Source of the DNA: a virus | Virus record (IMG/VR): IMGVR_UViG_3300009177_000023 | Span: 1 to 36,695 of that record | DNA: 36,695 nt | Reading direction: 5' to 3' (one strand) | Part shown: one piece after another, positions 1 to 36,695 of the stretch | Layout of the letters: each line of letters opens with the position of its first letter | Position numbering within the stretch: position 1 is the stretch's first letter | The notes under the pieces: model-generated | The model's database searches: none | What the model was told of the DNA's origin: nothing | Seen by the model: only the letters and a program-made list of their open reading frames with translations | Position numbers and translations under genes: made by a program

Positions 1-35
1 GATCCCGCCTCCGGCAGCACCCGACAGCCCACAGC
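1..35. repeat. Terminal direct repeat, identical to 36661-36695 (circular-closure overlap or terminal redundancy)
   Basis: gatcccgcctccggcagcacccgacagcccacagc is found verbatim at both ends of the window. Confidence 0.95.
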
Positions 36-463
36 CGCGGACCGCGCATCGCGTTCCCGAGGAAGCCCCCGACGAGCCGCGCGCACGGCGACCGCTGGCG
101 CCAATCATTCCCGCGGTCGTGGCAGACAATCCGCCCCCGCGCACGCCCAGACGCCGCGAAGAAGAACCGGAATCAATTATCGGTCGCGTCGTCCGCAAAT
201 TGGTCCCGCCCCCGCCGGCGGTGGTCAACAACCCGCCTCCGCGTGCTGGACGTTCAAATTGGCGCGTGGCCTGGGAAACGTGGGAGCCCGTCGAGCTGCT
301 GCGCAAGGTGTACCGGCTGGTGTTCCCCGGCGTTGTCTCTCCGCCATTGGACGCGCCGCTATTTGCGGTCTTTGATGACACTGAATTACGGGTCGACTTT
401 GACGACGCCGAATTGACCGTTCTCTTTGACGACGCTACGTTGACAGTGGATTTCGACAAATGA
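1..463 (+). CDS. C-terminal part of the wrap-around tail fibre (continues ORF 34259..36695); 5' partial in this window
   Basis: Frame 2 (codons from nt 2) is open from nt 2 to the TGA at 461-463. It is the same frame as the open-ended ORF at the window end once the 35-nt overlap is joined. The ORF-track entry 119..463 is only the tail of it. Contains Pro/Arg-rich linkers (DNPPPR, NNPPPR) and a C-terminal FDDxxLxVx repeat. Confidence 0.8.
   Translation, partial: IPPPAAPDSPQPRTAHRVPEEAPDEPRARRPLAPIIPAVVADNPPPRTPRRREEEPESIIGRVVRKLVPPPPAVVNNPPPRAGRSNWRVAWETWEPVELLRKVYRLVFPGVVSPPLDAPLFAVFDDTELRVDFDDAELTVLFDDATLTVDFDK
371..451 (+). repeat. 3 tandem 27-bp units (plus a partial 4th to 463) encoding FDDTELRVD / FDDAELTVL / FDDATLTVD at the fibre C-terminus
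   Basis: tttgatgacactgaattacgggtcgac / tttgacgacgccgaattgaccgttctc / tttgacgacgctacgttgacagtggat read directly. This stretch has lower GC than its surroundings. Confidence 0.85.
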
Positions 464-780
464 CGACGCGCAAGCGGACCGACACGTACCCGATGACGTT
501 CACAATCCGTGACCGCAACGGCGCGGCCGTGAACACCACCGGGTACACGGTGACGATCAACATCGTCAACAAGGCCACCCGCGTGCCCAAGGTCGTCAAC
601 GGCGCCTGTGTTGCCGTGAACGCTGCTCTCGGTCAATGGAAGTACACCCCCGTCGCTGGCGACGTCGACACCTCGGACGCCTACGACCGCGAGGTGAAGG
701 CCATCGCCCCCGACAGCACCCCCTACCACGTGCCCACCAAGGGCTACGACGGGCTCTATATTCAGGACAACTTGGGATGA
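460..780 (+). CDS. Hypothetical virion or tail accessory protein, Ig-like (BppU-N-like pattern)
   Basis: ATGA overlap with the fibre stop and high GC3. The pattern TFTIRDRNGAAVNTTGYTVTI...GQWKYTP...DAYDREVK resembles phage Ig-like baseplate or fibre accessory domains. Confidence 0.55.
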   Translation: MTTRKRTDTYPMTFTIRDRNGAAVNTTGYTVTINIVNKATRVPKVVNGACVAVNAALGQWKYTPVAGDVDTSDAYDREVKAIAPDSTPYHVPTKGYDGLYIQDNLG

Positions 781-1013
781 CCTTCGACGTCGCCCAGGTC
801 GAAGGCATCGCCCTCAAGTTGCTCGACGGCACCGCCAAGGTGTTCCCGGTGACCGCGCCCATCGTGGTGCTGATCGAAGAGATCTTGGCCGTGGCCGACG
901 AGTACGGAATCATCCCGCACGAACTGCCGGCCGATCAGGTCCAAGCGATGGCCGCGGGGCTGGCGGCGCTTCGGGCGAGCGCCATCACCTCCGACAGGAA
1001 CCGGCGGCGATGA
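777..1013 (+). CDS. Hypothetical protein (78 aa)
   Basis: The ATG at 777 overlaps the upstream stop (ATGA). It lies in frame inside track ORF 636..1013, and the coding-like composition begins at MTFDVAQVEG. Confidence 0.5.
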   Translation: MTFDVAQVEGIALKLLDGTAKVFPVTAPIVVLIEEILAVADEYGIIPHELPADQVQAMAAGLAALRASAITSDRNRRR

Positions 1014-1369
1014 GGCCCGTCAGTATCCTGGGGACCGCGACGCCGATGCCTACGCCGGCCGTCGATCTCAAGCCGGACATGACCTGGTGGCAGAAAACCC
1101 TGGCGGGCCTGCTGGCGATGGTCGTGACAACGGTGTGCAGCTTCATCGGCTCGCATTGGGGCGGCGTCACCAACGACCAGATGAACGACGCGCTGAAGGG
1201 CCAGGAAGGTCGCCTTGGGGACCGCATCGACAAGGCGATCCTGACCGCCAAGAAGGACAGCGACGACATGAAGGCGTACGTAGACAAGAAGACTGCGGCG
1301 CCAGCGCCGTTGGCAAAGAAGGTCAAGCGACCCAAGCTCAGTGAACCCTCGGGAGGGGCAATTGAATGA
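1010..1369 (+). CDS. Single-pass membrane protein (holin- or spanin-like candidate)
   Basis: ATGA overlap. One hydrophobic helix (TLAGLLAMVVTTVCSFIGSHW) followed by a charged, Lys-rich tail. Confidence 0.55.
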   Translation: MRPVSILGTATPMPTPAVDLKPDMTWWQKTLAGLLAMVVTTVCSFIGSHWGGVTNDQMNDALKGQEGRLGDRIDKAILTAKKDSDDMKAYVDKKTAAPAPLAKKVKRPKLSEPSGGAIE

Positions 1370-1676
1370 GCCATCCATCCACGGAGATGCCGACAGTGTC
1401 TGGGACCGGGTTTGGCGTGGCCGAGCGTCTTCCCACCGACGAAATCTCCTCAACGTCGCCAGTGAAACGGCACGCGTCGCGACTCTTATTGCAGAGGCTG
1501 CAAGGTTCATCGACAGCCTTCCAAGCTCGGCTCGACAGATGGAAATCCTTGGCATCTGCGACGAGATCGCAGAGCTGACCGAGTCGACGCGCGCCGTGGT
1601 GACCCACCTTCGCGCCGAGGCCGGCAACGGAGTGCCCGCGCGGCCCAACTGGTGGCGGAGGTTGTTCGGTGACTGA
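1341..1676 (+). CDS. Hypothetical helical protein; start uncertain (GTG 1341 or TTG 1362)
   Basis: The 3' two-thirds (ETARVATLIAEAARFIDSL...ELTESTRAVVTHLRAEAG) has clear coding GC3. A GGGAGGGG Shine-Dalgarno at about 1351-1358 could serve TTG 1362 or the alternative-frame ATG 1366. Confidence 0.4.
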   Translation: MNPREGQLNEPSIHGDADSVWDRVWRGRASSHRRNLLNVASETARVATLIAEAARFIDSLPSSARQMEILGICDEIAELTESTRAVVTHLRAEAGNGVPARPNWWRRLFGD

Positions 1677-2028
1677 AATGCCGCCCGACGACGAGATCGA
1701 GCTGGACATCTCGGAGCTGATGCCACCGCCCGAGCTGGACCCGTTCGCCGACGACGTGCCGACGCTGGTGGACCGCCTGCGGTGCCTGTGCCCCGGCTGC
1801 GGTGACGATCAGATGCACCTCGACGACAGCGTGCAGCCGCCGGGCTCCCACGCCGAGGCCTGGAAGCGCGGATGCTGCTACGGGAATTCCAAGTTCTTCT
1901 GGTGCAAGGGCCCGGTCGAACGGCGCGGGATCGGCCAGCTCACTTTGATTGGGTCGATGGAGGTCTTTTTTTTTCCTGACCGGCGTCTGGCCAGCCGGAA
2001 GGTGGACGTCGACCGCCGCCGGCCGTGA
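1669..2028 (+). CDS. Hypothetical acidic Cys-rich protein (CLCPGCG, CC, C)
   Basis: GTG 1669 (or ATG 1678) overlaps the upstream stop. Contains a T9 homopolymer at 1966-1974 inside the reading frame. Confidence 0.45.
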   Translation: MTEMPPDDEIELDISELMPPPELDPFADDVPTLVDRLRCLCPGCGDDQMHLDDSVQPPGSHAEAWKRGCCYGNSKFFWCKGPVERRGIGQLTLIGSMEVFFFPDRRLASRKVDVDRRRP

Positions 2029-2040
2029 TACCGTTACGGC

Positions 2041-2424
2041 GTGCCGACAGCCAGCAATCTACGTAAGGACGCGCAGGCCGCGCGCGAGAAGGCCAAGAAG
2101 CTCCTGGCCTTCGCCGATGCCCTGGACGCGGCGGCGGACGCCCAACAGGGCTTGCGGACCCGTAACGGTTATGGCACGGTGCCAAGGATGGAAACAACCG
2201 TTACCCAGCCCCCCAAGGTTCCCAGGAAACGCGGCCCGGCCGCCGCTGCCGATGGCCCCATGACCGCCGTTGCAAAGCAGAAGGGAATCCCAAGCCTCCG
2301 CGCGCTGGGCGATGCGCTGGGCATAACTGCCGGAAACGTCAGGCTTATCAACCTGCGTGGCGTGATTCCTCCTGGCGTGCAGAAGAAAATCGACGCCCTC
2401 CCGAACGCCGGCACGACCAAGTAA
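2041..2424 (+). CDS. Helix-turn-helix DNA-binding protein (candidate repressor or origin-binding protein)
   Basis: The C-terminal segment GIPSLRALGDALGITAGNVRLINLRG is HTH-like. High GC3 from GTG 2041. The gene is flanked by and contains GTAACGGTT/AACCGTTAC sites. Confidence 0.55.
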   Translation: MPTASNLRKDAQAAREKAKKLLAFADALDAAADAQQGLRTRNGYGTVPRMETTVTQPPKVPRKRGPAAAADGPMTAVAKQKGIPSLRALGDALGITAGNVRLINLRGVIPPGVQKKIDALPNAGTTK

Positions 2425-2449
2425 GAACGTAACGATTTCCTGCTGTTGT

Positions 2450-2468
2450 GGAAACCGTTACGGTTTCC
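2450..2468. promoter_or_regulatory. Perfect 19-bp palindrome ggaaaccgt-t-acggtttcc (operator or iteron candidate)
   Basis: The reverse complement of ggaaaccgt is acggtttcc. The site is intergenic, between the HTH gene and the next ORF. Confidence 0.7.
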
Positions 2469-2480
2469 GTTGACGACGCG

Positions 2481-2504
2481 GTAACGGTTCAATATAACCG
2501 TTAC
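2481..2504. promoter_or_regulatory. Perfect inverted repeat GTAACGGTT-caatat-AACCGTTAC (operator or iteron candidate)
   Basis: Two 9-bp arms with an AT-rich 6-bp spacer, ending 1 nt before ATG 2505. Confidence 0.75.
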
Positions 2505-2666
2505 ATGTCCAACGCGACGCCGGTTGAAATCGAGGAAGAGGAAACGGTCCCGGTTCCTTCGCAGACGATGGCCGAGATGGACCGCGAGCGCTGGCGCAGG
2601 CTTTCCGACCTGTACCACGAGGAAGAGATCCCCTGCGCGCCCTTCGGGGTTTCGGGGATGTACTGA
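2505..2666 (+). CDS. Small acidic hypothetical protein (53 aa)
   Basis: ATG 2505 lies directly after the palindromes. The track start at GTG 2448 would translate through both palindromes, so the later ATG is preferred. Confidence 0.4.
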   Translation: MSNATPVEIEEEETVPVPSQTMAEMDRERWRRLSDLYHEEEIPCAPFGVSGMY

Positions 2667-2929
2667 TGGCCCCCGAGTGCATGACGGATGGCCCCCACGG
2701 CGCGCCTTGCACGATGGTGCGCGGGCACATCGGGGATCACAGGGACTGCGCCGGGTACCACTGGCGGCCCCTCGCCGTCCCCGTGTCCATCGTCCTGATG
2801 CAGCTGTCGCACCGGGCCTGGACGGTTGAGGTCAGCTCGGGCGGGGTGAAGGGATACGTCAACGTCGGCGTGCCCACGCGGCGTGAGGCCTTGGTGGCGG
2901 CGACCGAGTGGCTGGAGCTGGCGCGATGA
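2666..2929 (+). CDS. Hypothetical protein (87 aa)
   Basis: TGATG overlap with the upstream gene; high GC3. Confidence 0.5.
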   Translation: MAPECMTDGPHGAPCTMVRGHIGDHRDCAGYHWRPLAVPVSIVLMQLSHRAWTVEVSSGGVKGYVNVGVPTRREALVAATEWLELAR

Positions 2930-3189
2930 CCGCCGACGAGCTTGATTCGGTCGTCCGCGCCGCAAGGACCTACTGCGGCGTCGACTTCGCGCGGCCGAAA
3001 CGCGGGCTGCGCGTTGCCATCGTCGCGCTCGCTGACCAGAACGCCGAGCTGAGGCGGACGGTCAACGTCCTTGAAGCGCGGATCGCCGCCTGCAACGAGA
3101 ACAACGCAATCCTGGTCCGCGCGCGCGTCGGCGCCCGCTGTGGCCACGGTCGCATCGAGGCCCTCTGCGACGATTGCGTGGCGCCGTGA
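2926..3189 (+). CDS. Hypothetical protein (87 aa), coiled-coil-like with C-terminal Cys pair
   Basis: ATGA overlap at 2926 (MTADELDSVV...). In frame within track ORF 2908..3189. Confidence 0.5.
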   Translation: MTADELDSVVRAARTYCGVDFARPKRGLRVAIVALADQNAELRRTVNVLEARIAACNENNAILVRARVGARCGHGRIEALCDDCVAP

Positions 3190-3344
3190 AGCTCGACGCT
3201 GAGAAGTGGCGCGAGTGGGACCGGAAGCTGGCGCGCCTGCTGGAGGCTGACGCCTGGACGCCCGAGCCCACGCTGCTGGGCGGGCTGCACGGAGAAATAG
3301 AGCTCGAAGCGGTCGGCGCGGTGCCGGCCGTTGAATTGGATTAA
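3186..3344 (+). CDS. Small hypothetical protein (52 aa; below the ORF-track cutoff)
   Basis: GTGA overlap at 3186. Translates VKLDAEKWREWDRKLARLLEADAW...AVELD. The TAA stop lies inside the conserved ATTAACGG motif. Confidence 0.4.
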   Translation: MKLDAEKWREWDRKLARLLEADAWTPEPTLLGGLHGEIELEAVGAVPAVELD

Positions 3345-3358
3345 CGGTCACTGCGACC
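3339..3358 (+). promoter_or_regulatory. Copy D of conserved motif (gATTAACGGTCACTGCGACC), 17 nt upstream of ATG 3376
   Basis: 19/20 identical to the copies at 19131 and 23091. Followed by agaaaaaggaaagaacc-ATG. Confidence 0.7.
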
Positions 3359-3375
3359 AGAAAAAGGAAAGAACC

Positions 3376-4290
3376 ATGCTCAAGATCACCAAGGCCGCCG
3401 ATCCCATCGAAGTGAAGCACGTAGTTGTCTGAATCCACGGAGACCCCGGCATCGGGAAAACATCCCTCGGGTTCACCGCCGAGAAACCCCTGTGCCTGGC
3501 GTTCGACAGCGGCGTGTACCGCGCTGGCGCCTTCCGCGGGGACTGCGTCCAGATCGAAAGCTGGCGCGACGTCTCAAACATGACCGCCGCCGACTTCGCC
3601 GGCTACTCGACGGTGGTCGTTGACACCGCGGGACGCGCCCTCGATTGCCTGTCGGCGACGCTGATGGCCGAGGATCCCAAGAACAACCGCGGCGGCGCGC
3701 TGTCGCTGCAAGGGTTCGGCGCCCTGAAGAGCACCTTCTACGGGTGGTTGTCGAACCTGAAGTACATCGGCCTGGACATCGTGCTGATCTGCCACTCGGA
3801 CGAGCAGCGCAAGGGCGACGAGCTGATCACCCGCCTCGACATGCAGGGAGCCTCGAAGAACGAGGTGTACAAGAGCGCCGACATGATGGGCTCACTGTCG
3901 ATGGTGAAGGGCAAGCGAGTGCTCAACTTCAGCCCCACGGACGTGGCGTTCGGCAAGAACCCTGGCCAGCTCCCAGTGCTGACCGTTCCTGACTTCGTTC
4001 CCGGCGCGCCCTCGGGGTTCTTGGCGAAGGCGATCGCCGACACGAAGGAGGCCCTCAATCGCCTGTCGGCCGAAGGCATCGCCCAGGCCGCCCTTCAGAC
4101 GACGTGGGCCGAACGCATCGGCAAGGCGAGCACCAAGGCCGAGTTCGACGCCCTGGCAGCGGCGGGCAAGGCAGAGGGCGCCCCCAAGGCCGTCGGTGCG
4201 CTGCTAACGAAGGCAGCGAAGGCCAAGGGCTTCGCCTGGGACAAGGCAGCCGATGCGTTCGCGCCCGTCGCCGAGAAGAAGGCGGCGTGA
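3376..4290 (+). CDS. AAA_24/Sak4-like RecA-fold ATPase (recombination), interrupted by an in-frame TGA at 3430-3432
   Basis: ATG 3376 has an AAGGAAAG Shine-Dalgarno. Translation gives MLKITKAADPIEVKHVVV*IHGDPGIGKTSLGF (Walker A), then VVVDTAG (Walker B) and DIVLICHSDEQ. The track ORF 3514..4290 lacks Walker A. Confidence 0.7.
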
Positions 4291-4291
4291 C

Positions 4292-4939
4292 GTGATCCGC
4301 ATCTCCGTCACCGATCTGGAGTCCTTCCGCTACTGGCGCGAGCAGGAGCACTCGACAGTTGAAGAACTGGTCGCCCGCCTGCGCCACGAAGAACCGCCGT
4401 CGCCGCAGATGGCGGCCGGCGGGGCCTTCGCGAAGCTCATGGAAACGGCGCAGTCCTACCCGGACCGCTCCCAGGTGGGCGACTGCTACCAGGACGTCGA
4501 GGTTGACGGCTGGCGGTTCGTGTTCGAGCTTGACGCCGAGCTGGAACTGCCCGACGTCCGCGAGCTGAAGGCCGAGCAAGTCTTCCAGACCTCGGTCGGT
4601 CCCGTCATGCTGGTGGGAAAGGTCGACGGGCTCGACGGGCTCACCGTCCACGACCAGAAGCTGACCGAGAGCTGGGACGCGGAGAAGTACGTCGACAGCC
4701 TTCAGTGGCGGGCCTACCTGGTGATGTTCGAGGCCCAGTCGTTCGTGTACGACGTCTTCGTGGGGCGCTACAAGCGCGACAGGGACCGCAAGATCATCCC
4801 TGGGCAGGTGACGGTGACCGACTATCACCGAATGGCCTTCTACGCCTACCCAGGGGTACGGGCGGACGTGCAGCGCGCGGTGGAGAACGTGGCGGCCATC
4901 ATCGCCCACCACATCCCCGAGCGCGTGCTGGCCGCCTGA
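4292..4939 (+). CDS. PD-(D/E)XK (Cas4/RecB-like) nuclease
   Basis: GTG 4292 lies 2 nt after the upstream stop. Motifs GKVDGL, VHDQKLT (D-x-K) and QWRAYL (QxxxY). This is a typical partner of Sak4-like ATPases. Confidence 0.65.
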   Translation: MIRISVTDLESFRYWREQEHSTVEELVARLRHEEPPSPQMAAGGAFAKLMETAQSYPDRSQVGDCYQDVEVDGWRFVFELDAELELPDVRELKAEQVFQTSVGPVMLVGKVDGLDGLTVHDQKLTESWDAEKYVDSLQWRAYLVMFEAQSFVYDVFVGRYKRDRDRKIIPGQVTVTDYHRMAFYAYPGVRADVQRAVENVAAIIAHHIPERVLAA

Positions 4940-4947
4940 GCTTGGCC

Positions 4948-5178
4948 ATGCCCCGACGGCGATCCAAATTAAGAGGCATGGCACCGTCGGGGAACCCGTT
5001 GCTCGCGCGAATGACGGCCGCTGAAAAGCTGCTGGCCCAGCACGGCGATCGCCTGGACGGACACGATCGCCAGCTGCGCGAGCTGAACCTTGACCTGTCC
5101 CTGCTGGCCGACATCGTCCACCGCGCCAAAGCCAGGGCCGCCGATGTGCGAGCAAGGCGCCAAAAACGCACGCCATGA
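4948..5178 (+). CDS. Small basic coiled-coil protein (76 aa)
   Basis: ATG 4948 (or ATG 4978), in frame within track ORF 4705..5178. The sequence LLAQHGDRLDGHDRQLRELNLDLSLLADIV looks helical. Confidence 0.4.
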   Translation: MPRRRSKLRGMAPSGNPLLARMTAAEKLLAQHGDRLDGHDRQLRELNLDLSLLADIVHRAKARAADVRARRQKRTP

Positions 5179-5312
5179 TCTGTTTTGAAACTCCGCGCCG
5201 GAACGTCCCGCGCGCCGACTGAGAAAGGACGCGCGATCGCGCTGTCGTGGATGCGGCATGCCCTGTGCTGAGGCGGCCGTGCTTGTTACCAACCCCACCC
5301 ACTGGAGGGACC

Positions 5313-6305
5313 GTGTCGTTGGTTTCCGAGGCGGGCATTCGGGCCGCCATCGCCCAACTGGAGGCGATGCTGCCCGAGCGGTCCTGCACCTTCCGTGAGC
5401 TGTGGACCGACTACGTAGCAAGCCTGCCGGCTGAGGCGGGATGGGTTCCAGACGTCGTGTCGCTGATGAAAAAGCCACTGGCGGCCTTCGGTGACGTCAA
5501 GGTTGTCGAGCTGCGACAGTCGAATTGGGCGGCCTACCGCAACGGCCTGGGGCGCGAGCTGTCGCCCACGACGCGCAACCTGGCCCTTCGTCGCACCAAG
5601 GCCGTCGTGCGCTGGGGCGTGGCCGAGGGCAGGGCTTGTGAGACAGCGTTTTTGAAGCTCAAACAGGAGCCGGCCAGGGGCAAGCGGCGGACCGAGATCG
5701 CCGAAGAGGATGACGCCCGTGTCGCGGATGCGTTGCCGCTGGAGGTGAGCGTCCTGTATCGGGTGATGGCGGGCAGCGGGTGCCGGATCGGCGAGGTTCG
5801 AAACCTGCGCTGGGATCAAGTCGACTTCGGGTCGAACACCATCGCCCTGGCCTGGGACGAGAACAAAGGGCGCAAGGCGGCGGTGATAACCTTCACCGCC
5901 GACGCGGCCAACGCCCTGAAGCTGATGCCGCGCGAATCCGTCTACGTGTTCCCGTCGAAGCGCACCGGCCGCCCGCTGGGACATGGGCACTTCTGGTCCC
6001 ATCTCCGCACCGCCTTCGACAAACTGGGCCTGAAGGCGGCGCCGGGGGACGGGAACGTCCACCCACACGACACGCGGCACTCGGTGGCCACGCGGCTCGG
6101 CCGCCGGGGGGTCAGCTTGACCGATATTCAAGGCGTACTCCGCCACGCGAACATCAGTCAGACGGCGCTCTACATCGTGACCAGGGCCGAGGAAATTGCG
6201 GCGGCGGCGCGGCTGCTGGAGGGTCCTCGGCATGGTCCGCACCGCGCCGCGGGGTCGGCGAAGGTGGGACCCGCCGCTCCAAAAGCAAGGGCCGCCCGAA
6301 AGTAA
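5313..6305 (+). CDS. int: Tyrosine recombinase / phage integrase
   Basis: GTG 5313 is preceded by a GGAGGG Shine-Dalgarno. Catalytic signature: GCRIGEVRNLRW (Arg), HPHDTRHSVATRL (H-x-x-R) and LRHANISQTALYI (His...Tyr). Confidence 0.85.
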   Translation: MSLVSEAGIRAAIAQLEAMLPERSCTFRELWTDYVASLPAEAGWVPDVVSLMKKPLAAFGDVKVVELRQSNWAAYRNGLGRELSPTTRNLALRRTKAVVRWGVAEGRACETAFLKLKQEPARGKRRTEIAEEDDARVADALPLEVSVLYRVMAGSGCRIGEVRNLRWDQVDFGSNTIALAWDENKGRKAAVITFTADAANALKLMPRESVYVFPSKRTGRPLGHGHFWSHLRTAFDKLGLKAAPGDGNVHPHDTRHSVATRLGRRGVSLTDIQGVLRHANISQTALYIVTRAEEIAAAARLLEGPRHGPHRAAGSAKVGPAAPKARAARK

Positions 6306-6465
6306 ATCGTTGACGGCGGGATACGTTTCCGTTACTTCTTTTCCATCCCGTCAATGAGCCCCGAAGAACGCACACGCCCACCGCTTCTGCATTGGCGGGA
6401 TCCTATGCGGGCAGCTGGCGTGTGCGTCCTCCGCGGCATCCACCACGACCCATAGGAGCAGCCAC

Positions 6466-6663
6466 ATGGAACCGGACTTCCTGAGAACTTATCAACAGGG
6501 TAATTCGCCCACCCCGAGGCGCCGGGGGCGCGCCAAGGCCTTTCTCACCCAGGCCAGCCCCCGGCTCATTCGAGCGGTCGCCCGCGGCCAAGTAAGCACT
6601 ATCCAGCTCGGGCTGATGTTCGGCCTGACCGTCGCTGACCTCGCTTTCCTGAGGACGCGATGA
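6466..6663 (+). CDS. Small basic HTH-like protein (Xis or regulator candidate)
   Basis: [20 protein letters not shown] is HTH-like. The gene is next to int and has an ATGA overlap with the downstream gene. Confidence 0.4.
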
Positions 6664-7343
6664 CCCCCGCGGAACTGGCGACAGTCATCGAGAGCCACCG
6701 CAAGTGGCGATTCGGTGAAGAGGGCGGATCCCGCGCCGACCTGAGCGGCGCCAACCTGAGCGGCGCCGACCTGAGCGACGCCTACCTGAGCGACGCCAAC
6801 CTGAGCGACGCCAACCTGAGCGGCGCCGACCTGAGCGGCGCCAACCTGAGCGGCGCCGACCTGAGCGACGCCTACCTGAGCGACGCCAACCTGAGCGGCG
6901 CCAACCTGAGCGGCGCCGACCTGAGCGGCGCCGACCTGAGCGGCGCCAACCTGAGCGGCGCCGACCTGAGCGACGCCAACCTGAGCGGCGCCAACCTGAG
7001 CGCGATCCGTGAGGACCTTGTCCAGGTGCTCAACGCCGCGCCGGCCGAGGTTCCGGGGCTGTTGGCGGCCCTGCGCGCTGGCAAGGTCGAAGGGTCCACG
7101 TACGAGGGCGCCTGCGCCTGTCTCGTCGGGACCCTCGCCAACGTCCGCGGGTGCTTTTACCGCGAGCTGGGCGCCTTGCGTCCCGACCCGGACCGCCCCG
7201 CCGAACGGTGGTTTCTCGCCATCACCGAGGGCGCCAAGCCCGAGAACAACCAGGTCGCGAAAATCACCGAGGGTTGGATTGTCGAGTGGCTGGCCAACGG
7301 CCCCGCTGCCGTCCAGGCGCCGACCGCCGAGGTGTCCGCGTGA
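6660..7343 (+). CDS. Pentapeptide-repeat protein (possible DNA mimic) with a Cys-containing C-terminal domain
   Basis: 18 consecutive A(D/N/Y)LS(G/D/A) pentapeptides, followed by ...[24 protein letters not shown]... Confidence 0.85.
6735..7004 (+). repeat. 18 tandem 15-bp units GCC-(G/A/T)AC-CTG-AGC-G(G/A/C)(C/G), near-identical at the nucleotide level
   Basis: Read directly. Only the first base of codon 2 and the last two bases of codon 5 vary. All synonymous positions (GCC, CTG, AGC) are invariant. Confidence 0.9.
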
Positions 7344-8479
7344 TCCGCTGGCTCGGCACCAAGAAGGTCAAGCTCGCGACCATCGTCCTGCCGGGCGGGT
7401 TCGCGAAGCGGAAGAAGGAGCAGCACGTCCGCGACCTGGCGGCGTCCATCGAGCGCGGTGGGGTGATCAGTCTGCCCGTGGTGCAGGACAAGCCCCGCAA
7501 GCTGGTGGCAGGCGGCGACCGACTCGCGGCGCTGATGCTGAACAAGGTCATGTCGCACGAGGTGCGAATCGTCCGCGGCACGGCCCAGGAGCTTGAGGAG
7601 CTGATGCTGGAGGAGAACCTCCTGCGCCGGCGCAGCGACGACTATGCCGCGATGACCAAGCGACTGGTGGAGCTGCGCACGGGGGACATCGAGGCGGCCG
7701 ACCGAGCGGAGGTTGTCGCCGAGGAGGCGGCCGGTCGCGCCATCATTGAGCGCTTCCTGGAGGAAGCCGTCGACGACGGATTACTGGTCGCCGCGACCGC
7801 AAATGACGAGCCCGCCCCGGTGGGCCGCCCCAAGACGGCGAAGGGCAAGGCCCGCGAGCAAATCGCGAAGGAGACGGGCAAGACCCCCGAGGCCATCCGC
7901 CAGGCCGAGAAGCGGGCGGTGGCGAAGGAGCGAAAGGCCGCGGAGCAAGAGCAGAACCCGTTCACCGACGCCGGGGAGCCGCTCGCGCCACCGGTCGAAA
8001 CGTACGGACTGCCCCTATTGACCGCCGAGGACGCCTACCAAGTCGTCATGGCCCAGGCTGCCCTTGAGAAGGTGGAGGGGTTCCTGAACAAGGCCCTGGC
8101 CTCCGTCGCGAACCACGCCGGGGCCGACTCGCTGGCGGCGCGCATCTGCAACGACGTTATGGCCGCGCTGGGCAAGCTCGCCGTCGACGTGCGCGCCGCC
8201 TACCCACGGGCCGTCTGCGCGGCCTGCAAGCTCATCCCGGCGCGCCGGGCGAAGTGCAAGGCCTGCGCGTCGACGGGCTTCGTGGGCGTGACGGAGTGGC
8301 TCAACGCTCCCGACGAGCTGCGCCTGGGCGGTGACCAGGCGAAGGTCTCCGACGGCAAGGGAGGCTTCATCCCCTACGCCCGTGAGGTCGCGAAGGAAGA
8401 GAAGGCGGCCGAGCGGAAGACGGAACGCAAGCTGCGCGTCGAGCTGGACGACGGCACCGTGTTCGAAGGGGGCGCGTAG
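7340..8479 (+). CDS. ParB N-terminal-domain-like protein with a C-terminal CxxC...CxxC cluster
   Basis: GTGA overlap at 7340. [15 protein letters not shown]...[22 protein letters not shown]...[11 protein letters not shown] resembles the ParB/Srx fold. The C-terminus carries [17 protein letters not shown]. Confidence 0.6.
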
Positions 8480-8481
8480 CC

Positions 8482-8772
8482 ATGAAAGACGAGGTGACGA
8501 AGGGCTACGTGTGCACGGGCGTGTTCGCGACGCCCGAGGAGATCGAACGCATCATGACCGAGCGAGCCTTGCCGATGGCCCGCGTTTTCGGGCGTTGGCC
8601 TGAACCCGAGAAGGTCACGCATCGGGCCGCGCTTTCCCACGGGCTACCGGAAATCGTCGGCTTCTACGGCATCGACTTCCGCGACGGCGAGTTCATCCGC
8701 GTCCGCGACGGGGACATGGACAAGGGCGAACCGTCGTCCGAGTGGCCCACGCCTTCCCCGGGAGCCGCGTAG
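8482..8772 (+). CDS. Hypothetical protein (96 aa)
   Basis: The ATG lies 2 nt after the upstream stop; high GC3. Confidence 0.5.
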   Translation: MKDEVTKGYVCTGVFATPEEIERIMTERALPMARVFGRWPEPEKVTHRAALSHGLPEIVGFYGIDFRDGEFIRVRDGDMDKGEPSSEWPTPSPGAA

Positions 8773-8774
8773 CC

Positions 8775-8966
8775 ATGGCCTCCTCGAAGGAACGACCGCC
8801 GCAACTGACGGCCCGCAAGTCAATCGACAGGTTCAAGGCCGCGAAGCTGGTGGCCAACATCCTGGCGCCGTTCTCGCCTTCGATCCGCGCCGTCATCGTC
8901 ACCATGGCGACGGCGGGGGACACCGACCGACAGGTGGAGCTGCCCGTCGTCAAGGGGAACGCGTGA
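8775..8966 (+). CDS. Hypothetical protein (63 aa)
   Basis: ATG 8775 lies 2 nt after the upstream TAG. In frame within track ORF 8742..8966. Confidence 0.4.
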   Translation: MASSKERPPQLTARKSIDRFKAAKLVANILAPFSPSIRAVIVTMATAGDTDRQVELPVVKGNA

Positions 8967-9409
8967 AAATCTACGTAGCGTCCTCCTGGCGCAACCTCCT
9001 GCAGCCCGCGATCGTGCACGCGCTTCGCCGGTGTGGGCACGAGGTCTACGATTTCAGGAACCCGAAGCCTGGAGACACCGGCTTCCGCTGGCAGGACGTC
9101 GGAGGCCCAGCGACGTATCAGCACGGCGACAAGGTGAGCGCCGTACGGTGGCGGACGATGCTGGCGCACCCTCGCGCGGCCGAGGGCTACGAGTCGGACA
9201 TCTCACACGTCCGGGACTGCGACGCCGCCGTCTACGTTCTGCCGTGCGGGCGCTCGTCGTCGTTTGAGTTCGGCTACGCCATGGGCCAGGGGAAGAAGGG
9301 GTACGTGGTCGCCTTCGACGACGTCGAGCCCGACCTGATGTTCCGCGAGGCGACGATCATCGGCTCGATGGGCGAGCTGTTCGACGCCTTCGGAGAGCCG
9401 ACCGAATGA
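8963..9409 (+). CDS. Nucleoside 2-deoxyribosyltransferase-like protein
   Basis: Has MKIYVASSW... at the N-terminus and ...GRSSSFEFGYAMGQGKKGYVV (a conserved Glu in a Rossmann-like context), as in PF05014-type phage proteins. Confidence 0.55.
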   Translation: MKIYVASSWRNLLQPAIVHALRRCGHEVYDFRNPKPGDTGFRWQDVGGPATYQHGDKVSAVRWRTMLAHPRAAEGYESDISHVRDCDAAVYVLPCGRSSSFEFGYAMGQGKKGYVVAFDDVEPDLMFREATIIGSMGELFDAFGEPTE

Positions 9410-9831
9410 ACCGCTCCCCACTCAAGCGGACGACGCCGCTCGGCCGCAAAGGCTGGATGCGCAGAAAGCGCCCTCGCCGCTTGAGTGGGCCGCACGCCGA
9501 CCCCGCCCGCATGGGGTTCGTTGCGGAACTGCCGTGCGTGGGCGTCCGCGCGTTCAACGGCATCGAGCGCCGGCGCGGCGGATACGTCCTGAACACGCAC
9601 CGCTGCGAAGGGCGTATCGAGGTCTGCCACGAAGGCCGCACCGGCAAGGGGATGGGCACCCGCTGTCCGGACAGCGAGACGATCCCAATGTGCACAGCCC
9701 TTCACCGTCACTGGACCGACCACAGCGGCTGGTTCGCCGGCTGGACGAAAGAGCAACGCCGCGATTGGGCCGACGCGCGGATAGCTGAGACCACGGCCCT
9801 CTACCTGTCACACGGGAGCCGAAGAGGATGA
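9406..9831 (+). CDS. HNH/Ref(DUF968)-like nuclease candidate
   Basis: Basic N-terminus (SPLKRTTPLGRKGWMRRKRPRR), then CEGRIEVCHEG...GKGMGTRCPDSETIPMCTALHRHWTDH (His/Cys metal-finger pattern). Confidence 0.45.
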   Translation: MNRSPLKRTTPLGRKGWMRRKRPRRLSGPHADPARMGFVAELPCVGVRAFNGIERRRGGYVLNTHRCEGRIEVCHEGRTGKGMGTRCPDSETIPMCTALHRHWTDHSGWFAGWTKEQRRDWADARIAETTALYLSHGSRRG

Positions 9832-10046
9832 GCACACCAACGGACGGCGGAGTTCACCTTGCCCGCCGCATCGGCTGGAGCGGCACATCCCACAACGCCT
9901 GGTGCGGCCACCTGTTCACCGGTCGCGACAAGAAAATCATCACGCTTTCCCAGTTCCGCAGATACCCCGACGCCTGTCCCGACTGTGAGGCCCGGTATCT
10001 CGCTGCCCCTCGCCACCACGTAACCGTCGACGGACGCCCCAAGTAG
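9828..10046 (+). CDS. Small Cys/His-containing hypothetical protein (72 aa)
   Basis: ATGA overlap; contains WCGH...CPDCE. Confidence 0.45.
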   Translation: MSTPTDGGVHLARRIGWSGTSHNAWCGHLFTGRDKKIITLSQFRRYPDACPDCEARYLAAPRHHVTVDGRPK

Positions 10047-10055
10047 GAGGCCACG

Positions 10056-10226
10056 ATGACCAGAAACGAAGAACGCTTGCGACGCCGAGAGCGAAAGACC
10101 GGGGTACCCCGCGGCGCCGTTCAAGAGACCTGGTACCAGCGAGAGGAGCGCGACCGACAGCGCGACCTGTGGATTCTCGTCATCGCCCTGACCGTCTCCG
10201 CGCTCGCCCTGGCGGTGCTCAAGTGA
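10056..10226 (+). CDS. Small tail-anchored membrane protein (56 aa; below the ORF-track cutoff)
   Basis: Strong Shine-Dalgarno (TAGGAGG, then 5 nt, then ATG). Arg/Glu-rich N-terminus followed by the hydrophobic WILVIALTVSALALAVL. Confidence 0.5.
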   Translation: MTRNEERLRRRERKTGVPRGAVQETWYQREERDRQRDLWILVIALTVSALALAVLK

Positions 10227-10522
10227 ACCAGCGAACGTTCGACGCCGTCGACAACGCACAGGCCAAAGCCCCCGGTGACCTCGACTACCTAGACGTGGCG
10301 CTGATTGAGCTGGATGACGAGCGGCTCCGCTTGGAGGCCCTGTTCCAGCAAACGCACGGTGCGCACTCTAGCTGGGTGGCGGAGGCGGAAAAGCTCCGGA
10401 AGGAACGCGACCTCCTCCGTGGGGTCATCGCCGAAATTCGCGGATGGGCGACCAGTCGCATGACGACCGACAACCCGGGGCCGGCGGAATGGTTACTGGA
10501 AATCACCGCGGTGCTCAAGTGA
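10223..10522 (+). CDS. Hypothetical helical protein (99 aa)
   Basis: GTGA overlap at 10223. In frame within track ORF 10169..10522. Confidence 0.45.
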   Translation: MNQRTFDAVDNAQAKAPGDLDYLDVALIELDDERLRLEALFQQTHGAHSSWVAEAEKLRKERDLLRGVIAEIRGWATSRMTTDNPGPAEWLLEITAVLK

Positions 10523-10965
10523 CCGTCGAGGACTTGCAGCTACTCGGCCCCCGCCAGCGCCAGGTGATGGAGCTGCGCCTGGCCGGCCTCGGGCAGCGTG
10601 AAATCGCCGGCAAGCTCGGCCTCACCGCCAACAACGTGGCTCACCTGGAATACCTCGTGCGCCAGCGCCTGAGCTCGCGTGACGTCCCCCGCCGGCCCTA
10701 CGGCTGGCAAAGCCTCTGCCGCCGTGGCCACCAGAAGACACCGGGGCAGAAGTGCGTCACATGCTGCGCGGCTGCCAACGAGAGCCGACGACAGAAGGGG
10801 TTCGCACGTGCGGCAGCCAGGGAGGCCGCAGAGGCCGCCGCTGAGTCCCCCGAGGCCGCCCGGACCCGCATCGCCTGGGAAGTGTCCACCGGCAAGCGCT
10901 GTGGTCACCAGCTGTTCCGCGGCCCCTGCTGCCTGCTGCGCCCCTGCGCGGACCACGGCCGATGA
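10519..10965 (+). CDS. Sigma-70 region-4 / LuxR(GerE)-type HTH regulator with Cys-rich C-terminus
   Basis: GTGA overlap at 10519. LGPRQRQVMELRLAGLGQREIAGKLGLTANNVAHLEYLVRQRL fits the pattern. The C-terminus contains CRRGH...CVTCC...CGH...CC...C. Confidence 0.6.
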   Translation: MTVEDLQLLGPRQRQVMELRLAGLGQREIAGKLGLTANNVAHLEYLVRQRLSSRDVPRRPYGWQSLCRRGHQKTPGQKCVTCCAAANESRRQKGFARAAAREAAEAAAESPEAARTRIAWEVSTGKRCGHQLFRGPCCLLRPCADHGR

Positions 10966-11171
10966 TGTGCGCCGCCAGACGCCAGTGGAAGCCGTTGGCC
11001 GAGGTCCACCAGGAGCACCGCCTGCCGGTCGGGCCGGTTGACCGCCCACGATGGAGCATCCCCGACAAGGGTGGGCGCCAGACGTGCCTGGCGTGCCGTG
11101 GACAGGGCGAGATGGGCGGCAAGGACTGCGGGAACTGCGATGGCGACGGGTATCGATGGGAGGCGACGTAG
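10962..11171 (+). CDS. Small DnaJ-type zinc-finger protein (CxxCxGxG x2)
   Basis: Contains CLACRGQGEMGGKDCGNCDGDGY; ATGA overlap. Confidence 0.55.
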   Translation: MMCAARRQWKPLAEVHQEHRLPVGPVDRPRWSIPDKGGRQTCLACRGQGEMGGKDCGNCDGDGYRWEAT

Positions 11172-11173
11172 CC

Positions 11174-12061
11174 GTGAACTGCCCACGGTGCGGAGAGGAG
11201 ACGGCTGTGTCGAAGTCCATGCGCTTCGATGACACCGTAATTCGACAGCGAAAGTGCGTCTGTGGCTTCACTGGGCGGTCGGATGAGAACTGGGCACAGT
11301 CTATTAGTGGCCAGGAACGCCATCGCCCTGGCCAGCAGCCGCCACCAATGGCCAGGAAACAACCCCTCGTGGCCGCCAATGGCCGCGGGGGGGTAGGGGG
11401 GGTTCTGTCCGGGGTTCGATCTGGGTCTGATCCGGGTCTCAATCCGGACCCCTCTCAGCAATCCGGATCAGGAGCGCACGCGATCCCACAGGCGCCCTTC
11501 GTGCCGCCCCTCCCCCCGGTCCGAATCGATACCTTCGCAGCGGCGAACTCGGCGCACTTCGAGCGGGTCTACGCCGCCTACCCGCGCAAGGACGCCAAGA
11601 GGCGCGCAGGGGAAGCGTTCTGGCTTCTGGCGGCCACGTTCCCCGGCGGCGAGCCTGCGCTTGCCGACGCAATCCTGGAGGCCCTCCCCGCAATGCTGAA
11701 GCGCCACCCGTACAACGGGCCGAACGCGACGCGGCCGTTCCTCGACAAGATCCTCGCCGAGCGCCGGTGGGAGGACCCCGAGAGCGCCCCCGACGCGCCG
11801 ACGAGGGCGGACACCCGATGCAACCTCCACCGCCAGGCCGGCACCTTTCGCCAGCTCCCTCGGGGTGGACCGGTCACCGGCTGCCCGACCTGCAAAGAAA
11901 ACTCAGCTGCCCGAGGGACCCGCGAAGGCGAACCGACAGCCCTCGCGCCACCCCCGTTCAAACCGCCACCCGAATGGACCCCCGAGCAACGGGCCGAAGC
12001 CGAGGCCTTGCGCAAGGAAGCCACCCCAACCGCTCGCGCAGCAGCCGGAGGTGCGACATGA
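11174..12061 (+). CDS. Zn-ribbon protein with a YPRK-motif domain (possible replication or regulatory protein)
   Basis: GTG 11174. N-terminal CPRCG...RQRKCVCG ribbon, a Gly/Ser/Pro-rich linker, then FERVYAAYPRKDAKRRAGEAFW...FLDKILAERRWED, a pattern seen in phage early or replication modules. A further CPTC follows. Confidence 0.45.
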   Translation: MNCPRCGEETAVSKSMRFDDTVIRQRKCVCGFTGRSDENWAQSISGQERHRPGQQPPPMARKQPLVAANGRGGVGGVLSGVRSGSDPGLNPDPSQQSGSGAHAIPQAPFVPPLPPVRIDTFAAANSAHFERVYAAYPRKDAKRRAGEAFWLLAATFPGGEPALADAILEALPAMLKRHPYNGPNATRPFLDKILAERRWEDPESAPDAPTRADTRCNLHRQAGTFRQLPRGGPVTGCPTCKENSAARGTREGEPTALAPPPFKPPPEWTPEQRAEAEALRKEATPTARAAAGGAT

Positions 12062-12285
12062 AGCCCCACCCGAGCGACCCAGCAGCTACGCACGTGGTGC
12101 AATACGAGCCCGCCGAGCTGCCCGGAATCGCCACCATGCATTGCGGGGCGACGGTGGCGATCCAAAGCGATGGGTCGACGGTGCCTGCGGGGTTCGATTT
12201 CTACCTACCCGAGGACCGCGCAAAGGCGACCTGTCTCGCCTGTCCGGTGCTGGCGGGCCTGCGGACGGAGACAGCCGCCAAATGA
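12058..12285 (+). CDS. Hypothetical protein (75 aa)
   Basis: ATGA overlap. In frame within track ORF 11767..12285. Contains CLACP. Confidence 0.45.
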   Translation: MKPHPSDPAATHVVQYEPAELPGIATMHCGATVAIQSDGSTVPAGFDFYLPEDRAKATCLACPVLAGLRTETAAK

Positions 12286-12599
12286 ACCCGCCCCCCGGTC
12301 CCATCGTCGCCATCTACGAGCTAACCCGCGAGTGGACTACCTACCGCTGGCTTTGCGAACCCTGCCTCGCTGCCACCAAGGCCGAGGGCTGGACGGCAAA
12401 GTACCGCGCTGCCGTTGCCCAGGCCTGCGACCGCTGCCCGGCTGTCCCCTCACCCCACCAGAAGCCCGACGGCTCAGTCGCCTACATCCCAACGTCCCGC
12501 ACCTCCCGCCTCCCGACCCGCGCGGAGTGCCCACCGCCCCGCGTGCTCCCGCCGTGGCCCAAGCCCAAGGCGCGCCCCCCGCAGCGAAAGGCAGCATGA
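12282..12599 (+). CDS. Hypothetical Cys- and Pro-rich protein (105 aa)
   Basis: ATGA overlap. Contains CEPC...CDRCP followed by a Pro/Arg-rich tail. Confidence 0.45.
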   Translation: MNPPPGPIVAIYELTREWTTYRWLCEPCLAATKAEGWTAKYRAAVAQACDRCPAVPSPHQKPDGSVAYIPTSRTSRLPTRAECPPPRVLPPWPKPKARPPQRKAA

Positions 12600-12850
12600 G
12601 AGCCGACCAGATCCGAGCGTCCGCCCTGTGGCCATCCGAGGACTGCTCGTCCGAGATGTGCGACGAGGTCTCCGATAAGTGGTGTCCCATCGAGGACGCG
12701 TACCTGTTGCTCAACGAGGCGACAGGCGGACGCGCGACCTTGGTGTACAACCGGCCGGACGCCAACGTGAAGTGGCTCCACACGGTTCCGGTCGAGAAAG
12801 CCCACAAAGCATTCGCCGACGCGCTAATTAACGGTCGCACCGACCGCTAA
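12596..12850 (+). CDS. Hypothetical protein (84 aa)
   Basis: ATGA overlap. The last codons (ALINGRTDR) are encoded by conserved motif copy A. Confidence 0.45.
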   Translation: MRADQIRASALWPSEDCSSEMCDEVSDKWCPIEDAYLLLNEATGGRATLVYNRPDANVKWLHTVPVEKAHKAFADALINGRTDR

Positions 12851-12888
12851 CTGTGATGAGTTGCCAGGCCCGCAACCCGGCGTACAGT
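12826..12888 (+). promoter_or_regulatory. Composite element A: AATTAACGGTCGCACCGACC, 37 nt, then TACAGTCGCC; -35-like TTGCCA at 12861-12866 with a 16-nt spacer
   Basis: Same architecture and spacing as the elements at 19131 and 33124. The -10-like box ends 8 nt before ATG 12897. Confidence 0.65.
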
Positions 12889-12896
12889 CGCCGCAA

Positions 12897-13493
12897 ATGG
12901 GACAACTGCGCAACGGAGACGGCGTCACAATCAACGAAATCACGGTTTCGCATCGAGCGCTGGCCAACAGCCCGCACGATGCGTGTGTGTTCGACCCGCG
13001 GGAGGGTATCCGTGGCGTGAACATTGGGGGCAAGCTCTGGGCTGCCAGCGAGGACACGGTGATTCGCACCGTCAACGTGTCGTTCGATGGGGTGTCGGTC
13101 GAATGCAACACCGAGTTCCTGATGATGTTGAGCGACTTGGAGTTCCGAAAGGAATTCGTCGAGAAGTGCAAGGCGGAACGCGCCGCCGCCGAGGCCGCCG
13201 AGACGGTGCCCCACGTCTGGGAGGCCAGGCCCGAGAAGGACTTCGCCAACCCGGGCTCGCGCAGCTGGCAGTGCTTCAAGTGCCAGGGCTGGGTGTCGGT
13301 GCAGCTGGCCACGGAAGGCGCGGCGGAGCTGGTGGCCGAGATGGACGCCGGCAAGGGGCCGCTCGGGTGCCGTGGCATCCCGCCGCAGCCGGAGGCGCCG
13401 CCGTCCGAGGCCGAGGACCGCGTCACCAGCAACGTCGCCGTGGACGTGAAGAACGCCGCCAAGAAGGCGAAGCGAAAGGGCAAGGCGTCTTGA
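12897..13493 (+). CDS. Hypothetical protein, first gene of the packaging module (small-terminase role possible but unsupported)
   Basis: ATG 12897 (MGQLRNGDG...) lies in frame within track ORF 12861..13493. Contains CFKCQG and a Lys-rich C-terminus. Confidence 0.5.
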   Translation: MGQLRNGDGVTINEITVSHRALANSPHDACVFDPREGIRGVNIGGKLWAASEDTVIRTVNVSFDGVSVECNTEFLMMLSDLEFRKEFVEKCKAERAAAEAAETVPHVWEARPEKDFANPGSRSWQCFKCQGWVSVQLATEGAAELVAEMDAGKGPLGCRGIPPQPEAPPSEAEDRVTSNVAVDVKNAAKKAKRKGKAS

Positions 13494-13702
13494 GGCAGAC
13501 CGCCACCCTGTCCAACGGCATTGGGTACGTGATTTACCTGGGGGCCGATCCCGTCTTGTACGAGGACGGCAACCAGGTCGACGCGTTCGACCTCTGCACA
13601 GTGCCTGCGCGCGAGGCCGGTGCGTTCCTGCGGAGGCTGGCCAACGAGCGGGCCCAGCGCCGTGTTGCCGGGGCCGTGCTGACCTGGGAGACGCACCCGT
13701 AG
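13490..13702 (+). CDS. Hypothetical protein (70 aa); TTG start uncertain
   Basis: TTGA overlap at 13490. The coding-like tail of track ORF 12983..13702. Confidence 0.35.
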   Translation: MRQTATLSNGIGYVIYLGADPVLYEDGNQVDAFDLCTVPAREAGAFLRRLANERAQRRVAGAVLTWETHP

Positions 13703-14115
13703 TGATCCGTCCGATGGCAGAGGACGAGCGGACCTTCGTGCGCGAGACGTGCGCCAAGGTCCGTTGGCCTCACGAGTACAGCGCCCAGCGCGGACGACAG
13801 TGGCCTTCCGTGCCCTGGTCGCAGTGGCTCGCCGACCACGGGGCCGCGATTGACCAGTGGCTCACCCGCGGTGAGTGCCTGGTGTACGCGGAGCGCGGCG
13901 TCGTCCTGGCCTTCCTGGTGAGCACGGGGCACACGCTCCGCTGCCTGTACGTCAAGCGGGAGTTCCGCGGCAACAGGTTCGGCCTGGCGCTGCTGAACGC
14001 GCGGTGGCCTGGGCTCGTCGAAGTGTCGGTGTACCGGCCCACGCCGAGCTTCCTGCGGTGGGCGTCGCTGCACGGCCTGGCCTGGCGACACGAGGAAGAC
14101 AGGCGGGCCGCGTGA
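13702..14115 (+). CDS. GNAT-family N-acetyltransferase-like protein
   Basis: LRCLYVKREFRGNRFGLALL matches the GNAT motif A (acetyl-CoA pocket) pattern. GTG start as in the ORF track. Confidence 0.5.
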   Translation: MIRPMAEDERTFVRETCAKVRWPHEYSAQRGRQWPSVPWSQWLADHGAAIDQWLTRGECLVYAERGVVLAFLVSTGHTLRCLYVKREFRGNRFGLALLNARWPGLVEVSVYRPTPSFLRWASLHGLAWRHEEDRRAA

Positions 14116-15611
14116 GCCTCGCTGCCCTGGCCGACGAGCTGGTCAGCTACGAGCCAACGTTGCCGCGCTGGAGCCTCAAGGCTTTCTGTGGGGACCACGC
14201 GAAGCAATGGGAGTTCGCCACGTCGCCCAGCATGCGGCGTCACCTCCAGTGTGCTCGCCAGTCCGGCAAGAGCTGGATCGTTGACGGCCTAGTCGCCGAC
14301 CGCGCGCAGCTCACGCCCAACTCCCTGCACTTCGTCCTCGGCCTGAACGGCGTGGCCGTCCGTATGAACAACTGGGTTCCCATCTGGAAGCGCACCCTCG
14401 ACAAGTACCGCGTCGAGCGCCGCGACAACCAGCAGATGATGCTCAGCGAGTTCCCCAACGGGGCCCGTGTGATCTTCACCGGCACGGACGACTTGCGCCA
14501 CGTTCGCAACTTCCTCGGCAACCGGCTGCCCAAGGGCTCCACGTTCGTCATCGACGAATCGCAGGACCAGCCGGAAGACACCATGCGGTACCTGCTGGAC
14601 CAGGTCCTGGTGCCGATGATGACGCCGGACACGCTGCTGATCGAGGCGGGCGTGCATCCCGACATGCCGGCGGGGCGCTTCTACCGCGACGCCTCCGACG
14701 CGAGCTGGGACCACTTCGGCTGGGGGCGCTTCGACAACCCGCACACCCCCGAGGCCCGCACCACGCTGGCCAACCACCTGCGCGACCACCAGTTGACAGA
14801 GGCCGATCTCGAGTTCGACCCCGAGCACCCGCCCGAGGGCGGCAAGCTGAGTATCGTCCTCCAGATTCTCCGCGACTGGTTCAACCGCGGCGTCTACGAC
14901 CCGAGCGCCCGGACCTACTGGTACCGCGAGAGCGTCAACGCGTACGACCCGGTCACCCCGGCCTGGGCGACGTCCTTCGTCAGCCCGCCGGGGTTCGGCC
15001 CGGTGCGCTTCGCGGAGCCGTGGCCCGGCGTCGACACGTTCGCGGTGGCCATCGACCCAGGCGGCTCGGACCCGTTCGGCTTGCAGGTCATCGGGTGGGG
15101 CAGGACGCACCGGCGTATCCAGCACCTGGTTGACTGGGTGGCCCCCCGTGGCGCGAAGCTGTCTTGGGGCGATGTCATGCGCACCCTGGGCGTGCTGGTG
15201 GCCCGGCGCTACCCGACGGTCCTGTGGCGCTACGACACCACGTCTGACACCGAGCTGGACACGTTCGGCAACGAGTACGGCGTGCCCGTCATCCGTGCAG
15301 CCAAGAAGGCCGACCGCGACGGGCAGATCCGACGCAACAACGACCTCTTGTCTGACGGCACGCTGGCCGTCATGCGCAACAGCAACCTCGCCACCGACTA
15401 CATCAGCGCGCAGCTCGTTGACGGTGCCTGGGGTGCCTATCACCCGACGGCCTCAGAGTGCGTTCGCTACGCCGTCGGTGACTTCTGGGAGACGCGCCCC
15501 GCGCCCGTTCCCCCGCCGCGCGCCATGGACCCCTTGGACCGCGAGGCCGCTCGAATGGCCGAACAACTCAAACGTGGCGGCCGACGGTTCCCCGGCCGAG
15601 GTGACCGGTAA
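14112..15611 (+). CDS. terL: Terminase large subunit
   Basis: GTGA overlap at 14112. Walker A CARQSGKS, Walker B STFVIDESQ, and a C-terminal RNaseH-like nuclease region FAVAIDPGGSDPFG. Lies directly upstream of the portal gene. Confidence 0.85.
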   Translation: MSLAALADELVSYEPTLPRWSLKAFCGDHAKQWEFATSPSMRRHLQCARQSGKSWIVDGLVADRAQLTPNSLHFVLGLNGVAVRMNNWVPIWKRTLDKYRVERRDNQQMMLSEFPNGARVIFTGTDDLRHVRNFLGNRLPKGSTFVIDESQDQPEDTMRYLLDQVLVPMMTPDTLLIEAGVHPDMPAGRFYRDASDASWDHFGWGRFDNPHTPEARTTLANHLRDHQLTEADLEFDPEHPPEGGKLSIVLQILRDWFNRGVYDPSARTYWYRESVNAYDPVTPAWATSFVSPPGFGPVRFAEPWPGVDTFAVAIDPGGSDPFGLQVIGWGRTHRRIQHLVDWVAPRGAKLSWGDVMRTLGVLVARRYPTVLWRYDTTSDTELDTFGNEYGVPVIRAAKKADRDGQIRRNNDLLSDGTLAVMRNSNLATDYISAQLVDGAWGAYHPTASECVRYAVGDFWETRPAPVPPPRAMDPLDREAARMAEQLKRGGRRFPGRGDR

Positions 15612-17560
15612 TGTACGAATTCGACCGCGAGTGGTGCGACTACGAAGTCACCGATCCTGAAGAGGTCCGCACCAAGCTTGACCAGGCGGTGTCGTCCATC
15701 GAGACCAGCGCCGAGGAACAGGGCAGCCTCGTCGCGCAACTGGTCGACCTGGCGCTCTACGCTGGGCGCCCCTTCAACGCAATCACCATGGCCGACTTGT
15801 GGAGCTACGCCGCGGTCGCCGATGCCGCTGCGACGCTGAAGTTCAACGCTTGTTACTCGGTGGTCTCCACCATCGTCAGCCGCGTGTGCTCGTTCCGGCC
15901 GCGGGCGCAGTTCATCCCCGAGGCCGGCAACTACAAGACGCAGCGCCTGTGCCGCGAGCGGACCGCGGCGAGCGACGCGTGGGCCCAGCGCGAGGAGTAC
16001 CAGGCGCAGGCGTCCCTTGCGTTCCACTGCCTGACCGGTCGTGGCGGCGTGCTGAAGACCTACCAGGAGACGCTGTATCCGGGCACCGACGACGAGGAAA
16101 TCGTCACCTCCCTCGGTCGCTTCCCTGCATGGGAAATCAAGGTTGACCACGAGGACGGGAAGTACGGCAAGCCGCAGTGCATGTATCACGTCCGCTACAT
16201 CACGCAGAAGCAGGCCTTGCGGGTGTTCGGGCGAACGGATGAGGAGCGGTTCAAGGTCATCAACGGATCTGAGCGCCTGGCGTCCATCGGTGGCTACACG
16301 GGCGACGACGGCCTGAACGGCCTGGCCCGGCGCAACGGCGTGCCCCTGGTGCGCGTCGTCGATGCGTACGCGAAGGGGCCGCGCGGGCGTCACATCATGA
16401 TGGCGGGTGATCTAGTTGTGTTCGGCATGGCCGGCGACGGGGAGGAAGGCGAGTGGAAACACCGCTGGCACCCGTTCAACGTGTTCCGCTTCGACTACGC
16501 GGAGGGCGTGGGGTTCTGGGGCCGCTCTGCGCTCGACAAGGTGCGCGGCATTCAGACGGGCCTTGACGAGACGGTCTACGAGATCGACCAGGCCCATCAC
16601 CTGAGCGCCAAGCTATTCATGTCCGGGCCGCACGCGCCCGAGAAGATGAGCAACGAAATCGTCCAGTACGTCAACGACGTGCCGGGGCGGCCTGTCACGT
16701 TCCACAACCCCAAGCCCATCGACGCCGACGCCTATCGCTGGTTCGAGCTCAAAAAGCAATGGATGTTCGAGGTCCTGGGCGTGTCGCAGAACGCGGCCCA
16801 GGCCACGAAGCCGCAGGGCGTGACGGCCGCTGTCGCCATCGAGGCGGTGACCGACCTTCAGAGCGACCGCCTATCTCAGTGCTCCCAGAACTGGGAGACG
16901 ATGGTGAGCCCCATCGGTGAGCAGTGGTTTGCGCTGGAGTCCGAGGTGGGCGGGACCCGCCCGTACCGCGCCAGCGACCGCGGTCGCGTGTGGACCGTCA
17001 ACCTCGACGCCAGTGGTGGCGAGCAGACGGTGCGCGCGTTCCCGACGTCCCTGTTCGGGCAGAGCATCCCGGCGCGCCTTCAGAAGGCCATGGACGCCGT
17101 GAAGGCGGGCTGGTTCGACCAGGACGAGGTGCTGAAGGCCCTGGGCGTGCCCGACCTGGAGAGCATCCTTGAGACCAAGCTGGCCGAATTCGAGTGGATC
17201 GAGAACTTCGCCGACGAGCTGCTGGAAGGCGGGCGGTACACCACGCCCATCGAGTGGGCGAACCCCATCAAGACCTTCGAGTACTGCCGCCTGCGCTACC
17301 TGCGCGCCGACACCGACGGGAGCTACCCCCTGTCGTCGATGTACGACATGCGGAAGCTGCTCGACTACCTCCAGCCTATCGCCCAGGCCGCACGCGACAA
17401 GGCCAGCGGCAAGGGAGCTGCCCCCGTGGCTCTCCCCGCTGCACCCGCAGGCCCGCCCGCCCCGCTGGCGCTGTCCCCTGTCGCCGCGCCGCCGATGCCC
17501 CAGGCGATCGCACCGCTTCCCAACCTCCAGCCCACGCCGGAGGCCGCCCCCGTCCTGTAG
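15611..17560 (+). CDS. Portal protein
   Basis: 649 aa, with a TAATG overlap to terL. Size and position (between TerL and scaffold) fit a portal. Pro/Ala-rich C-terminal tail. Confidence 0.7.
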   Translation: MYEFDREWCDYEVTDPEEVRTKLDQAVSSIETSAEEQGSLVAQLVDLALYAGRPFNAITMADLWSYAAVADAAATLKFNACYSVVSTIVSRVCSFRPRAQFIPEAGNYKTQRLCRERTAASDAWAQREEYQAQASLAFHCLTGRGGVLKTYQETLYPGTDDEEIVTSLGRFPAWEIKVDHEDGKYGKPQCMYHVRYITQKQALRVFGRTDEERFKVINGSERLASIGGYTGDDGLNGLARRNGVPLVRVVDAYAKGPRGRHIMMAGDLVVFGMAGDGEEGEWKHRWHPFNVFRFDYAEGVGFWGRSALDKVRGIQTGLDETVYEIDQAHHLSAKLFMSGPHAPEKMSNEIVQYVNDVPGRPVTFHNPKPIDADAYRWFELKKQWMFEVLGVSQNAAQATKPQGVTAAVAIEAVTDLQSDRLSQCSQNWETMVSPIGEQWFALESEVGGTRPYRASDRGRVWTVNLDASGGEQTVRAFPTSLFGQSIPARLQKAMDAVKAGWFDQDEVLKALGVPDLESILETKLAEFEWIENFADELLEGGRYTTPIEWANPIKTFEYCRLRYLRADTDGSYPLSSMYDMRKLLDYLQPIAQAARDKASGKGAAPVALPAAPAGPPAPLALSPVAAPPMPQAIAPLPNLQPTPEAAPVL

Positions 17561-17596
17561 CCCCGTCCCCTACTTCGCAACGAAAGATGGTCCCCA

Positions 17597-18784
17597 ATGG
17601 CGAAACGTTCCGTCCAGGCCCGTGTGTCCAAGCCCAACCGCTCCACCCGCATCGAGACAGAGTCTTCCGGCATCCCGAACGCCCGCGAGGGCGGTGTGCG
17701 ACTGAAGCCCGGCGAGTCCCGCTTGCAGGACCCGAGCGAAAGCACCTGGAATGACCTGTCCAACGAAGGCTCCCCGCCGCCCGACAACAACCAGGTCGTG
17801 GACGATGACGAGGCCCCGGAGGTCGCGCGCACCGAGGACGAGAAGCAGGACAAGATCCGAACGCTGCTGGGCCGCCAGTTCAGCGGCAAGGAAGTCGCCG
17901 ACGATGCCGCGGCCGTGGTCGACGGCATCAACGCCCGCACCGAGGAGGTAGCTGGCGGCGCCGCTGCGACCGAGGACGAAGAAGAGGAGACCGAGACGCC
18001 CGCGGCCGACGAGCCGCCCACACGGCGCGACCTAATGGACCGTGTCGACGCCGAGCAGCGCCGGCTCACCCTGGAAAAGCAGCTGGGCACCGAGCGCCGC
18101 GCACGCGAGCAGGCAGAGGCTCAGCTCAAGGGCGGCCTATTGGCGGTGGCAAAGGCCCAGGGGCTCACCAAGGACCAGGCCATCGACGCCCTGCTGTCCG
18201 CCAATGACGACGGCGCCGCGCCCGTGGCAGCCGCCCCCGCGCCGTCGACCGACCCCGCCGTCAACGACCGGCTGACCCGCCTGGAGCAGCGCGAGCGGGA
18301 CATCAACAAGCGTGAGGCCCTGAGCGTCGTCGAGGAGGTCACCAAGGAGCTGGATATCCCTGTCACCCGCGCCACCTCGCGCGTGACGGTCACGGACGAG
18401 ACCAGGAGAGGGAACGACGGGAAGGCGCTCACCACCGTCATGTCCGGCCGCGAGCTCGTGTTGCAGACCGCTCAGCGGCTGTGGGAGCGCGCCGGCAAGC
18501 CCGACGGCGACCGGCGGCAGTTCATCACCAAGGCTGCCCCCCTCGTTGAACAGCAGCTCGTCGATGACCAGAAGGACGCCTTCGAGGCGTACGCGTCCAA
18601 GGTGGCCGGTAAGACGCCAGCCGCCGCGGGTACACCGCCCAAGCCACGCAAGGCTCCGCCGTCCCTCGGGCGCAACACCGGCGGCGGTGGAGCTGCACCG
18701 GCCGCGTCGCTGAAGCTCTCGGACGACATCGACGAGCGCCAGCAGCAGATCAAGGCGCGGCTGGGTCTGCGCGGAGGGCGGTAG
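17597..18784 (+). CDS. Scaffolding-like protein
   Basis: Highly acidic, Ala-rich, coiled-coil-like sequence (RRLTLEKQLGTERRAREQAEAQLKG) between portal and capsid genes. Confidence 0.55.
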   Translation: MAKRSVQARVSKPNRSTRIETESSGIPNAREGGVRLKPGESRLQDPSESTWNDLSNEGSPPPDNNQVVDDDEAPEVARTEDEKQDKIRTLLGRQFSGKEVADDAAAVVDGINARTEEVAGGAAATEDEEEETETPAADEPPTRRDLMDRVDAEQRRLTLEKQLGTERRAREQAEAQLKGGLLAVAKAQGLTKDQAIDALLSANDDGAAPVAAAPAPSTDPAVNDRLTRLEQRERDINKREALSVVEEVTKELDIPVTRATSRVTVTDETRRGNDGKALTTVMSGRELVLQTAQRLWERAGKPDGDRRQFITKAAPLVEQQLVDDQKDAFEAYASKVAGKTPAAAGTPPKPRKAPPSLGRNTGGGGAAPAASLKLSDDIDERQQQIKARLGLRGGR

Positions 18785-18790
18785 TCCTTT

Positions 18791-19159
18791 GTGGGCAAGC
18801 GCCCTGTCCCGAAACAGCTGACCCCGTTCAAGAAGGGGCAGAGCGGCAACCCGACAGGGCGGCCCAAGGTCGCCCGCGAGTTCGCAGAGCGCATGCGCGA
18901 GGCCTTCAACACCCCAGATCCGGTCCACAAGCGATCGTTGACGGACGTGGTGTTGAAGCTCGCCTTTGACGACTTCAGCCCCAAACAGACCTGGGCCATC
19001 CAGTTCATTGCGGCGTACGGCATCGGCCTGCCCAAGCGGTCACTCGACGACGAGACCGTAAAACAGATGGCCGCGGAGCTGTTCGAGAAGGCATTGGACG
19101 AAGCCCGCAAACGAAAGGCGGCAGAGGTGCAATTAACGGTCACTACGACCGATAAGTAG
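18791..19159 (+). CDS. DUF5681-like protein (FKKGQSGNPTGRPK motif)
   Basis: The N-terminal motif F-K-K-G-Q-S-G-N-P-x-G-R-P-K is characteristic of DUF5681 phage proteins. The last codons (QLTVTTTDK) are encoded by motif copy B. Confidence 0.5.
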   Translation: MGKRPVPKQLTPFKKGQSGNPTGRPKVAREFAERMREAFNTPDPVHKRSLTDVVLKLAFDDFSPKQTWAIQFIAAYGIGLPKRSLDDETVKQMAAELFEKALDEARKRKAAEVQLTVTTTDK

Positions 19160-19193
19160 CTCGAATTGACGGCCTGAAAGGCGCGGGTACAGT
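19131..19193 (+). promoter_or_regulatory. Composite element B: AATTAACGGTCACTACGACC, 37 nt, then TACAGTCGGC; -35 TTGACG at 19166-19171 with a 16-nt spacer
   Basis: TTGACG-N16-TACAGT is sigma70-like. It lies upstream of the major capsid gene with a leader of about 100 nt. Confidence 0.7.
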
Positions 19194-19293
19194 CGGCCTC
19201 GTCTCCCGCTGAAACTGCGAAACTGTCTCCAACTGCGAAACCTGAAGTCGGCGGAGTGTGTGTTTTTCACAACTCTGAACGCGAGGTTTCGCC

Positions 19294-20583
19294 ATGTCTC
19301 AAGGTTCTACGCCCGGCGCGACGATCACGACGCTTGCCGATGCTCTGATGCTCAACTACGACCTGCCCTTTCGAGGCAAGGTCGGCTGGTCCAAGGGTGC
19401 CCTTGGCGCAATGATCAAGAAGGTTCGGTGGTCGGGCCTCAAGCCCGTCATTCCGATCCGCAACGCCAACAGCCCGGCGGTCTCCAACGACTTCGCGACG
19501 GCTCAGAACCGCGCCAAGACTTCGACGGGCATCACGAAGGTCTATCAGTTCCTTCCGCAGTGGTACAAGAAGTTCGGCGTCGCGCAGATTGACTCCCTGC
19601 TGATTGCAGCGGCGAGCGATTCTGCCGGCGCGGTGTACGACGAGCTGTGCACCCAGATCGACGGCATCATGAACGGGACCACGCATCAGTTCTCGACTGA
19701 CGTGTACCGCAACGGGTTCGGATGCATCGGTCAGATCGACGCGACCACCACCATCGCGTCCACGCGGCTCATTCTGAAGGAGCCGGAAGACTCGGTCCTG
19801 TTCATCGACGGCATGACCCTGATTGCCGCTGTCGACGATCACACCTCGGCCGCGCGCAACGCTGGCGCGACCATGGAGGTCGTTGGCGTCGAGGACTACG
19901 AGAAGGGTTACATCACGATGACCCAGAACCTGTCGACGGCCATTGCGGCCATCGCGGTTGGCGACTTCGTGTTCCCCGAAGGCAACCGCGGCGTCGGTGC
20001 CACCCCGGCGCCCACGGCGCTGAACGGCCTCGACGCGTGGTTCCCGGCCACCGTCCCCACCACCACGGACGTCGCCTCGGGCGTCGACCGTTCCAAGTCC
20101 GCGCTGTTGCGCGGAACCATCCTGGACTTCACCTCTTCGACGAAGAACAAGGAAGACCAGTGCATCGACGCCATCACGGCGAGTGCCCGCTACGGCGGGA
20201 ACCCGGCGAACATGGTGTATTTCACCAACAACACGAACTACAAGGAAATCCTGTTGTTCGGGACGGCCAAGTACCGGCCGGACACCACGAAGGGGCCATA
20301 CGGCATCTCCTTCCAGGGCATCAAGATCCAGACCGACAACGGCGAGGTGAAGGTGCAGCCGGACCGGTACTGCCCGGTCAAGCGGTCCTACCTGCTCGAC
20401 ATGTCCACCGTGAAGTTCTACGGGTGCGGATCGGCCGAGGTGCCTCGGTTCATCGACGACGATGGCGTAGGGAAGATCCTGCGCATGACGGACGCGGCTG
20501 CTGTTGAGAGCCGCGTCGGGTACTACGGGACCATCGGGTGCAACAACCCCATCGTCAACGTGGTCAACGTCCACAAGACGTAA
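19294..20583 (+). CDS. Major capsid protein
   Basis: 429 aa, follows the scaffold gene, has its own strong promoter-like element and a downstream hairpin, and shows very high GC3. Assigned from position and composition. Confidence 0.7.
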   Translation: MSQGSTPGATITTLADALMLNYDLPFRGKVGWSKGALGAMIKKVRWSGLKPVIPIRNANSPAVSNDFATAQNRAKTSTGITKVYQFLPQWYKKFGVAQIDSLLIAAASDSAGAVYDELCTQIDGIMNGTTHQFSTDVYRNGFGCIGQIDATTTIASTRLILKEPEDSVLFIDGMTLIAAVDDHTSAARNAGATMEVVGVEDYEKGYITMTQNLSTAIAAIAVGDFVFPEGNRGVGATPAPTALNGLDAWFPATVPTTTDVASGVDRSKSALLRGTILDFTSSTKNKEDQCIDAITASARYGGNPANMVYFTNNTNYKEILLFGTAKYRPDTTKGPYGISFQGIKIQTDNGEVKVQPDRYCPVKRSYLLDMSTVKFYGCGSAEVPRFIDDDGVGKILRMTDAAAVESRVGYYGTIGCNNPIVNVVNVHKT

Positions 20584-20598
20584 TCCAACCGAGAGCGG

Positions 20599-20629
20599 CG
20601 GGGGCTGGCTGTACGAGCGCCGGCCCCCG
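20599..20629 (+). terminator. GC-rich hairpin after the capsid gene (11-bp stem with one G-U pair, 9-nt loop), weak U-tract
   Basis: cgggggctggc-tgtacgagc-gccggcccccg, followed by ttgccc. Likely a partial terminator or an mRNA stabiliser. Confidence 0.5.
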
Positions 20630-20652
20630 TTGCCCTCACAAAGGAAACGACC

Positions 20653-21060
20653 ATGGGAGCACAGGGATTGTTCGTTACGAACCGCAGGAATTTCACGTTC
20701 TTTGCGCATCAGGTTGTCTTCGGCGCCACGGGCGTCGTTGCCAGTCAAGACCTTCCGGGCGACTCCGGCGTCATCGTCGGCGCCCGCATTTCGGCGGGCC
20801 GTTACAAGGTGACGCTACCGAGCAAGTACCGAAAGTTTCACGGCTGCTGGGGGACCGTCGTGGGCCCCGACACCGCCGTCTACGGCGCCAAGACGCTGGG
20901 GAACAACTTCATCATCCGGGCTCAGAAGGTGGACGCGAACACGCCTGACGGCACGTTCCTGATTCAGTTCCTGAACCCCTCGACGGACGCGACGAACTAC
21001 ATCGACGCCGATCCGCCCGACAACCTGTCGGTCTACCTGCTGATGGCCGTTTCGCAGTAG
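20653..21060 (+). CDS. Hypothetical virion protein (135 aa; decoration-like beta protein)
   Basis: AAGGAAA Shine-Dalgarno; position immediately after the capsid gene. Confidence 0.5.
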   Translation: MGAQGLFVTNRRNFTFFAHQVVFGATGVVASQDLPGDSGVIVGARISAGRYKVTLPSKYRKFHGCWGTVVGPDTAVYGAKTLGNNFIIRAQKVDANTPDGTFLIQFLNPSTDATNYIDADPPDNLSVYLLMAVSQ

Positions 21061-21064
21061 GCCC

Positions 21065-21331
21065 ATGGGCGACTTCATCGACAAGATCGCGAACCGGACG
21101 GGCGGCAAGACCAAGGCCGCCGCACCCGAGTCGAGCTACGGCGGCGTGAAGCAGCGGGCGCTCGATGATCTGGCCGCCGCCCTGAAGGTGCCGAAGGAAG
21201 CCCGCGAGGACTTCGACGGCGCGCTGGTGGACCTCATCAGCGCATGCATGAAGGACAAGAAGGCACCGAAGGCGGCGCCTGCCGAGGAAGAGGCCGAGGA
21301 GTCCGAGCCCCCGGCTGACAGCGAGGAATAA
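21065..21331 (+). CDS. Small acidic hypothetical protein (88 aa)
   Basis: High GC3; acidic C-terminus EEEAEESEPPADSEE. Confidence 0.45.
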   Translation: MGDFIDKIANRTGGKTKAAAPESSYGGVKQRALDDLAAALKVPKEAREDFDGALVDLISACMKDKKAPKAAPAEEEAEESEPPADSEE

Positions 21332-21333
21332 CC

Positions 21334-21975
21334 GTGGCCGGCGTCCCACTTGAATCACTGGTCACCAAGGCCCGCACCGCTGCGAATATGCAGGTGGGTG
21401 GGCCTTGGGACTCGGACGAGTGGGATGCCGCCATCAATGACGCCGTGACGGCGTTCTACGTCGACTGTGCCGCGGTCAACAACGCCTGGCGGGTGACGCG
21501 CCTTCCGTTCAGCATCACGACCCAGGCGACGCCCTACACGGCGCTCCCGTCCGACTTCGCCAACGTGTTCAAGGTGACAAAGGACCCCGGCCAGTCGAAC
21601 CGGTGCGAGGTGTATCGGTCGGGCGACGAGCGGGCCGGTGAGCGCACCTACCGCGTCGAGGGCGTGAACCTGTGGATCGACCCGCTTGAGCAGTCGGTGG
21701 GCAGCTACGAGCTGCGCTACAACCCGTTGCCCGCCGTCCTCACCCCCGCCGTGAATCTCGACCAGGAGCTGGCGCCACACCGCGAGTATTTCGAGCTTCA
21801 CGCCGCAATCAAGTGTCTGGTGTCGGAGGAGTCCTCGCCGGCCGCGCTGATGGCGCTGTTCAAGGCCTGCCAGGAACGCGCGCAGACGTGGGCCAAGGGC
21901 CAGCGCAGCTCCGATCCGGTGCGCCCGCGTGACGTGCGCCCCCGCGGCTACTGGCCGGGGCGCTTCGTCCGATGA
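21334..21975 (+). CDS. Head-tail adaptor-like protein (213 aa)
   Basis: Position between the capsid and tail genes. The size is similar to podovirus adaptor or tubular-A proteins. Assigned by inference only. Confidence 0.4.
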   Translation: MAGVPLESLVTKARTAANMQVGGPWDSDEWDAAINDAVTAFYVDCAAVNNAWRVTRLPFSITTQATPYTALPSDFANVFKVTKDPGQSNRCEVYRSGDERAGERTYRVEGVNLWIDPLEQSVGSYELRYNPLPAVLTPAVNLDQELAPHREYFELHAAIKCLVSEESSPAALMALFKACQERAQTWAKGQRSSDPVRPRDVRPRGYWPGRFVR

Positions 21976-23006
21976 GCGACGTCCCCCGCGGCAGGCCGAT
22001 TGACCCAGGCCTCGGCAATCTCGCCGACGCCCAGAAGGCTGCCCGCGACGCCGAGATTATCCCCGAGCGGGCGCCCAAGCTGCGCGGCCACGCCATTGGC
22101 ACGTTGGCCGAGCTCCGCAAGACGCTCGGGGACATCACCGGCAACCGCGGACCCGCGTCCACCATGCTCAGCGGCTACGAGACGGCCCAGGACGGCGGCG
22201 AGGGCACGTTCGTGTGGCACCCGACCAGCGTCGACGCCGACAACGGCGGCAAGGGCGTCAACGGGCGCGTCCAGGTGGCCAACGTGAAGGTGGGACGGTG
22301 GCACCGGACCAGCCCGCCGGCACCACCCGACACGACCGGGCGACTTCTGCGCCTGACAGGGCTGACGGGGACCAGCCTGGCGGTGTTCCCGGGCACCAAG
22401 TCCTACCGCGTGCGCATCTGGGGCGGAGGCGGCGGCGGCGGCGGGGTCATCAGCGCAGCTTGCGCGGCCGCAGGCGGCGGCGGGGCCGGGGCGCCGGCAG
22501 AGCGGGCGGGCACGTCCATCCCTTCCACCTGGAACTTCGTCCTTGGCGCAGCTGGGGCCGCCGGATCGACAGCCGGCGGTGACGGTGGCAACGGCGGCGA
22601 CTCAACGTTCACCAGTGGCTCGGGGACCGTCACGGCGCCAGGTGGAAGCGGCGGCAAGGGCGACGCCGCTGGCACCGCGGGAGCCACCAGCAGGGCGCGC
22701 AAGGGTGGGGCCGGCGGCGCGGCGTCGACAGGCGGGTCCGTGTTCAACGGGGGCGGCGCACCGGGGCTGCCGGCTCACATGGTGCGGATCACCTTCGGCG
22801 ACACCATGGCCACGTCAGGCTCGGGCGGCAGCTCGTCGCTTGCCGGCGGCGGCCTCGGGCACGAGCGCTCTGTCACGGCCTCCGCTGCCGGCAATGACGC
22901 CGTCGGGTATGCAGCTGGCGGCGGCGGTGCAATCGACGACGGCACGGCAGCGCGAGCTGGCGGCGTTGGCGGACCAGGCTACGGAATCCTGGAGGAGTAC
23001 GCGTGA
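21972..23006 (+). CDS. Glycine-rich-domain tail fibre/spike-like protein
   Basis: ATGA overlap. SGYETAQDGGEGTFVWHP is fibre-N-terminus-like. Then RIWGGGGGGGGV (22422-22445, including (GGC)5) and repeated GGxGG blocks, typical of phage glycine-rich fibre domains. Confidence 0.55.
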   Translation: MSDVPRGRPIDPGLGNLADAQKAARDAEIIPERAPKLRGHAIGTLAELRKTLGDITGNRGPASTMLSGYETAQDGGEGTFVWHPTSVDADNGGKGVNGRVQVANVKVGRWHRTSPPAPPDTTGRLLRLTGLTGTSLAVFPGTKSYRVRIWGGGGGGGGVISAACAAAGGGGAGAPAERAGTSIPSTWNFVLGAAGAAGSTAGGDGGNGGDSTFTSGSGTVTAPGGSGGKGDAAGTAGATSRARKGGAGGAASTGGSVFNGGGAPGLPAHMVRITFGDTMATSGSGGSSSLAGGGLGHERSVTASAAGNDAVGYAAGGGGAIDDGTAARAGGVGGPGYGILEEYA

Positions 23007-23010
23007 CCGC

Positions 23011-23055
23011 TAATTACAGGTCGCTACGACCGCTAATTCACCCTGTCTTTACAGT
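23011..23055 (+). promoter_or_regulatory. Degenerate motif copy F (AATTAcaGGTCGCTACGACC) flanked by ccgctaatt repeats, with TACAGT at 23050-23055
   Basis: 18/20 match to the motif consensus. GCTAATT occurs on both sides. The TACAGT box lies 19 nt downstream of CGACC. Confidence 0.45.
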
Positions 23056-23090
23056 GAAACGGTTTCGCGCCCACAATTGCGTTACACCGC

Positions 23091-23110
23091 AATTAACGGT
23101 CACAACGACC
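23091..23110 (+). promoter_or_regulatory. Copy E of conserved motif (AATTAACGGTCACAACGACC), 16 nt upstream of ATG 23127
   Basis: Same position relative to the Shine-Dalgarno and ATG as copy D (ggaaaaggggtctcaa-ATG). Confidence 0.7.
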
Positions 23111-23126
23111 GGAAAAGGGGTCTCAA

Positions 23127-26100
23127 ATGCGCAACGTTTCGACAGTGGTGGCTTTCGTGTTGTTGGTCGGCTGTGGGATTGAGAAGGACGACGACGTGTC
23201 ACTCCAGAAAATACCGGTGTCCTGGCCCCTGACGGGGGGGCTCGACACCAAGAAATCGCCGCTGGCGATTCAGCCGGGGTCGCACCTGGTGCTGGACGAC
23301 GTTGTTCAGGAGCGGCTCAACGAGTGGCGGCACCGCAACGGATTCACGCAGGTTACGGCGGACACGATGCCCGAGGCGGCGCCGTATTTTGTCGGCGCGC
23401 TCGGTGACTCGGGGATGTTCGAGGCCGGGAAGTCGGGACTGGAGCCTTACTCGCCGTCGTCCGCCGCCAGATGGGCGCCTTCGATCAATGCCGTGCCCAT
23501 CCAGCCTCAGCACCGGAGCCGCAAGCCGATAGTCGCGAACGACCTGACCGCAGGCATGGGCTTCGCGCGCGTCGGCAACATCCTGGCGATCGGGGCGTCC
23601 GTGACGGGCAGTACGAGCTCGGAAACGCGGGTCACCACCTACGACGCCTTCTCTGGCGCCGCGGTTGACATTTCGGGCCCGCTCACTGGCGTGACGCTGT
23701 TTCGCGGGGCTGCCACGGCCTCATTCGCGGTGATGTTCGCGATCGATCCGGTCTCTGGCCTGCGAGCATTCACCGTCAATTCAACTGGGCAAGTCACGTC
23801 GACGACGACAGTGGCGACCGCCTTCACGAGGCTCGATGCCTACTGGTACGGCGGCGCGACAATCACGGTGGTCGCCGCGACCGCTGCCGGTGCGGTGTCG
23901 TTCTTGGAGTTCAACCCATCGACCCCGGCATTCACCACGAACGTGGTACTTGCGGGGGTCCTGGGCAATAGCGCCCTGGCATTGCTGGCCGATCCGCTGG
24001 CCACGGGGACCAGGTACGTGGGGACGAGCGGAACAACGCCCACCACACGCGTAATTCGGTGCAGCTCTGCCGGTGCCATCCTGACGAACGACCAGGTGGA
24101 GGCGGTGGCGTCGACCAAGATCGCAGGGATCGGAACCAACGCCGGCAACGCCGCCGACTGGTCTGTGATCTACCAGACGACCGCGCCCAACCTGCGCGTC
24201 AACCAGAAGGTCAACAATGCGATCGGGTCGCCACTCCCGTTCAAGGGCTCACTGTCATGGGGAGCCGGCGGCACGCTCGATTCCCAGGCGTGGGCGGACT
24301 CCAGCATCGACTCGACGGCCTTTTTCCTGCTGATCGGCCTGCACTCCCAGAACCCCGACGACCCTCAAGATTCATGGGCAGAGTTCTATATCCCGCTGCC
24401 AGGCGGGCAGAGCGCGCCCACGGTAGTGTCGACGCCGTCGTCTCTTTCTGCGGGCCCGTCGCTGTCCGCGCTGTACCAGGTCGTCAGGACGTCGGCTTTG
24501 CATTTCTCGACACTGCTGCCGGTGCAGGTGGTCTACGAGGACAACGCGGGCGTCATCGTCCGGCACTACTCGCTGGACCTGTTCGAACAGACCTACCTGA
24601 CCAGCGCCGACGACGCGGTGACGCTCACTCAGAAGCCGCTGAAGTACAAACAGACGTCGTTCGTTCCTGGCGGCCAGATCTCATATTTCGACGAGAGCGC
24701 CATGAAGCGCCTGGGGACGGCGAGCCCGCCCCGGATACCGACCGGGGTGGGCAGCACGGCGGCCGGGGCGCTGACGCTGCTGGCTCAGTATGGCTACAAG
24801 GTTGTCATCGAGACGATCGACAGCGACGGGAACATCTGGCGCTCACCTCCGACGCCGGGCCTCCTGGTGACGCTGGCCGGAACCCAGAACACGATCACCG
24901 TCACCTACTCGTCGTGGTCCACGTCCGACTACACGTCAGCCACCATCCGCGTGGCCATCTACCGGACAGCAGCAAACGGGTCGTCGTATCGGCGGATCTA
25001 CTCGACGCTCGCGGGGCCGGGGCTGGACGTGGTCTATGTCGATCTGCTCGCCGACACCGCCATCGTCGACGGCGAGGTGCTCTACGTCCAGGGCGAGCTC
25101 GAGACGGCTATCACCCCGCCTGCGCACGTCATCTGGTTTCACGATGACCGCTTGTGGGCCGCGAACCGCGAGTACCCCACCGAGGTTTGGTACACCAAGA
25201 ACCTTCGCCCGGGGCGACAGCCGGAGTTCACGAACGAGGGCATCGTTGACCTCGATGACGAGTTCGGGGACATCACCAACGGCGCCAGCCTCGACACGCA
25301 GAACGTTGTGTTCAAGAAGAACGCCATTTACTTCGGGTCGGGCGACGGTTTCACCGACTCGGGCAGCGGCACCAACTACCGCTTCGATCGCATCTCCAGC
25401 GACCAGGGCGCGCTTCCCGGCTCTCCCGTGGTCAACACGGGTAACGTGCTCTACTTCGTTGGAGAACGCGGGATTCACACCGTCAACAAGCAAGGCGTGG
25501 TCGACTTCACCGGATCCCCCGTTGACCAGTGGATCAACCAGCCTTTGGTGTCCACGCGGGAAACGGTGCTAGACGGCTGCTTTGTCTCGACGAAGAACGA
25601 CGTTGTCTTTCTGACCACCAATTACCTGTTGATCCACAACCTCACCTTCAACTACTGGCGGCGGGTGACGGGCCTGGCAGGGATGCGCCGGTGCCTGGTG
25701 GTCAACGGACAGCTGGTGTTGTTCAAGAACGACGGGACGATGTGGCGCGAGGGCGACCACACCGTGTTGACCGACGGATCGAGCGCGATGCCCGAGGGAA
25801 TCATTCGCTCCCCGTGGATGCGCCCCACCCAGGGAAGCGGCGGACCTGGTACCGGCTCGACGGCGACCGCCGGCCAGCAGGGCATGCGCATCTACCGAGG
25901 CCGCGTCACGTACACGCGGACCGCTGGGGGCTCAACGGTTGCCCTTCGGGGGCGCATCTACCGCAACAACGACGACGCCGACCTGGAGGAGTTCACCAGC
26001 AGCGGGATTGCCGCGTCGAAGCTCTCGGGCACCGGCGAGATGGTTCCGAAGGTCTCGAAGTGCACTTCGTTCTCACTCGCCCTGGTGATTCCAGCGGGCG

Positions 26101-26189
26101 ACTGTACAGTCCGCGTTGATGGGTTCGCTGCACTCGTTGGAACGCGCGAAGGCGCCCAAGTTACCGGTCAAGGTGATCGGTGGAAGTGA
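23127..26189 (+). CDS. 1020-aa tail nozzle/tubular-B-like structural protein with an N-terminal lipoprotein signal peptide
   Basis: MRNVSTVVAFVLLVG-C carries a lipobox (LVGC). After it, SLQKIPVSWPLTGGLDTKKSPLAIQP resembles the N-terminus of podovirus nozzle proteins (LKGGISQQP type). A large beta-rich body follows. Confidence 0.55.
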   Translation: MRNVSTVVAFVLLVGCGIEKDDDVSLQKIPVSWPLTGGLDTKKSPLAIQPGSHLVLDDVVQERLNEWRHRNGFTQVTADTMPEAAPYFVGALGDSGMFEAGKSGLEPYSPSSAARWAPSINAVPIQPQHRSRKPIVANDLTAGMGFARVGNILAIGASVTGSTSSETRVTTYDAFSGAAVDISGPLTGVTLFRGAATASFAVMFAIDPVSGLRAFTVNSTGQVTSTTTVATAFTRLDAYWYGGATITVVAATAAGAVSFLEFNPSTPAFTTNVVLAGVLGNSALALLADPLATGTRYVGTSGTTPTTRVIRCSSAGAILTNDQVEAVASTKIAGIGTNAGNAADWSVIYQTTAPNLRVNQKVNNAIGSPLPFKGSLSWGAGGTLDSQAWADSSIDSTAFFLLIGLHSQNPDDPQDSWAEFYIPLPGGQSAPTVVSTPSSLSAGPSLSALYQVVRTSALHFSTLLPVQVVYEDNAGVIVRHYSLDLFEQTYLTSADDAVTLTQKPLKYKQTSFVPGGQISYFDESAMKRLGTASPPRIPTGVGSTAAGALTLLAQYGYKVVIETIDSDGNIWRSPPTPGLLVTLAGTQNTITVTYSSWSTSDYTSATIRVAIYRTAANGSSYRRIYSTLAGPGLDVVYVDLLADTAIVDGEVLYVQGELETAITPPAHVIWFHDDRLWAANREYPTEVWYTKNLRPGRQPEFTNEGIVDLDDEFGDITNGASLDTQNVVFKKNAIYFGSGDGFTDSGSGTNYRFDRISSDQGALPGSPVVNTGNVLYFVGERGIHTVNKQGVVDFTGSPVDQWINQPLVSTRETVLDGCFVSTKNDVVFLTTNYLLIHNLTFNYWRRVTGLAGMRRCLVVNGQLVLFKNDGTMWREGDHTVLTDGSSAMPEGIIRSPWMRPTQGSGGPGTGSTATAGQQGMRIYRGRVTYTRTAGGSTVALRGRIYRNNDDADLEEFTSSGIAASKLSGTGEMVPKVSKCTSFSLALVIPAGDCTVRVDGFAALVGTREGAQVTGQGDRWK

Positions 26190-26198
26190 CGTGACCTG

Positions 26199-28010
26199 AT
26201 GGCGGCAGTTCCCGAGGGCTACACGCCACGCGTCGACGCCAACGGCGTCGTGTCCGGCTACTACGACCCCAACGGGGTGCTGGTCGGCAACATCTCGGGC
26301 GCGGTCAAGAACCCGGACGGGTCCATCACCTATTCGAACGGTGGCGGATCGTTCACGACCTATCCTGGTGGCACGTCGAAGGCGACGCAGGCCACTGGCG
26401 GTTTGACGACCACCTACGGCGCCGACGGCACCCGGACCACCACCGACGCGAGCGGCGCCGCGGCGTCGGCCGACGCGATCCAGGCGGCAAACAACGCGAA
26501 CGCCGGCCAGCTTGGCGCGGGCGGGCTGCTAGGACTGGGCAGCAATCCGGTCACGGGGCTCATCCACGCGGCGGCGGCCATCCCCAAGGCCGTCAAGACC
26601 GAGCTTACCGGCGACGACGGCAGCGCCGCTGCCGCCGACAAGGCCGCCATTGACACCGCCGCCCACAACCTCGGGCAGTGGGATCCCAACGCCAAGAACA
26701 CCTTCGACTTCGGCAATCAGCAGGGCGTTGCGACGCCCGTTGCGAATGCGCCCACGGTTACGGCGCCGCCACCGGGACAGTCGCCCGCCTCGCTCGACTT
26801 CAACGCGGGACTGGTGACGCCGGGGCAGATCACCTCAACGCCCAACGTGGGCTATGCCCCCGTGGTCTCCGCTCCCCAGCTCGGGGCGGCTCCCCAGATC
26901 AGCGCAGGCAGCGCGAGCGGTTCCGGCGTCACTGCCACCAACGTTGCCGTGCAGCGAGCGGACAACGTTGGCGACATTGCCGCGGGCGGCGTCGGTCGCG
27001 ACGCGCAGCTCGACGCCCTGGGCGGGCTCAAGGATGCGGCGGAGGGCAAGACGCCCAGCGCGGCGGAATGGCTGATGCGAAAGGGCATCGACGAGAACGT
27101 TGGCGCGGCCTACGGTCTCGCGGCGTCGTTGCAGGGACGCAACCCCGGCATCGCCCTGCGTACGGGCGCCATCACCGCCAAGGACGCAATCGCGAAGAGC
27201 GCGGCCGACATGGCTGCCCTGCGCGCCACCGAGATCGCGAAGGCGCGCGAGGCCTATGCCACCCTCGGCACCAGCATCGCGGCCCAGGACCTGACTGCAA
27301 TGCAGTCGAACCAGTCCAAGGACCTGACGCTCTCGGTGACCAACCTCCAGGAGCAAATCAAGGTCCTCCAGGGCAATCAGCAGGCCCAGCTGCAAGCGGG
27401 CATGGCCACCGCGGCGAACGCCACCGCAGCGTCGATCGCAACGCTCCAGGCGCAGACCAACGTCGCTGTCGCCAACCTCCAGACGTCGACGGCGCGGGAC
27501 ATCGCGAACCAGACCGCCCAGCTCGACGCCTCGAAGGCCAACGCCGCCAACGAGATCGCGGTCAACATCGCGAACGCCAACAACCAAATGACCGCGTTGA
27601 CGGCGAACCTCGCCGCGCAGACCGCCGCGAACGACAGAAACGCCGCCAGCGAGACGGCCAAGGCGATCGCGCAACTCGACTCCCAGACCAAGATGCTGAT
27701 GCAGCAGCAGGACCAGCTCTACGACGCGGCCAAGACGAACGCCGCGAACCAGGTCAGCGTCAACAACACCAACGCCACGAACGCCACCAACGTCAGTATC
27801 AGCAACGCGGGCCTTGAGGAGCGGAAACAGGCCGACATGGCCGCCGCGGACGCGAAGCTCAAGGAGCTGGGACTACAGTCGCTGATCGCCCAGCTGAACG
27901 CGTCCATCTCTGTCGCCAAGACGGACCAGGAACGGCAGGCGGCCGAAGATGCGTTCTGGGGATCGTTGGCGGGGACCGCGGGAAAGCTTGCGACGGGGAA
28001 GCCGGGATGA
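26199..28010 (+). CDS. Internal virion / ejection-like protein (603 aa), Ala/Asn/Gln-rich coiled-coil C-terminal half
   Basis: Gly/Thr-rich N-terminus (GxxTYxxG repeats), then a long low-complexity helical region. Position after the nozzle gene. Confidence 0.5.
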   Translation: MAAVPEGYTPRVDANGVVSGYYDPNGVLVGNISGAVKNPDGSITYSNGGGSFTTYPGGTSKATQATGGLTTTYGADGTRTTTDASGAAASADAIQAANNANAGQLGAGGLLGLGSNPVTGLIHAAAAIPKAVKTELTGDDGSAAAADKAAIDTAAHNLGQWDPNAKNTFDFGNQQGVATPVANAPTVTAPPPGQSPASLDFNAGLVTPGQITSTPNVGYAPVVSAPQLGAAPQISAGSASGSGVTATNVAVQRADNVGDIAAGGVGRDAQLDALGGLKDAAEGKTPSAAEWLMRKGIDENVGAAYGLAASLQGRNPGIALRTGAITAKDAIAKSAADMAALRATEIAKAREAYATLGTSIAAQDLTAMQSNQSKDLTLSVTNLQEQIKVLQGNQQAQLQAGMATAANATAASIATLQAQTNVAVANLQTSTARDIANQTAQLDASKANAANEIAVNIANANNQMTALTANLAAQTAANDRNAASETAKAIAQLDSQTKMLMQQQDQLYDAAKTNAANQVSVNNTNATNATNVSISNAGLEERKQADMAAADAKLKELGLQSLIAQLNASISVAKTDQERQAAEDAFWGSLAGTAGKLATGKPG

Positions 28011-28012
28011 TG

Positions 28013-28351
28013 CTACTTGCGAACGCCGTAATTGACGTTGACGCGAGGGCGCGCCTGACAGGCCGCAAGCTCCGTCTCAAGCTGCGCCACCTTGGCAGCG
28101 GGATCGACTGGCGGCGCCGCCTGCGCGGCACGCTCGGTCGCCAGGTCGCGGAGAAACTTGTCCGGATCGAAGTCCTTGGAGCCCGCCGTTTCAAGGGCCA
28201 TGCGGAGTCGGGTGTACTCGGCGACGTCGTGGACGTCGGTCACGATCCTGGAAATCGCGCGATAGGCCGGCACGCCCACCGCGATTACCCCCGCCAACGT
28301 CACGACGAGGGTCACTTGTCGAACACGCCTCTCCCACGTCTCAAGGTCCAT
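28013..28351 (-). CDS. Antisense moron: 112-aa single-pass membrane protein
   Basis: The minus-strand ATG at 28351 gives MDLETWERRVRQ-VTLVVTLAGVIAVGVPAYRAI (TM), then a helical C-terminus. High GC3 on the minus strand. The overlapping + ORF 28007..28414 is Arg-rich and looks non-coding. Confidence 0.65.
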   Translation of the reverse strand: MDLETWERRVRQVTLVVTLAGVIAVGVPAYRAISRIVTDVHDVAEYTRLRMALETAGSKDFDPDKFLRDLATERAAQAAPPVDPAAKVAQLETELAACQARPRVNVNYGVRK

Positions 28352-28358
28352 GTAACGA

Positions 28359-28386
28359 ATGATAGCCTCGGCCAATTCGCGGTCAA
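28359..28386 (-). promoter_or_regulatory. Sigma70-like promoter TTGACC-N16-TATCAT for the antisense gene; the -10 box ends 7 nt before the ATG (leaderless candidate)
   Basis: On the minus strand: ttgacc (28386-28381), gcgaattggccgaggc, tatcat (28364-28359), tcgttac, then ATG (28351). Confidence 0.55.
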
Positions 28387-28406
28387 GCCGCCCGGTAAGG
28401 TGACCC

Positions 28407-29927
28407 GTGGCTGAGCTTCCCGGCGCCGGGGTGGCAGTGAACTTCCCCGCGGCTCCCGAGTGGGAAAAGCGGGTGACGGCTCCGTCTGTCACCGACACGA
28501 CAAAGGCCCTGTCGCCTGTCCAGGTCGCGGTAGAGGGTCAATCCCTCGCCCAGGCCGAGGAGGAAAAGGCGGCCGTCGACCAGAAGACGGGCCTCGAAAC
28601 CGACAAGGCGACGATCGAGGCCCAGGGCGCCGCGGCCAAGGAAGCGCAAACCGCGGCGACCATCGGCGAGAAGGACCGCGTCGACGCAGCCGAGACGGTC
28701 AAGATCGCGAAGCGCGCGGACGAGCTGCGCGCCGCGAACGAGGCGATCCGGGCAACGCCCGCGCCTGCGCTGTTCGCGGACCGCAAAGGCTGGGAAAAGG
28801 CCAAGCTCGCGATGGGCTTCGCGCTCGCGGGCCTGGGCGACGCCATCAACGCGAAGGCCAGCGCCGTTCTCGGGCGCGCGGCTGGGCCCTCGGCGGTGAC
28901 GGACATCATCAACATGGACCTGGAGCGCCAGCGCGAGAACATCAAGAAGCTGACCGACAGCCAGATCATGGCCAAAGAGGGCGTCAAGGACGCGATCGCC
29001 GCCCGCGAGCTCGCGCTGACCAAGGTCGACCTGAAGGGCGCGGCCCTGTTCAACCTGGCGAGCCAGCACGTTGAGACACTCCTGAAGGCTAAGGGCATGG
29101 ATGCGCCCGCGATCGCTGGGAACGAGGCCAAGCTCGCGCTCGATCGGGCCGAGGTGGAGAGCAAGAAGCGCGCAGTGGCAGGCCTCGCCAGCGAGCACAC
29201 GCGCGCTGGCGCCAAGGTTGAGGTGACGACGCGCGCGGCGTCCGAGTCCGACAAGGGTGCGCCGAGCGCCCGCGCGGCGCCTGTTCGCGGGCCGGACGGG
29301 ACCATCACCTACGCGCCAACCGGCGAGGCCGAGAAGCTGAACGAAGGCGTCGCCGCGGCGCTGCGGATCGACAAGATCTTGCACGAGCGCCAGCAGCTCA
29401 TCCGCGAACACGGCGAGCGGGTTATCAACCCGCACTCCCCCGAGGGTATGCGAATGAAGCAGCTCGCCGTCGAGTCCGGCGAGGCCCTGCGGCAGTTCGA
29501 CCAGATCAACAACAGCGACGAGGGCCAGAAATTGGCCGCCAAGATCGCGGGAGGGTCCGGCGTCGGCGTTGACCTGAACCCGGCGGCGTCCGTCGACTAC
29601 CTCGCCGAGTTGCGCAGGGGCGTCGCGCGGACCATTCGCGACCGCATCAAGGTCGGCTCTGGTCCCGCCGAGCAGATGCGCCCGGGCGCTCCCGCCGTAC
29701 CGGCTGCGCCCACTGCCGCGCCCGCCGCTGCGCCTGCCCCAACAGCAGCGCCCACGCCGCCGATCCCGTCGACGGCGCCCATGGTTCCTCCGAAGCCCGC
29801 GGCGCTGCCACGGCGCGCACCGGGGCCGCTGAGCCCATCCGACCGTGAGGCGCTCATGTGGGCGAAGGGGCCGGGTCGGGGGACGCCGAAGGCCGAAGAG
29901 ATCTTGAAGGCGCTGGGGGTGAAGTGA
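28407..29927 (+). CDS. Internal virion / ejection-like protein (506 aa)
   Basis: GTG 28407 with an AAGGTG Shine-Dalgarno. Ala/Glu/Lys-rich helical protein with a Pro/Ala-rich C-terminal region. Confidence 0.5.
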   Translation: MAELPGAGVAVNFPAAPEWEKRVTAPSVTDTTKALSPVQVAVEGQSLAQAEEEKAAVDQKTGLETDKATIEAQGAAAKEAQTAATIGEKDRVDAAETVKIAKRADELRAANEAIRATPAPALFADRKGWEKAKLAMGFALAGLGDAINAKASAVLGRAAGPSAVTDIINMDLERQRENIKKLTDSQIMAKEGVKDAIAARELALTKVDLKGAALFNLASQHVETLLKAKGMDAPAIAGNEAKLALDRAEVESKKRAVAGLASEHTRAGAKVEVTTRAASESDKGAPSARAAPVRGPDGTITYAPTGEAEKLNEGVAAALRIDKILHERQQLIREHGERVINPHSPEGMRMKQLAVESGEALRQFDQINNSDEGQKLAAKIAGGSGVGVDLNPAASVDYLAELRRGVARTIRDRIKVGSGPAEQMRPGAPAVPAAPTAAPAAAPAPTAAPTPPIPSTAPMVPPKPAALPRRAPGPLSPSDREALMWAKGPGRGTPKAEEILKALGVK

Positions 29928-31846
29928 TGGCGTTCGATCCTGATGCGTACCTGTCGAACCTGGCCGTCGAGCGCGCCGCCGGAACGCCTGCGGCAGTCGG
30001 CACGCCGCCCGGCATCGCCGCGCCCGACACCACGCGAAACAGCGCGCAGCTGCCCGACTACGCGCACGATCCCGTGCCGCCCGAGAAGGCTCCCGCTGTG
30101 CGCGAAGCAATCACGCGCGCCACCGCCACCGAAGGGTTCGACGGTCTCCCGCCCGACGCCCAGCGCAAGGCCATCATCGACGCCGTCCACGGGGTGACCC
30201 GCGAGCAGGCCCCTGCGGCGCCTGCCGAGCCCGGATTCCTTGAGTCCCTGGTCAACAGCGCCGGCCGCGCTGTGCCGCTCGGACACCAGTCCGGTGCGCT
30301 GATGGAGACCATCGCCCACGGCGGCAAATTCACCGACAATTACAACGCCCTCGAGGCCCGCACGGACGCAGGGGAAGCGGCGCACCCGGTGGCGGGCATC
30401 GCCGGGCGCACGGCTGGCGGCCTGGCAACGATGGCGGCCACCGGCGGCCTGGGTGCCGCCGTTGGTGCCCCCGCGGCAGCGGCGCCGACGATCGCTCGCG
30501 CTGCTGCGCCGCTGACCGCCAACGCTGTGGCCGGCGGCGTACAGGGTGCAGCCGATGCCGCGTCCGAGGGCGCCGATGCGGAGGAGACGTTTCAACGCGG
30601 CCTTGCCGGCGCGACGGTCGGCGCTGGGATTGCCACGGCGATCCCAGCTGCATCGAAGGCGCTAGGGAAGCTGTTTGCCGGCGCGCTGAAGCGGTCCGAC
30701 GAGCGCATTCTGTCGGACGCGGGCGACGTGGCCACGAAGAAGATGCGCGACAAGATCAACGAGAAGGCCGACGACGTCATTGACCTGGTCCGTCGCACCC
30801 CTGGCCTGCGCGAAACCCTCACGACCCCTTCGCACTTCGTTGCGGCGGCCGAGGAACACCTGTCGGCCAACGGAACGCGCCTGAACAAGATTTACGACGC
30901 GGCCGACAAGATCAACGGGATGGTCGACGGCGCGCGCCTCGCCTCCGTCGTGACCGAGGCGCAGCAGCGCGCACAGGGACGCCTCGCGACCAAGGAGGTG
31001 GCGGCGGCCCTGCAACCGACCGTCGACAAGCTCGCGGGCGAGTCGGGGCGCGGGATAAGCGGGGCCGAGATTCGCGAGGAGATCACCCGCTTGCAAGGTG
31101 TCGCGTTCGACCGCTCACCTGGAGCGGCGCCTACCCCCGCGCGCGCCGCCGCCGGGCTGGCTGCGGGCAAGCTGAAGGATCTCCTGGAGGAGCACGTCCA
31201 CGCGGCGAGCGAGACCGTGCGTAGCGCCGCGGGGCATGCCGCCGGGACAACTCCGGGGCTTGTGCCCGCGTCGTCTGGCCTCGGGCCCGTCGGCGGCGCG
31301 ACCGGAGGTCTGTCGCCCGCCCAGCTGCACCAGATGGCAGACGAACTCAACGTGGCCACCGTCAAGTCGCTCAACTCCGATCAGACCGTCCTCATGCGCC
31401 TCAAGAAGGCGGCCGAGTACCGCGCCAGCGTCGCGCCGAACCAGCACGGCACCCGGCTGTCCAAGGTGGCCCATGCCGTTGTCACTCACGGCGCGCATGT
31501 TGGTGGCGTCGGTGAGATCGTCCATGGTCTCGCCTCGGGCGACGGGGCGGCGGTGGCCAAGGGCGTTGCCCTTGCCGTGGCGCCGCATGTGATCCCGCCG
31601 GTGGCCAGGGGCATCGACGAGGGGATCGCCTCCACGGCGCGCGCGCTGGGTGGTACGCGCCCCGCCGCAACGGGACTCGTCCAGAAGCTGTCGGCGACGA
31701 ACGATGCGGGAGGGAAGACCGCCGTTCTCATGGACCACGTCTTTGGCGGGCGCAAGGACGACGCGAAGCCTGCCGCTGCCCCGTACACGTTCGGCGGCGA
31801 CAGTGCCGAAGGTGGCGGCGGCTACAAGTTTGGCGGCGAGCCATGA
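29927..31846 (+). CDS. Internal virion / ejection-like protein (639 aa)
   Basis: TGATG overlap at 29927 (MAFDPDAYLSN...). Gly/Ala-rich hydrophobic segment (GGLATMAATGGLGAAVGAPAAAAP...) suggests a membrane-active core protein. Confidence 0.5.
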   Translation: MAFDPDAYLSNLAVERAAGTPAAVGTPPGIAAPDTTRNSAQLPDYAHDPVPPEKAPAVREAITRATATEGFDGLPPDAQRKAIIDAVHGVTREQAPAAPAEPGFLESLVNSAGRAVPLGHQSGALMETIAHGGKFTDNYNALEARTDAGEAAHPVAGIAGRTAGGLATMAATGGLGAAVGAPAAAAPTIARAAAPLTANAVAGGVQGAADAASEGADAEETFQRGLAGATVGAGIATAIPAASKALGKLFAGALKRSDERILSDAGDVATKKMRDKINEKADDVIDLVRRTPGLRETLTTPSHFVAAAEEHLSANGTRLNKIYDAADKINGMVDGARLASVVTEAQQRAQGRLATKEVAAALQPTVDKLAGESGRGISGAEIREEITRLQGVAFDRSPGAAPTPARAAAGLAAGKLKDLLEEHVHAASETVRSAAGHAAGTTPGLVPASSGLGPVGGATGGLSPAQLHQMADELNVATVKSLNSDQTVLMRLKKAAEYRASVAPNQHGTRLSKVAHAVVTHGAHVGGVGEIVHGLASGDGAAVAKGVALAVAPHVIPPVARGIDEGIASTARALGGTRPAATGLVQKLSATNDAGGKTAVLMDHVFGGRKDDAKPAAAPYTFGGDSAEGGGGYKFGGEP

Positions 31847-32391
31847 GCTGGATGAAGGGCAAGCCCGCCGCGCGTCCCTCGACGCCCCCGCACGTCGACG
31901 TGATGAAGGCGATCGAGGCGCTGCACACGATGGAGAAAGCCGGCCCCCTGCCCCCTCCGATGCTCTACCTACAGCAGCAGCTCCCCGCCGTGGCCTTCGA
32001 CCGCTGGGGCACGCCGCTCCCGTTGTCCATCGCAAAGCAGGAGCGTCTCGACCGCCTGGTTGCCGTGATGGCGGACCCGTACCACCGCGGGCGCGAGCTA
32101 CTGCTCTCGGGCTACCTCGACACCATCGAAGCGAGCGCCATCCGCGACGGGCATCCGCAGGTCTACCAGGCGCTGCGCACGCAGGTGGAGGCCGAACTCG
32201 CAATGGCCGGCCCGCCGCTCCCCGTGTGGTCGGAGGGCGTCCTGGGCGTGTTCTTCGGGCGAGACGCTGCGCTTGTCTACAACGAAGGCCACGAGGCCGA
32301 GAAGCCCAAGGCCGGCGGCCAGTACGCCGGCAAACCACCGCTCCCAACGCCTGCTGATTTCTCGGGCGAGACCCACTTGAAAGGACCCTGA
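31843..32391 (+). CDS. Hypothetical virion-module protein (182 aa)
   Basis: ATGA overlap; high GC3. Confidence 0.5.
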   Translation: MSWMKGKPAARPSTPPHVDVMKAIEALHTMEKAGPLPPPMLYLQQQLPAVAFDRWGTPLPLSIAKQERLDRLVAVMADPYHRGRELLLSGYLDTIEASAIRDGHPQVYQALRTQVEAELAMAGPPLPVWSEGVLGVFFGRDAALVYNEGHEAEKPKAGGQYAGKPPLPTPADFSGETHLKGP

Positions 32392-32393
32392 AC

Positions 32394-33125
32394 ATGGACT
32401 TCACTCGATCAACTTGGGAAATGGTCATGGGGTCGCTGACCCCCATGACAGGGGCGATTTCCGGCACCACGCCGAAGCTGTCGACCTGGATCAAGGCCGT
32501 CGGGCTGGAGTCGTTCACGGCCACCCTTGCGACAACCGGCACCGTCAACGGAACCTGGACCGTCCAAGGGTCCAACGCCGACGACGCCACCAAGCCCGCC
32601 GAGCTGATCGTGGAGCTTGGCACGTACCCGTCACAGCCGACCTACCCGACGGGCGTGGCGTCGAGCGGCGACGTCGTACAGCCGACGTACGGGTTCCGGT
32701 ACATCCGGTTCACGTTCACCCCGAGCGCGGGCGCGGGCAATGCGACCGTGACGTTCAAGGGGAAGATGACCGGCGCGCCGATGGACATGGCACAGCTGCA
32801 CCACGGGAGTATCCACCTGCTCGTCGCCGCGGCTGACACGCTGGCCGGGCAGTTCGCGCTGGAAGGCTCCAACAACTGGTCGGGCATCCTCCAGGGCCAG
32901 AAGGCCAAGGGCCAGGCCTTCGCGGACGGGAACTGGACGCCCTACCTGCCATCGCCCGCCATTGCCGTCCTCGTTGCGTCGACGGGGCAAGACCGAATGG
33001 TCGACCTGGGGATCACCACCGACGGCGCAACCGGCATCATTCGTTGCGGCGCGGTTCGGTTGAACTTCACTTGGACGGCGGGATTCGGCAGCCCGAGCGC
33101 ATACGGAGCCTACAAGGCAGCTTAA
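32394..33125 (+). CDS. Hypothetical beta-sandwich virion protein (243 aa)
   Basis: Two similar halves (WTVQGSN...FRYIRFTFTP / FALEGSNNW...GAVRLNFTW). The stop lies inside motif copy C. Confidence 0.5.
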   Translation: MDFTRSTWEMVMGSLTPMTGAISGTTPKLSTWIKAVGLESFTATLATTGTVNGTWTVQGSNADDATKPAELIVELGTYPSQPTYPTGVASSGDVVQPTYGFRYIRFTFTPSAGAGNATVTFKGKMTGAPMDMAQLHHGSIHLLVAAADTLAGQFALEGSNNWSGILQGQKAKGQAFADGNWTPYLPSPAIAVLVASTGQDRMVDLGITTDGATGIIRCGAVRLNFTWTAGFGSPSAYGAYKAA

Positions 33126-33186
33126 TTAACGGTCGCGCCAACCTGTAATTGGCGCGAATTGACGGGGCGATCTTTGCCCGTACAGT
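33124..33186 (+). promoter_or_regulatory. Composite element C: AATTAACGGTCGCGCCAACC, 37 nt, then TACAGTCGGC; -35 TTGACG at 33159-33164 with a 16-nt spacer; includes an 8-bp hairpin cgcgccaa/ttggcgcg
   Basis: Spacing identical to elements A and B. The hairpin at 33134-33156 could terminate the upstream operon. Confidence 0.7.
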
Positions 33187-33213
33187 CGGCTCAAACTCAG
33201 GGGGATTGCAATC

Positions 33214-33438
33214 ATGGCTGAAGTGGAATTGACCGCAGAGGAAAAGGCCGATCTGGCCAAACGGCGCGCCGAGAAGGAACAAGCGCGAAAGCGTGAGTGC
33301 CTGAACGCGGCGACCGGGGAGGTCGATGCCGCCGCGGGGGTTCTCGGCGACGCTGACCACACGATCACCGACGAAGAGCGGATGGGCGTCATGGCCCGCC
33401 TGCGCGCGGCGATCAACCACATCAACGAGGCTGGGTAA
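33214..33438 (+). CDS. Small charged helical protein (74 aa)
   Basis: AGGGGGA Shine-Dalgarno; first gene after element C. Confidence 0.5.
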   Translation: MAEVELTAEEKADLAKRRAEKEQARKRECLNAATGEVDAAAGVLGDADHTITDEERMGVMARLRAAINHINEAG

Positions 33439-33441
33439 GTC

Positions 33442-33933
33442 ATGGCACGCATCTTTTCCGTTGGCGGCCAGAACATCACCCTCGCGGGTGCGGTGACCGC
33501 CGTATTCATCAACCCGCCCGCCGCCCCGTCGGTGGGCATCCGTCTTCTGCGCGCGTGGGCGCAGCAGGCCGGCAACGCGACCTCGGCGCAGACGCGCATC
33601 CAGCTCGTCACGCAGGTCACCGCGTTTCCGACGCTGACCAGCGCGACCCCGGCCAAGATGATGCGGCACGATCCCAACGTGGCGGTCATCACCGGCGGCA
33701 CCGCTGGCGCGGCTGGAACCGCCGGCATCAACGCGTCCGCCGAAGGTGCGGGCACCAAGACGGTCATCAACGAGTACTCGTTCAACAACCTGAACGGGTT
33801 CGAGTGGCTCCCGACGGCCAAGGAAGTCATCGAGCTGGCGGCAGGCATGGCGTCGGGGTTGGGGCTCTACTTCCCCGCGGCGCCCGGCATCCTGACCGGC
33901 TGGGGCTTCGGGCTCACGTACGAAGAGATCTAG
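33442..33933 (+). CDS. Hypothetical virion protein (163 aa)
   Basis: High GC3; beta-rich sequence within the fibre module. Confidence 0.5.
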   Translation: MARIFSVGGQNITLAGAVTAVFINPPAAPSVGIRLLRAWAQQAGNATSAQTRIQLVTQVTAFPTLTSATPAKMMRHDPNVAVITGGTAGAAGTAGINASAEGAGTKTVINEYSFNNLNGFEWLPTAKEVIELAAGMASGLGLYFPAAPGILTGWGFGLTYEEI

Positions 33934-34024
33934 GCGACCCGGGGTGATGCACCCCCCGGACATGTTCAGCGAGCCGACGGTGGGCAATGCGCTCATCGTC
34001 GGCTTTGCCGTGGGCGGATAGGCC

Positions 34025-34255
34025 ATGCCCCAGGTACAACCTGACCCCATCGACCTGTCCGCCTTGCAAGCGCAGTACGCCCTGCGCATCCAGCGTCTGA
34101 CAGCCCACGACGGGCCCGGCGCGAACGGTGCGTTTCAGGCCATCGCGGTCCAGTCGAGAAACGCCGTGCGAGGGGCCGGCTTCGATCCGGACTTGTTCTG
34201 CATCGACACGAACACCTGGCAGATCGTCAACGCGATCACCGGGGTGCCGGCGTAG
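34025..34255 (+). CDS. Hypothetical protein (76 aa)
   Basis: ATG as in the ORF track. Ends 3 nt before the fibre start codon. Confidence 0.45.
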   Translation: MPQVQPDPIDLSALQAQYALRIQRLTAHDGPGANGAFQAIAVQSRNAVRGAGFDPDLFCIDTNTWQIVNAITGVPA

Positions 34256-34258
34256 CCC

Positions 34259-36695
34259 ATGGCCGGCTCGATCGTCCAGACGGCTCAGTCGGCCCCATCC
34301 GGGACGTCGACGACGGTCACACAGTCGATCACTGTCACGGCGGGCAACACGCTGGTGGTGGTCGGGTACGGCTACAGCAACACGTTCGGTCCGCCGCCGC
34401 CGGCAATGACCTGTGCCGACGGGACCAATACGTACACGCAGCGCGCGGCGGTCTCGTCGTGTTTCTACAACTTTGACGCTGAGGTTGCTTTCACCGCGCC
34501 GATCGCATCGAGCGGGACGATCACGGTCACGGTGACCTACGACCGGGTGTGCGACGGTCGCAAGATCTGGGTGCAAGAACTCGCGGGGCTCACCGCGACG
34601 CCCTACCAGGCGGCCGGCACGAACCTCCAGCCGTCGACCGGGACCGGGACGGACGCGATCACCGCCACCACGTCCGGGTCGACGTCTGTAACGCCGGTGT
34701 TCATCTGGGCGCAGACCCACAGCAAGAACAACCCAGGCCCAGCCAACGCCGGCACCGGGTTCACCCTCGGCGCCTCCGGCTGGAACGGTGGCGGCGGGGA
34801 CCAGGCCCGCAGCGAATCAAAGAGCGACGCCGGGGCGACGGGGACCAAGACCGCGACGTTCACCGCGGCCAGCGGCACCGACGACTACGCGACGATCGTA
34901 ATTGCCCTGGCGGAAGCTGGAGGCGCTGCGCCGGACCAGCCATCGCCCCGCCGCCGCCGCATCGAGGAGGCCGCCGAGGAGGCACCGCCGCGTCGTCGCC
35001 TTTTCGCGCCCATCCCGGCGGTGATTGTCGCCCAGCCGTTCGCGCGGGTGCGTCGCGCCCTCGACGATGCGCCCGACGATGTCCGCCCACGCCGTCACTC
35101 GGACGCCATCTCTGCGCTGGACGTGCCGGTCACGATTCCCGACCTGGCGCTGTGGCTGCGCGGCGACGGCGCGCGTGTGTCCGCCGGCAACGTCACCAGC
35201 GTCGACGACTGGTCTGGACGCGGCAACAACGTCACCAATAGCGGCACCGTGCCTTTCAACGCGACGGCGATCAATAACAAGCCGGGATGGACAGGCAACG
35301 GAAACGCCTGGCTCGAAAACACGGTGTCGAATCTGGTTTCTGCCGGCGGCGATCGCACGGTGTTCGTGGTCGCCAAGTCGGCGGGCACAGCGGGCGGTGG
35401 GTTGCTCGAATTCAGGACGAGTATCCCCACCAACTCGTTCGCGCACGCACAGGGCAGCACCGGCTTTCTGTTCTACGACTCTGCGCACACCTGGTCAGAC
35501 GCGGTGAACGCCTCAACGTCGCCGATCATCTACGAAGCAACCTGGTCATCTGCTGTGGCGCCCATCATGAAGGCTAACGGCAGCGTCGTGGCCTTCGCTA
35601 CAGGGTCGGGAAACCTGGACGCCGATTCGGGCGGGACGGGCTTTACGGTGATGTCGTGGAACCGCAAGCAGGCCGGGATCGGATGGACCGGCGACATGTG
35701 CGAAGTGATCGTCTTCTCGCGCATCCTGTCGGCGGCTGAGCAGCTCACGATCCGCACCTACCTGGCCCTCCGGTACCTGATCGGCATCGACGTACCCGCC
35801 TGGCGATCACGACAGTGGATGGACGCCGTCCGATCGAGCTGGGACGTCGAGGACGTCAGAGCGCGCAGGGCACGCGCCCCCATCGTCTCGGCTGTCACGC
35901 CCGACAACCCGCCCCCGCGCGCATCCACGGCCCGCGCGCGCATGCTGGCGGACGAGTCACGGGCCGAGCCGGAGCCGCGGGCACGCAAGGCGCTATTCAG
36001 CCACGGGCAGGGCTCTCTGTCGGTCACCGATGACACATCGTCGGCGGTAGTCGACCTGACGGCTGTCGGCACCACGGACTGGCGGACGTGGGAGTTCGTC
36101 TCGGGGCTTGGGGACATCTTCGTCCGCAAGGTATCGGGCGCGAACCAGATCAGCGACTACACGGTGATCGGCGGAGGAACGCCGGGGTGGTCGTCGGGCG
36201 GCCCGACCAACGTGGTCCAGTGGACAGACGGCGACCCGATTTCCGTTGGCTCGAATGCTGGGAACCTGCGCGCGGGCGTCGGCACCGGCAACGGGTGGTC
36301 ATGGACGGTGGTGGCCGATGAAAACGTTCGCACGGTGCACTTGTACCTGCGGTCTATCAACCTGTCCCCGGGCACGGCGACGGTGCAGGCGAGCCTTTCG
36401 GATGGCAGCGCGGCGCCCATCAGCATCGGGGTAAGCGCCAACAGCGAGTGGAACGTCCACATCACCTACAAGGCCGGCGGCCCCGGTCAGGTGTTGAACA
36501 TCACCTGCCTTGTCACTGGCGCTACGTCGGAGGCTGGCGTGCGCGCCGTCGCCCTCGCCGGCCCCGCGGTGCCCAACCCGATGCCATTCATCCGCCGACT
36601 GTGGCAGGTGCTGACCACCTGGGACACCGAGGAGCCGCGGGCGGCCAAGCGGTTCGCGCCGATCCCGCCTCCGGCAGCACCCGACAGCCCACAGC
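34259..36695 (+). CDS. Multi-domain tail fibre, N-terminal 812 codons (3' open; continues at nt 36 of the window)
   Basis: Not in the ORF track because it has no stop. I translated it by hand and frame 2 is open from ATG 34259 to the window end. Contains a LamG/ConA-like domain (LWLRGDG...VDDWSGRGNN...CEVIVFSRILSAAEQLTIRTYLALRY) and a carbohydrate-binding-like beta-sandwich (TDWRTWEF...VHLYLRS...). Confidence 0.8.
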   Translation, partial: MAGSIVQTAQSAPSGTSTTVTQSITVTAGNTLVVVGYGYSNTFGPPPPAMTCADGTNTYTQRAAVSSCFYNFDAEVAFTAPIASSGTITVTVTYDRVCDGRKIWVQELAGLTATPYQAAGTNLQPSTGTGTDAITATTSGSTSVTPVFIWAQTHSKNNPGPANAGTGFTLGASGWNGGGGDQARSESKSDAGATGTKTATFTAASGTDDYATIVIALAEAGGAAPDQPSPRRRRIEEAAEEAPPRRRLFAPIPAVIVAQPFARVRRALDDAPDDVRPRRHSDAISALDVPVTIPDLALWLRGDGARVSAGNVTSVDDWSGRGNNVTNSGTVPFNATAINNKPGWTGNGNAWLENTVSNLVSAGGDRTVFVVAKSAGTAGGGLLEFRTSIPTNSFAHAQGSTGFLFYDSAHTWSDAVNASTSPIIYEATWSSAVAPIMKANGSVVAFATGSGNLDADSGGTGFTVMSWNRKQAGIGWTGDMCEVIVFSRILSAAEQLTIRTYLALRYLIGIDVPAWRSRQWMDAVRSSWDVEDVRARRARAPIVSAVTPDNPPPRASTARARMLADESRAEPEPRARKALFSHGQGSLSVTDDTSSAVVDLTAVGTTDWRTWEFVSGLGDIFVRKVSGANQISDYTVIGGGTPGWSSGGPTNVVQWTDGDPISVGSNAGNLRAGVGTGNGWSWTVVADENVRTVHLYLRSINLSPGTATVQASLSDGSAAPISIGVSANSEWNVHITYKAGGPGQVLNITCLVTGATSEAGVRAVALAGPAVPNPMPFIRRLWQVLTTWDTEEPRAAKRFAPIPPPAAPDSPQ
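36661..36695. repeat. Terminal direct repeat, identical to 1-35
   Basis: Exact 35/35 match to the window start. Confidence 0.95.

Follow-up and report, generated by a model that had tools for sequence, protein, structure and literature searches.

The window, by which we mean the whole stretch of DNA analysed here, is a phage genome of 36,695 bp, complete as an IMG/VR virus record, and its 35-bp terminal overlap points to a circular or circularly permuted genome. Almost all of its genes lie on the plus strand, with a single gene on the minus strand, and they encode among others an integrase, a Sak4-like AAA_24 recombinase, a ParB/KorB-like protein (7151-8479), a terminase, and portal- and SU10-type capsid proteins. 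A relative of the Sak4 protein is present in a Myxococcales MAG, and the phage is of high-GC soil origin and probably myxobacterial. The locus described here comprises the gene for a 127-aa protein, the spacer of about 80 bp that follows it and the small gene downstream, with repeated 9-mers, palindromes and promoter elements placed around and inside the first gene (Table 1).

Table 1. Features of the regulator locus (P, promoter; O, proposed operator; positions are those of the window)
Feature	Position	Strand	Details
P_up	2003-2032	+	Candidate promoter of leaderless geometry: TGGACG 2003-2008, 18 nt, GATACC 2027-2032, 8 nt, GTG 2041
Half-site-like 9-mer TACCGTTAC	2029-2037	+	1 mismatch; overlaps P_up -10 box
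Regulator gene	2041-2424	+	127 aa; predicted helix 4-40, disordered linker 41-68, four-helix Cro/CI-like HTH 73-119
P_in	2152-2190	+	Candidate internal leaderless promoter: TTGCGG 2152-2157, 17 nt, CACGGT 2175-2180, 7 nt, in-frame ATG 2188 (Met50)
O_in left half-site GTAACGGTT	2162-2170	+	Codons Arg-Asn-Gly-Tyr; inside P_in spacer
O_in right half-site AACCGTTAC	2196-2204	-	34 nt from left half-site
O1 GTAACGATT	2429-2437	+	One-mismatch copy; 5 nt past regulator stop codon
O2	2450-2468	.	Perfect 19-bp palindrome, directly upstream of P_down -35 box
P_down	2470-2498	+	-35 TTGACG 2470-2475, 17 nt, -10 TATAAC 2493-2498, 6 nt, ATG 2505; conserved in relatives
O3 GTAACGGTT-caatat-AACCGTTAC	2481-2504	.	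Exact 9+6+9 palindrome
First gene of proposed controlled operon	2505-2666	+	53-aa acidic protein; ATG at predicted transcript start

The half-site GTAACGGTT, allowing at most one mismatch, has nine matches in the window against 2.99 expected from shuffles, and none of 100 shuffles reached nine. Eight of the nine fall in 2029-2504, a span of 476 bp. An earlier sequence-only reading of this DNA had described such a cluster near and inside the gene, which is borne out, and it had placed the in-gene inverted pair and both palindromes exactly. Its count of six copies was too low, as there are eight once GTAACGATT at 2429-2437 and GTTACGGTT, an overlapping one-mismatch copy at 2457-2465, are added, and the ACCGTTAC that it put at 2031-2038 lies one base away, at 2030-2037. 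The left half of O3 sits in the P_down spacer, while the right one shares bases with the -10 box and reaches up to the start codon, the palindrome as a whole covering spacer, -10 box and start point. In O2, relatives conserve only the AACCGTTAC half (2453-2461).

Elsewhere in the genome, the Sak4-like gene (window 3377-3432) carries an in-frame TGA at 3430-3432, before the Walker A motif, at a position where relatives have a Cys codon; L014, whose DNA is nearly identical there, has TGC, and Cys is also found in L003, L005 and L022. The stop appears to reflect either one C-to-A nonsense mutation or an error in sequencing, and selenocysteine is conceivable. Recoding of TGA as an explanation for in-frame stops was rejected, because TGA is the commonest stop codon and is used in ATGA overlaps. 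A 173-aa protein (window 10444-10965) has a sigma-70 region 4 / LuxR-type HTH (Pfam E 1.3e-6) and is a further candidate DNA-binding regulator of the phage. In the first 1,100 bp of L026 (1-1100; a Myxococcales MAG), actaattcgaaaaggagatcac occurs twice, both times directly before a gene start, and may be a repeated translation or promoter cassette.

The ORF at 2041-2424 has coding-type GC1/GC2/GC3 composition, with a GC3 of 0.75 that is below that of its neighbours. Its product has no Pfam, PHROG or NCBIfam match, and tblastn against GenBank phages, a search of viral contigs and a word-indexed protein search returned the same phage only. An exhaustive phmmer search, the sole one to find the family, recovered 18 metagenomic homologues of about 120 aa with 39-56% identity; the family alignment (A2) contains no conserved stretch of 7-10 columns. 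These regulators are an unnamed and previously undescribed family for which Pfam, PHROG and NCBIfam hold no model. An AlphaFold model built with the family alignment of 19 sequences (a single-sequence model was uninformative) has a mean pLDDT of 82.9, with the N-terminal helix and the HTH domain above 90 and the linker at low confidence. The top Foldseek matches of the C-terminal domain are Cro/CI/Xre proteins, namely N15 Cro, Xfaso1 Cro, Aca1, ClgR and TP901-1 CI, with probabilities up to 0.96, target TM scores of 0.54-0.66 and non-significant E-values of 0.5-3. A PDB profile search matched two Cro proteins weakly (5w8y, E 0.004; 3bd1, E 0.025), 5 of the 19 family members match Phage_CI_repr below threshold, and sub-threshold P22_Cro and HTH_3 matches also occur among them. 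The HTH nature assumed in the sequence-only reading is therefore backed by the model and by these weak fold and sub-threshold profile matches, while the window protein taken alone has no family match; an HTH protein is a reasonable assignment on moderate evidence. Across an alignment of 12 sequences, the residues of the recognition helix did not clearly track the operator variant.

P_down was found by a relaxed scan, along with other promoter-like sites of the phage; a strict consensus scan missed it because the sixth position of its -10 box is C, not T. Six spacers following the regulator gene are identical in length and align without gaps, and their invariant columns are the stop codon, the GTAAC of O1, the -35 TTG and the final block (A.AAC / A.AACCGTTACATG; A.AACCGTTAC and then directly ATG). 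The form conserved across spacers is TTGACN-N17-TATAAC-N6-ATG, a geometry that recurs in L022, L025 and L027. Overlap of a palindromic operator-like site with the promoter core is present in the family loci whose sequence includes the downstream spacer. No Shine-Dalgarno sequence precedes ATG 2505, and the P_down transcript should therefore be leaderless. The 53-aa product of the first gene has a homologue in L003 (52% identity) that stands behind an unrelated operator set, and the family loci have small ORFs at the corresponding position. As a separate observation, CGTTACATG has two copies in the genome (0.12 expected), one at P_down and one at window 28349-28386 (minus strand), where it lies at a leaderless-type promoter, TTGACC-N16-TATCAT-N7-ATG, of the single minus-strand gene; ATTCGTTAC at that minus-strand promoter resembles the operator half-site with 2 mismatches.

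We compared the loci of eleven family members with the window, giving 12 loci, all metagenomic. In 11 of them all, or all but one, of the matches to the locus-specific 9-mer (at most one mismatch) fall within the gene or the spacer of about 80 bp after it. Most loci with GTAACGGTT have sites near +5, +29, +57 and +72 past the stop codon and, in the gene, at about +120 and +155. A copy resembling O1 lies within 5 nt of the stop codon in L014, L017, L019, L021, L023 and L027, and the 15-nt pair of O3 is kept in place in L017, L019, L021 and L027, with variants at the same place in L018, L022, L023 and L025. The 34-nt in-gene pair is also found in L018 and L027, and L019 has a 37-nt pair. The half-site itself differs between genomes: GTAACGGTT is used in the window, L014, L017, L018, L019, L021 and L027, GCAACGGTT in L020, GCAACGATT in L022 and L025, and GTGACAGTT in L023. 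In each genome the in-gene copy tracks the intergenic copies, so that the right in-gene half-site of L023 follows that phage's own operator variant and the synonymous third base of the Arg codon is CGT with GTAACG and CGC with GCAACG. Homologous phages that kept the gene and lacked the palindromes had been named beforehand as evidence against the sequence-only proposal; the homologous phages keep both gene and sites.

Among whole-genome relatives the closest, G001 (= L003), retains the genes on either side (g1341, g2505 and Sak4) and has at the regulator position an unrelated 165-aa protein with no BLASTP similarity and a weak HTH_3 match. It also has an unrelated repeat, TCGTATCGTSCGTATC, twice over the downstream promoter and once inside the 165-aa gene. 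Since the small downstream protein survives this swap, it is not the binder, and no gene other than the adjacent regulator was seen to change along with the motif. The relatives L004-L007, identified through the gene at 4253, have neither regulator nor motif; in L005 a divergent region with other genes stands instead. Judged from these comparisons, regulator and putative operators move as a unit from one related phage to another, as immunity regions do. The joint replacement in G001, together with the confinement of variant sites to the gene and the following spacer at each family locus, bears indirectly on binding. The 127-aa protein most likely binds the half-site GTAACGGTT as an oligomer.

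Upstream of the gene, the position of P_up matches TTGACG-N17-(AATGAT/CACGAT/AACAAT)-N8-GTG in L014, L018, L020, L022 and L027, and its GATACC version is common to the window, L017 and L025. The latter keeps GATACCGTT upstream of the gene even though its operator is GCAACGATT, and the L017 copy is degenerate. Given this retention in L025 and the shared GATACC promoter, TACCGTTAC at 2029-2037 probably belongs to the promoter and would serve autoregulation at most as a weak half-site. The sequence-only reading had proposed an autoregulatory operator array; the operator part holds, with sites that bracket and overlap a conserved promoter and half-sites that co-vary, but the main target appears to be the promoter downstream, probably together with an internal one, and not the one in front of the gene.

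Some further observations concern this upstream region. A 17-nt sequence, gcgcacccgaggcaccg, forms the spacer of the upstream promoter and is strongly conserved in L014, L018, L020, L022 and L027, whose regulators are only 41-56% identical to that of the window; another factor may bind there. ORF 1669-2028 is in frame with the regulator ORF, with one TGA (2026-2028) between them, and its last ~25 codons, which follow a T9 run at 1966-1974, coincide with the conserved promoter of the regulator and may not be real coding sequence. The gene immediately in front of the regulator in relatives encodes a small nuclease of varying type (RusA, VRR-NUC, HNH) and runs leftward, in every case on the minus strand (L003 3280-3729, L021 1351-1701, L020 708-1019, L022 570-866, L017 552-932), and the position looks like an insertion hotspot for small nuclease genes. 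A classical divergent cI/cro layout was rejected because these leftward neighbours are nucleases, not CI-like repressors.

Inside the gene, the half-sites are embedded in a block of the form TTGNNN-N17-nAnnnT-N7-ATG, in frame, and this P_in geometry is present in 12 of 12 family loci. The coding sequence is constrained here at the DNA level. Leu38 is encoded by TTG in 11 of 11 cases, whereas the other eight conserved Leu columns use this codon 2 times in 77; GGT encodes Gly43 in 8 of 9 sequences and TAT encodes Tyr44 in 9 of 9, despite a GC3 of 0.65-0.85 in the family genes. No member has an indel between the TTG and the conserved Met50, whereas the predicted disordered linker has indels just downstream, and the single homologue with Val at the Met50 position encodes it by GTG. 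The GTAACGGTT copy lies 4 nt past the TTG hexamer in P_in, compared with 5 nt in P_down; the -10 candidate of P_in, CACGGT, is weak. In the unrelated gene of G001 a strict scan gives TTGACT-17-TATCGT (4068-4096); an in-frame GTG follows after 7 nt, and the spacer contains the repeat of that phage. Because the in-gene block copies the layout of promoter and operator, the TTG, GGT and TAT codons and the spacing to Met50 are fixed, Val is encoded as GTG and G001 has an analogue, we read the in-gene pair as probably both an auxiliary operator and part of an internal, self-repressed leaderless promoter that would yield a 78-aa HTH-only isoform.

One might instead take the in-gene copies as a by-product of a conserved peptide motif, RNGY..TV..M, with no DNA-level function, leaving the intergenic sites as the operators. 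The motif is indeed conserved as amino acids throughout the family (RNGY.TV..M), and some protein-level selection is possible, but rare codons are fixed in spite of such GC3 values, and the synonymous CGT/CGC position tracks the operator variant of each genome. The peptide moreover sits in a predicted disordered linker, and the unrelated G001 protein has its own operator repeat in the linker-coding region, so we regard this explanation as unlikely. Binding of the cluster sites by some other phage protein, such as the ParB/KorB-like one, must be weighed against the dispersed copies of a related motif. The motif AATTAACGGTC has 11 matches in the genome against 1.07 expected, 6 in the cluster and 5 dispersed, the dispersed sites being imperfect 27-bp palindromes, AATTAACGGTCG-N3-CGACCGTTAATT. 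Both site classes contain TAACGGT in nearly the same arrangement (TAACGGT-N7-ACCGnTA and TAACGGT-N8-ACCGTTA), and the sharing of this core with the genome-wide motif, pointed out in the sequence-only reading, is real in the window; it does not extend to the relatives L014 and G001. The former has the same regulator specificity, yet its dispersed-type site before Sak4 is GATTTCCGGTC. In G001, by contrast, a similar dispersed-type palindrome is retained (AATTACCGGAC-N5-GTCCGGAAA), as is a conserved ParB-like protein (35% identity), while the cluster motif and the adjacent small protein are both replaced. A scan of G001 for an enriched motif of the dispersed kind yielded weak candidates only. The flanking bases also differ consistently between the two classes, and the cluster sites do not co-vary with the ParB-fold protein in the manner of ParB/parS or KorB/OB. 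On account of the site changes in L014 and G001 we take the two classes to be recognised independently of each other, and consider a ParB-like binder of the cluster decidedly unlikely. Among the dispersed palindromes, three lie about 10-15 nt upstream of TTG(ACG/CCA)-N16-TACAGT promoters (12861-12888, 19166-19193 and 33159-33186), at about -60 from the start point.

A lambda-O-style origin, with the 127-aa protein as initiator and the repeats as iterons partly in its own gene, had been the other suggestion of the sequence-only reading. The likeness to O and ori-lambda lies in a cis site within the linker-coding part of a gene, bound (here presumably) by that gene's own product and varying in sequence between related phages. 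An origin would also agree with the relatively AT-rich 80-bp spacer, with the lack of a recognisable replication initiator among the ORFs scanned, and with a cumulative GC-skew minimum (~863) less than 1.5 kb away. However, ori-lambda comprises an AT-rich region and four direct iterons in phase, and the 299-aa initiator O recruits P; all these features are absent here. The in-gene element consists of two inverted half-sites 34 nt apart rather than at least three phased direct iterons; tandem repeats are absent, the nearest 4 kb contain no DnaA box, neither the protein nor its family matches an O-type or other initiator in Pfam, PHROG or NCBIfam, and the neighbouring genes include no helicase or loader. 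The sites instead fall exactly on conserved -35 and -10 elements, promoter and operators fully explain the AT-rich spacer, and the GC skew is weak and noisy, with a minimum that is not at the cluster, and too weak to place an origin. We thus find replication initiation here very improbable. The slightest chance of all goes to an RNA-level role, in which the palindromes of a read-through transcript would form hairpins that cause termination, processing or a block to translation of the following gene. RNA of 2415-2520 does fold into two hairpins (z-score -3.4), the second abutting AUG 2505, but the 9-mer also occurs singly and in direct orientation (O1/O2 of L019, the in-gene copy of L025) and at spacings from 9 to 37 nt, L019 and L021 lose hairpin 1 yet keep the motif, neither hairpin is followed by a T-run, and the in-gene copies are far apart.

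The operator-array reading is, in our view, strongly supported by the comparative evidence, and we consider it likely that the clustered sites serve as operators for the 127-aa protein, which would repress P_down, with O1, O2 and the in-gene pair adding cooperativity and the in-gene pair serving also as an internal promoter. The full-length protein would be made from P_up and oligomerise through helix 4-40, and its flexible linker of about 30 residues would let the HTH domains take inverted half-sites at 15, 24 and 34 nt. As O3 covers the spacer, -10 box and start point of P_down, its occupancy would block RNA polymerase there and so repress a promoter predicted to start a leaderless transcript at ATG 2505, the early operon of the small acidic protein, the Sak4-like recombinase, the integrase and others. 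O1 and O2, upstream of P_down, may add cooperativity, as may the in-gene pair some 300 bp away, probably by looping, and occupancy of O_in would also shut off P_in. The protein may be the lysogeny repressor, with a role in phage immunity, or a Cro-like regulator that only reduces early transcription; the phage has an integrase, and a homologue (L015) is on a 707-kb contig, probably within a prophage. More tentatively, and short of an even chance, the one gene may be a two-isoform switch, producing the 127-aa oligomeric repressor from the upstream promoter and the 78-aa HTH-only form from the operator-controlled internal leaderless promoter. Without the oligomerisation helix the short form would bind half-sites non-cooperatively and so modulate or oppose the long form, which would amount to a Cro-like activity nested inside a CI-like gene.

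Phage immunity repressors with their operators are among the closest known parallels to the family and layout described here. As in lambdoid immunity regions (CI/Cro with OR and OL; imm-lambda, imm434, imm21), a protein with a predicted Cro/CI-type HTH is paired with palindromic, putative operators over an early promoter, several operators would act together, and regulator and operators are swapped as a module between related phages. The cI mRNA from PRM is leaderless, and the predicted start here resembles it. Unlike lambdoid CI, the domain order is reversed, with the oligomerisation helix first and the HTH last, and there is no peptidase domain; regulator and target operon are in tandem on the same strand, not divergent, and the proposed operators are found within the regulator gene and beyond its end. 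Secondary intragenic operators are familiar from lac O2 in lacZ and gal OI in galE, which lie a few hundred bp away and aid repression by looping. The in-gene pair is likewise a candidate secondary operator that lies within coding sequence at a comparable distance from the main site, but in lac and gal the operator is in a target gene, not in the repressor's own, and it is not within an internal promoter.

TP901-1 CI offers a further parallel. It represses an early promoter through separated palindromic operators, three in all (OR, OL and OD), and consists of a small HTH domain, a flexible linker and a helical oligomerisation domain (PMC7250872, PMC4941734). The same three parts are predicted here, along with several sites, and the CI N-terminal domain is among the fold matches. 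TP901-1 CI has its HTH at the N-terminus, however, forms hexamers via its C-terminal domains and works with MOR at divergent promoters (PMC7250872, PMC4941734), whereas the predicted HTH here is C-terminal and there is no sequence similarity. Two lengths of a regulator from one gene are known for mycobacteriophage BPs gp33, where integration at an intragenic attP makes the forms differ at the C-terminus (PMC4557955); two forms are likewise proposed here, but the short one would lack the N-terminus. A BPs-type attP inside the regulator gene was rejected, because the gene is intact on the contig that holds L015.

The work defines a hitherto unannotated regulator family together with its proposed operators, a target promoter and at least four specificity variants, and so offers candidate repressor-operator pairs, orthogonal to one another, from phages of soil that are rich in GC and probably myxobacterial. 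A further yield is a case of coding sequence shaped by overlapping regulatory DNA, in which rare codons and spacing are fixed within a predicted disordered linker. A promoter nested in a repressor gene, perhaps giving a truncated isoform, would, if true, add a compact type of lysis-lysogeny circuitry and show that a linker motif conserved among small regulators may be the imprint of a DNA element and not a protein motif. As the same design is seen in the unrelated regulator of the sister phage, the two-isoform arrangement, if it holds, may be a recurrent solution in myxobacterial phages.

Follow-up and report, generated by a model that had tools for sequence, protein, structure and literature searches.

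Palindromic sites at the gene-block boundaries of a temperate myxobacterial phage: candidate operators of an orphan ParB-like protein

What reads a repeat that recurs at the boundaries between the gene blocks of a phage, and what would such a reader control? An earlier note on the window, that is, the whole 36,695-nucleotide stretch of DNA analysed here, had described a 20-base motif marking these boundaries and had proposed it as a phage-specific regulatory code. The window is a temperate phage of uncultured soil myxobacteria. It encodes an integrase, and its relative L017 is integrated (relatives are given here as L numbers); for an integrated prophage among the relatives, the host gene at its flank comes closest to genomes of the Polyangia (Myxococcota). 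Since the end and the start of the window are adjacent in a relative, the genome appears complete.

A two-fold symmetric site and its ten copies

The sequence ATTAACGGTC occurs exactly five times in the window, on the + strand only. The 20-mer pattern AATTAACGGTCRCNNCRACC has four exact copies, at 12826, 19131, 23091 and 33124, and a fifth with one mismatch at 3339, all on the + strand; when up to three mismatches were allowed, 12 matches were obtained against 0.03 expected. The repeat is thus real, with its five exact copies and a 20-mer far above chance. The motif proved to be the better-conserved left part of a site of about 27 bp with two-fold symmetry, an imperfect palindrome with the consensus AATT-W-M-CGGTC-R-N3-Y-GACCG-K-W-AATT. 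Each half-site reads AATT-(A/T)-(A/C)-CGGTC-R, and 10 bp separate the centre of the CGGTC core from that of the GACCG core; over 60 half-sites the positions T3, T4, G8, G9 and C11 are invariant or nearly so, and perfect palindromes exist in relatives (e.g. L007 at 19293). With the palindrome model TTNNCGGTC-N5-GACCGNNAA and a threshold of at least 12 of 14 positions, we found ten sites in the window, compared with 0.175 expected (200 Markov simulations, maximum 1). Four of them (175-201, 7779-7805, 15587-15613 and 28374-28400) come in addition to the six noted earlier. The ten sites, unstranded because they are palindromic, are as follows.

175..201: site X0, AATTATCGGTCGCGTCGTCCGCAAATT, a weaker palindromic copy (13/14 positions)
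3339..3365: site D, GATTAACGGTCACTGCGACCAGAAAAA, with 10 nt from its end to the ATG at 3376
7779..7805: site X1, GATTACTGGTCGCCGCGACCGCAAATG, inside the ParB-like gene 7340..8479
12826..12852: site A, AATTAACGGTCGCACCGACCGCTAACT (14/14), overlapping the last codons of gene 12170..12850
15587..15613: weak site at the terL/portal junction (12/14), with a good right half, GACCGGTAA
19131..19157: site B, AATTAACGGTCACTACGACCGATAAGT (14/14), overlapping the last codons of gene 18791..19159
23012..23038: site F, AATTACAGGTCGCTACGACCGCTAATT (13/14), just past the stop of 21972..23006
23091..23117: site E, AATTAACGGTCACAACGACCGGAAAAG (14/14), 9 nt before the ATG at 23127
28374..28400: weaker site, AATTCGCGGTCAAGCCGCCCGGTAAGG (13/14), at the junction of genes 28007..28414 and 28407..29927
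33124..33150: site C, AATTAACGGTCGCGCCAACCTGTAATT (12/14), overlapping the stop codon of 32394..33125

Several statements made about the shorter motif had to be adjusted. Its confinement to the + strand holds for the copies of ATTAACGGTC, but strand reflects only which half of the palindrome is the better conserved; that half points upstream in the five strongest copies of the window, which are too few and too non-independent for an orientation rule. Nor is the site never inside a gene body, as had been claimed, since 7779-7805 falls in the middle of a gene and A and B extend over the final codons of the genes upstream of them; nine of the ten sites are at gene junctions and one is within a gene. 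The degenerate copy F does exist, with its 20-mer at 23012-23031 rather than 23011-23030.

We then looked at the related metagenomic phages, in which the site, its spacing and its promoter are all kept; the motif is specific to the phage lineage, as the note had proposed. X0 lies in a low-GC region ahead of the first + strand genes, and L003 has a similar site at 4790. The gene starting at 3376, just after D, encodes an AAA_24 recombination-type ATPase, and copies are found at the equivalent position in L007 (9172) and L008 (9827). A-like sites lie just upstream of the terS/packaging genes in L007 (19295), L008 (19814), L021 (5160), L102 (5831), L104 (15521) and L105 (6107). The right half of 15587..15613 overlaps a TAATG stop/start at the junction of the large terminase and portal genes, where L005 (7271) and L102 (8583) also have a site. 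Site B is kept in L002, L006, L003 and L021, and E, which precedes a gene encoding a 1020-aa virion protein (start at 23127), has counterparts in L002 and L108.

The genomes of this phage group are mosaic, and nucleotide homology with relatives breaks at or beside sites; for instance, the match to L004 ends at window position 12889 and the block shared with L003 starts at 33210. One could thus view the element as a conserved linker at which related phages would cross over by homologous recombination, and which would have no regulatory role. This reading, to which we give very little credit, leaves unexplained the dyad symmetry and the symmetric variants proper to each lineage, as well as the copy in the ParB-like gene and the fixed promoter spacing described below. 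Recombination at shared sites is likely a by-product rather than their function.

Could the symmetry belong instead to an RNA hairpin at operon boundaries, acting in processing, 3'-end protection, termination or antitermination, after the model of the RNase III sites between the gene blocks of T7? The palindrome itself, its placement at 3' ends of gene blocks and in 5' leaders, and the somewhat better folding of A, B and E than of shuffled sequences (z about −2.1 to −2.5) would suit such a role, and the changes from GGTC/GACC to GGAC/GTCC and GGCC/GGCC keep the pairing. Symmetric base changes are, however, equally expected of a site read by a dimer. Among 30 distinct sites only four core and two outer pairs are always kept (GGNC/GNCC and TT/AA); the columns between the kept pairs are unpaired in one third to two thirds of the sites, and the NN and outer columns in 14-20 of the 30, whereas the flanking TT/AA are invariant. 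The folds are weak (−5 to −10 kcal/mol), that of C lies off the palindrome axis, D gives −5.2 kcal/mol (z −0.84) and X1 a z of 0.05. There is no U-tract at the element, and an Rfam search with it returned no match. With pairing so interrupted and folds so weak, a protein-binding DNA element is more likely than an RNA structure, as had been supposed earlier, and an RNA hairpin is highly improbable.

Site spacing and sigma70-like promoters

Downstream of A, B and C we found, after a gap of 8 bp that is identical in the three, the −35 sequence of a predicted TTGNCN-N16-TACAGT promoter.

12861..12888, + strand: promoter P_A, TTGCCA-N16-TACAGT, whose −35 starts 8 bp after site A
19166..19193, + strand: promoter P_B, TTGACG-N16-TACAGT
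33159..33186, + strand: promoter P_C, TTGACG-N16-TACAGT, preceding a Shine-Dalgarno sequence and the ATG at 33214

A scan of the + strand for TTGACA-N16-18-TATAAT gave only three matches of at least 9/12, those after A, B and C, and their −35 hexamers match the consensus at 5 of 6 positions. The sigma70-like −35/−10 arrangement recognised earlier at these sites is therefore that of the three best such promoters on the strand; the distances given for it, 37 nt from the motif to TACAGTCG(G/C)C and 16 nt from TTGCCA or TTGACG to the TACAGT box, are also correct. A "second box", AATTGACGG, does lie at +33 in B and C; the simplest view is that it consists of the −35 hexamer and the A/T-rich bases preceding it, and relatives have ATTTGCCAA, ATTTGACAG or AGTTGACGA at this position. 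In A, B and C the centre of the palindrome is about 56 bp upstream of the predicted start. The spacing between site and promoter is kept in L002, L003, L004/L007, L008, L021 and L102, and in one relative it is longer by 11 bp, that is, one helical turn.

The predicted start of P_A is at about 12895 and the terS ATG at 12897, so that the mRNA would be leaderless; this architecture is repeated in L102. P_B is predicted to drive the major capsid gene (19294) via a conserved leader of about 100 nt, and in an alignment of five phages the palindrome, the −35 and the −10 form separate conserved blocks. The C-type site with its promoter is found in L008 at 3071. Site F covers the would-be −35 of a TACAGT box at 23050-23055, 18 nt away, a distance that is the same in L002. 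Sequences of the GAAAC(N)GTTTC type, which resemble the operators of the helix-turn-helix (HTH) protein 2041..2424 discussed below, follow this box at 23056 and also occur in the P_B leader.

No promoter was found downstream of D, and the TACAGT box is absent beside six of the ten sites, which a purely promoter-proximal model thus fails to explain. From the end of the 20-mer to the ATG there are 17 nt at D (ATG at 3376) and 16 nt at E (ATG at 23127), as the note had it. This position just upstream of the Shine-Dalgarno sequence and ATG could suit a promoter for a phage single-subunit RNA polymerase, the more so as the motif resembles the T3 promoter, AATTAACCCTCACTAAAG, at 11 of its first 13 positions. 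That reading is close to refuted: the genome appears complete, yet Pfam and PHROG scans of all ORFs of at least 500 aa and of most smaller ones found no RNA polymerase. Moreover, variation falls on positions 14-15, the counterparts of the T7-type −4/−3 bases, and the element is palindromic, with lineages differing symmetrically in its spacer and core.

An orphan ParB-like protein as candidate reader

The gene that contains X1 encodes a protein that the earlier note had not considered.

7340..8479, + strand: proposed reader, an orphan ParB-fold protein of 379 aa (PHROG ParB-like, E=2e-6)

Its N-terminus is a ParB/Srx domain with GGDRLAA and EENLxRR, followed by an invariant GRP "AT-hook-like" arm, an HTH (residues ~167-204) and a C-terminal CxxC...CxxC domain. 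The family profile matched ParB 4umk (E=3.6e-5), Noc 7ol9 and Spo0J 1vz0 in the PDB. An AF2 model (pLDDT 84.8) gave ParB-family proteins as its top 31 PDB matches in Foldseek, except for one sulfiredoxin, of the related Srx fold (probability 0.99-1.0). These include Noc, PadC and KorB (8qa8, E=8e-3), the closest folds being pNOB8 ParB, Noc, M. xanthus ParB, Caulobacter ParB and Spo0J; the alignments to Noc-DNA, ParB-parS and KorB cover 190-235 columns. The model places the HTH helices at 167-179 and 183-204 with high confidence, and residues 168-199 weakly match the Pfam KorA/TrfB HTH (E=0.005, under the curated cut-off). Residues G58, G59, D60, R61, A64, E92, N93, R96 and R97 are invariant. 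The family of ParB-like proteins comprises 322 clusters at 50% identity (E<=1e-30). The ParB motif is GGDR and not the canonical GERR, the first Arg and the Glu being replaced, and CTP binding or hydrolysis may therefore be altered or lost. Pfam scans revealed no ParA/CbiA-type ATPase among the ORFs of the window, and no homolog of a KorA-like partner was found in the genome. The ParA-binding motif (L/F/I)G(K/R)G(L/F/I), as defined in PMC12704722, is absent from the N-terminus.

X1 corresponds to residues 147-155, in the variable linker that joins the N-domain to the HTH, and uses a TTA Leu codon, one of only 4 among the 788 Leu codons. Copies proper to each lineage occur inside the ParB-like gene of L010, L012, L013, L021, L019/L020, L102, L103, L104, L152 and L153. 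Across five lineages that differ in their site variant, the gene-internal copy is that of the dispersed sites of the same phage: GGTC-N5-GACC in the window, L021, L102, L104 and L152, GGTC-N4-GACC in L010/L011, GGAC-N5-GTCC in L012/L013, GGCC-N5-GGCC in L103 and TGGCCAAGTTGGCCA in L019/L020. For the last pair the site was read first from the linker, and a search with it led to three further copies, of which one overlaps the start of a gene and the others are both intergenic. Within the main group the recognition helix hardly varies, TPEA(I/V)R(Q/S)AEKRA, and it reads RTPEAIRSATRRA, TTPEAVRAAEKRA, TTPEAVRQREKRA or KTPEAVRWAERRA in the groups with other variants. L007 and L008 have dispersed sites without an internal copy, indicating that the latter is not obligatory. 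L015, which has the AAA_24 gene module in common, has neither the ParB-like gene nor sites within the 20.7 kb examined. From this co-occurrence and covariation, together with the precedent of the family, the 27-bp site is most likely read by the 7340..8479 protein.

Two other readers had been nominated. Phages with the same site differ strongly in the recognition helix of the sigma-r4/LuxR-like protein 10519..10965 (TANNVAHLEY, GRQSVYSTLS, SRITVNQYAR). Next to the HTH protein 2041..2424 lie distinct operators of its own, GTAACGGTT-N6-AACCGTTAC, which become GTCACGGTT in L008 while the main site is unchanged there, and the loci examined of L010, L012, L013 and L021 yielded no homolog of this protein. 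Both candidates are therefore unsupported, and the ParB-like protein fits much better. A dimeric regulator other than the latter, either of these two or a host factor, could nevertheless act as a class-I-type late activator near −56, for which P2 Ogr and Mu C are reportedly precedents. The position of the palindrome centre at A, B and C agrees with this; a sigma-r4-like gene lies upstream of the late genes in the window, L007/L017, L008, L010, L021 and L104 (with a weaker HTH match in L105), and the operators of the 2041 protein share a TAACGGT core with the main site. However, −35 hexamers as good as these are unusual for activator-dependent promoters, and a host factor would not account for the variant of each lineage being copied inside its ParB-like gene. 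We thus give this alternative only a small chance.

Proposed role and comparison with known systems

The explanation that we favour, with confidence somewhat above even, is that the palindromes are operators of the phage's own orphan ParB/KorB-type protein, in a late-operon control resembling that of KorB and its OB operators. A dimer of the protein would read the two-fold site. Its HTH would recognise the CGGTC core, and the AATT flank may be contacted in the minor groove by the invariant GRP arm that immediately precedes the HTH. By analogy with KorB/OB, the protein would load at the sites, possibly as a nucleotide-dependent clamp, and at the promoter-proximal ones it would occlude or gate RNA polymerase; A, B and C would thus control the promoters of the packaging, capsid and final gene blocks. 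The junction sites may serve as further loading or roadblock sites, and a single protein would govern all late operons together. Judged by sequence, the promoters already look strong, which makes repression the likelier effect. A palindrome centred at about −56 is also at a classical activator position.

Might the protein bind the palindromes for a job other than transcription? It could be an initiator at an origin, act in partition or DNA organisation, or shield the DNA of the phage from an SMC-type defence of the host, the sites lying at junctions merely because a 27-bp palindrome fits coding sequence poorly. In several relatives the ParB-like gene belongs to a replication module with an SNF2/DEAD helicase, a primase and a DnaA_C-like gene, a setting compatible with origin binding and with regulation alike. 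A site within the linker of its own gene also recalls lambda O/ori-lambda and SPP1 G38P/oriL, where the initiator's binding site is said to lie inside its own gene; the junction position of nine sites and the six without a TACAGT box are in keeping with this alternative too, and dispersed sop centromeres are reported for phage N15. However, neither an AT-rich unwinding region nor an iteron array lies beside 7779-7805, the genome is without a ParA-type ATPase, and partition is not needed by a phage that integrates. Such roles would hardly account for the 8-bp gap, which is identical at the three strongest promoters and kept in relatives including the +11 bp variant, and we consider them unlikely to be the main job of the protein.

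The operator explanation can be extended, tentatively and with low confidence: an orphan phage protein of the ParB-CTPase fold would be the sliding-clamp master switch of all late operons, with about ten parS/OB-like loading sites. Given the place of its gene in the replication module and the site that this gene carries, the protein might also couple late transcription to replication, for which the T4 gp45 clamp offers a comparison. If true, the master switch would provide a first concrete function for this large, unannotated family of ParB-like proteins.

Among known systems, KorB and OB of the IncP plasmid RK2 come with the same ParB-fold N-domain and HTH, with many palindromic sites across the replicon, and with promoter-proximal copies a few bp upstream of the −35 (8 bp for the predicted promoters here), other copies being far from promoters. 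Proximal-class KorB operators lie 4-10 bp upstream of their target promoters (PMC11790492). In contrast, sequence similarity to KorB is at the fold level only, the C-terminal domain here is a Cys4 zinc-ribbon-like module, OB is 16 bp whereas our site is 27 bp with an AATT flank, and the element is an integrating temperate phage, not a plasmid, in which neither a KorA-like partner nor ParA/IncC was found. The ParB-parS and Noc-NBS systems share the fold and the palindromic binding site, and parS sites are known in or beside the gene of their ParB. They differ in that here there is no ParA and no ParA-binding motif, GERR is GGDR, the element integrates, and the sites lie at promoters and junctions genome-wide rather than clustered at a centromere.

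Phages offer further parallels. Cluster O mycobacteriophages (Corndog) have more than 30 copies of a 17-bp palindrome, TGTTCGGNNNCCGAACA, and also encode a ParB-like domain protein (PMC4351075). A dimeric regulator was suggested and recombination between sites noted by the authors; no reader was tied to the repeat, most copies lie away from promoters and a transcriptional role was thought unlikely (PMC4351075). Like ours, their palindromes are phage-specific, have a spacer of 3 bp and are dispersed, for the most part at gene boundaries or close to them, but the explicit link to the ParB-like gene and to promoters is particular to the present phages. The stoperators of mycobacteriophage L5 reportedly are many copies of a short site in intergenic regions through which one protein silences the genome; they are described as asymmetric 13-bp sites, bound by a monomeric immunity repressor in an orientation-dependent manner. 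They have in common with our sites their multiple copies in short intergenic regions along phage operons, but ours are two-fold symmetric and their candidate reader is not tied to immunity repression. In P2 (Ogr) and Mu (C/Mor), several late operons are each said to carry a dyad-symmetric site at a fixed upstream distance (about −55 in P2), their late promoters reportedly having poor −35 elements and depending on small zinc-finger or Mor-type activators; here, in contrast, the −35 hexamers are near consensus and copies also lie away from promoters. Altogether, we read the sites, with somewhat better than even probability, as a global operator system of the KorB/OB kind that would control the late operons of a temperate phage.

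A repeated 27-bp palindromic site

The 20-nt motif that the earlier note had described, AATTAACGGTCRCNNCRACC, is a true repeat: it is present in four exact copies (12826, 19131, 23091 and 33124) and in one copy with a single mismatch (3339), and allowing up to 3 mismatches gave 12 matches in the window against 0.03 expected from shuffled sequences. The 10-mer ATTAACGGTC was also found exactly five times in the window, always on the + strand, and the sole coordinate to be corrected is that of copy F, which lies at 23012-23031. Minus-strand matches of the 20-mer overlap copies A and F and a site at 7779, meaning that the 20-mer belongs to an imperfect palindrome. Relatives carry the perfect palindrome, as at position 19293 of L007 (AATTAACGGTCGCAACGACCGTTAATT; L numbers denote related loci from IMG/VR or metagenomes). 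A strand-symmetric model, TTNNCGGTC-N5-GACCGNNAA, with a threshold of at least 12 of 14 positions, gave 10 sites in the window against 0.175 expected (200 Markov simulations, maximum 1).

Palindromic sites of the window (A to F, copies of the 20-mer; the others, found with the strand-symmetric model)
175-201, palindrome, site X0
3339, + strand, site D, ending 17 nt ahead of ATG 3376
7779-7805, palindrome, site X1
12826, + strand, site A
15587-15613, palindrome
19131, + strand, site B
23012, site F
23091, + strand, site E, ending 16 nt ahead of ATG 23127
28374-28400, palindrome
33124, + strand, site C

The placement of D and E ahead of these ATG codons agrees with the earlier description. For nine of the ten sites a gene boundary is no more than about 35 nt away (175-201, close to the beginning of a doubtful ORF, is included here), and the tenth, 7779-7805, is located mid-gene, within the ParB-like gene 7340..8479. 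From 60 half-sites (30 distinct sites) we derived the half-site consensus A-A-T-T-(A/T)-(C/A)-C-G-G-T-C-R. When metagenomes were scanned with the exact 20-mer, only L108, L113/L143, L123 and L148 among the 45 loci obtained were relatives; the others were single matches, as expected by chance, on contigs (many low in GC) for which no relationship to the window could be detected.

We looked at whether the element is read as DNA or as RNA, the earlier note having favoured a protein-binding site. Only the GGNC/GNCC core and the outer TT/AA were paired in all 30 sites; the columns between them were unpaired in 10-20 of the 30, and the closing R/Y pair failed in 11. Since unpaired, variable positions intervene between the core and this invariant TT/AA, the pattern is better explained by two bipartite half-sites that a dimer reads than by a helix. 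RNA folding gave -5.2 kcal/mol for D (z -0.84) and a z of 0.05 for X1, while C folded off the palindrome axis; no U-tract follows any copy and Rfam held no match to the element. Taken together, the interrupted pairing, the weak folds and the lack of a U-tract or Rfam match support the preference for a protein-binding site. The pair counts and weak folds led us to reject an RNA hairpin, terminator or RNase III site. A T3/T7-type promoter was also rejected: no RNA polymerase gene was found among the ORFs scanned, the element is palindromic and the positions of the melting region vary.

Site X0 lies in a low-GC stretch (119-463) ahead of the first clear + strand gene, together with AATTGG repeats, two CTTTGACGACGC direct repeats and, at 360-388, a further half-palindrome that is conserved in L008. 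The ORF 119..463 has a low GC3 and its status as a gene is doubtful; the stretch may serve in regulation or as an origin.

Predicted promoters and mosaic junctions in a family of temperate phages

Both strands of the window were scanned for TTGNNN-N16-18-TANNNT with at least 9 of 12 consensus matches. On the + strand only three hits were obtained, and these are the predicted promoters that follow sites A, B and C (P_A, P_B and P_C). The flanks reported previously were found again, with a TACAGTCG(G/C)C box 37 nt downstream of the motif and TTGCCA or TTGACG 16 nt upstream of that box; at all three sites the 27-bp palindrome ends 8 bp ahead of the −35 hexamer. The predicted start lies about 7 nt past TACAGT, which places the palindrome centre near −56. 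For P_A this start is 1-2 nt ahead of the ATG (12897) of the probable small terminase gene (12897..13493), an ATG that stands 8 nt past the TACAGT −10 box with no Shine-Dalgarno sequence (window 12883-12899), so that a leaderless small terminase mRNA is predicted. L102 has the same leaderless arrangement and the same N-terminus, MGQLR.

At the capsid-operon junction, the coding sequence varies among the five phages aligned, and the palindrome, the −35 and the −10 each stand out from it as a conserved block of their own. The site-promoter spacing is kept in L002, L003, L004/L007, L008, L021 and L102, and one relative has 11 additional bp, i.e. one helical turn. A further TACAGT box lies 18 nt from the F palindrome in both the window and L002, so that its −35 position falls within the palindrome, and E lies about 40 bp downstream of this box. 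No promoter was found beside D, the site at the terminase/portal junction or 28374-28400. The major capsid leader (about 100 nt, 19194-19293) contains three CTGCGAAAC-type repeats, and the leader is conserved in L002, L006 and L021. GAAACGGTTTC immediately follows the TACAGT box after site F (23056-23066); these sequences may be bound by a second regulator or belong to an RNA element.

If the sites act on these promoters, the near-consensus sequence of all three makes repression a likelier effect than activation; late operons would then stay silent in a lysogen or during early infection. A palindrome centred at −56 is also in a position suited to an activator.

The window has 67% GC, with nearly all genes on the + strand. 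Its recognisable genes encode an AAA_24 ATPase, a tyrosine integrase, a pentapeptide-repeat protein, a sigma-r4/GerE-like protein, a large terminase and an SU10-type major capsid protein; neither RNA polymerase nor ParA was present among the ORFs scanned, and the minus-strand genes at 35095..36648 gave no Pfam match. The AAA_24 (Sak4-like) gene, 3376..4290, is interrupted just ahead of Walker A (…KHVVV*IHGDPGIGKT…) by an in-frame TGA at 3430-3432, where L007 and L008 have TGC (Cys); possible explanations are a nonsense mutation, a sequencing error or readthrough.

A nucleotide search of positions 13000-20000 (packaging and capsid) gave no match among GenBank phages, and queries with portal and tail proteins yielded next to nothing more from viral contigs. 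Related genomes of about 37 kb are present in IMG/VR and metagenomes. The end and start of the window adjoin in L003, meaning that the window is essentially a complete genome. Relative L017 is integrated beside a MoaE/ThiS gene on a 109-kb contig whose host flank carries a peptidase M3 gene 82% identical to Polyangia (Myxococcota) genomes, and the related site-bearing locus L123 derives from a 707-kb contig. These data point to temperate phages of uncultured myxobacteria, the host clade of L017 being likely Polyangia.

Homology with the relatives breaks at the site-plus-promoter units: the nucleotide match with L004 stops at 12889, and an 83%-identical two-gene block that starts at 33210 is located elsewhere in the L003 genome and has no site there. 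The units thus coincide with mosaic junctions.

A ParB-like protein as candidate reader of the site

The earlier note had proposed two readers, and comparison across relatives led us to reject both. The sigma-r4-like protein 10519..10965 is found in many relatives, but phages with the same site differ greatly in its recognition helix. For the HTH protein 2041..2424, its own operators are changed in L008 where the main site is unchanged, and no homolog was detected in several site-bearing relatives. The ParB-like protein 7340..8479 fits much better.

The two rejected proteins have features of their own. The Cys-rich C-terminal half of the sigma-r4/GerE-like protein (CxxGH…CxxC…GKRC…PCxLLLPC) is conserved and found in relatives too, while its HTH varies, and it may be a separate late regulator. 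The HTH gene is flanked by other palindromes, GTAACGGTT-N6-AACCGTTAC and GGAAACCGTTACGGTTTCC, overlapping a TTGACG-N17-TATAAC promoter, with GGAAACCGTTACGGTTTCC directly upstream of the −35 and GTAACGGTTCAATATAACCGTTAC over the −10. This second operator set occupies 2425-2510 and also 2028-2040, 2160-2207 and 6306-6345, and a similar GTTTCCGTTAC sequence is present in a promoter-like stretch after the integrase gene; the region is probably an early or immunity switch.

The product of 7340..8479 matches PHROG ParB-like families (E=2e-6), and a profile of 29 homologs matches ParB, Noc and Spo0J in the PDB. Its AlphaFold model (pLDDT 84.8) gave top Foldseek matches almost all within the ParB family (M. 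xanthus ParB-CDP, Noc, PadC, KorB). GxxRxxA (GGDRLAA), ENxxRR and a G-R-P just ahead of the HTH are invariant. The full-length architecture defines a large unannotated family (322 clusters, E<=1e-30), for which a search of representative bacterial genomes found no relatives. Directly upstream is encoded the pentapeptide-repeat protein (6660-7343, Pfam E=2e-42); the pairing is kept in L007/L017, L008 and L010, and in the integrated form the pentapeptide-repeat gene is the first prophage gene past the attachment site.

Site X1 falls in a poorly conserved linker of the protein and uses one of just 4 TTA codons among 788 leucine codons, a sign that the DNA sequence itself is constrained. The linker peptide ELP(V/A)x(V/L)TGN seen throughout the family is the translation of GAATTACCGGTCnnnGTGACCGGTAAT. 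Lineages differ in their site variant, and the internal copy of the ParB-like gene matches the dispersed copies.

Site variants for which internal and dispersed copies agree
GGTC-N5-GACC: window, L102, L104, L152
GGTC-N4-GACC: L010/L011
GGAC-N5-GTCC: L012/L013
GGCC-N5-GGCC: L103
TGGCCAAGTTGGCCA: L019/L020

For L019/L020 the internal site was read from the linker first and the loci were then searched with it, which revealed the same 15-mer core at three more places, two of them intergenic and one overlapping a gene start. L021 departs from the rule, with dispersed GGTC-N5-GACC copies and a GGCC core in the internal copy. L007 and L008 have no internal copy, so a copy within the gene, though common, is not required. 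The recognition helix, residues 183-193 of the window's protein, hardly varies in the main group and is different in each other group. In alignment A2, the rule by which sites were selected accounts for part of the covariation at the central core position; the GGAC/GTCC variant rests on a site search without imposed complementarity. L015, which shares the AAA_24 gene module, has neither the ParB-like gene nor the sites in the 20.7 kb examined. Among distant family members, L152 (1526-1548) has two copies inside the ParB-like gene, one in the part coding for the N-domain, and L153 (10394-10420) has a new linker variant, AATTACGGGGAC-AGT-GTCCCTCTAATT, in a locus without late genes.

The ParB-like protein is inferred to bind the 27-bp sites as a dimer, with its HTH proposed to contact the core. 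The G-R-P arm beside the HTH may contact the invariant AATT flank as AT-hooks do, a suggestion based on that precedent and on the invariance of G-R-P. The main rival explanation is that the protein binds an origin or organises DNA: in relatives its gene has helicase, primase and DnaA_C-like genes as neighbours, and a site within the gene of its presumed binder has parallels in lambda O and SPP1 G38P, whose binding sites lie inside their own genes. However, no AT-rich unwinding region lies beside 7779-7805, and the geometry at the promoters speaks for a connection with transcription.

Comparison with KorB and orphan ParB-like proteins

Orphan ParB-like proteins are reported to be abundant on prophages, with roles that are largely unknown (PMC12704722). 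Cluster O mycobacteriophages have phage-wide palindromes without a known reader as well as a ParB-like protein, and no link between them was drawn (PMC4351075). The present locus is a concrete testable case, with a 27-bp site, ten copies and three promoters of fixed geometry. The natural variants (spacers N4 and N5; cores GGTC, GGAC and GGCC), paired with recognition-helix variants, form a ready specificity-swap set. The rule that a site translated in the ParB-like linker (ELPVxVTGN) predicts dispersed operators offers a possible means of regulon annotation for hundreds of metagenomic phages.

KorB of plasmid RK2 is a CTP-dependent clamp of the ParB family that silences many operons, loading at palindromic OB sites either 4-10 bp upstream of promoters or far away (PMC11790492). 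Here the evidence for a KorB-like operator network is computational throughout. If this reading is true, long-range or global silencing by ParB clamps would extend from conjugative plasmids to integrating phages, and it would describe the coordination of late genes in temperate phages of uncultured Polyangia. On this view, copies at junctions and inside the gene would be counterparts of distal loading sites or roadblocks. KorB/OB of RK2 is the closest worked-out system, the 8-bp geometry at A, B and C matching the proximal OB class.

Follow-up and report, generated by a model that had tools for sequence, protein, structure and literature searches.

What keeps the silent sites of a phage gene identical when its core is built from 18 almost uniform 15-bp units, and what might the product of such a gene do? 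The gene in question lies in a complete phage genome of 36.7 kb, which is treated here as the window, that is, the whole stretch of 36,695 nucleotides that was analysed (IMG/VR virus record IMGVR_UViG_3300009177_000023). Pentapeptide-repeat proteins, to which the product belongs, are abundant, and their function is mostly unknown. A first-pass annotation had proposed that the array was recently amplified or is variable in length, and that it encodes a candidate DNA mimic of the Qnr and MfpA type. The gene and its parts are as follows.

6651-6655, plus strand: Shine-Dalgarno-like GAGGA, 4 nt 5' of the ATG at 6660, as read from the sequence
6660-7343, plus strand: pentapeptide-repeat gene of 227 aa (PF00805; GC3 0.91, net charge -17, pI 4.22)
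6660-6734, plus strand: N-terminal cap, aa 1-25, with a helix at residues 3-17 followed by a GEEGGSR lead-in to the first unit
6735-7004, plus strand: pentapeptide array, aa 26-115, made up of 18 units of 15 bp that are in frame with ORF 6660-7343
7005-7340, plus strand: orphan C-terminal domain, aa 116-227, helical and conserved (family alignment and AlphaFold2 model)

The array is by far the strongest repeat of the window, returned by Tandem Repeats Finder as a single array at 6733-7002 with a period of 15, 18.0 copies, 92% matches, no indels and a score of 435. Its 18 units are contiguous and uninterrupted, with no insertion between 6735 and 7004, and no copy of the unit was found outside the array in the complete genome. 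A column count bore out the consensus unit that had been reported, GCC-NAC-CTG-AGC-GNN, along with the identity of all synonymous positions: 13 of 15 columns are invariant, and variation is found at unit positions 4 (A/G/T) and 14 (G/A/C), plus position 15 in the last unit only. All differences between units are nonsynonymous (N/D/Y at residue 2 and G/D/A at residue 5), synonymous differences number zero, and the synonymous-codon identity of the array is 1.0. The units fall into three 90-nt blocks of six units each (6735-6824, 6825-6914 and 6915-7004), of which the first and second are identical at 89 of 90 positions. A 64-nt block at 6750-6813 had been described as recurring at 6840-6903; its 90-nt offset stands, but its exactness does not, owing to one mismatch (A at 6808, G at 6898), and the exact repeat at this offset consists of 75 nt (6733-6807, identical to 6823-6897).

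Codon bias was considered as the source of the identical silent sites and was ruled out on two grounds. With codons drawn at the frequencies of this phage (Ala GCC 0.43 and GCG 0.41, Ser AGC 0.25, Leu CTG 0.50), monomorphism at every synonymous column has a probability of about 7e-25, and other pentapeptide genes of the same hosts are far from uniform. As controls for the latter, 16 further PF00805 arrays were taken from five host genomes in which a member of the gene family described below is also present; their within-array synonymous-codon identity had a median of 0.32 and a maximum of 0.47, in agreement with the earlier statement that pentapeptide genes are ordinarily degenerate at the DNA level. 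The identity of the silent sites in the window array is a confirmed observation.

At the protein level, the match to PF00805 is strong (E = 2.1e-42; 142.7 bits, where the cut-off is 20.2), and the array offers 18 contiguous A(D/N)LXX pentapeptides, where a run of at least eight is the mark of PF00805, or Rfr-fold, proteins. A match to phrog_7713 spans residues 1-69. Structure prediction, which the first-pass annotation had suggested as a check for the beta-helix, gave an AlphaFold2 model of the 227-aa protein with a mean pLDDT of 86 and a pTM of 0.77, in which a short strand recurs every five residues over residues 27-113 and the beta-helix spans residues 26-113. [quoted passage not shown] Foldseek searches with the full-length model returned matches to the beta-helix alone, and all of these were pentapeptide-repeat proteins.

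The C-terminal 110 or so residues had been proposed to be a separate non-repeat domain, and the homologue set, the family alignment and the structure model all back this proposal. Homologues of the domain numbered 142 in a word-indexed search, and an exhaustive phmmer search (E <= 1e-3) gave a family of 1,009 clusters at 50% identity; the family, spread by phages, has members in phage genomes and in no fewer than 10 bacterial phyla (62 loci), and among 50,697 phage records the domain was present in one only, Bordetella phage vB_BaM-IFTN6. The domain is about 100-112 aa long and carries an invariant GxCxCLxGT motif. Its invariant residues are G145, Y148, G150, C152, G157, T158, E182 and F185, the near-invariant ones include A153, C154, L155, R179, P180, G191, T193, P194 and W206, and the signature that defines the family (G..Y.G.C(A)C(L).GT, RP.E..F, G.TP and W) is present in the window protein. 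No match to the domain was found in Pfam, PHROGs, NCBIfam or PADLOC. Against PDB sequences, phmmer and a 49-sequence profile gave best E values of 0.016 (a designed helical repeat) and 0.38, and a Foldseek search of PDB folds with P0014, a near repeat-free family member, gave a best E value of 3.9. Membership of the DUF5758 family (PF19062) was ruled out, as no C-terminal match to it was found in the window protein (E <= 0.1) or in 109 family members (E <= 0.01).

The region that precedes the domain is another matter. At least three pentapeptide units were found in 112 of 131 new family representatives, unit counts range from 0 to 35 (repeat-free members include P0014 and P0060), and in some members alternative solenoids, LRR-like and YdcK, precede the same C-domain. 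As judged from these sequence comparisons, the gene is a member of a large uncharacterised phage and prophage family that combines a variable N-terminal solenoid, nearly always of the pentapeptide type, with a constant orphan C-domain. The latter may be a constant functional or anchoring module, but because it has no recognisable fold or family, a role as effector or anchor is a guess. As a separate matter of composition, the arrays show a systematic excess of GC3.

The uniformity of silent sites extends to the family. Among arrays with at least four units, synonymous-codon identity was at least 0.9 in 48 of 55, with a median of 0.996, and codon sets are private to each lineage: GCC-NAC-CTG-AGC-GNC in the window, GCG..ACG/GCG in L002, ..GRT in L004, CTC-GCG in L005, TCG-GGG in L006 and CTC-GYG-NRT in L007. 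The sister phage L002 is syntenic with the window, and the two are 70-83% identical at the nucleotide level in the flanks, 80% in the N-cap and 82% in the C-domain. The alanine codon of every unit is GCG in L002 and GCC in the window; it is the same in 0 of 360 between-array unit pairs and in 100% of within-array pairs. Arrays also differ where flanks are the same. In six protein pairs with 100% identical flanks, the arrays differ by 5, 10, 20 or 25 residues. Across 4 kb upstream, L070 and L071 show 0 mismatches, yet their arrays are 60 nt apart in length and have their units in a different order; the L071 array contains a -1/+1 frameshift pair. L072 and L073 are identical over 1,674 nt downstream and have arrays that differ by 30 nt. 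The proposed recent amplification or concerted evolution agrees with the private codon sets, the identical-flank pairs and the duplication of the 90-nt block in the window, and the proposed variability in 15-bp steps agrees with identical-flank pairs that differ by multiples of five residues. Concerted evolution and length variability of the array are regarded as very probable.

In-register slippage or unequal recombination inside the array continually keeps the silent sites of the 15-bp units identical, and the same process adds, removes and reorders units, each step of 15 bp corresponding to one helix face. Turnover of the array by far outpaces point substitution in the flanks. The unit differences that persist are those at the first and second codon positions of three outward-facing residues, with the inward Ala/Leu core fixed. 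Codon positions 2.1, 4.1 and 5.2 have a heterozygosity of 0.30-0.34, compared with 0.007-0.064 for third positions, and several unit types are kept inside every array. Because the persisting differences are confined to outward-facing residues, the helix surface is diversified while the Ala/Leu core is fixed.

A bolder proposal, which we consider speculative and rather unlikely, is that the array is a built-in diversification device, in which a reshuffled modular recognition surface lets the constant C-module track host defence proteins. The recognition surface would be defined by the number and order of units, arising from the N/D/Y-type residue 2 and from residues 4 and 5 of each face, and a phage population would reshuffle it continually by intra-array recombination. 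If this proposal is true, the raised GC3 of the arrays would be a trace left by GC-biased gene conversion, with recombination inside the array as its driver. A diversity-generating retroelement was also considered and was rejected, because the complete genome contains no PF00078 reverse transcriptase and no template copy of the unit.

Alternatively, the instability of the array might be a neutral by-product of mutation, with all function residing in the C-domain and the helix serving as a tolerant spacer or solubility handle. The nearly unconstrained unit count of 0-35, the existence of repeat-free members, the substitution of other solenoids for the array and the lack of a conserved partner gene would all fit such an explanation. 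Neutral turnover is disfavoured, however, because silent third positions, which should be the most polymorphic, are 5- to 40-fold less heterozygous than positions one and two in the codons of exposed residues. Moreover, several unit types are maintained in every array, and in the sole phage pentapeptide protein to have been tested, escape from defence mapped to residues 112 and 115. The neutral explanation is considered unlikely.

Genomic context bears on the remaining alternatives. The neighbouring genes in the window are as follows.

3514-4290, plus strand: Sak4-like ssDNA-annealing ATPase, upstream (phrog_124, E = 1.9e-20)
5247-6305, plus strand: tyrosine integrase, upstream of the cluster (PF00589, E = 1.8e-24)
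6466-6663, plus strand: 65-aa ORF, upstream, ending in a TGA stop that shares bases with the ATG start of the pentapeptide gene (ATGA)
7340-8479, plus strand: ParB-like gene (PHROG ParB-like partition protein, E = 1.9e-6), with a GTG start that shares bases with the TGA stop of the pentapeptide gene (GTGA)

The PF00589 and PHROG ParB-like matches agree with the placement of the gene after an integrase and before a ParB-like gene in the first-pass annotation. The designation of the upstream gene at 6466-6663 as a small HTH gene found no such support, as no Pfam, PHROG or PADLOC match was obtained. Because of the ATGA overlap of stop and start, the 65-aa ORF and the pentapeptide gene are translationally coupled. 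The Sak4-like gene upstream marks the surroundings of the pentapeptide gene as the early recombination region, a location shared with many relatives. RecT, ERF, YqaJ, PDDEXK, SSB or serine-recombinase neighbours were found at 31 of 69 loci, mostly on the same strand. Clustering of the flanking ORFs of the 69 loci yielded no obligate partner gene, the best neighbour cluster being present at 8 of 68 loci, and indicated loose membership of a recombination/replication module. In L070 the family gene is the second in an operon divergent from an S24 repressor, and in Bordetella phage vB_BaM-IFTN6 it lies between the repressor gene and those for Rha, an antirepressor and exonuclease VIII. Altogether, the gene appears to belong to an early, recombination/replication-proximal operon.

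The same context can be read as that of a prophage defence or superinfection-exclusion factor, made by the lysogen and acting on incoming phages instead of helping its own phage. The gene adjoins the integrase in the window, is downstream of the repressor and on the same strand in Bordetella phage vB_BaM-IFTN6, and has many copies in bacterial chromosomes, presumably in prophages. On the other hand, PADLOC-DB models gave no match to the protein, to the C-domain or to four neighbours, the position of the gene in L070 is on the lytic early side, and the neighbours are mostly lytic early recombination/replication genes on the same strand. A defence function exerted from the prophage is considered improbable.

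Little credence is likewise given to a Qnr/MfpA-type DNA mimic, in which an acidic beta-helix imitates B-DNA as a decoy for gyrase, a type I restriction enzyme, BREX or RecBCD. The fold is common to Qnr and MfpA, and the window model gave Foldseek matches to 2xtw and 2bm4 (E 1e-4 to 1e-3). Furthermore, acidity is strong in the window copy (array net charge -13, protein pI 4.22; family median pI 4.93), and the gene has recombination genes for neighbours in an early operon, the setting in which lambda carries Gam. Nevertheless, scores fall far below the curated NCBIfam cut-offs (38.9 bits versus 240 for Qnr, NF033086; 42.7 versus 360 for MfpA, NF000349), and Foldseek matches closer than Qnr and MfpA were to generic cyanobacterial or synthetic pentapeptide proteins. 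Acidity does not appear to be conserved, with array charges in the family of -18 to +8 (median -3) and several arrays neutral or basic. The MfpA and Qnr helices have about 8 coils per monomer in established structures, as opposed to 4.5 in the window helix. Finally, the C-domain occurs with 0-2 units, without any array, or with an LRR-like or YdcK solenoid in its place. The mimic proposed in the first-pass annotation is not supported.

The least probable explanation, to which almost no weight is given, is that unit number and order were mis-assembled from a repeat exceeding read length and that the length variation is not biological: the window record is a metagenomic assembly, the frameshift pair in L071 is possibly a sequencing error and the repeat of Vibrio phage 24 was hard to assemble (bioRxiv 10.1101/2024.07.02.601686), but mis-assembly is unable to yield private synonymous codon sets, the longest internal exact repeats (75 nt in the window and 44-129 nt in relatives) are shorter than the reads and close to the k normally used as a maximum, orthologues across phyla carry 0-35 units, and the design is also present in isolate genomes, those of the Bordetella phage and the Barba isolates. 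Because near-perfect arrays are prone to short-read mis-assembly, some of the differences in unit number seen between metagenomic contigs that are nearly identical could be artefacts. When phage genomes come from short reads, the number of units in such genes is unreliable without long reads or Sanger sequencing.

The explanation to which we incline, if only slightly, is that of a concertedly evolving solenoid joined to a constant C-domain in an early phage protein for counter-defence or host takeover. The helix would serve as a rapidly evolving surface or spacer for contact with a host factor, most probably for one of these two ends. Taken by itself, an early host-interaction or counter-defence role is put forward tentatively and is given somewhat less than an even chance; an anti-defence role for the pentapeptide protein is plausible. 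Rewriting of the array, which is much faster than change in the remainder of the gene and is limited to exposed residues, suggests a protein of phage-host conflict. An undescribed conserved domain, a helix rewritten while a 4-kb flank is unchanged, and variation at exposed residues with silent sites swept clean, the last of which is a strong non-neutral signature, together make up the combination expected for a protein engaged directly in conflict with factors of the host. In the literature, nothing specific was found on phage pentapeptide proteins as DNA mimics or as evolving concertedly, the preprint on Sucellos (described below) excepted, and a 2021 review of pentapeptide-repeat proteins does not mention phages or discuss the behaviour of the repeats at the DNA level. 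Among cultured or isolated phages, Bordetella phage vB_BaM-IFTN6 represents the family itself, and sister designs are available in the Barba and Caulobacter RW phages.

Comparison with known systems sets this design apart in several respects. Qnr, MfpA, AlbG and McbG share the fold with the window protein, which is also acidic overall. In Qnr, loops A and B interrupt the helix and are needed for gyrase protection, as established by QnrB1 structures. The window helix is about half as long as those of this group and is free of Qnr-type loops in its 18 units, and its C-terminus is a domain of about 100 aa, whereas theirs is a dimerisation helix. The best Foldseek matches (E about 2e-7) were to generic Rfr-fold proteins, the closest folds being Nostoc Np275/Np276 (PDB 2J8K), HetL (3DU1), Rfr23 (2O6W) and the synthetic consensus Beta1 (4YC5, 4YFO), with an rmsd of 0.7 Å over 87 columns for 4YFO. 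In natural members of this group the repeat DNA is degenerate (control median 0.32) and this C-domain is absent, whereas the window array is synonymously uniform, variable in length and fused to the orphan GxCxCLxGT domain.

A functional precedent comes from Vibrio phage 24, whose pentapeptide protein gp24_60 has been proposed to counter Sucellos, an abortive-infection system; the phage became more sensitive to Sucellos when 24_60 was deleted, escape mutations in 24_60 were Y112R and N115D, and the repeat region needed Sanger sequencing (bioRxiv 10.1101/2024.07.02.601686). Like the window protein, 24_60 is a phage pentapeptide protein, and its Y112R and N115D changes are of the N/D/Y/R kind that varies between window units; the repeat type alone was found in common. 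Among 50,697 phage records the window C-domain was found in one cultured phage, Bordetella vB_BaM-IFTN6. The proteins that combine pentapeptides with DUF5758, together with those of the Rheinheimera Barba and Caulobacter RW phages, resemble the window protein in having an N-cap, a homogeneous, length-variable array and a constant C-terminal part. The genes of the Barba isolates (558, 573 and 618 nt) differ by 1-4 units, with 0-1 mismatch per 2.7 kb in their flanks. In contrast to this likeness of plan, the C-terminal domain of these proteins is not that of the window protein.

In TAL-effector repeats and bacterial contingency loci, near-identical DNA repeats differ at a few variable specificity residues, and unit number changes rapidly by recombination or slippage. 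By analogy, the window array may be likened to them in its near-identical repeats, its variation at few residues and its rapid change in unit number, although its unit is 15 bp, or one beta-helix face, and its carrier would be a phage early gene.

The complete IMG/VR virus genome (36,695 bp, direct terminal repeats, 67% GC) carries one outstanding tandem array, found by Tandem Repeats Finder at 6733-7002 (period 15, 18.0 copies, 92% matches, no indels, score 435), within a pentapeptide-repeat gene that is translationally coupled to both of its neighbors:

6466-6663: upstream ORF of 65 aa, overlapping the start of the pentapeptide gene via ATGA (6660-6663)
6660-7343, + strand: pentapeptide-repeat gene, ORF of 227 aa, GC3 0.91, with GAGGA 4 nt upstream
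6735-7004, + strand: repeat units GCC-NAC-CTG-AGC-GNN, in the frame of ORF 6660-7343
7340-8479: ParB-like gene, its GTG start overlapping the TGA stop of the pentapeptide gene in GTGA (7340-7343)

As the first-pass annotation had described, the 18 units follow a single codon pattern, without one synonymous difference among them. Thirteen of the 15 unit columns are invariant, while position 4 is A, G or T (encoding N, D or Y), position 14 is G, A or C (G, D or A) and position 15 deviates in the last unit only. Under the codon usage of the phage itself (Ala GCC 0.43 and GCG 0.41; Ser AGC 0.25; Leu CTG 0.50; Gly GGC 0.55), the probability that all silent columns would be monomorphic is ~7e-25. 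The earlier observation of a 64-nt block recurring at a 90-nt offset was right as to the offset, while the block itself was slightly misplaced, the exact repeat being 75 nt (6733-6807 = 6823-6897). The array consists of three 6-unit blocks, and because blocks 1 and 2 are 89/90 identical, the most recent event was a 90-nt tandem duplication. Four of five alternative frames across 6735-7004 are stop-free, frame +2 having a TGA in each unit and one minus-strand frame two stops; because these frames are mostly open, spurious overlapping ORFs arise (e.g., minus-strand 6872-7141).

Arrays of this family are under concerted evolution. Each orthologue has a private set of silent sites that is fixed over all of its own units, as follows for the window, its sister phage (L002) and four other family loci:

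Window: GCC..CTG-AGC-GGC
L002: GCG..CTG-ACG/GCG
L004: ..AGC-GGT/GAT
L005: CTC-GCG
L006: TCG-GGG
L007: CTC-GYG-NRT

The sister phage is syntenic (integrase, small ORF, family gene, ParB-like gene), with flanks 70-83% identical in nucleotide sequence, an N-cap 80% and a C-domain 82% identical, and 71% of same-residue codons identical. Nevertheless, the two arrays never agree in their Ala codon (0 of 360 cross-array unit pairs), whereas units of one and the same array always do. The terminal unit ANLSA (AGC-GCG) is common to the window (6990-7004) and L002 (3986-4000), the remaining L002 units having ACG/GCG at residue 4; edge units thus seem to escape homogenization, and a shared terminal unit is expected if they are the least homogenized.

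Among 55 arrays of four or more units, the median within-array synonymous-codon identity is 0.996; 48 score at least 0.9 and only two, L052 (0.32) and L053 (0.23), are ordinary. As a control, 16 PF00805 arrays other than those of the family were taken from five host genomes, each of which also contains a family member; their median was 0.32 and their maximum 0.47, in agreement with the earlier statement that pentapeptide genes are normally degenerate at the DNA level; four family genes caught by the same search scored 0.93-1.0. The same uniformity is found in an isolate, Bordetella phage vB_BaM-IFTN6 (20 units GCC-NNC-CTG-NNC-GRT). Together, the private codon sets and the 90-nt duplication bear out the proposal of recent amplification or concerted evolution.

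The suggested length variability in 15-bp steps holds for relatives of the window phage, in which both length and unit order vary. In six protein pairs, N- and C-terminal flanks are 100% identical, while the arrays are 5, 10, 20 or 25 residues apart and order their units differently. Two ~43-kb contigs from different samples (L070 and L071) match without exception over 4 kb upstream and over the gene flanks (183 + 469 nt), yet their arrays differ by 60 nt; in another pair (L072 and L073), the downstream 1,674 nt are identical and the arrays 30 nt apart. The Barba isolates have genes with the N-cap and array design of the family but another C-terminus, and in four of their genomes, whose flanks show 0-1 mismatch in 2.7 kb, the gene measures 558, 573 or 618 nt or is frameshifted inside the array. 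In Barba13A (L105:1501-2119), two CDS are annotated as a result of that frameshift, and a -1/+1 pair inside the L071 array (L071:4001-4900) converts seven units to GPTSP-type without a stop; these out-of-frame changes are either errors of sequencing at G runs or a means of switching the gene on and off. Unit counts carry the caveat that assembly of such repeats is difficult; for the repeat of Vibrio phage 24, Sanger sequencing was needed (bioRxiv 10.1101/2024.07.02.601686). However, the longest internal exact repeats are only 44-129 nt among arrays (75 nt in the window), and most arrays should therefore be resolvable.

Averaged over 46 arrays of eight or more units, heterozygosity is 0.34 at codon position 2.1, 0.30 at 4.1 and 0.32 at 5.2, 0.16-0.17 at 4.2 and 5.1, and 0.007-0.064 over the five third positions, with inward Ala and Leu codons at or below 0.035. 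Because neutral turnover would make silent sites the most variable, and they are the least, surface differences between units are kept by selection or a targeted process. A diversity-generating retroelement was excluded, the genome having neither reverse transcriptase nor template copy. Of 48 loci (e.g., L068, L015, L004 and L033), 45 have a higher GC3 in the homogenized array than in the C-domain encoded by the same gene (median +0.21, Wilcoxon p = 6e-9, subject to a non-independence caveat); medians are 0.80 versus 0.47 in loci below 55% GC, and the degenerate arrays L052 and L053 have no such excess. GC-biased gene conversion, selection at the DNA level or recent transfer could account for the excess.

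The window protein matches PF00805 (Pfam, E = 2.1e-42), while residues 116-227 have no Pfam match and the C-terminal part is also unrepresented among PHROG and NCBIfam models. Structure prediction, which the first-pass annotation had recommended, yielded an AlphaFold2 model (109-sequence alignment, mean pLDDT 86, pTM 0.77) with the predicted beta-helix and a separate non-repeat C-terminal domain, also as proposed:

Residues 3-17: cap helix
Residues 26-113: beta-helix, one short strand per five residues, 4.5 coils
Residues 114-218: helical domain

Foldseek searches of PDB and BFVD with this model returned solely pentapeptide-repeat proteins, the best being Np275/276, HetL, Rfr23 and the synthetic consensus solenoid Beta1, with Qnr and MfpA far lower. 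The C-domain is an orphan domain of a distinct family, not DUF5758. P0014, an almost repeat-free natural member folded to view this domain alone (pLDDT 83.8), matched no PDB fold better than E = 3.9, and PDB sequences yielded no match to a 49-sequence C-domain profile (best E 0.38). Invariant residues are G145, Y148, G150, C152, G157, T158, E182 and F185 (window numbering); near-invariant ones include A153, C154, L155, R179, P180, G191, T193, P194 and W206.

A word-indexed search with the C-domain matched 142 proteins of 128-320 aa, nearly all combining a pentapeptide array with the same C-domain, and exhaustive phmmer against 1.84 billion representatives gave 1,009 clusters at E <= 1e-3 and 725 at E <= 1e-10, with at least 3 pentapeptide units in 112 of 131 new representatives. 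Because a YdcK beta-solenoid (PF18836; P0090), LRR-like units (LSGTGITxLPEG; P0079 and P0210) or a GGxWRGG repeat (P0217) precede the C-domain instead in a few members, its requirement is suggested to be "a solenoid" rather than pentapeptides. Scanning one genome per species gave 62 loci in Gemmatimonadota, Acidobacteriota, Planctomycetota, Verrucomicrobiota, Bacteroidota, Actinomycetota, Cyanobacteria, Saccharibacteria, Alpha-, Beta- and Gammaproteobacteria, Paenibacillus and Nitrospira. Among 50,697 phage records, the C-domain occurs in one cultured phage only, as gp49 of vB_BaM-IFTN6.

The family gene is an early-region accessory gene. In the window, it follows genes for a Sak4-like annealing protein and integrase and precedes ParB-like, nucleoside deoxyribosyltransferase and HNH genes, confirming its integrase-proximal placement; the HTH assignment of the small gene reported upstream was not confirmed, ORF 6466-6663 having no Pfam, PHROG or PADLOC match. 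Weak KorA and sigma-70 region 4-like HTH matches, below cut-offs, lie in the middle part of the ParB-like gene. A RecT, ERF, YqaJ, PDDEXK/DUF3799, SSB or serine-recombinase gene lies within 5 kb in 31 of 69 loci, mostly downstream on the same strand. The family gene is second in an operon divergent from an S24 repressor in L070, and in vB_BaM-IFTN6 the repressor gene lies on one side of it and those for Rha, antirepressor and exonuclease VIII on the other. Clustering of all flanking ORFs from the 69 loci revealed no obligate partner (best cluster in 8 loci), and PADLOC models gave no match. In one 61-kb contig, the family gene is followed after ~4 kb by an IS605 OrfB/Cas12f-like TnpB gene (L073:8706-8729 and beyond).

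We infer that the window protein is most likely an early host-interaction or counter-defense protein, in which a constant C-terminal module would be joined to a fast-evolving helix surface. The window copy is acidic (array charge -13; whole-protein pI 4.22), but the Qnr/MfpA-type DNA mimicry proposed earlier is not supported: scores fell far under cut-offs, loops were absent, the helix is about half as long, and array charge ranges from -18 to +8 over the family. DNA-level homogeneity and length variation of phage arrays are absent from the 2021 pentapeptide-repeat protein review and the Barba phage paper; the orphan C-domain family, same-host control, codon-position profile and GC3 excess are what this window adds. 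An experimental precedent among phage pentapeptide proteins is gp24_60 of Vibrio phage 24, with the repeat type as its only demonstrated likeness to the present family: Y112R and N115D occurred in all Sucellos escapers, and deletion of gp24_60 made the phage much more sensitive to Sucellos (bioRxiv 10.1101/2024.07.02.601686).

Follow-up and report, generated by a model that had tools for sequence, protein, structure and literature searches.

A single minus-strand gene, almost certainly a real one, lies within the virion module of an uncultured phage, and the comparison with related genomes indicates that it is an accessory gene whose cargo is exchangeable. The window in which it was studied, a stretch of 36,695 bp with ~67% GC, is a virus record of IMG/VR that is complete and carries direct terminal repeats. 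In the mechanism that we propose, a near-consensus sigma-70 promoter would fire on the minus strand and yield a leaderless transcript, which would be translated into a 112-aa protein with a one-helix membrane anchor, a helical domain and a conserved tail containing a Cys. The cassette would have entered the virion module between two large genes which lie end to end in cassette-free relatives, its cargo being either of the membrane-anchored type or an unrelated lipoprotein; it would be expressed from the prophage, and its product would act at the cell envelope, where it would most likely block DNA entry by related phages. Taken as one statement, a prophage-expressed envelope moron with exclusion as its most likely role is on balance probable. 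Such a gene would add a sequence-novel family to the few envelope-located, prophage-borne genes that lie next to, and antisense to, the DNA-delivery genes in temperate phages with short tails, if, as its promoter suggests, it is expressed in lysogens; the precedent studied for such genes is P22 sieA.

The phage is temperate and of podovirus size, since a profile scan recognized a tyrosine integrase (5247..6305; phrog_1, 1.5e-38) and the genome measures 36.7 kb. The profile scans also named the large terminase (13875..15611), the major head protein (19294..20583), a Sak4-like protein, a ParB-like protein, a tail-fibre-assembly-like protein and a 1020-aa virion structural protein; in the last of these, a regular-expression scan found a lipobox-like LVGC at residues 13-16 (window 23127-23200). 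Cultured phages gave no match either in blastn or in tblastn searches with the cassette proteins, TerL and the 506-aa protein described below, and two scans of GTDB genomes for a matching prophage found none. The minus-strand gene is flanked by two large plus-strand genes of the virion module. The upstream one (26199..28010) encodes a Q/N/A-rich protein of 603 aa and is convergent with the cassette; the downstream one (28407..29927) encodes 506 aa, is divergent from it and has its own Shine-Dalgarno sequence, AAGGTGA, inside the 55-nt intergenic region that both share. These neighbours had been presented as ejection-protein genes in the preliminary description, which proved to be a positional guess only: neither protein has a family match, and no similarity to P22 gp20, to gp16 or to the PDB was detected. 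As large, low-complexity proteins encoded in the virion module, they are nevertheless compatible with an ejection role.

The minus-strand gene runs from ATG 28351 to the TAG at 28015..28013 (28013..28351, 112 codons plus the stop), and its stop lies 2 nt from that of the convergent 603-aa gene, which ends at 28010. The preliminary description had reported a minus-strand ORF of 112 aa with one hydrophobic helix and this very short distance to the convergent gene, and all of these sequence facts hold. Its statement that the gene is the only one on its strand holds as well, as a codon-usage scan found no other minus-strand ORF above threshold except shadows within better-scoring plus-strand genes. 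The third-position GC content, described as normal and high, is indeed high but not quite normal, being slightly under that of the plus-strand genes (0.80 versus 0.82-0.89). The codon score is 0.21 bit per codon, and the GC content of the cassette equals the genome average, so the composition is not foreign. An automatic gene caller places the start at GTG 28315, which would give a 100-aa product; an invariant Trp6 and the geometry of the promoter favour ATG 28351 instead.

A plus-strand ORF of 135 aa (28007..28414), which the preliminary description does not mention, lies antisense to the gene and in register with it, and the GC content at the codon positions gives no preference for either frame. 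The relatives decide between them. In L001, whose equivalent of the 506-aa protein is 56% identical to that of the window, the same slot holds a minus-strand ORF of 165 aa, and the alignment with it covers 117 aa in the minus frame versus 29 aa in the plus frame. The C-terminus of the L001 protein (LDACQARPRVNINYG) matches that of the window (LAACQARPRVNVNYG), and over the 15 C-terminal codons the differences amount to 7 synonymous and 2 nonsynonymous changes in the minus frame, the plus frame having almost no synonymous ones. A further member, in L008, is an 88-aa protein encoded in this slot and with the same orientation; its flanking genes are 76-87% identical to those of the window, and L010 carries a near-copy of this protein; this last pair shows 16 differences, too few for an informative dN/dS. 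Pairwise comparisons give dN/dS values of 0.12-0.39 for the minus frame, as against >1.4 for the frame that lies antisense and in register, which shows the minus-strand gene to be under purifying selection. The dN/dS values, the synonymous changes and the unequal alignments in relatives argue that the minus-strand gene is real and that the plus-strand ORF is its shadow.

Behind a short N-terminus, the protein has a single transmembrane helix, followed by a helical domain and, at the C-terminus, a conserved tail. The transmembrane segment corresponds to residues 13-33 (28253..28315, minus strand; Kyte-Doolittle 1.89) and carries an invariant P-x-x-R, P28 and R31 being conserved throughout the family alignment. 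The 19 C-terminal codons (28016..28072, minus strand) encode the signature of the family, L-x-A-C-Q-A-R-P-R-V-N-x-N-Y-G..., with an invariant Cys. An AlphaFold2 model of the 112-aa protein (pLDDT 70, pTM 0.29) consists of helices only, one of them extending over residues 3-56, and a fold search with this model returned no match below E 2. We infer from these predictions that a single helix anchors the product in the cytoplasmic membrane; the positive-inside rule gives an ambiguous topology, and the number of transmembrane helices within the family ranges from 1 to 3 (1 in the window, 3 in L001). The only other small protein of the window with a strong hydrophobic helix is a candidate membrane protein of 119 aa encoded in the early region (1010-1369, plus strand), which has its helix at residues 30-48, a charged helical C-terminus and no family match.

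The family is narrow. Searches of Pfam, PHROGs, PADLOC and PDB sequence profiles with the protein and its relatives gave no match. Among 1.84 billion representatives, an exhaustive HMMER search recovered no proteins other than those of the window, L001 and L008, and a profile search of 5.8 billion clusters added the L016 member alone. In about 15 billion predicted proteins, the family thus amounts to five loci and four protein clusters, and these searches found no homologue outside this phage group. It is also fast-evolving and mosaic in its middle part: positions 28078..28348 of the window have no DNA homology to the L010 version of the gene, both ends of which are homologous.

The distribution of the cassette was studied in nine further relatives (of roughly 20), fetched through homologues of the 506-aa protein. 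The slot between the 603-aa and 506-aa genes, hereafter slot A, contains the membrane-protein type in the window, L001, L008 and L010, an unrelated lipoprotein in L011 and L017, and nothing in L002, L012, L013, L014 and L016, where the flanking genes abut or overlap. A second slot, B, lies two genes downstream, after the third large virion gene; it holds the lipoprotein type in L014 and L015 and a distant member of the membrane type in L016 (C-terminus LAACRKSHVTINYR; hhalign probability 84%). Both slots are empty in L012, L013 and L002. In whole-record searches, the complete genomes G000 and G001 proved to carry the membrane type alone and the 99%-complete G002 neither cargo type anywhere, and the two types never co-occur in one genome. 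This distribution shows that the gene is accessory and its cargo exchangeable; the contents of G000, G001 and G002 further indicate that the cassette is dispensable for the lytic cycle and that the cargo types are alternatives rather than partners. The C-terminal ~40-60 residues of the 603-aa protein (window 27800-28010 and its equivalents in L008, L010 and L016) also occur as two unrelated variants, one ending in ...AGTAGK and a longer one in ...NGAPILD. Co-variation of these variants with the cargo type was considered and dropped, as they do not track the cargo of the neighbouring cassette.

The alternative cargo is a minus-strand gene for a protein of ~135 aa (L017:299-712, L011:2022-2435, L014:5775-6176 and L015:3996-4400) with a signal peptide, a lipobox (LLGC, AIGC, MLGC or MAGC) and six conserved Cys. 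Gene callers place its start too far downstream in L011 and L014. Its predicted fold is a seven-strand all-beta domain (pLDDT about 80), for which the best match, a weak one, is p58 of Myxococcus phage Mx8 (E 3e-3, TM-score 0.35), and no family match was found in Pfam, PHROGs or PADLOC. Like the membrane type, it is by its dN/dS under clear purifying selection as a protein, and its signal and Cys pattern are conserved. Among the exclusion proteins of prophages, lipoproteins make up the other frequent format (references in PMC10883804). T5 Llp, phi80/N15 Cor and TP-J34 Ltp resemble this cargo of L017, L011, L014 and L015 in being small secreted lipoproteins, but no sequence match or significant fold match links them to it, and the comparison concerns the sister cargo and not the gene of the window.

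The two cargos share a promoter. In the window, a sigma-70-type promoter (28359..28386, minus strand; 10/12 matches to the consensus) consists of a -35 hexamer TTGACC (28386..28381), a 16-nt spacer and a -10 hexamer TATCAT (28364..28359), which ends 7 nt before ATG 28351 and is not followed by a Shine-Dalgarno sequence or any purine-rich ribosome-binding site. The elements and the spacing given in the preliminary description are confirmed, and so is its claim that this promoter is nearer to the consensus than those with TACAGT, as the plus-strand promoters (TTGACG or TTGCCA, 16 nt, TACAGT) reach 9/12. No other sigma-70 match in the 36.7 kb reaches 10/12, and the minus strand has no further match of any kind; 0.1 matches would be expected from shuffles in the 2-kb region. 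An alignment of the six slot A loci, including those of the L017 and L011 lipoprotein genes, reveals the same arrangement: GCTTGACC-nn-RAATTG, then TAT(C/T)(A/C)T, exactly 7 nt and the ATG, with a spacer of 16 nt in the window versus 18 nt in the other five. The Shine-Dalgarno sequence is absent in 6/6 of these loci, whereas the neighbouring plus-strand genes have one. The block GCTTGACC-nn-RAATTG (28373..28388, minus strand) occurs once in the window and reaches beyond the -35 hexamer, and it may represent an extended promoter or an operator. Between L017 and L010, which carry different cargos, 95.5% DNA identity starts 2 nt into the start codons, and the coding sequences are unrelated. The promoter and ATG module is conserved before unrelated genes, which supports a functional leaderless start; a functional leaderless promoter is very probable, and we infer that the minus-strand gene is transcribed in this form. 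One conserved leaderless promoter would then act as a fixed socket, behind which two unrelated envelope cargos are exchanged with the breakpoint at the start codon. The comparative picture is unusually clean, which puts promoter, leaderless start and accessory status within reach of simple reporter and expression constructs.

The classic precedent for a leaderless start in a lysogen-expressed gene is the lambda cI mRNA, which starts from PRM at the A of the AUG (PMC10491246). That gene encodes a repressor, whereas the product here is a membrane protein, and the leaderless start of the latter is deduced from the fixed 7-nt distance between the -10 hexamer and the ATG and from the missing Shine-Dalgarno sequence. 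Elsewhere in the phage, the packaging-module promoter has its TACAGT 8 nt before an ATG. The regions upstream of slot B (L014:6177-6244, L015:4401-4468 and L016:6004-6055) differ from that of slot A and share CCCTGAAC(G/T)AACGTTC(G/C)GGATTG, which contains the palindrome GAACGTTC; L015 shows TTGAAC, 17 nt, CACCGT, 7 nt and an ATG, possibly a second leaderless arrangement.

The plus-strand module promoters are preceded by a 20-nt motif, AATTAACGGTC(A/G)CnnCGACC, with a GGTCG/CGACC dyad, found at 3339-3358, 12826-12845, 19131-19150, 23091-23110 and 33124-33143. It lies ~15 nt upstream of the -35 hexamer of the TACAGT promoters, an activator-like position (~60 nt upstream of the module promoters). 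A candidate regulator is encoded at 10444..10965, a 173-aa protein that contains a sigma-70 region 4 / LuxR-type helix-turn-helix (Pfam 1.3e-6). The 20-nt motif is absent from the minus-strand promoter, and on this ground the gene would be expressed from the prophage. Alternatively, the conserved AATTG block could serve to keep this promoter repressed in lysogens, which is a point against such expression.

A classic moron ends in a terminator of its own and often has a deviating GC content. The preliminary description called the gene a moron, and much of that label stands: the gene is optional, lies between genes that otherwise abut, has its own conserved promoter and belongs to a temperate phage. 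What is missing is a terminator of its own. Only 2-5 nt separate the cassettes from the convergent stop, no convincing hairpin with a T-run was found within about 350 nt, and the nearest weak hairpins lie ~350 nt downstream, inside the 603-aa gene; the count of terminator-like structures, 5 versus 2.1 ± 1.4 in shuffles, is within about two standard deviations. That the gene is a prophage-expressed moron can be held with fair confidence on these sequence features. A comparison is offered by the moron concept and HK97 gp15 (Juhala/Hendrix; Cumby et al. 2012, cited in PMC10883804 and PMC3594210), a small inner-membrane protein that excludes superinfecting phage at DNA entry. Like such morons, the cassette is an independent unit placed between late genes that are conserved and adjacent, occurs in some relatives only and encodes a small, predicted membrane protein; it differs from them in being antisense to the operon, in the missing terminator, in its GC content, which is not foreign, and in having no PHROG similarity.

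The closest positional counterpart is sieA (superinfection exclusion A) of Salmonella phage P22, whose product blocks the entry of DNA from related phages. In the P22 genome (BK000583), sieA (13336..13830, minus strand) follows immediately after the injection genes 7, 20 and 16, on the opposite strand to them (gene 16 at 11484..13313, plus strand), and has its own promoter (13861..13891). SieA is optional among P22-like phages and exists as several sequence types that are <30% identical (PMC10883804). In both phages, which are temperate and short-tailed, a small gene with its own promoter, for a protein that is located in the membrane or, in the window, predicted to be so, runs opposite to the late operon and is convergent with large internal-virion genes, right after them, with the reservation that the neighbours in the window were not matched to ejection proteins. 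The differences are also clear: SieA has 164 aa and several hydrophobic segments suggested by its sequence, whereas the protein of the window has one helix, and sieA stands at the end of the virion block, whereas the cassette lies between two virion genes and has a predicted leaderless start. The two proteins have no similarity (hhalign probability 0.1%, BLASTP E 0.17), so that the comparison is a working analogy and not an assignment to a family. A temperate phage, a constitutive-looking promoter, two cargos that are both targeted to the envelope and a position matching a known case together suggest exclusion at the envelope. Superinfection exclusion specifically, argued by analogy, is a tentative assignment.

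The same support for expression from the prophage and for a location in the envelope is available to products that do not block DNA entry, such as an abortive-infection effector acting on the membrane, a surface modifier responsible for lysogenic conversion or a host fitness factor. The sequence specifies no activity, as Pfam, PHROGs and PADLOC gave no match, the exchange with a lipoprotein would fit any envelope-directed function, and the gene is fast-evolving with a mosaic middle. Against these functions, the position mirrors that of sieA, no enzyme-like domain is present and the soluble part is small and helical, and a 16-residue copy of a virion-protein segment, discussed below, points more specifically to interference with virion proteins. 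Exclusion and another envelope function are not separable by sequence alone, and we regard the latter as unlikely, if a serious contender.

The copied segment comprises residues 61-76 of the 112-aa protein (FDPDKFLRDLATERAA; 28124..28171, minus strand), in which BLASTP and hhalign recognize the N-terminus of the third large virion protein (639 aa). For the gene of that protein (29927..31846, plus strand), the most probable start is ATG 29927 rather than GTG 29858, the first in frame; this ATG shares 1 nt with the stop before it, an overlap also seen in all relatives. The N-terminus of its product (MAFDPDAYLSNLAVERAA) is conserved in nine relatives, and the template of the copy corresponds to residues 3-18 (29933..29980). 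In BLASTP, residues 61-76 match the window's own virion protein with E 1e-5 and its L014 homologue with E 4e-7; in hhalign, they match the nine-member alignment of the N-terminus with 69% identity (probability 80%, E 1.4e-5). The copy sits within the middle part of the gene that is unique to the window, and in the other members of the family nothing matches it, so that only the window's version has it.

This segment fits an interference with incoming virion proteins, and it may be either a mosaic accident or a membrane-tethered decoy of an ejection-protein peptide. As a decoy, the helix formed by residues 61-76, copying MAFDPDxYLSxLAxERA, would capture the partner of that peptide and stop the DNA-delivery conduit of incoming relatives, a mechanism that we consider improbable. 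If it were true, it would represent superinfection exclusion by molecular mimicry of an ejection protein, coming from a promoter-anchored site that swaps exclusion cargos. A functional copy would offer a handle on how exclusion proteins recognize ejection proteins and on which virion peptide matters; if the copy is not functional, the gene would be an ordinary moron in an uncultured phage.

A role in lysis, which the preliminary description had mentioned as a second possibility, spanin-like or other, is disfavoured. The product could in principle be a holin or the inner-membrane subunit of a type II spanin (N-terminal anchor, coiled coil and conserved Cys), with the lipoprotein type as its outer-membrane partner: Pfam and PHROGs recognized no lysis gene, of an endolysin or holin family, anywhere in the window, the lipoprotein family occupies the same slots, and the architecture is reminiscent of Rz/Rz1, with an N-terminal membrane anchor, a helical extramembrane part and an invariant Cys near the C-terminus. 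Yet the membrane and lipoprotein types would not form a spanin pair, because they never co-occur, G000 and G001 having the membrane type only and G002 neither. In contrast to Rz/Rz1, the two types are alternatives with no embedded or adjacent partner: no lipoprotein is embedded in the gene, the other minus frame being Arg-rich and devoid of a lipobox, none that could be its partner occurs elsewhere in the genome, and the lipoprotein itself has a Cys-rich beta domain of ~115 aa with no C-terminal anchor, unlike o-spanins or unimolecular spanins. The gene also lies outside any lysis cassette, on the opposite strand, behind a near-consensus promoter and with no adjacent endolysin, both slots are empty in L012, L013 and L002, and complete relatives dispense with it. 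For a holin, the transmembrane helix and a charged tail are present, but the number of helices varies from 1 to 3 and no endolysin stands beside the gene. A lysis protein is thus very unlikely.

Also very unlikely is the idea that the antisense RNA is the main product and the protein secondary. Running into the 3' end of the 603-aa gene, the transcript would damp leaky late expression in lysogens, and both the lack of a terminator within the 2-5 nt that separate the cassettes from the convergent gene and the stronger conservation of the promoter than of the cargo would suit this function. Purifying selection on both cargo families, with their conserved signal or anchor and Cys patterns, argues for proteins as the products, and some relatives manage without any cassette.

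That the real gene would be the plus-strand ORF, translationally coupled to its neighbours by an ATGA overlap with the upstream stop and by its own stop overlapping the downstream GTG, with the minus-strand ORF as a GC-rich shadow, has next to no credibility: GC by codon position is not decisive and the frame is open in nine of nine cassettes, but the Arg-rich product shows no sequence conservation, the codon score of the frame falls short of the threshold, the minus frames encode either a transmembrane protein or a genuine lipoprotein whose domain is modelled with confidence, and the C-terminal synonymous pattern and the dN/dS described above already contradict it. The openness of this frame is an observation in its own right. 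In all nine cassettes, the plus frame in register with the minus-strand gene starts within 3 nt of the upstream stop and ends 0-7 nt past the downstream start (115 nt in L016). Its translation could span the antisense insert and so maintain the coupling of the late genes, or it could be a mere GC-rich shadow frame; the codons TTA, CTA and TCA do not occur among about 1100 cassette codons, versus 0.56% in the phage genes.
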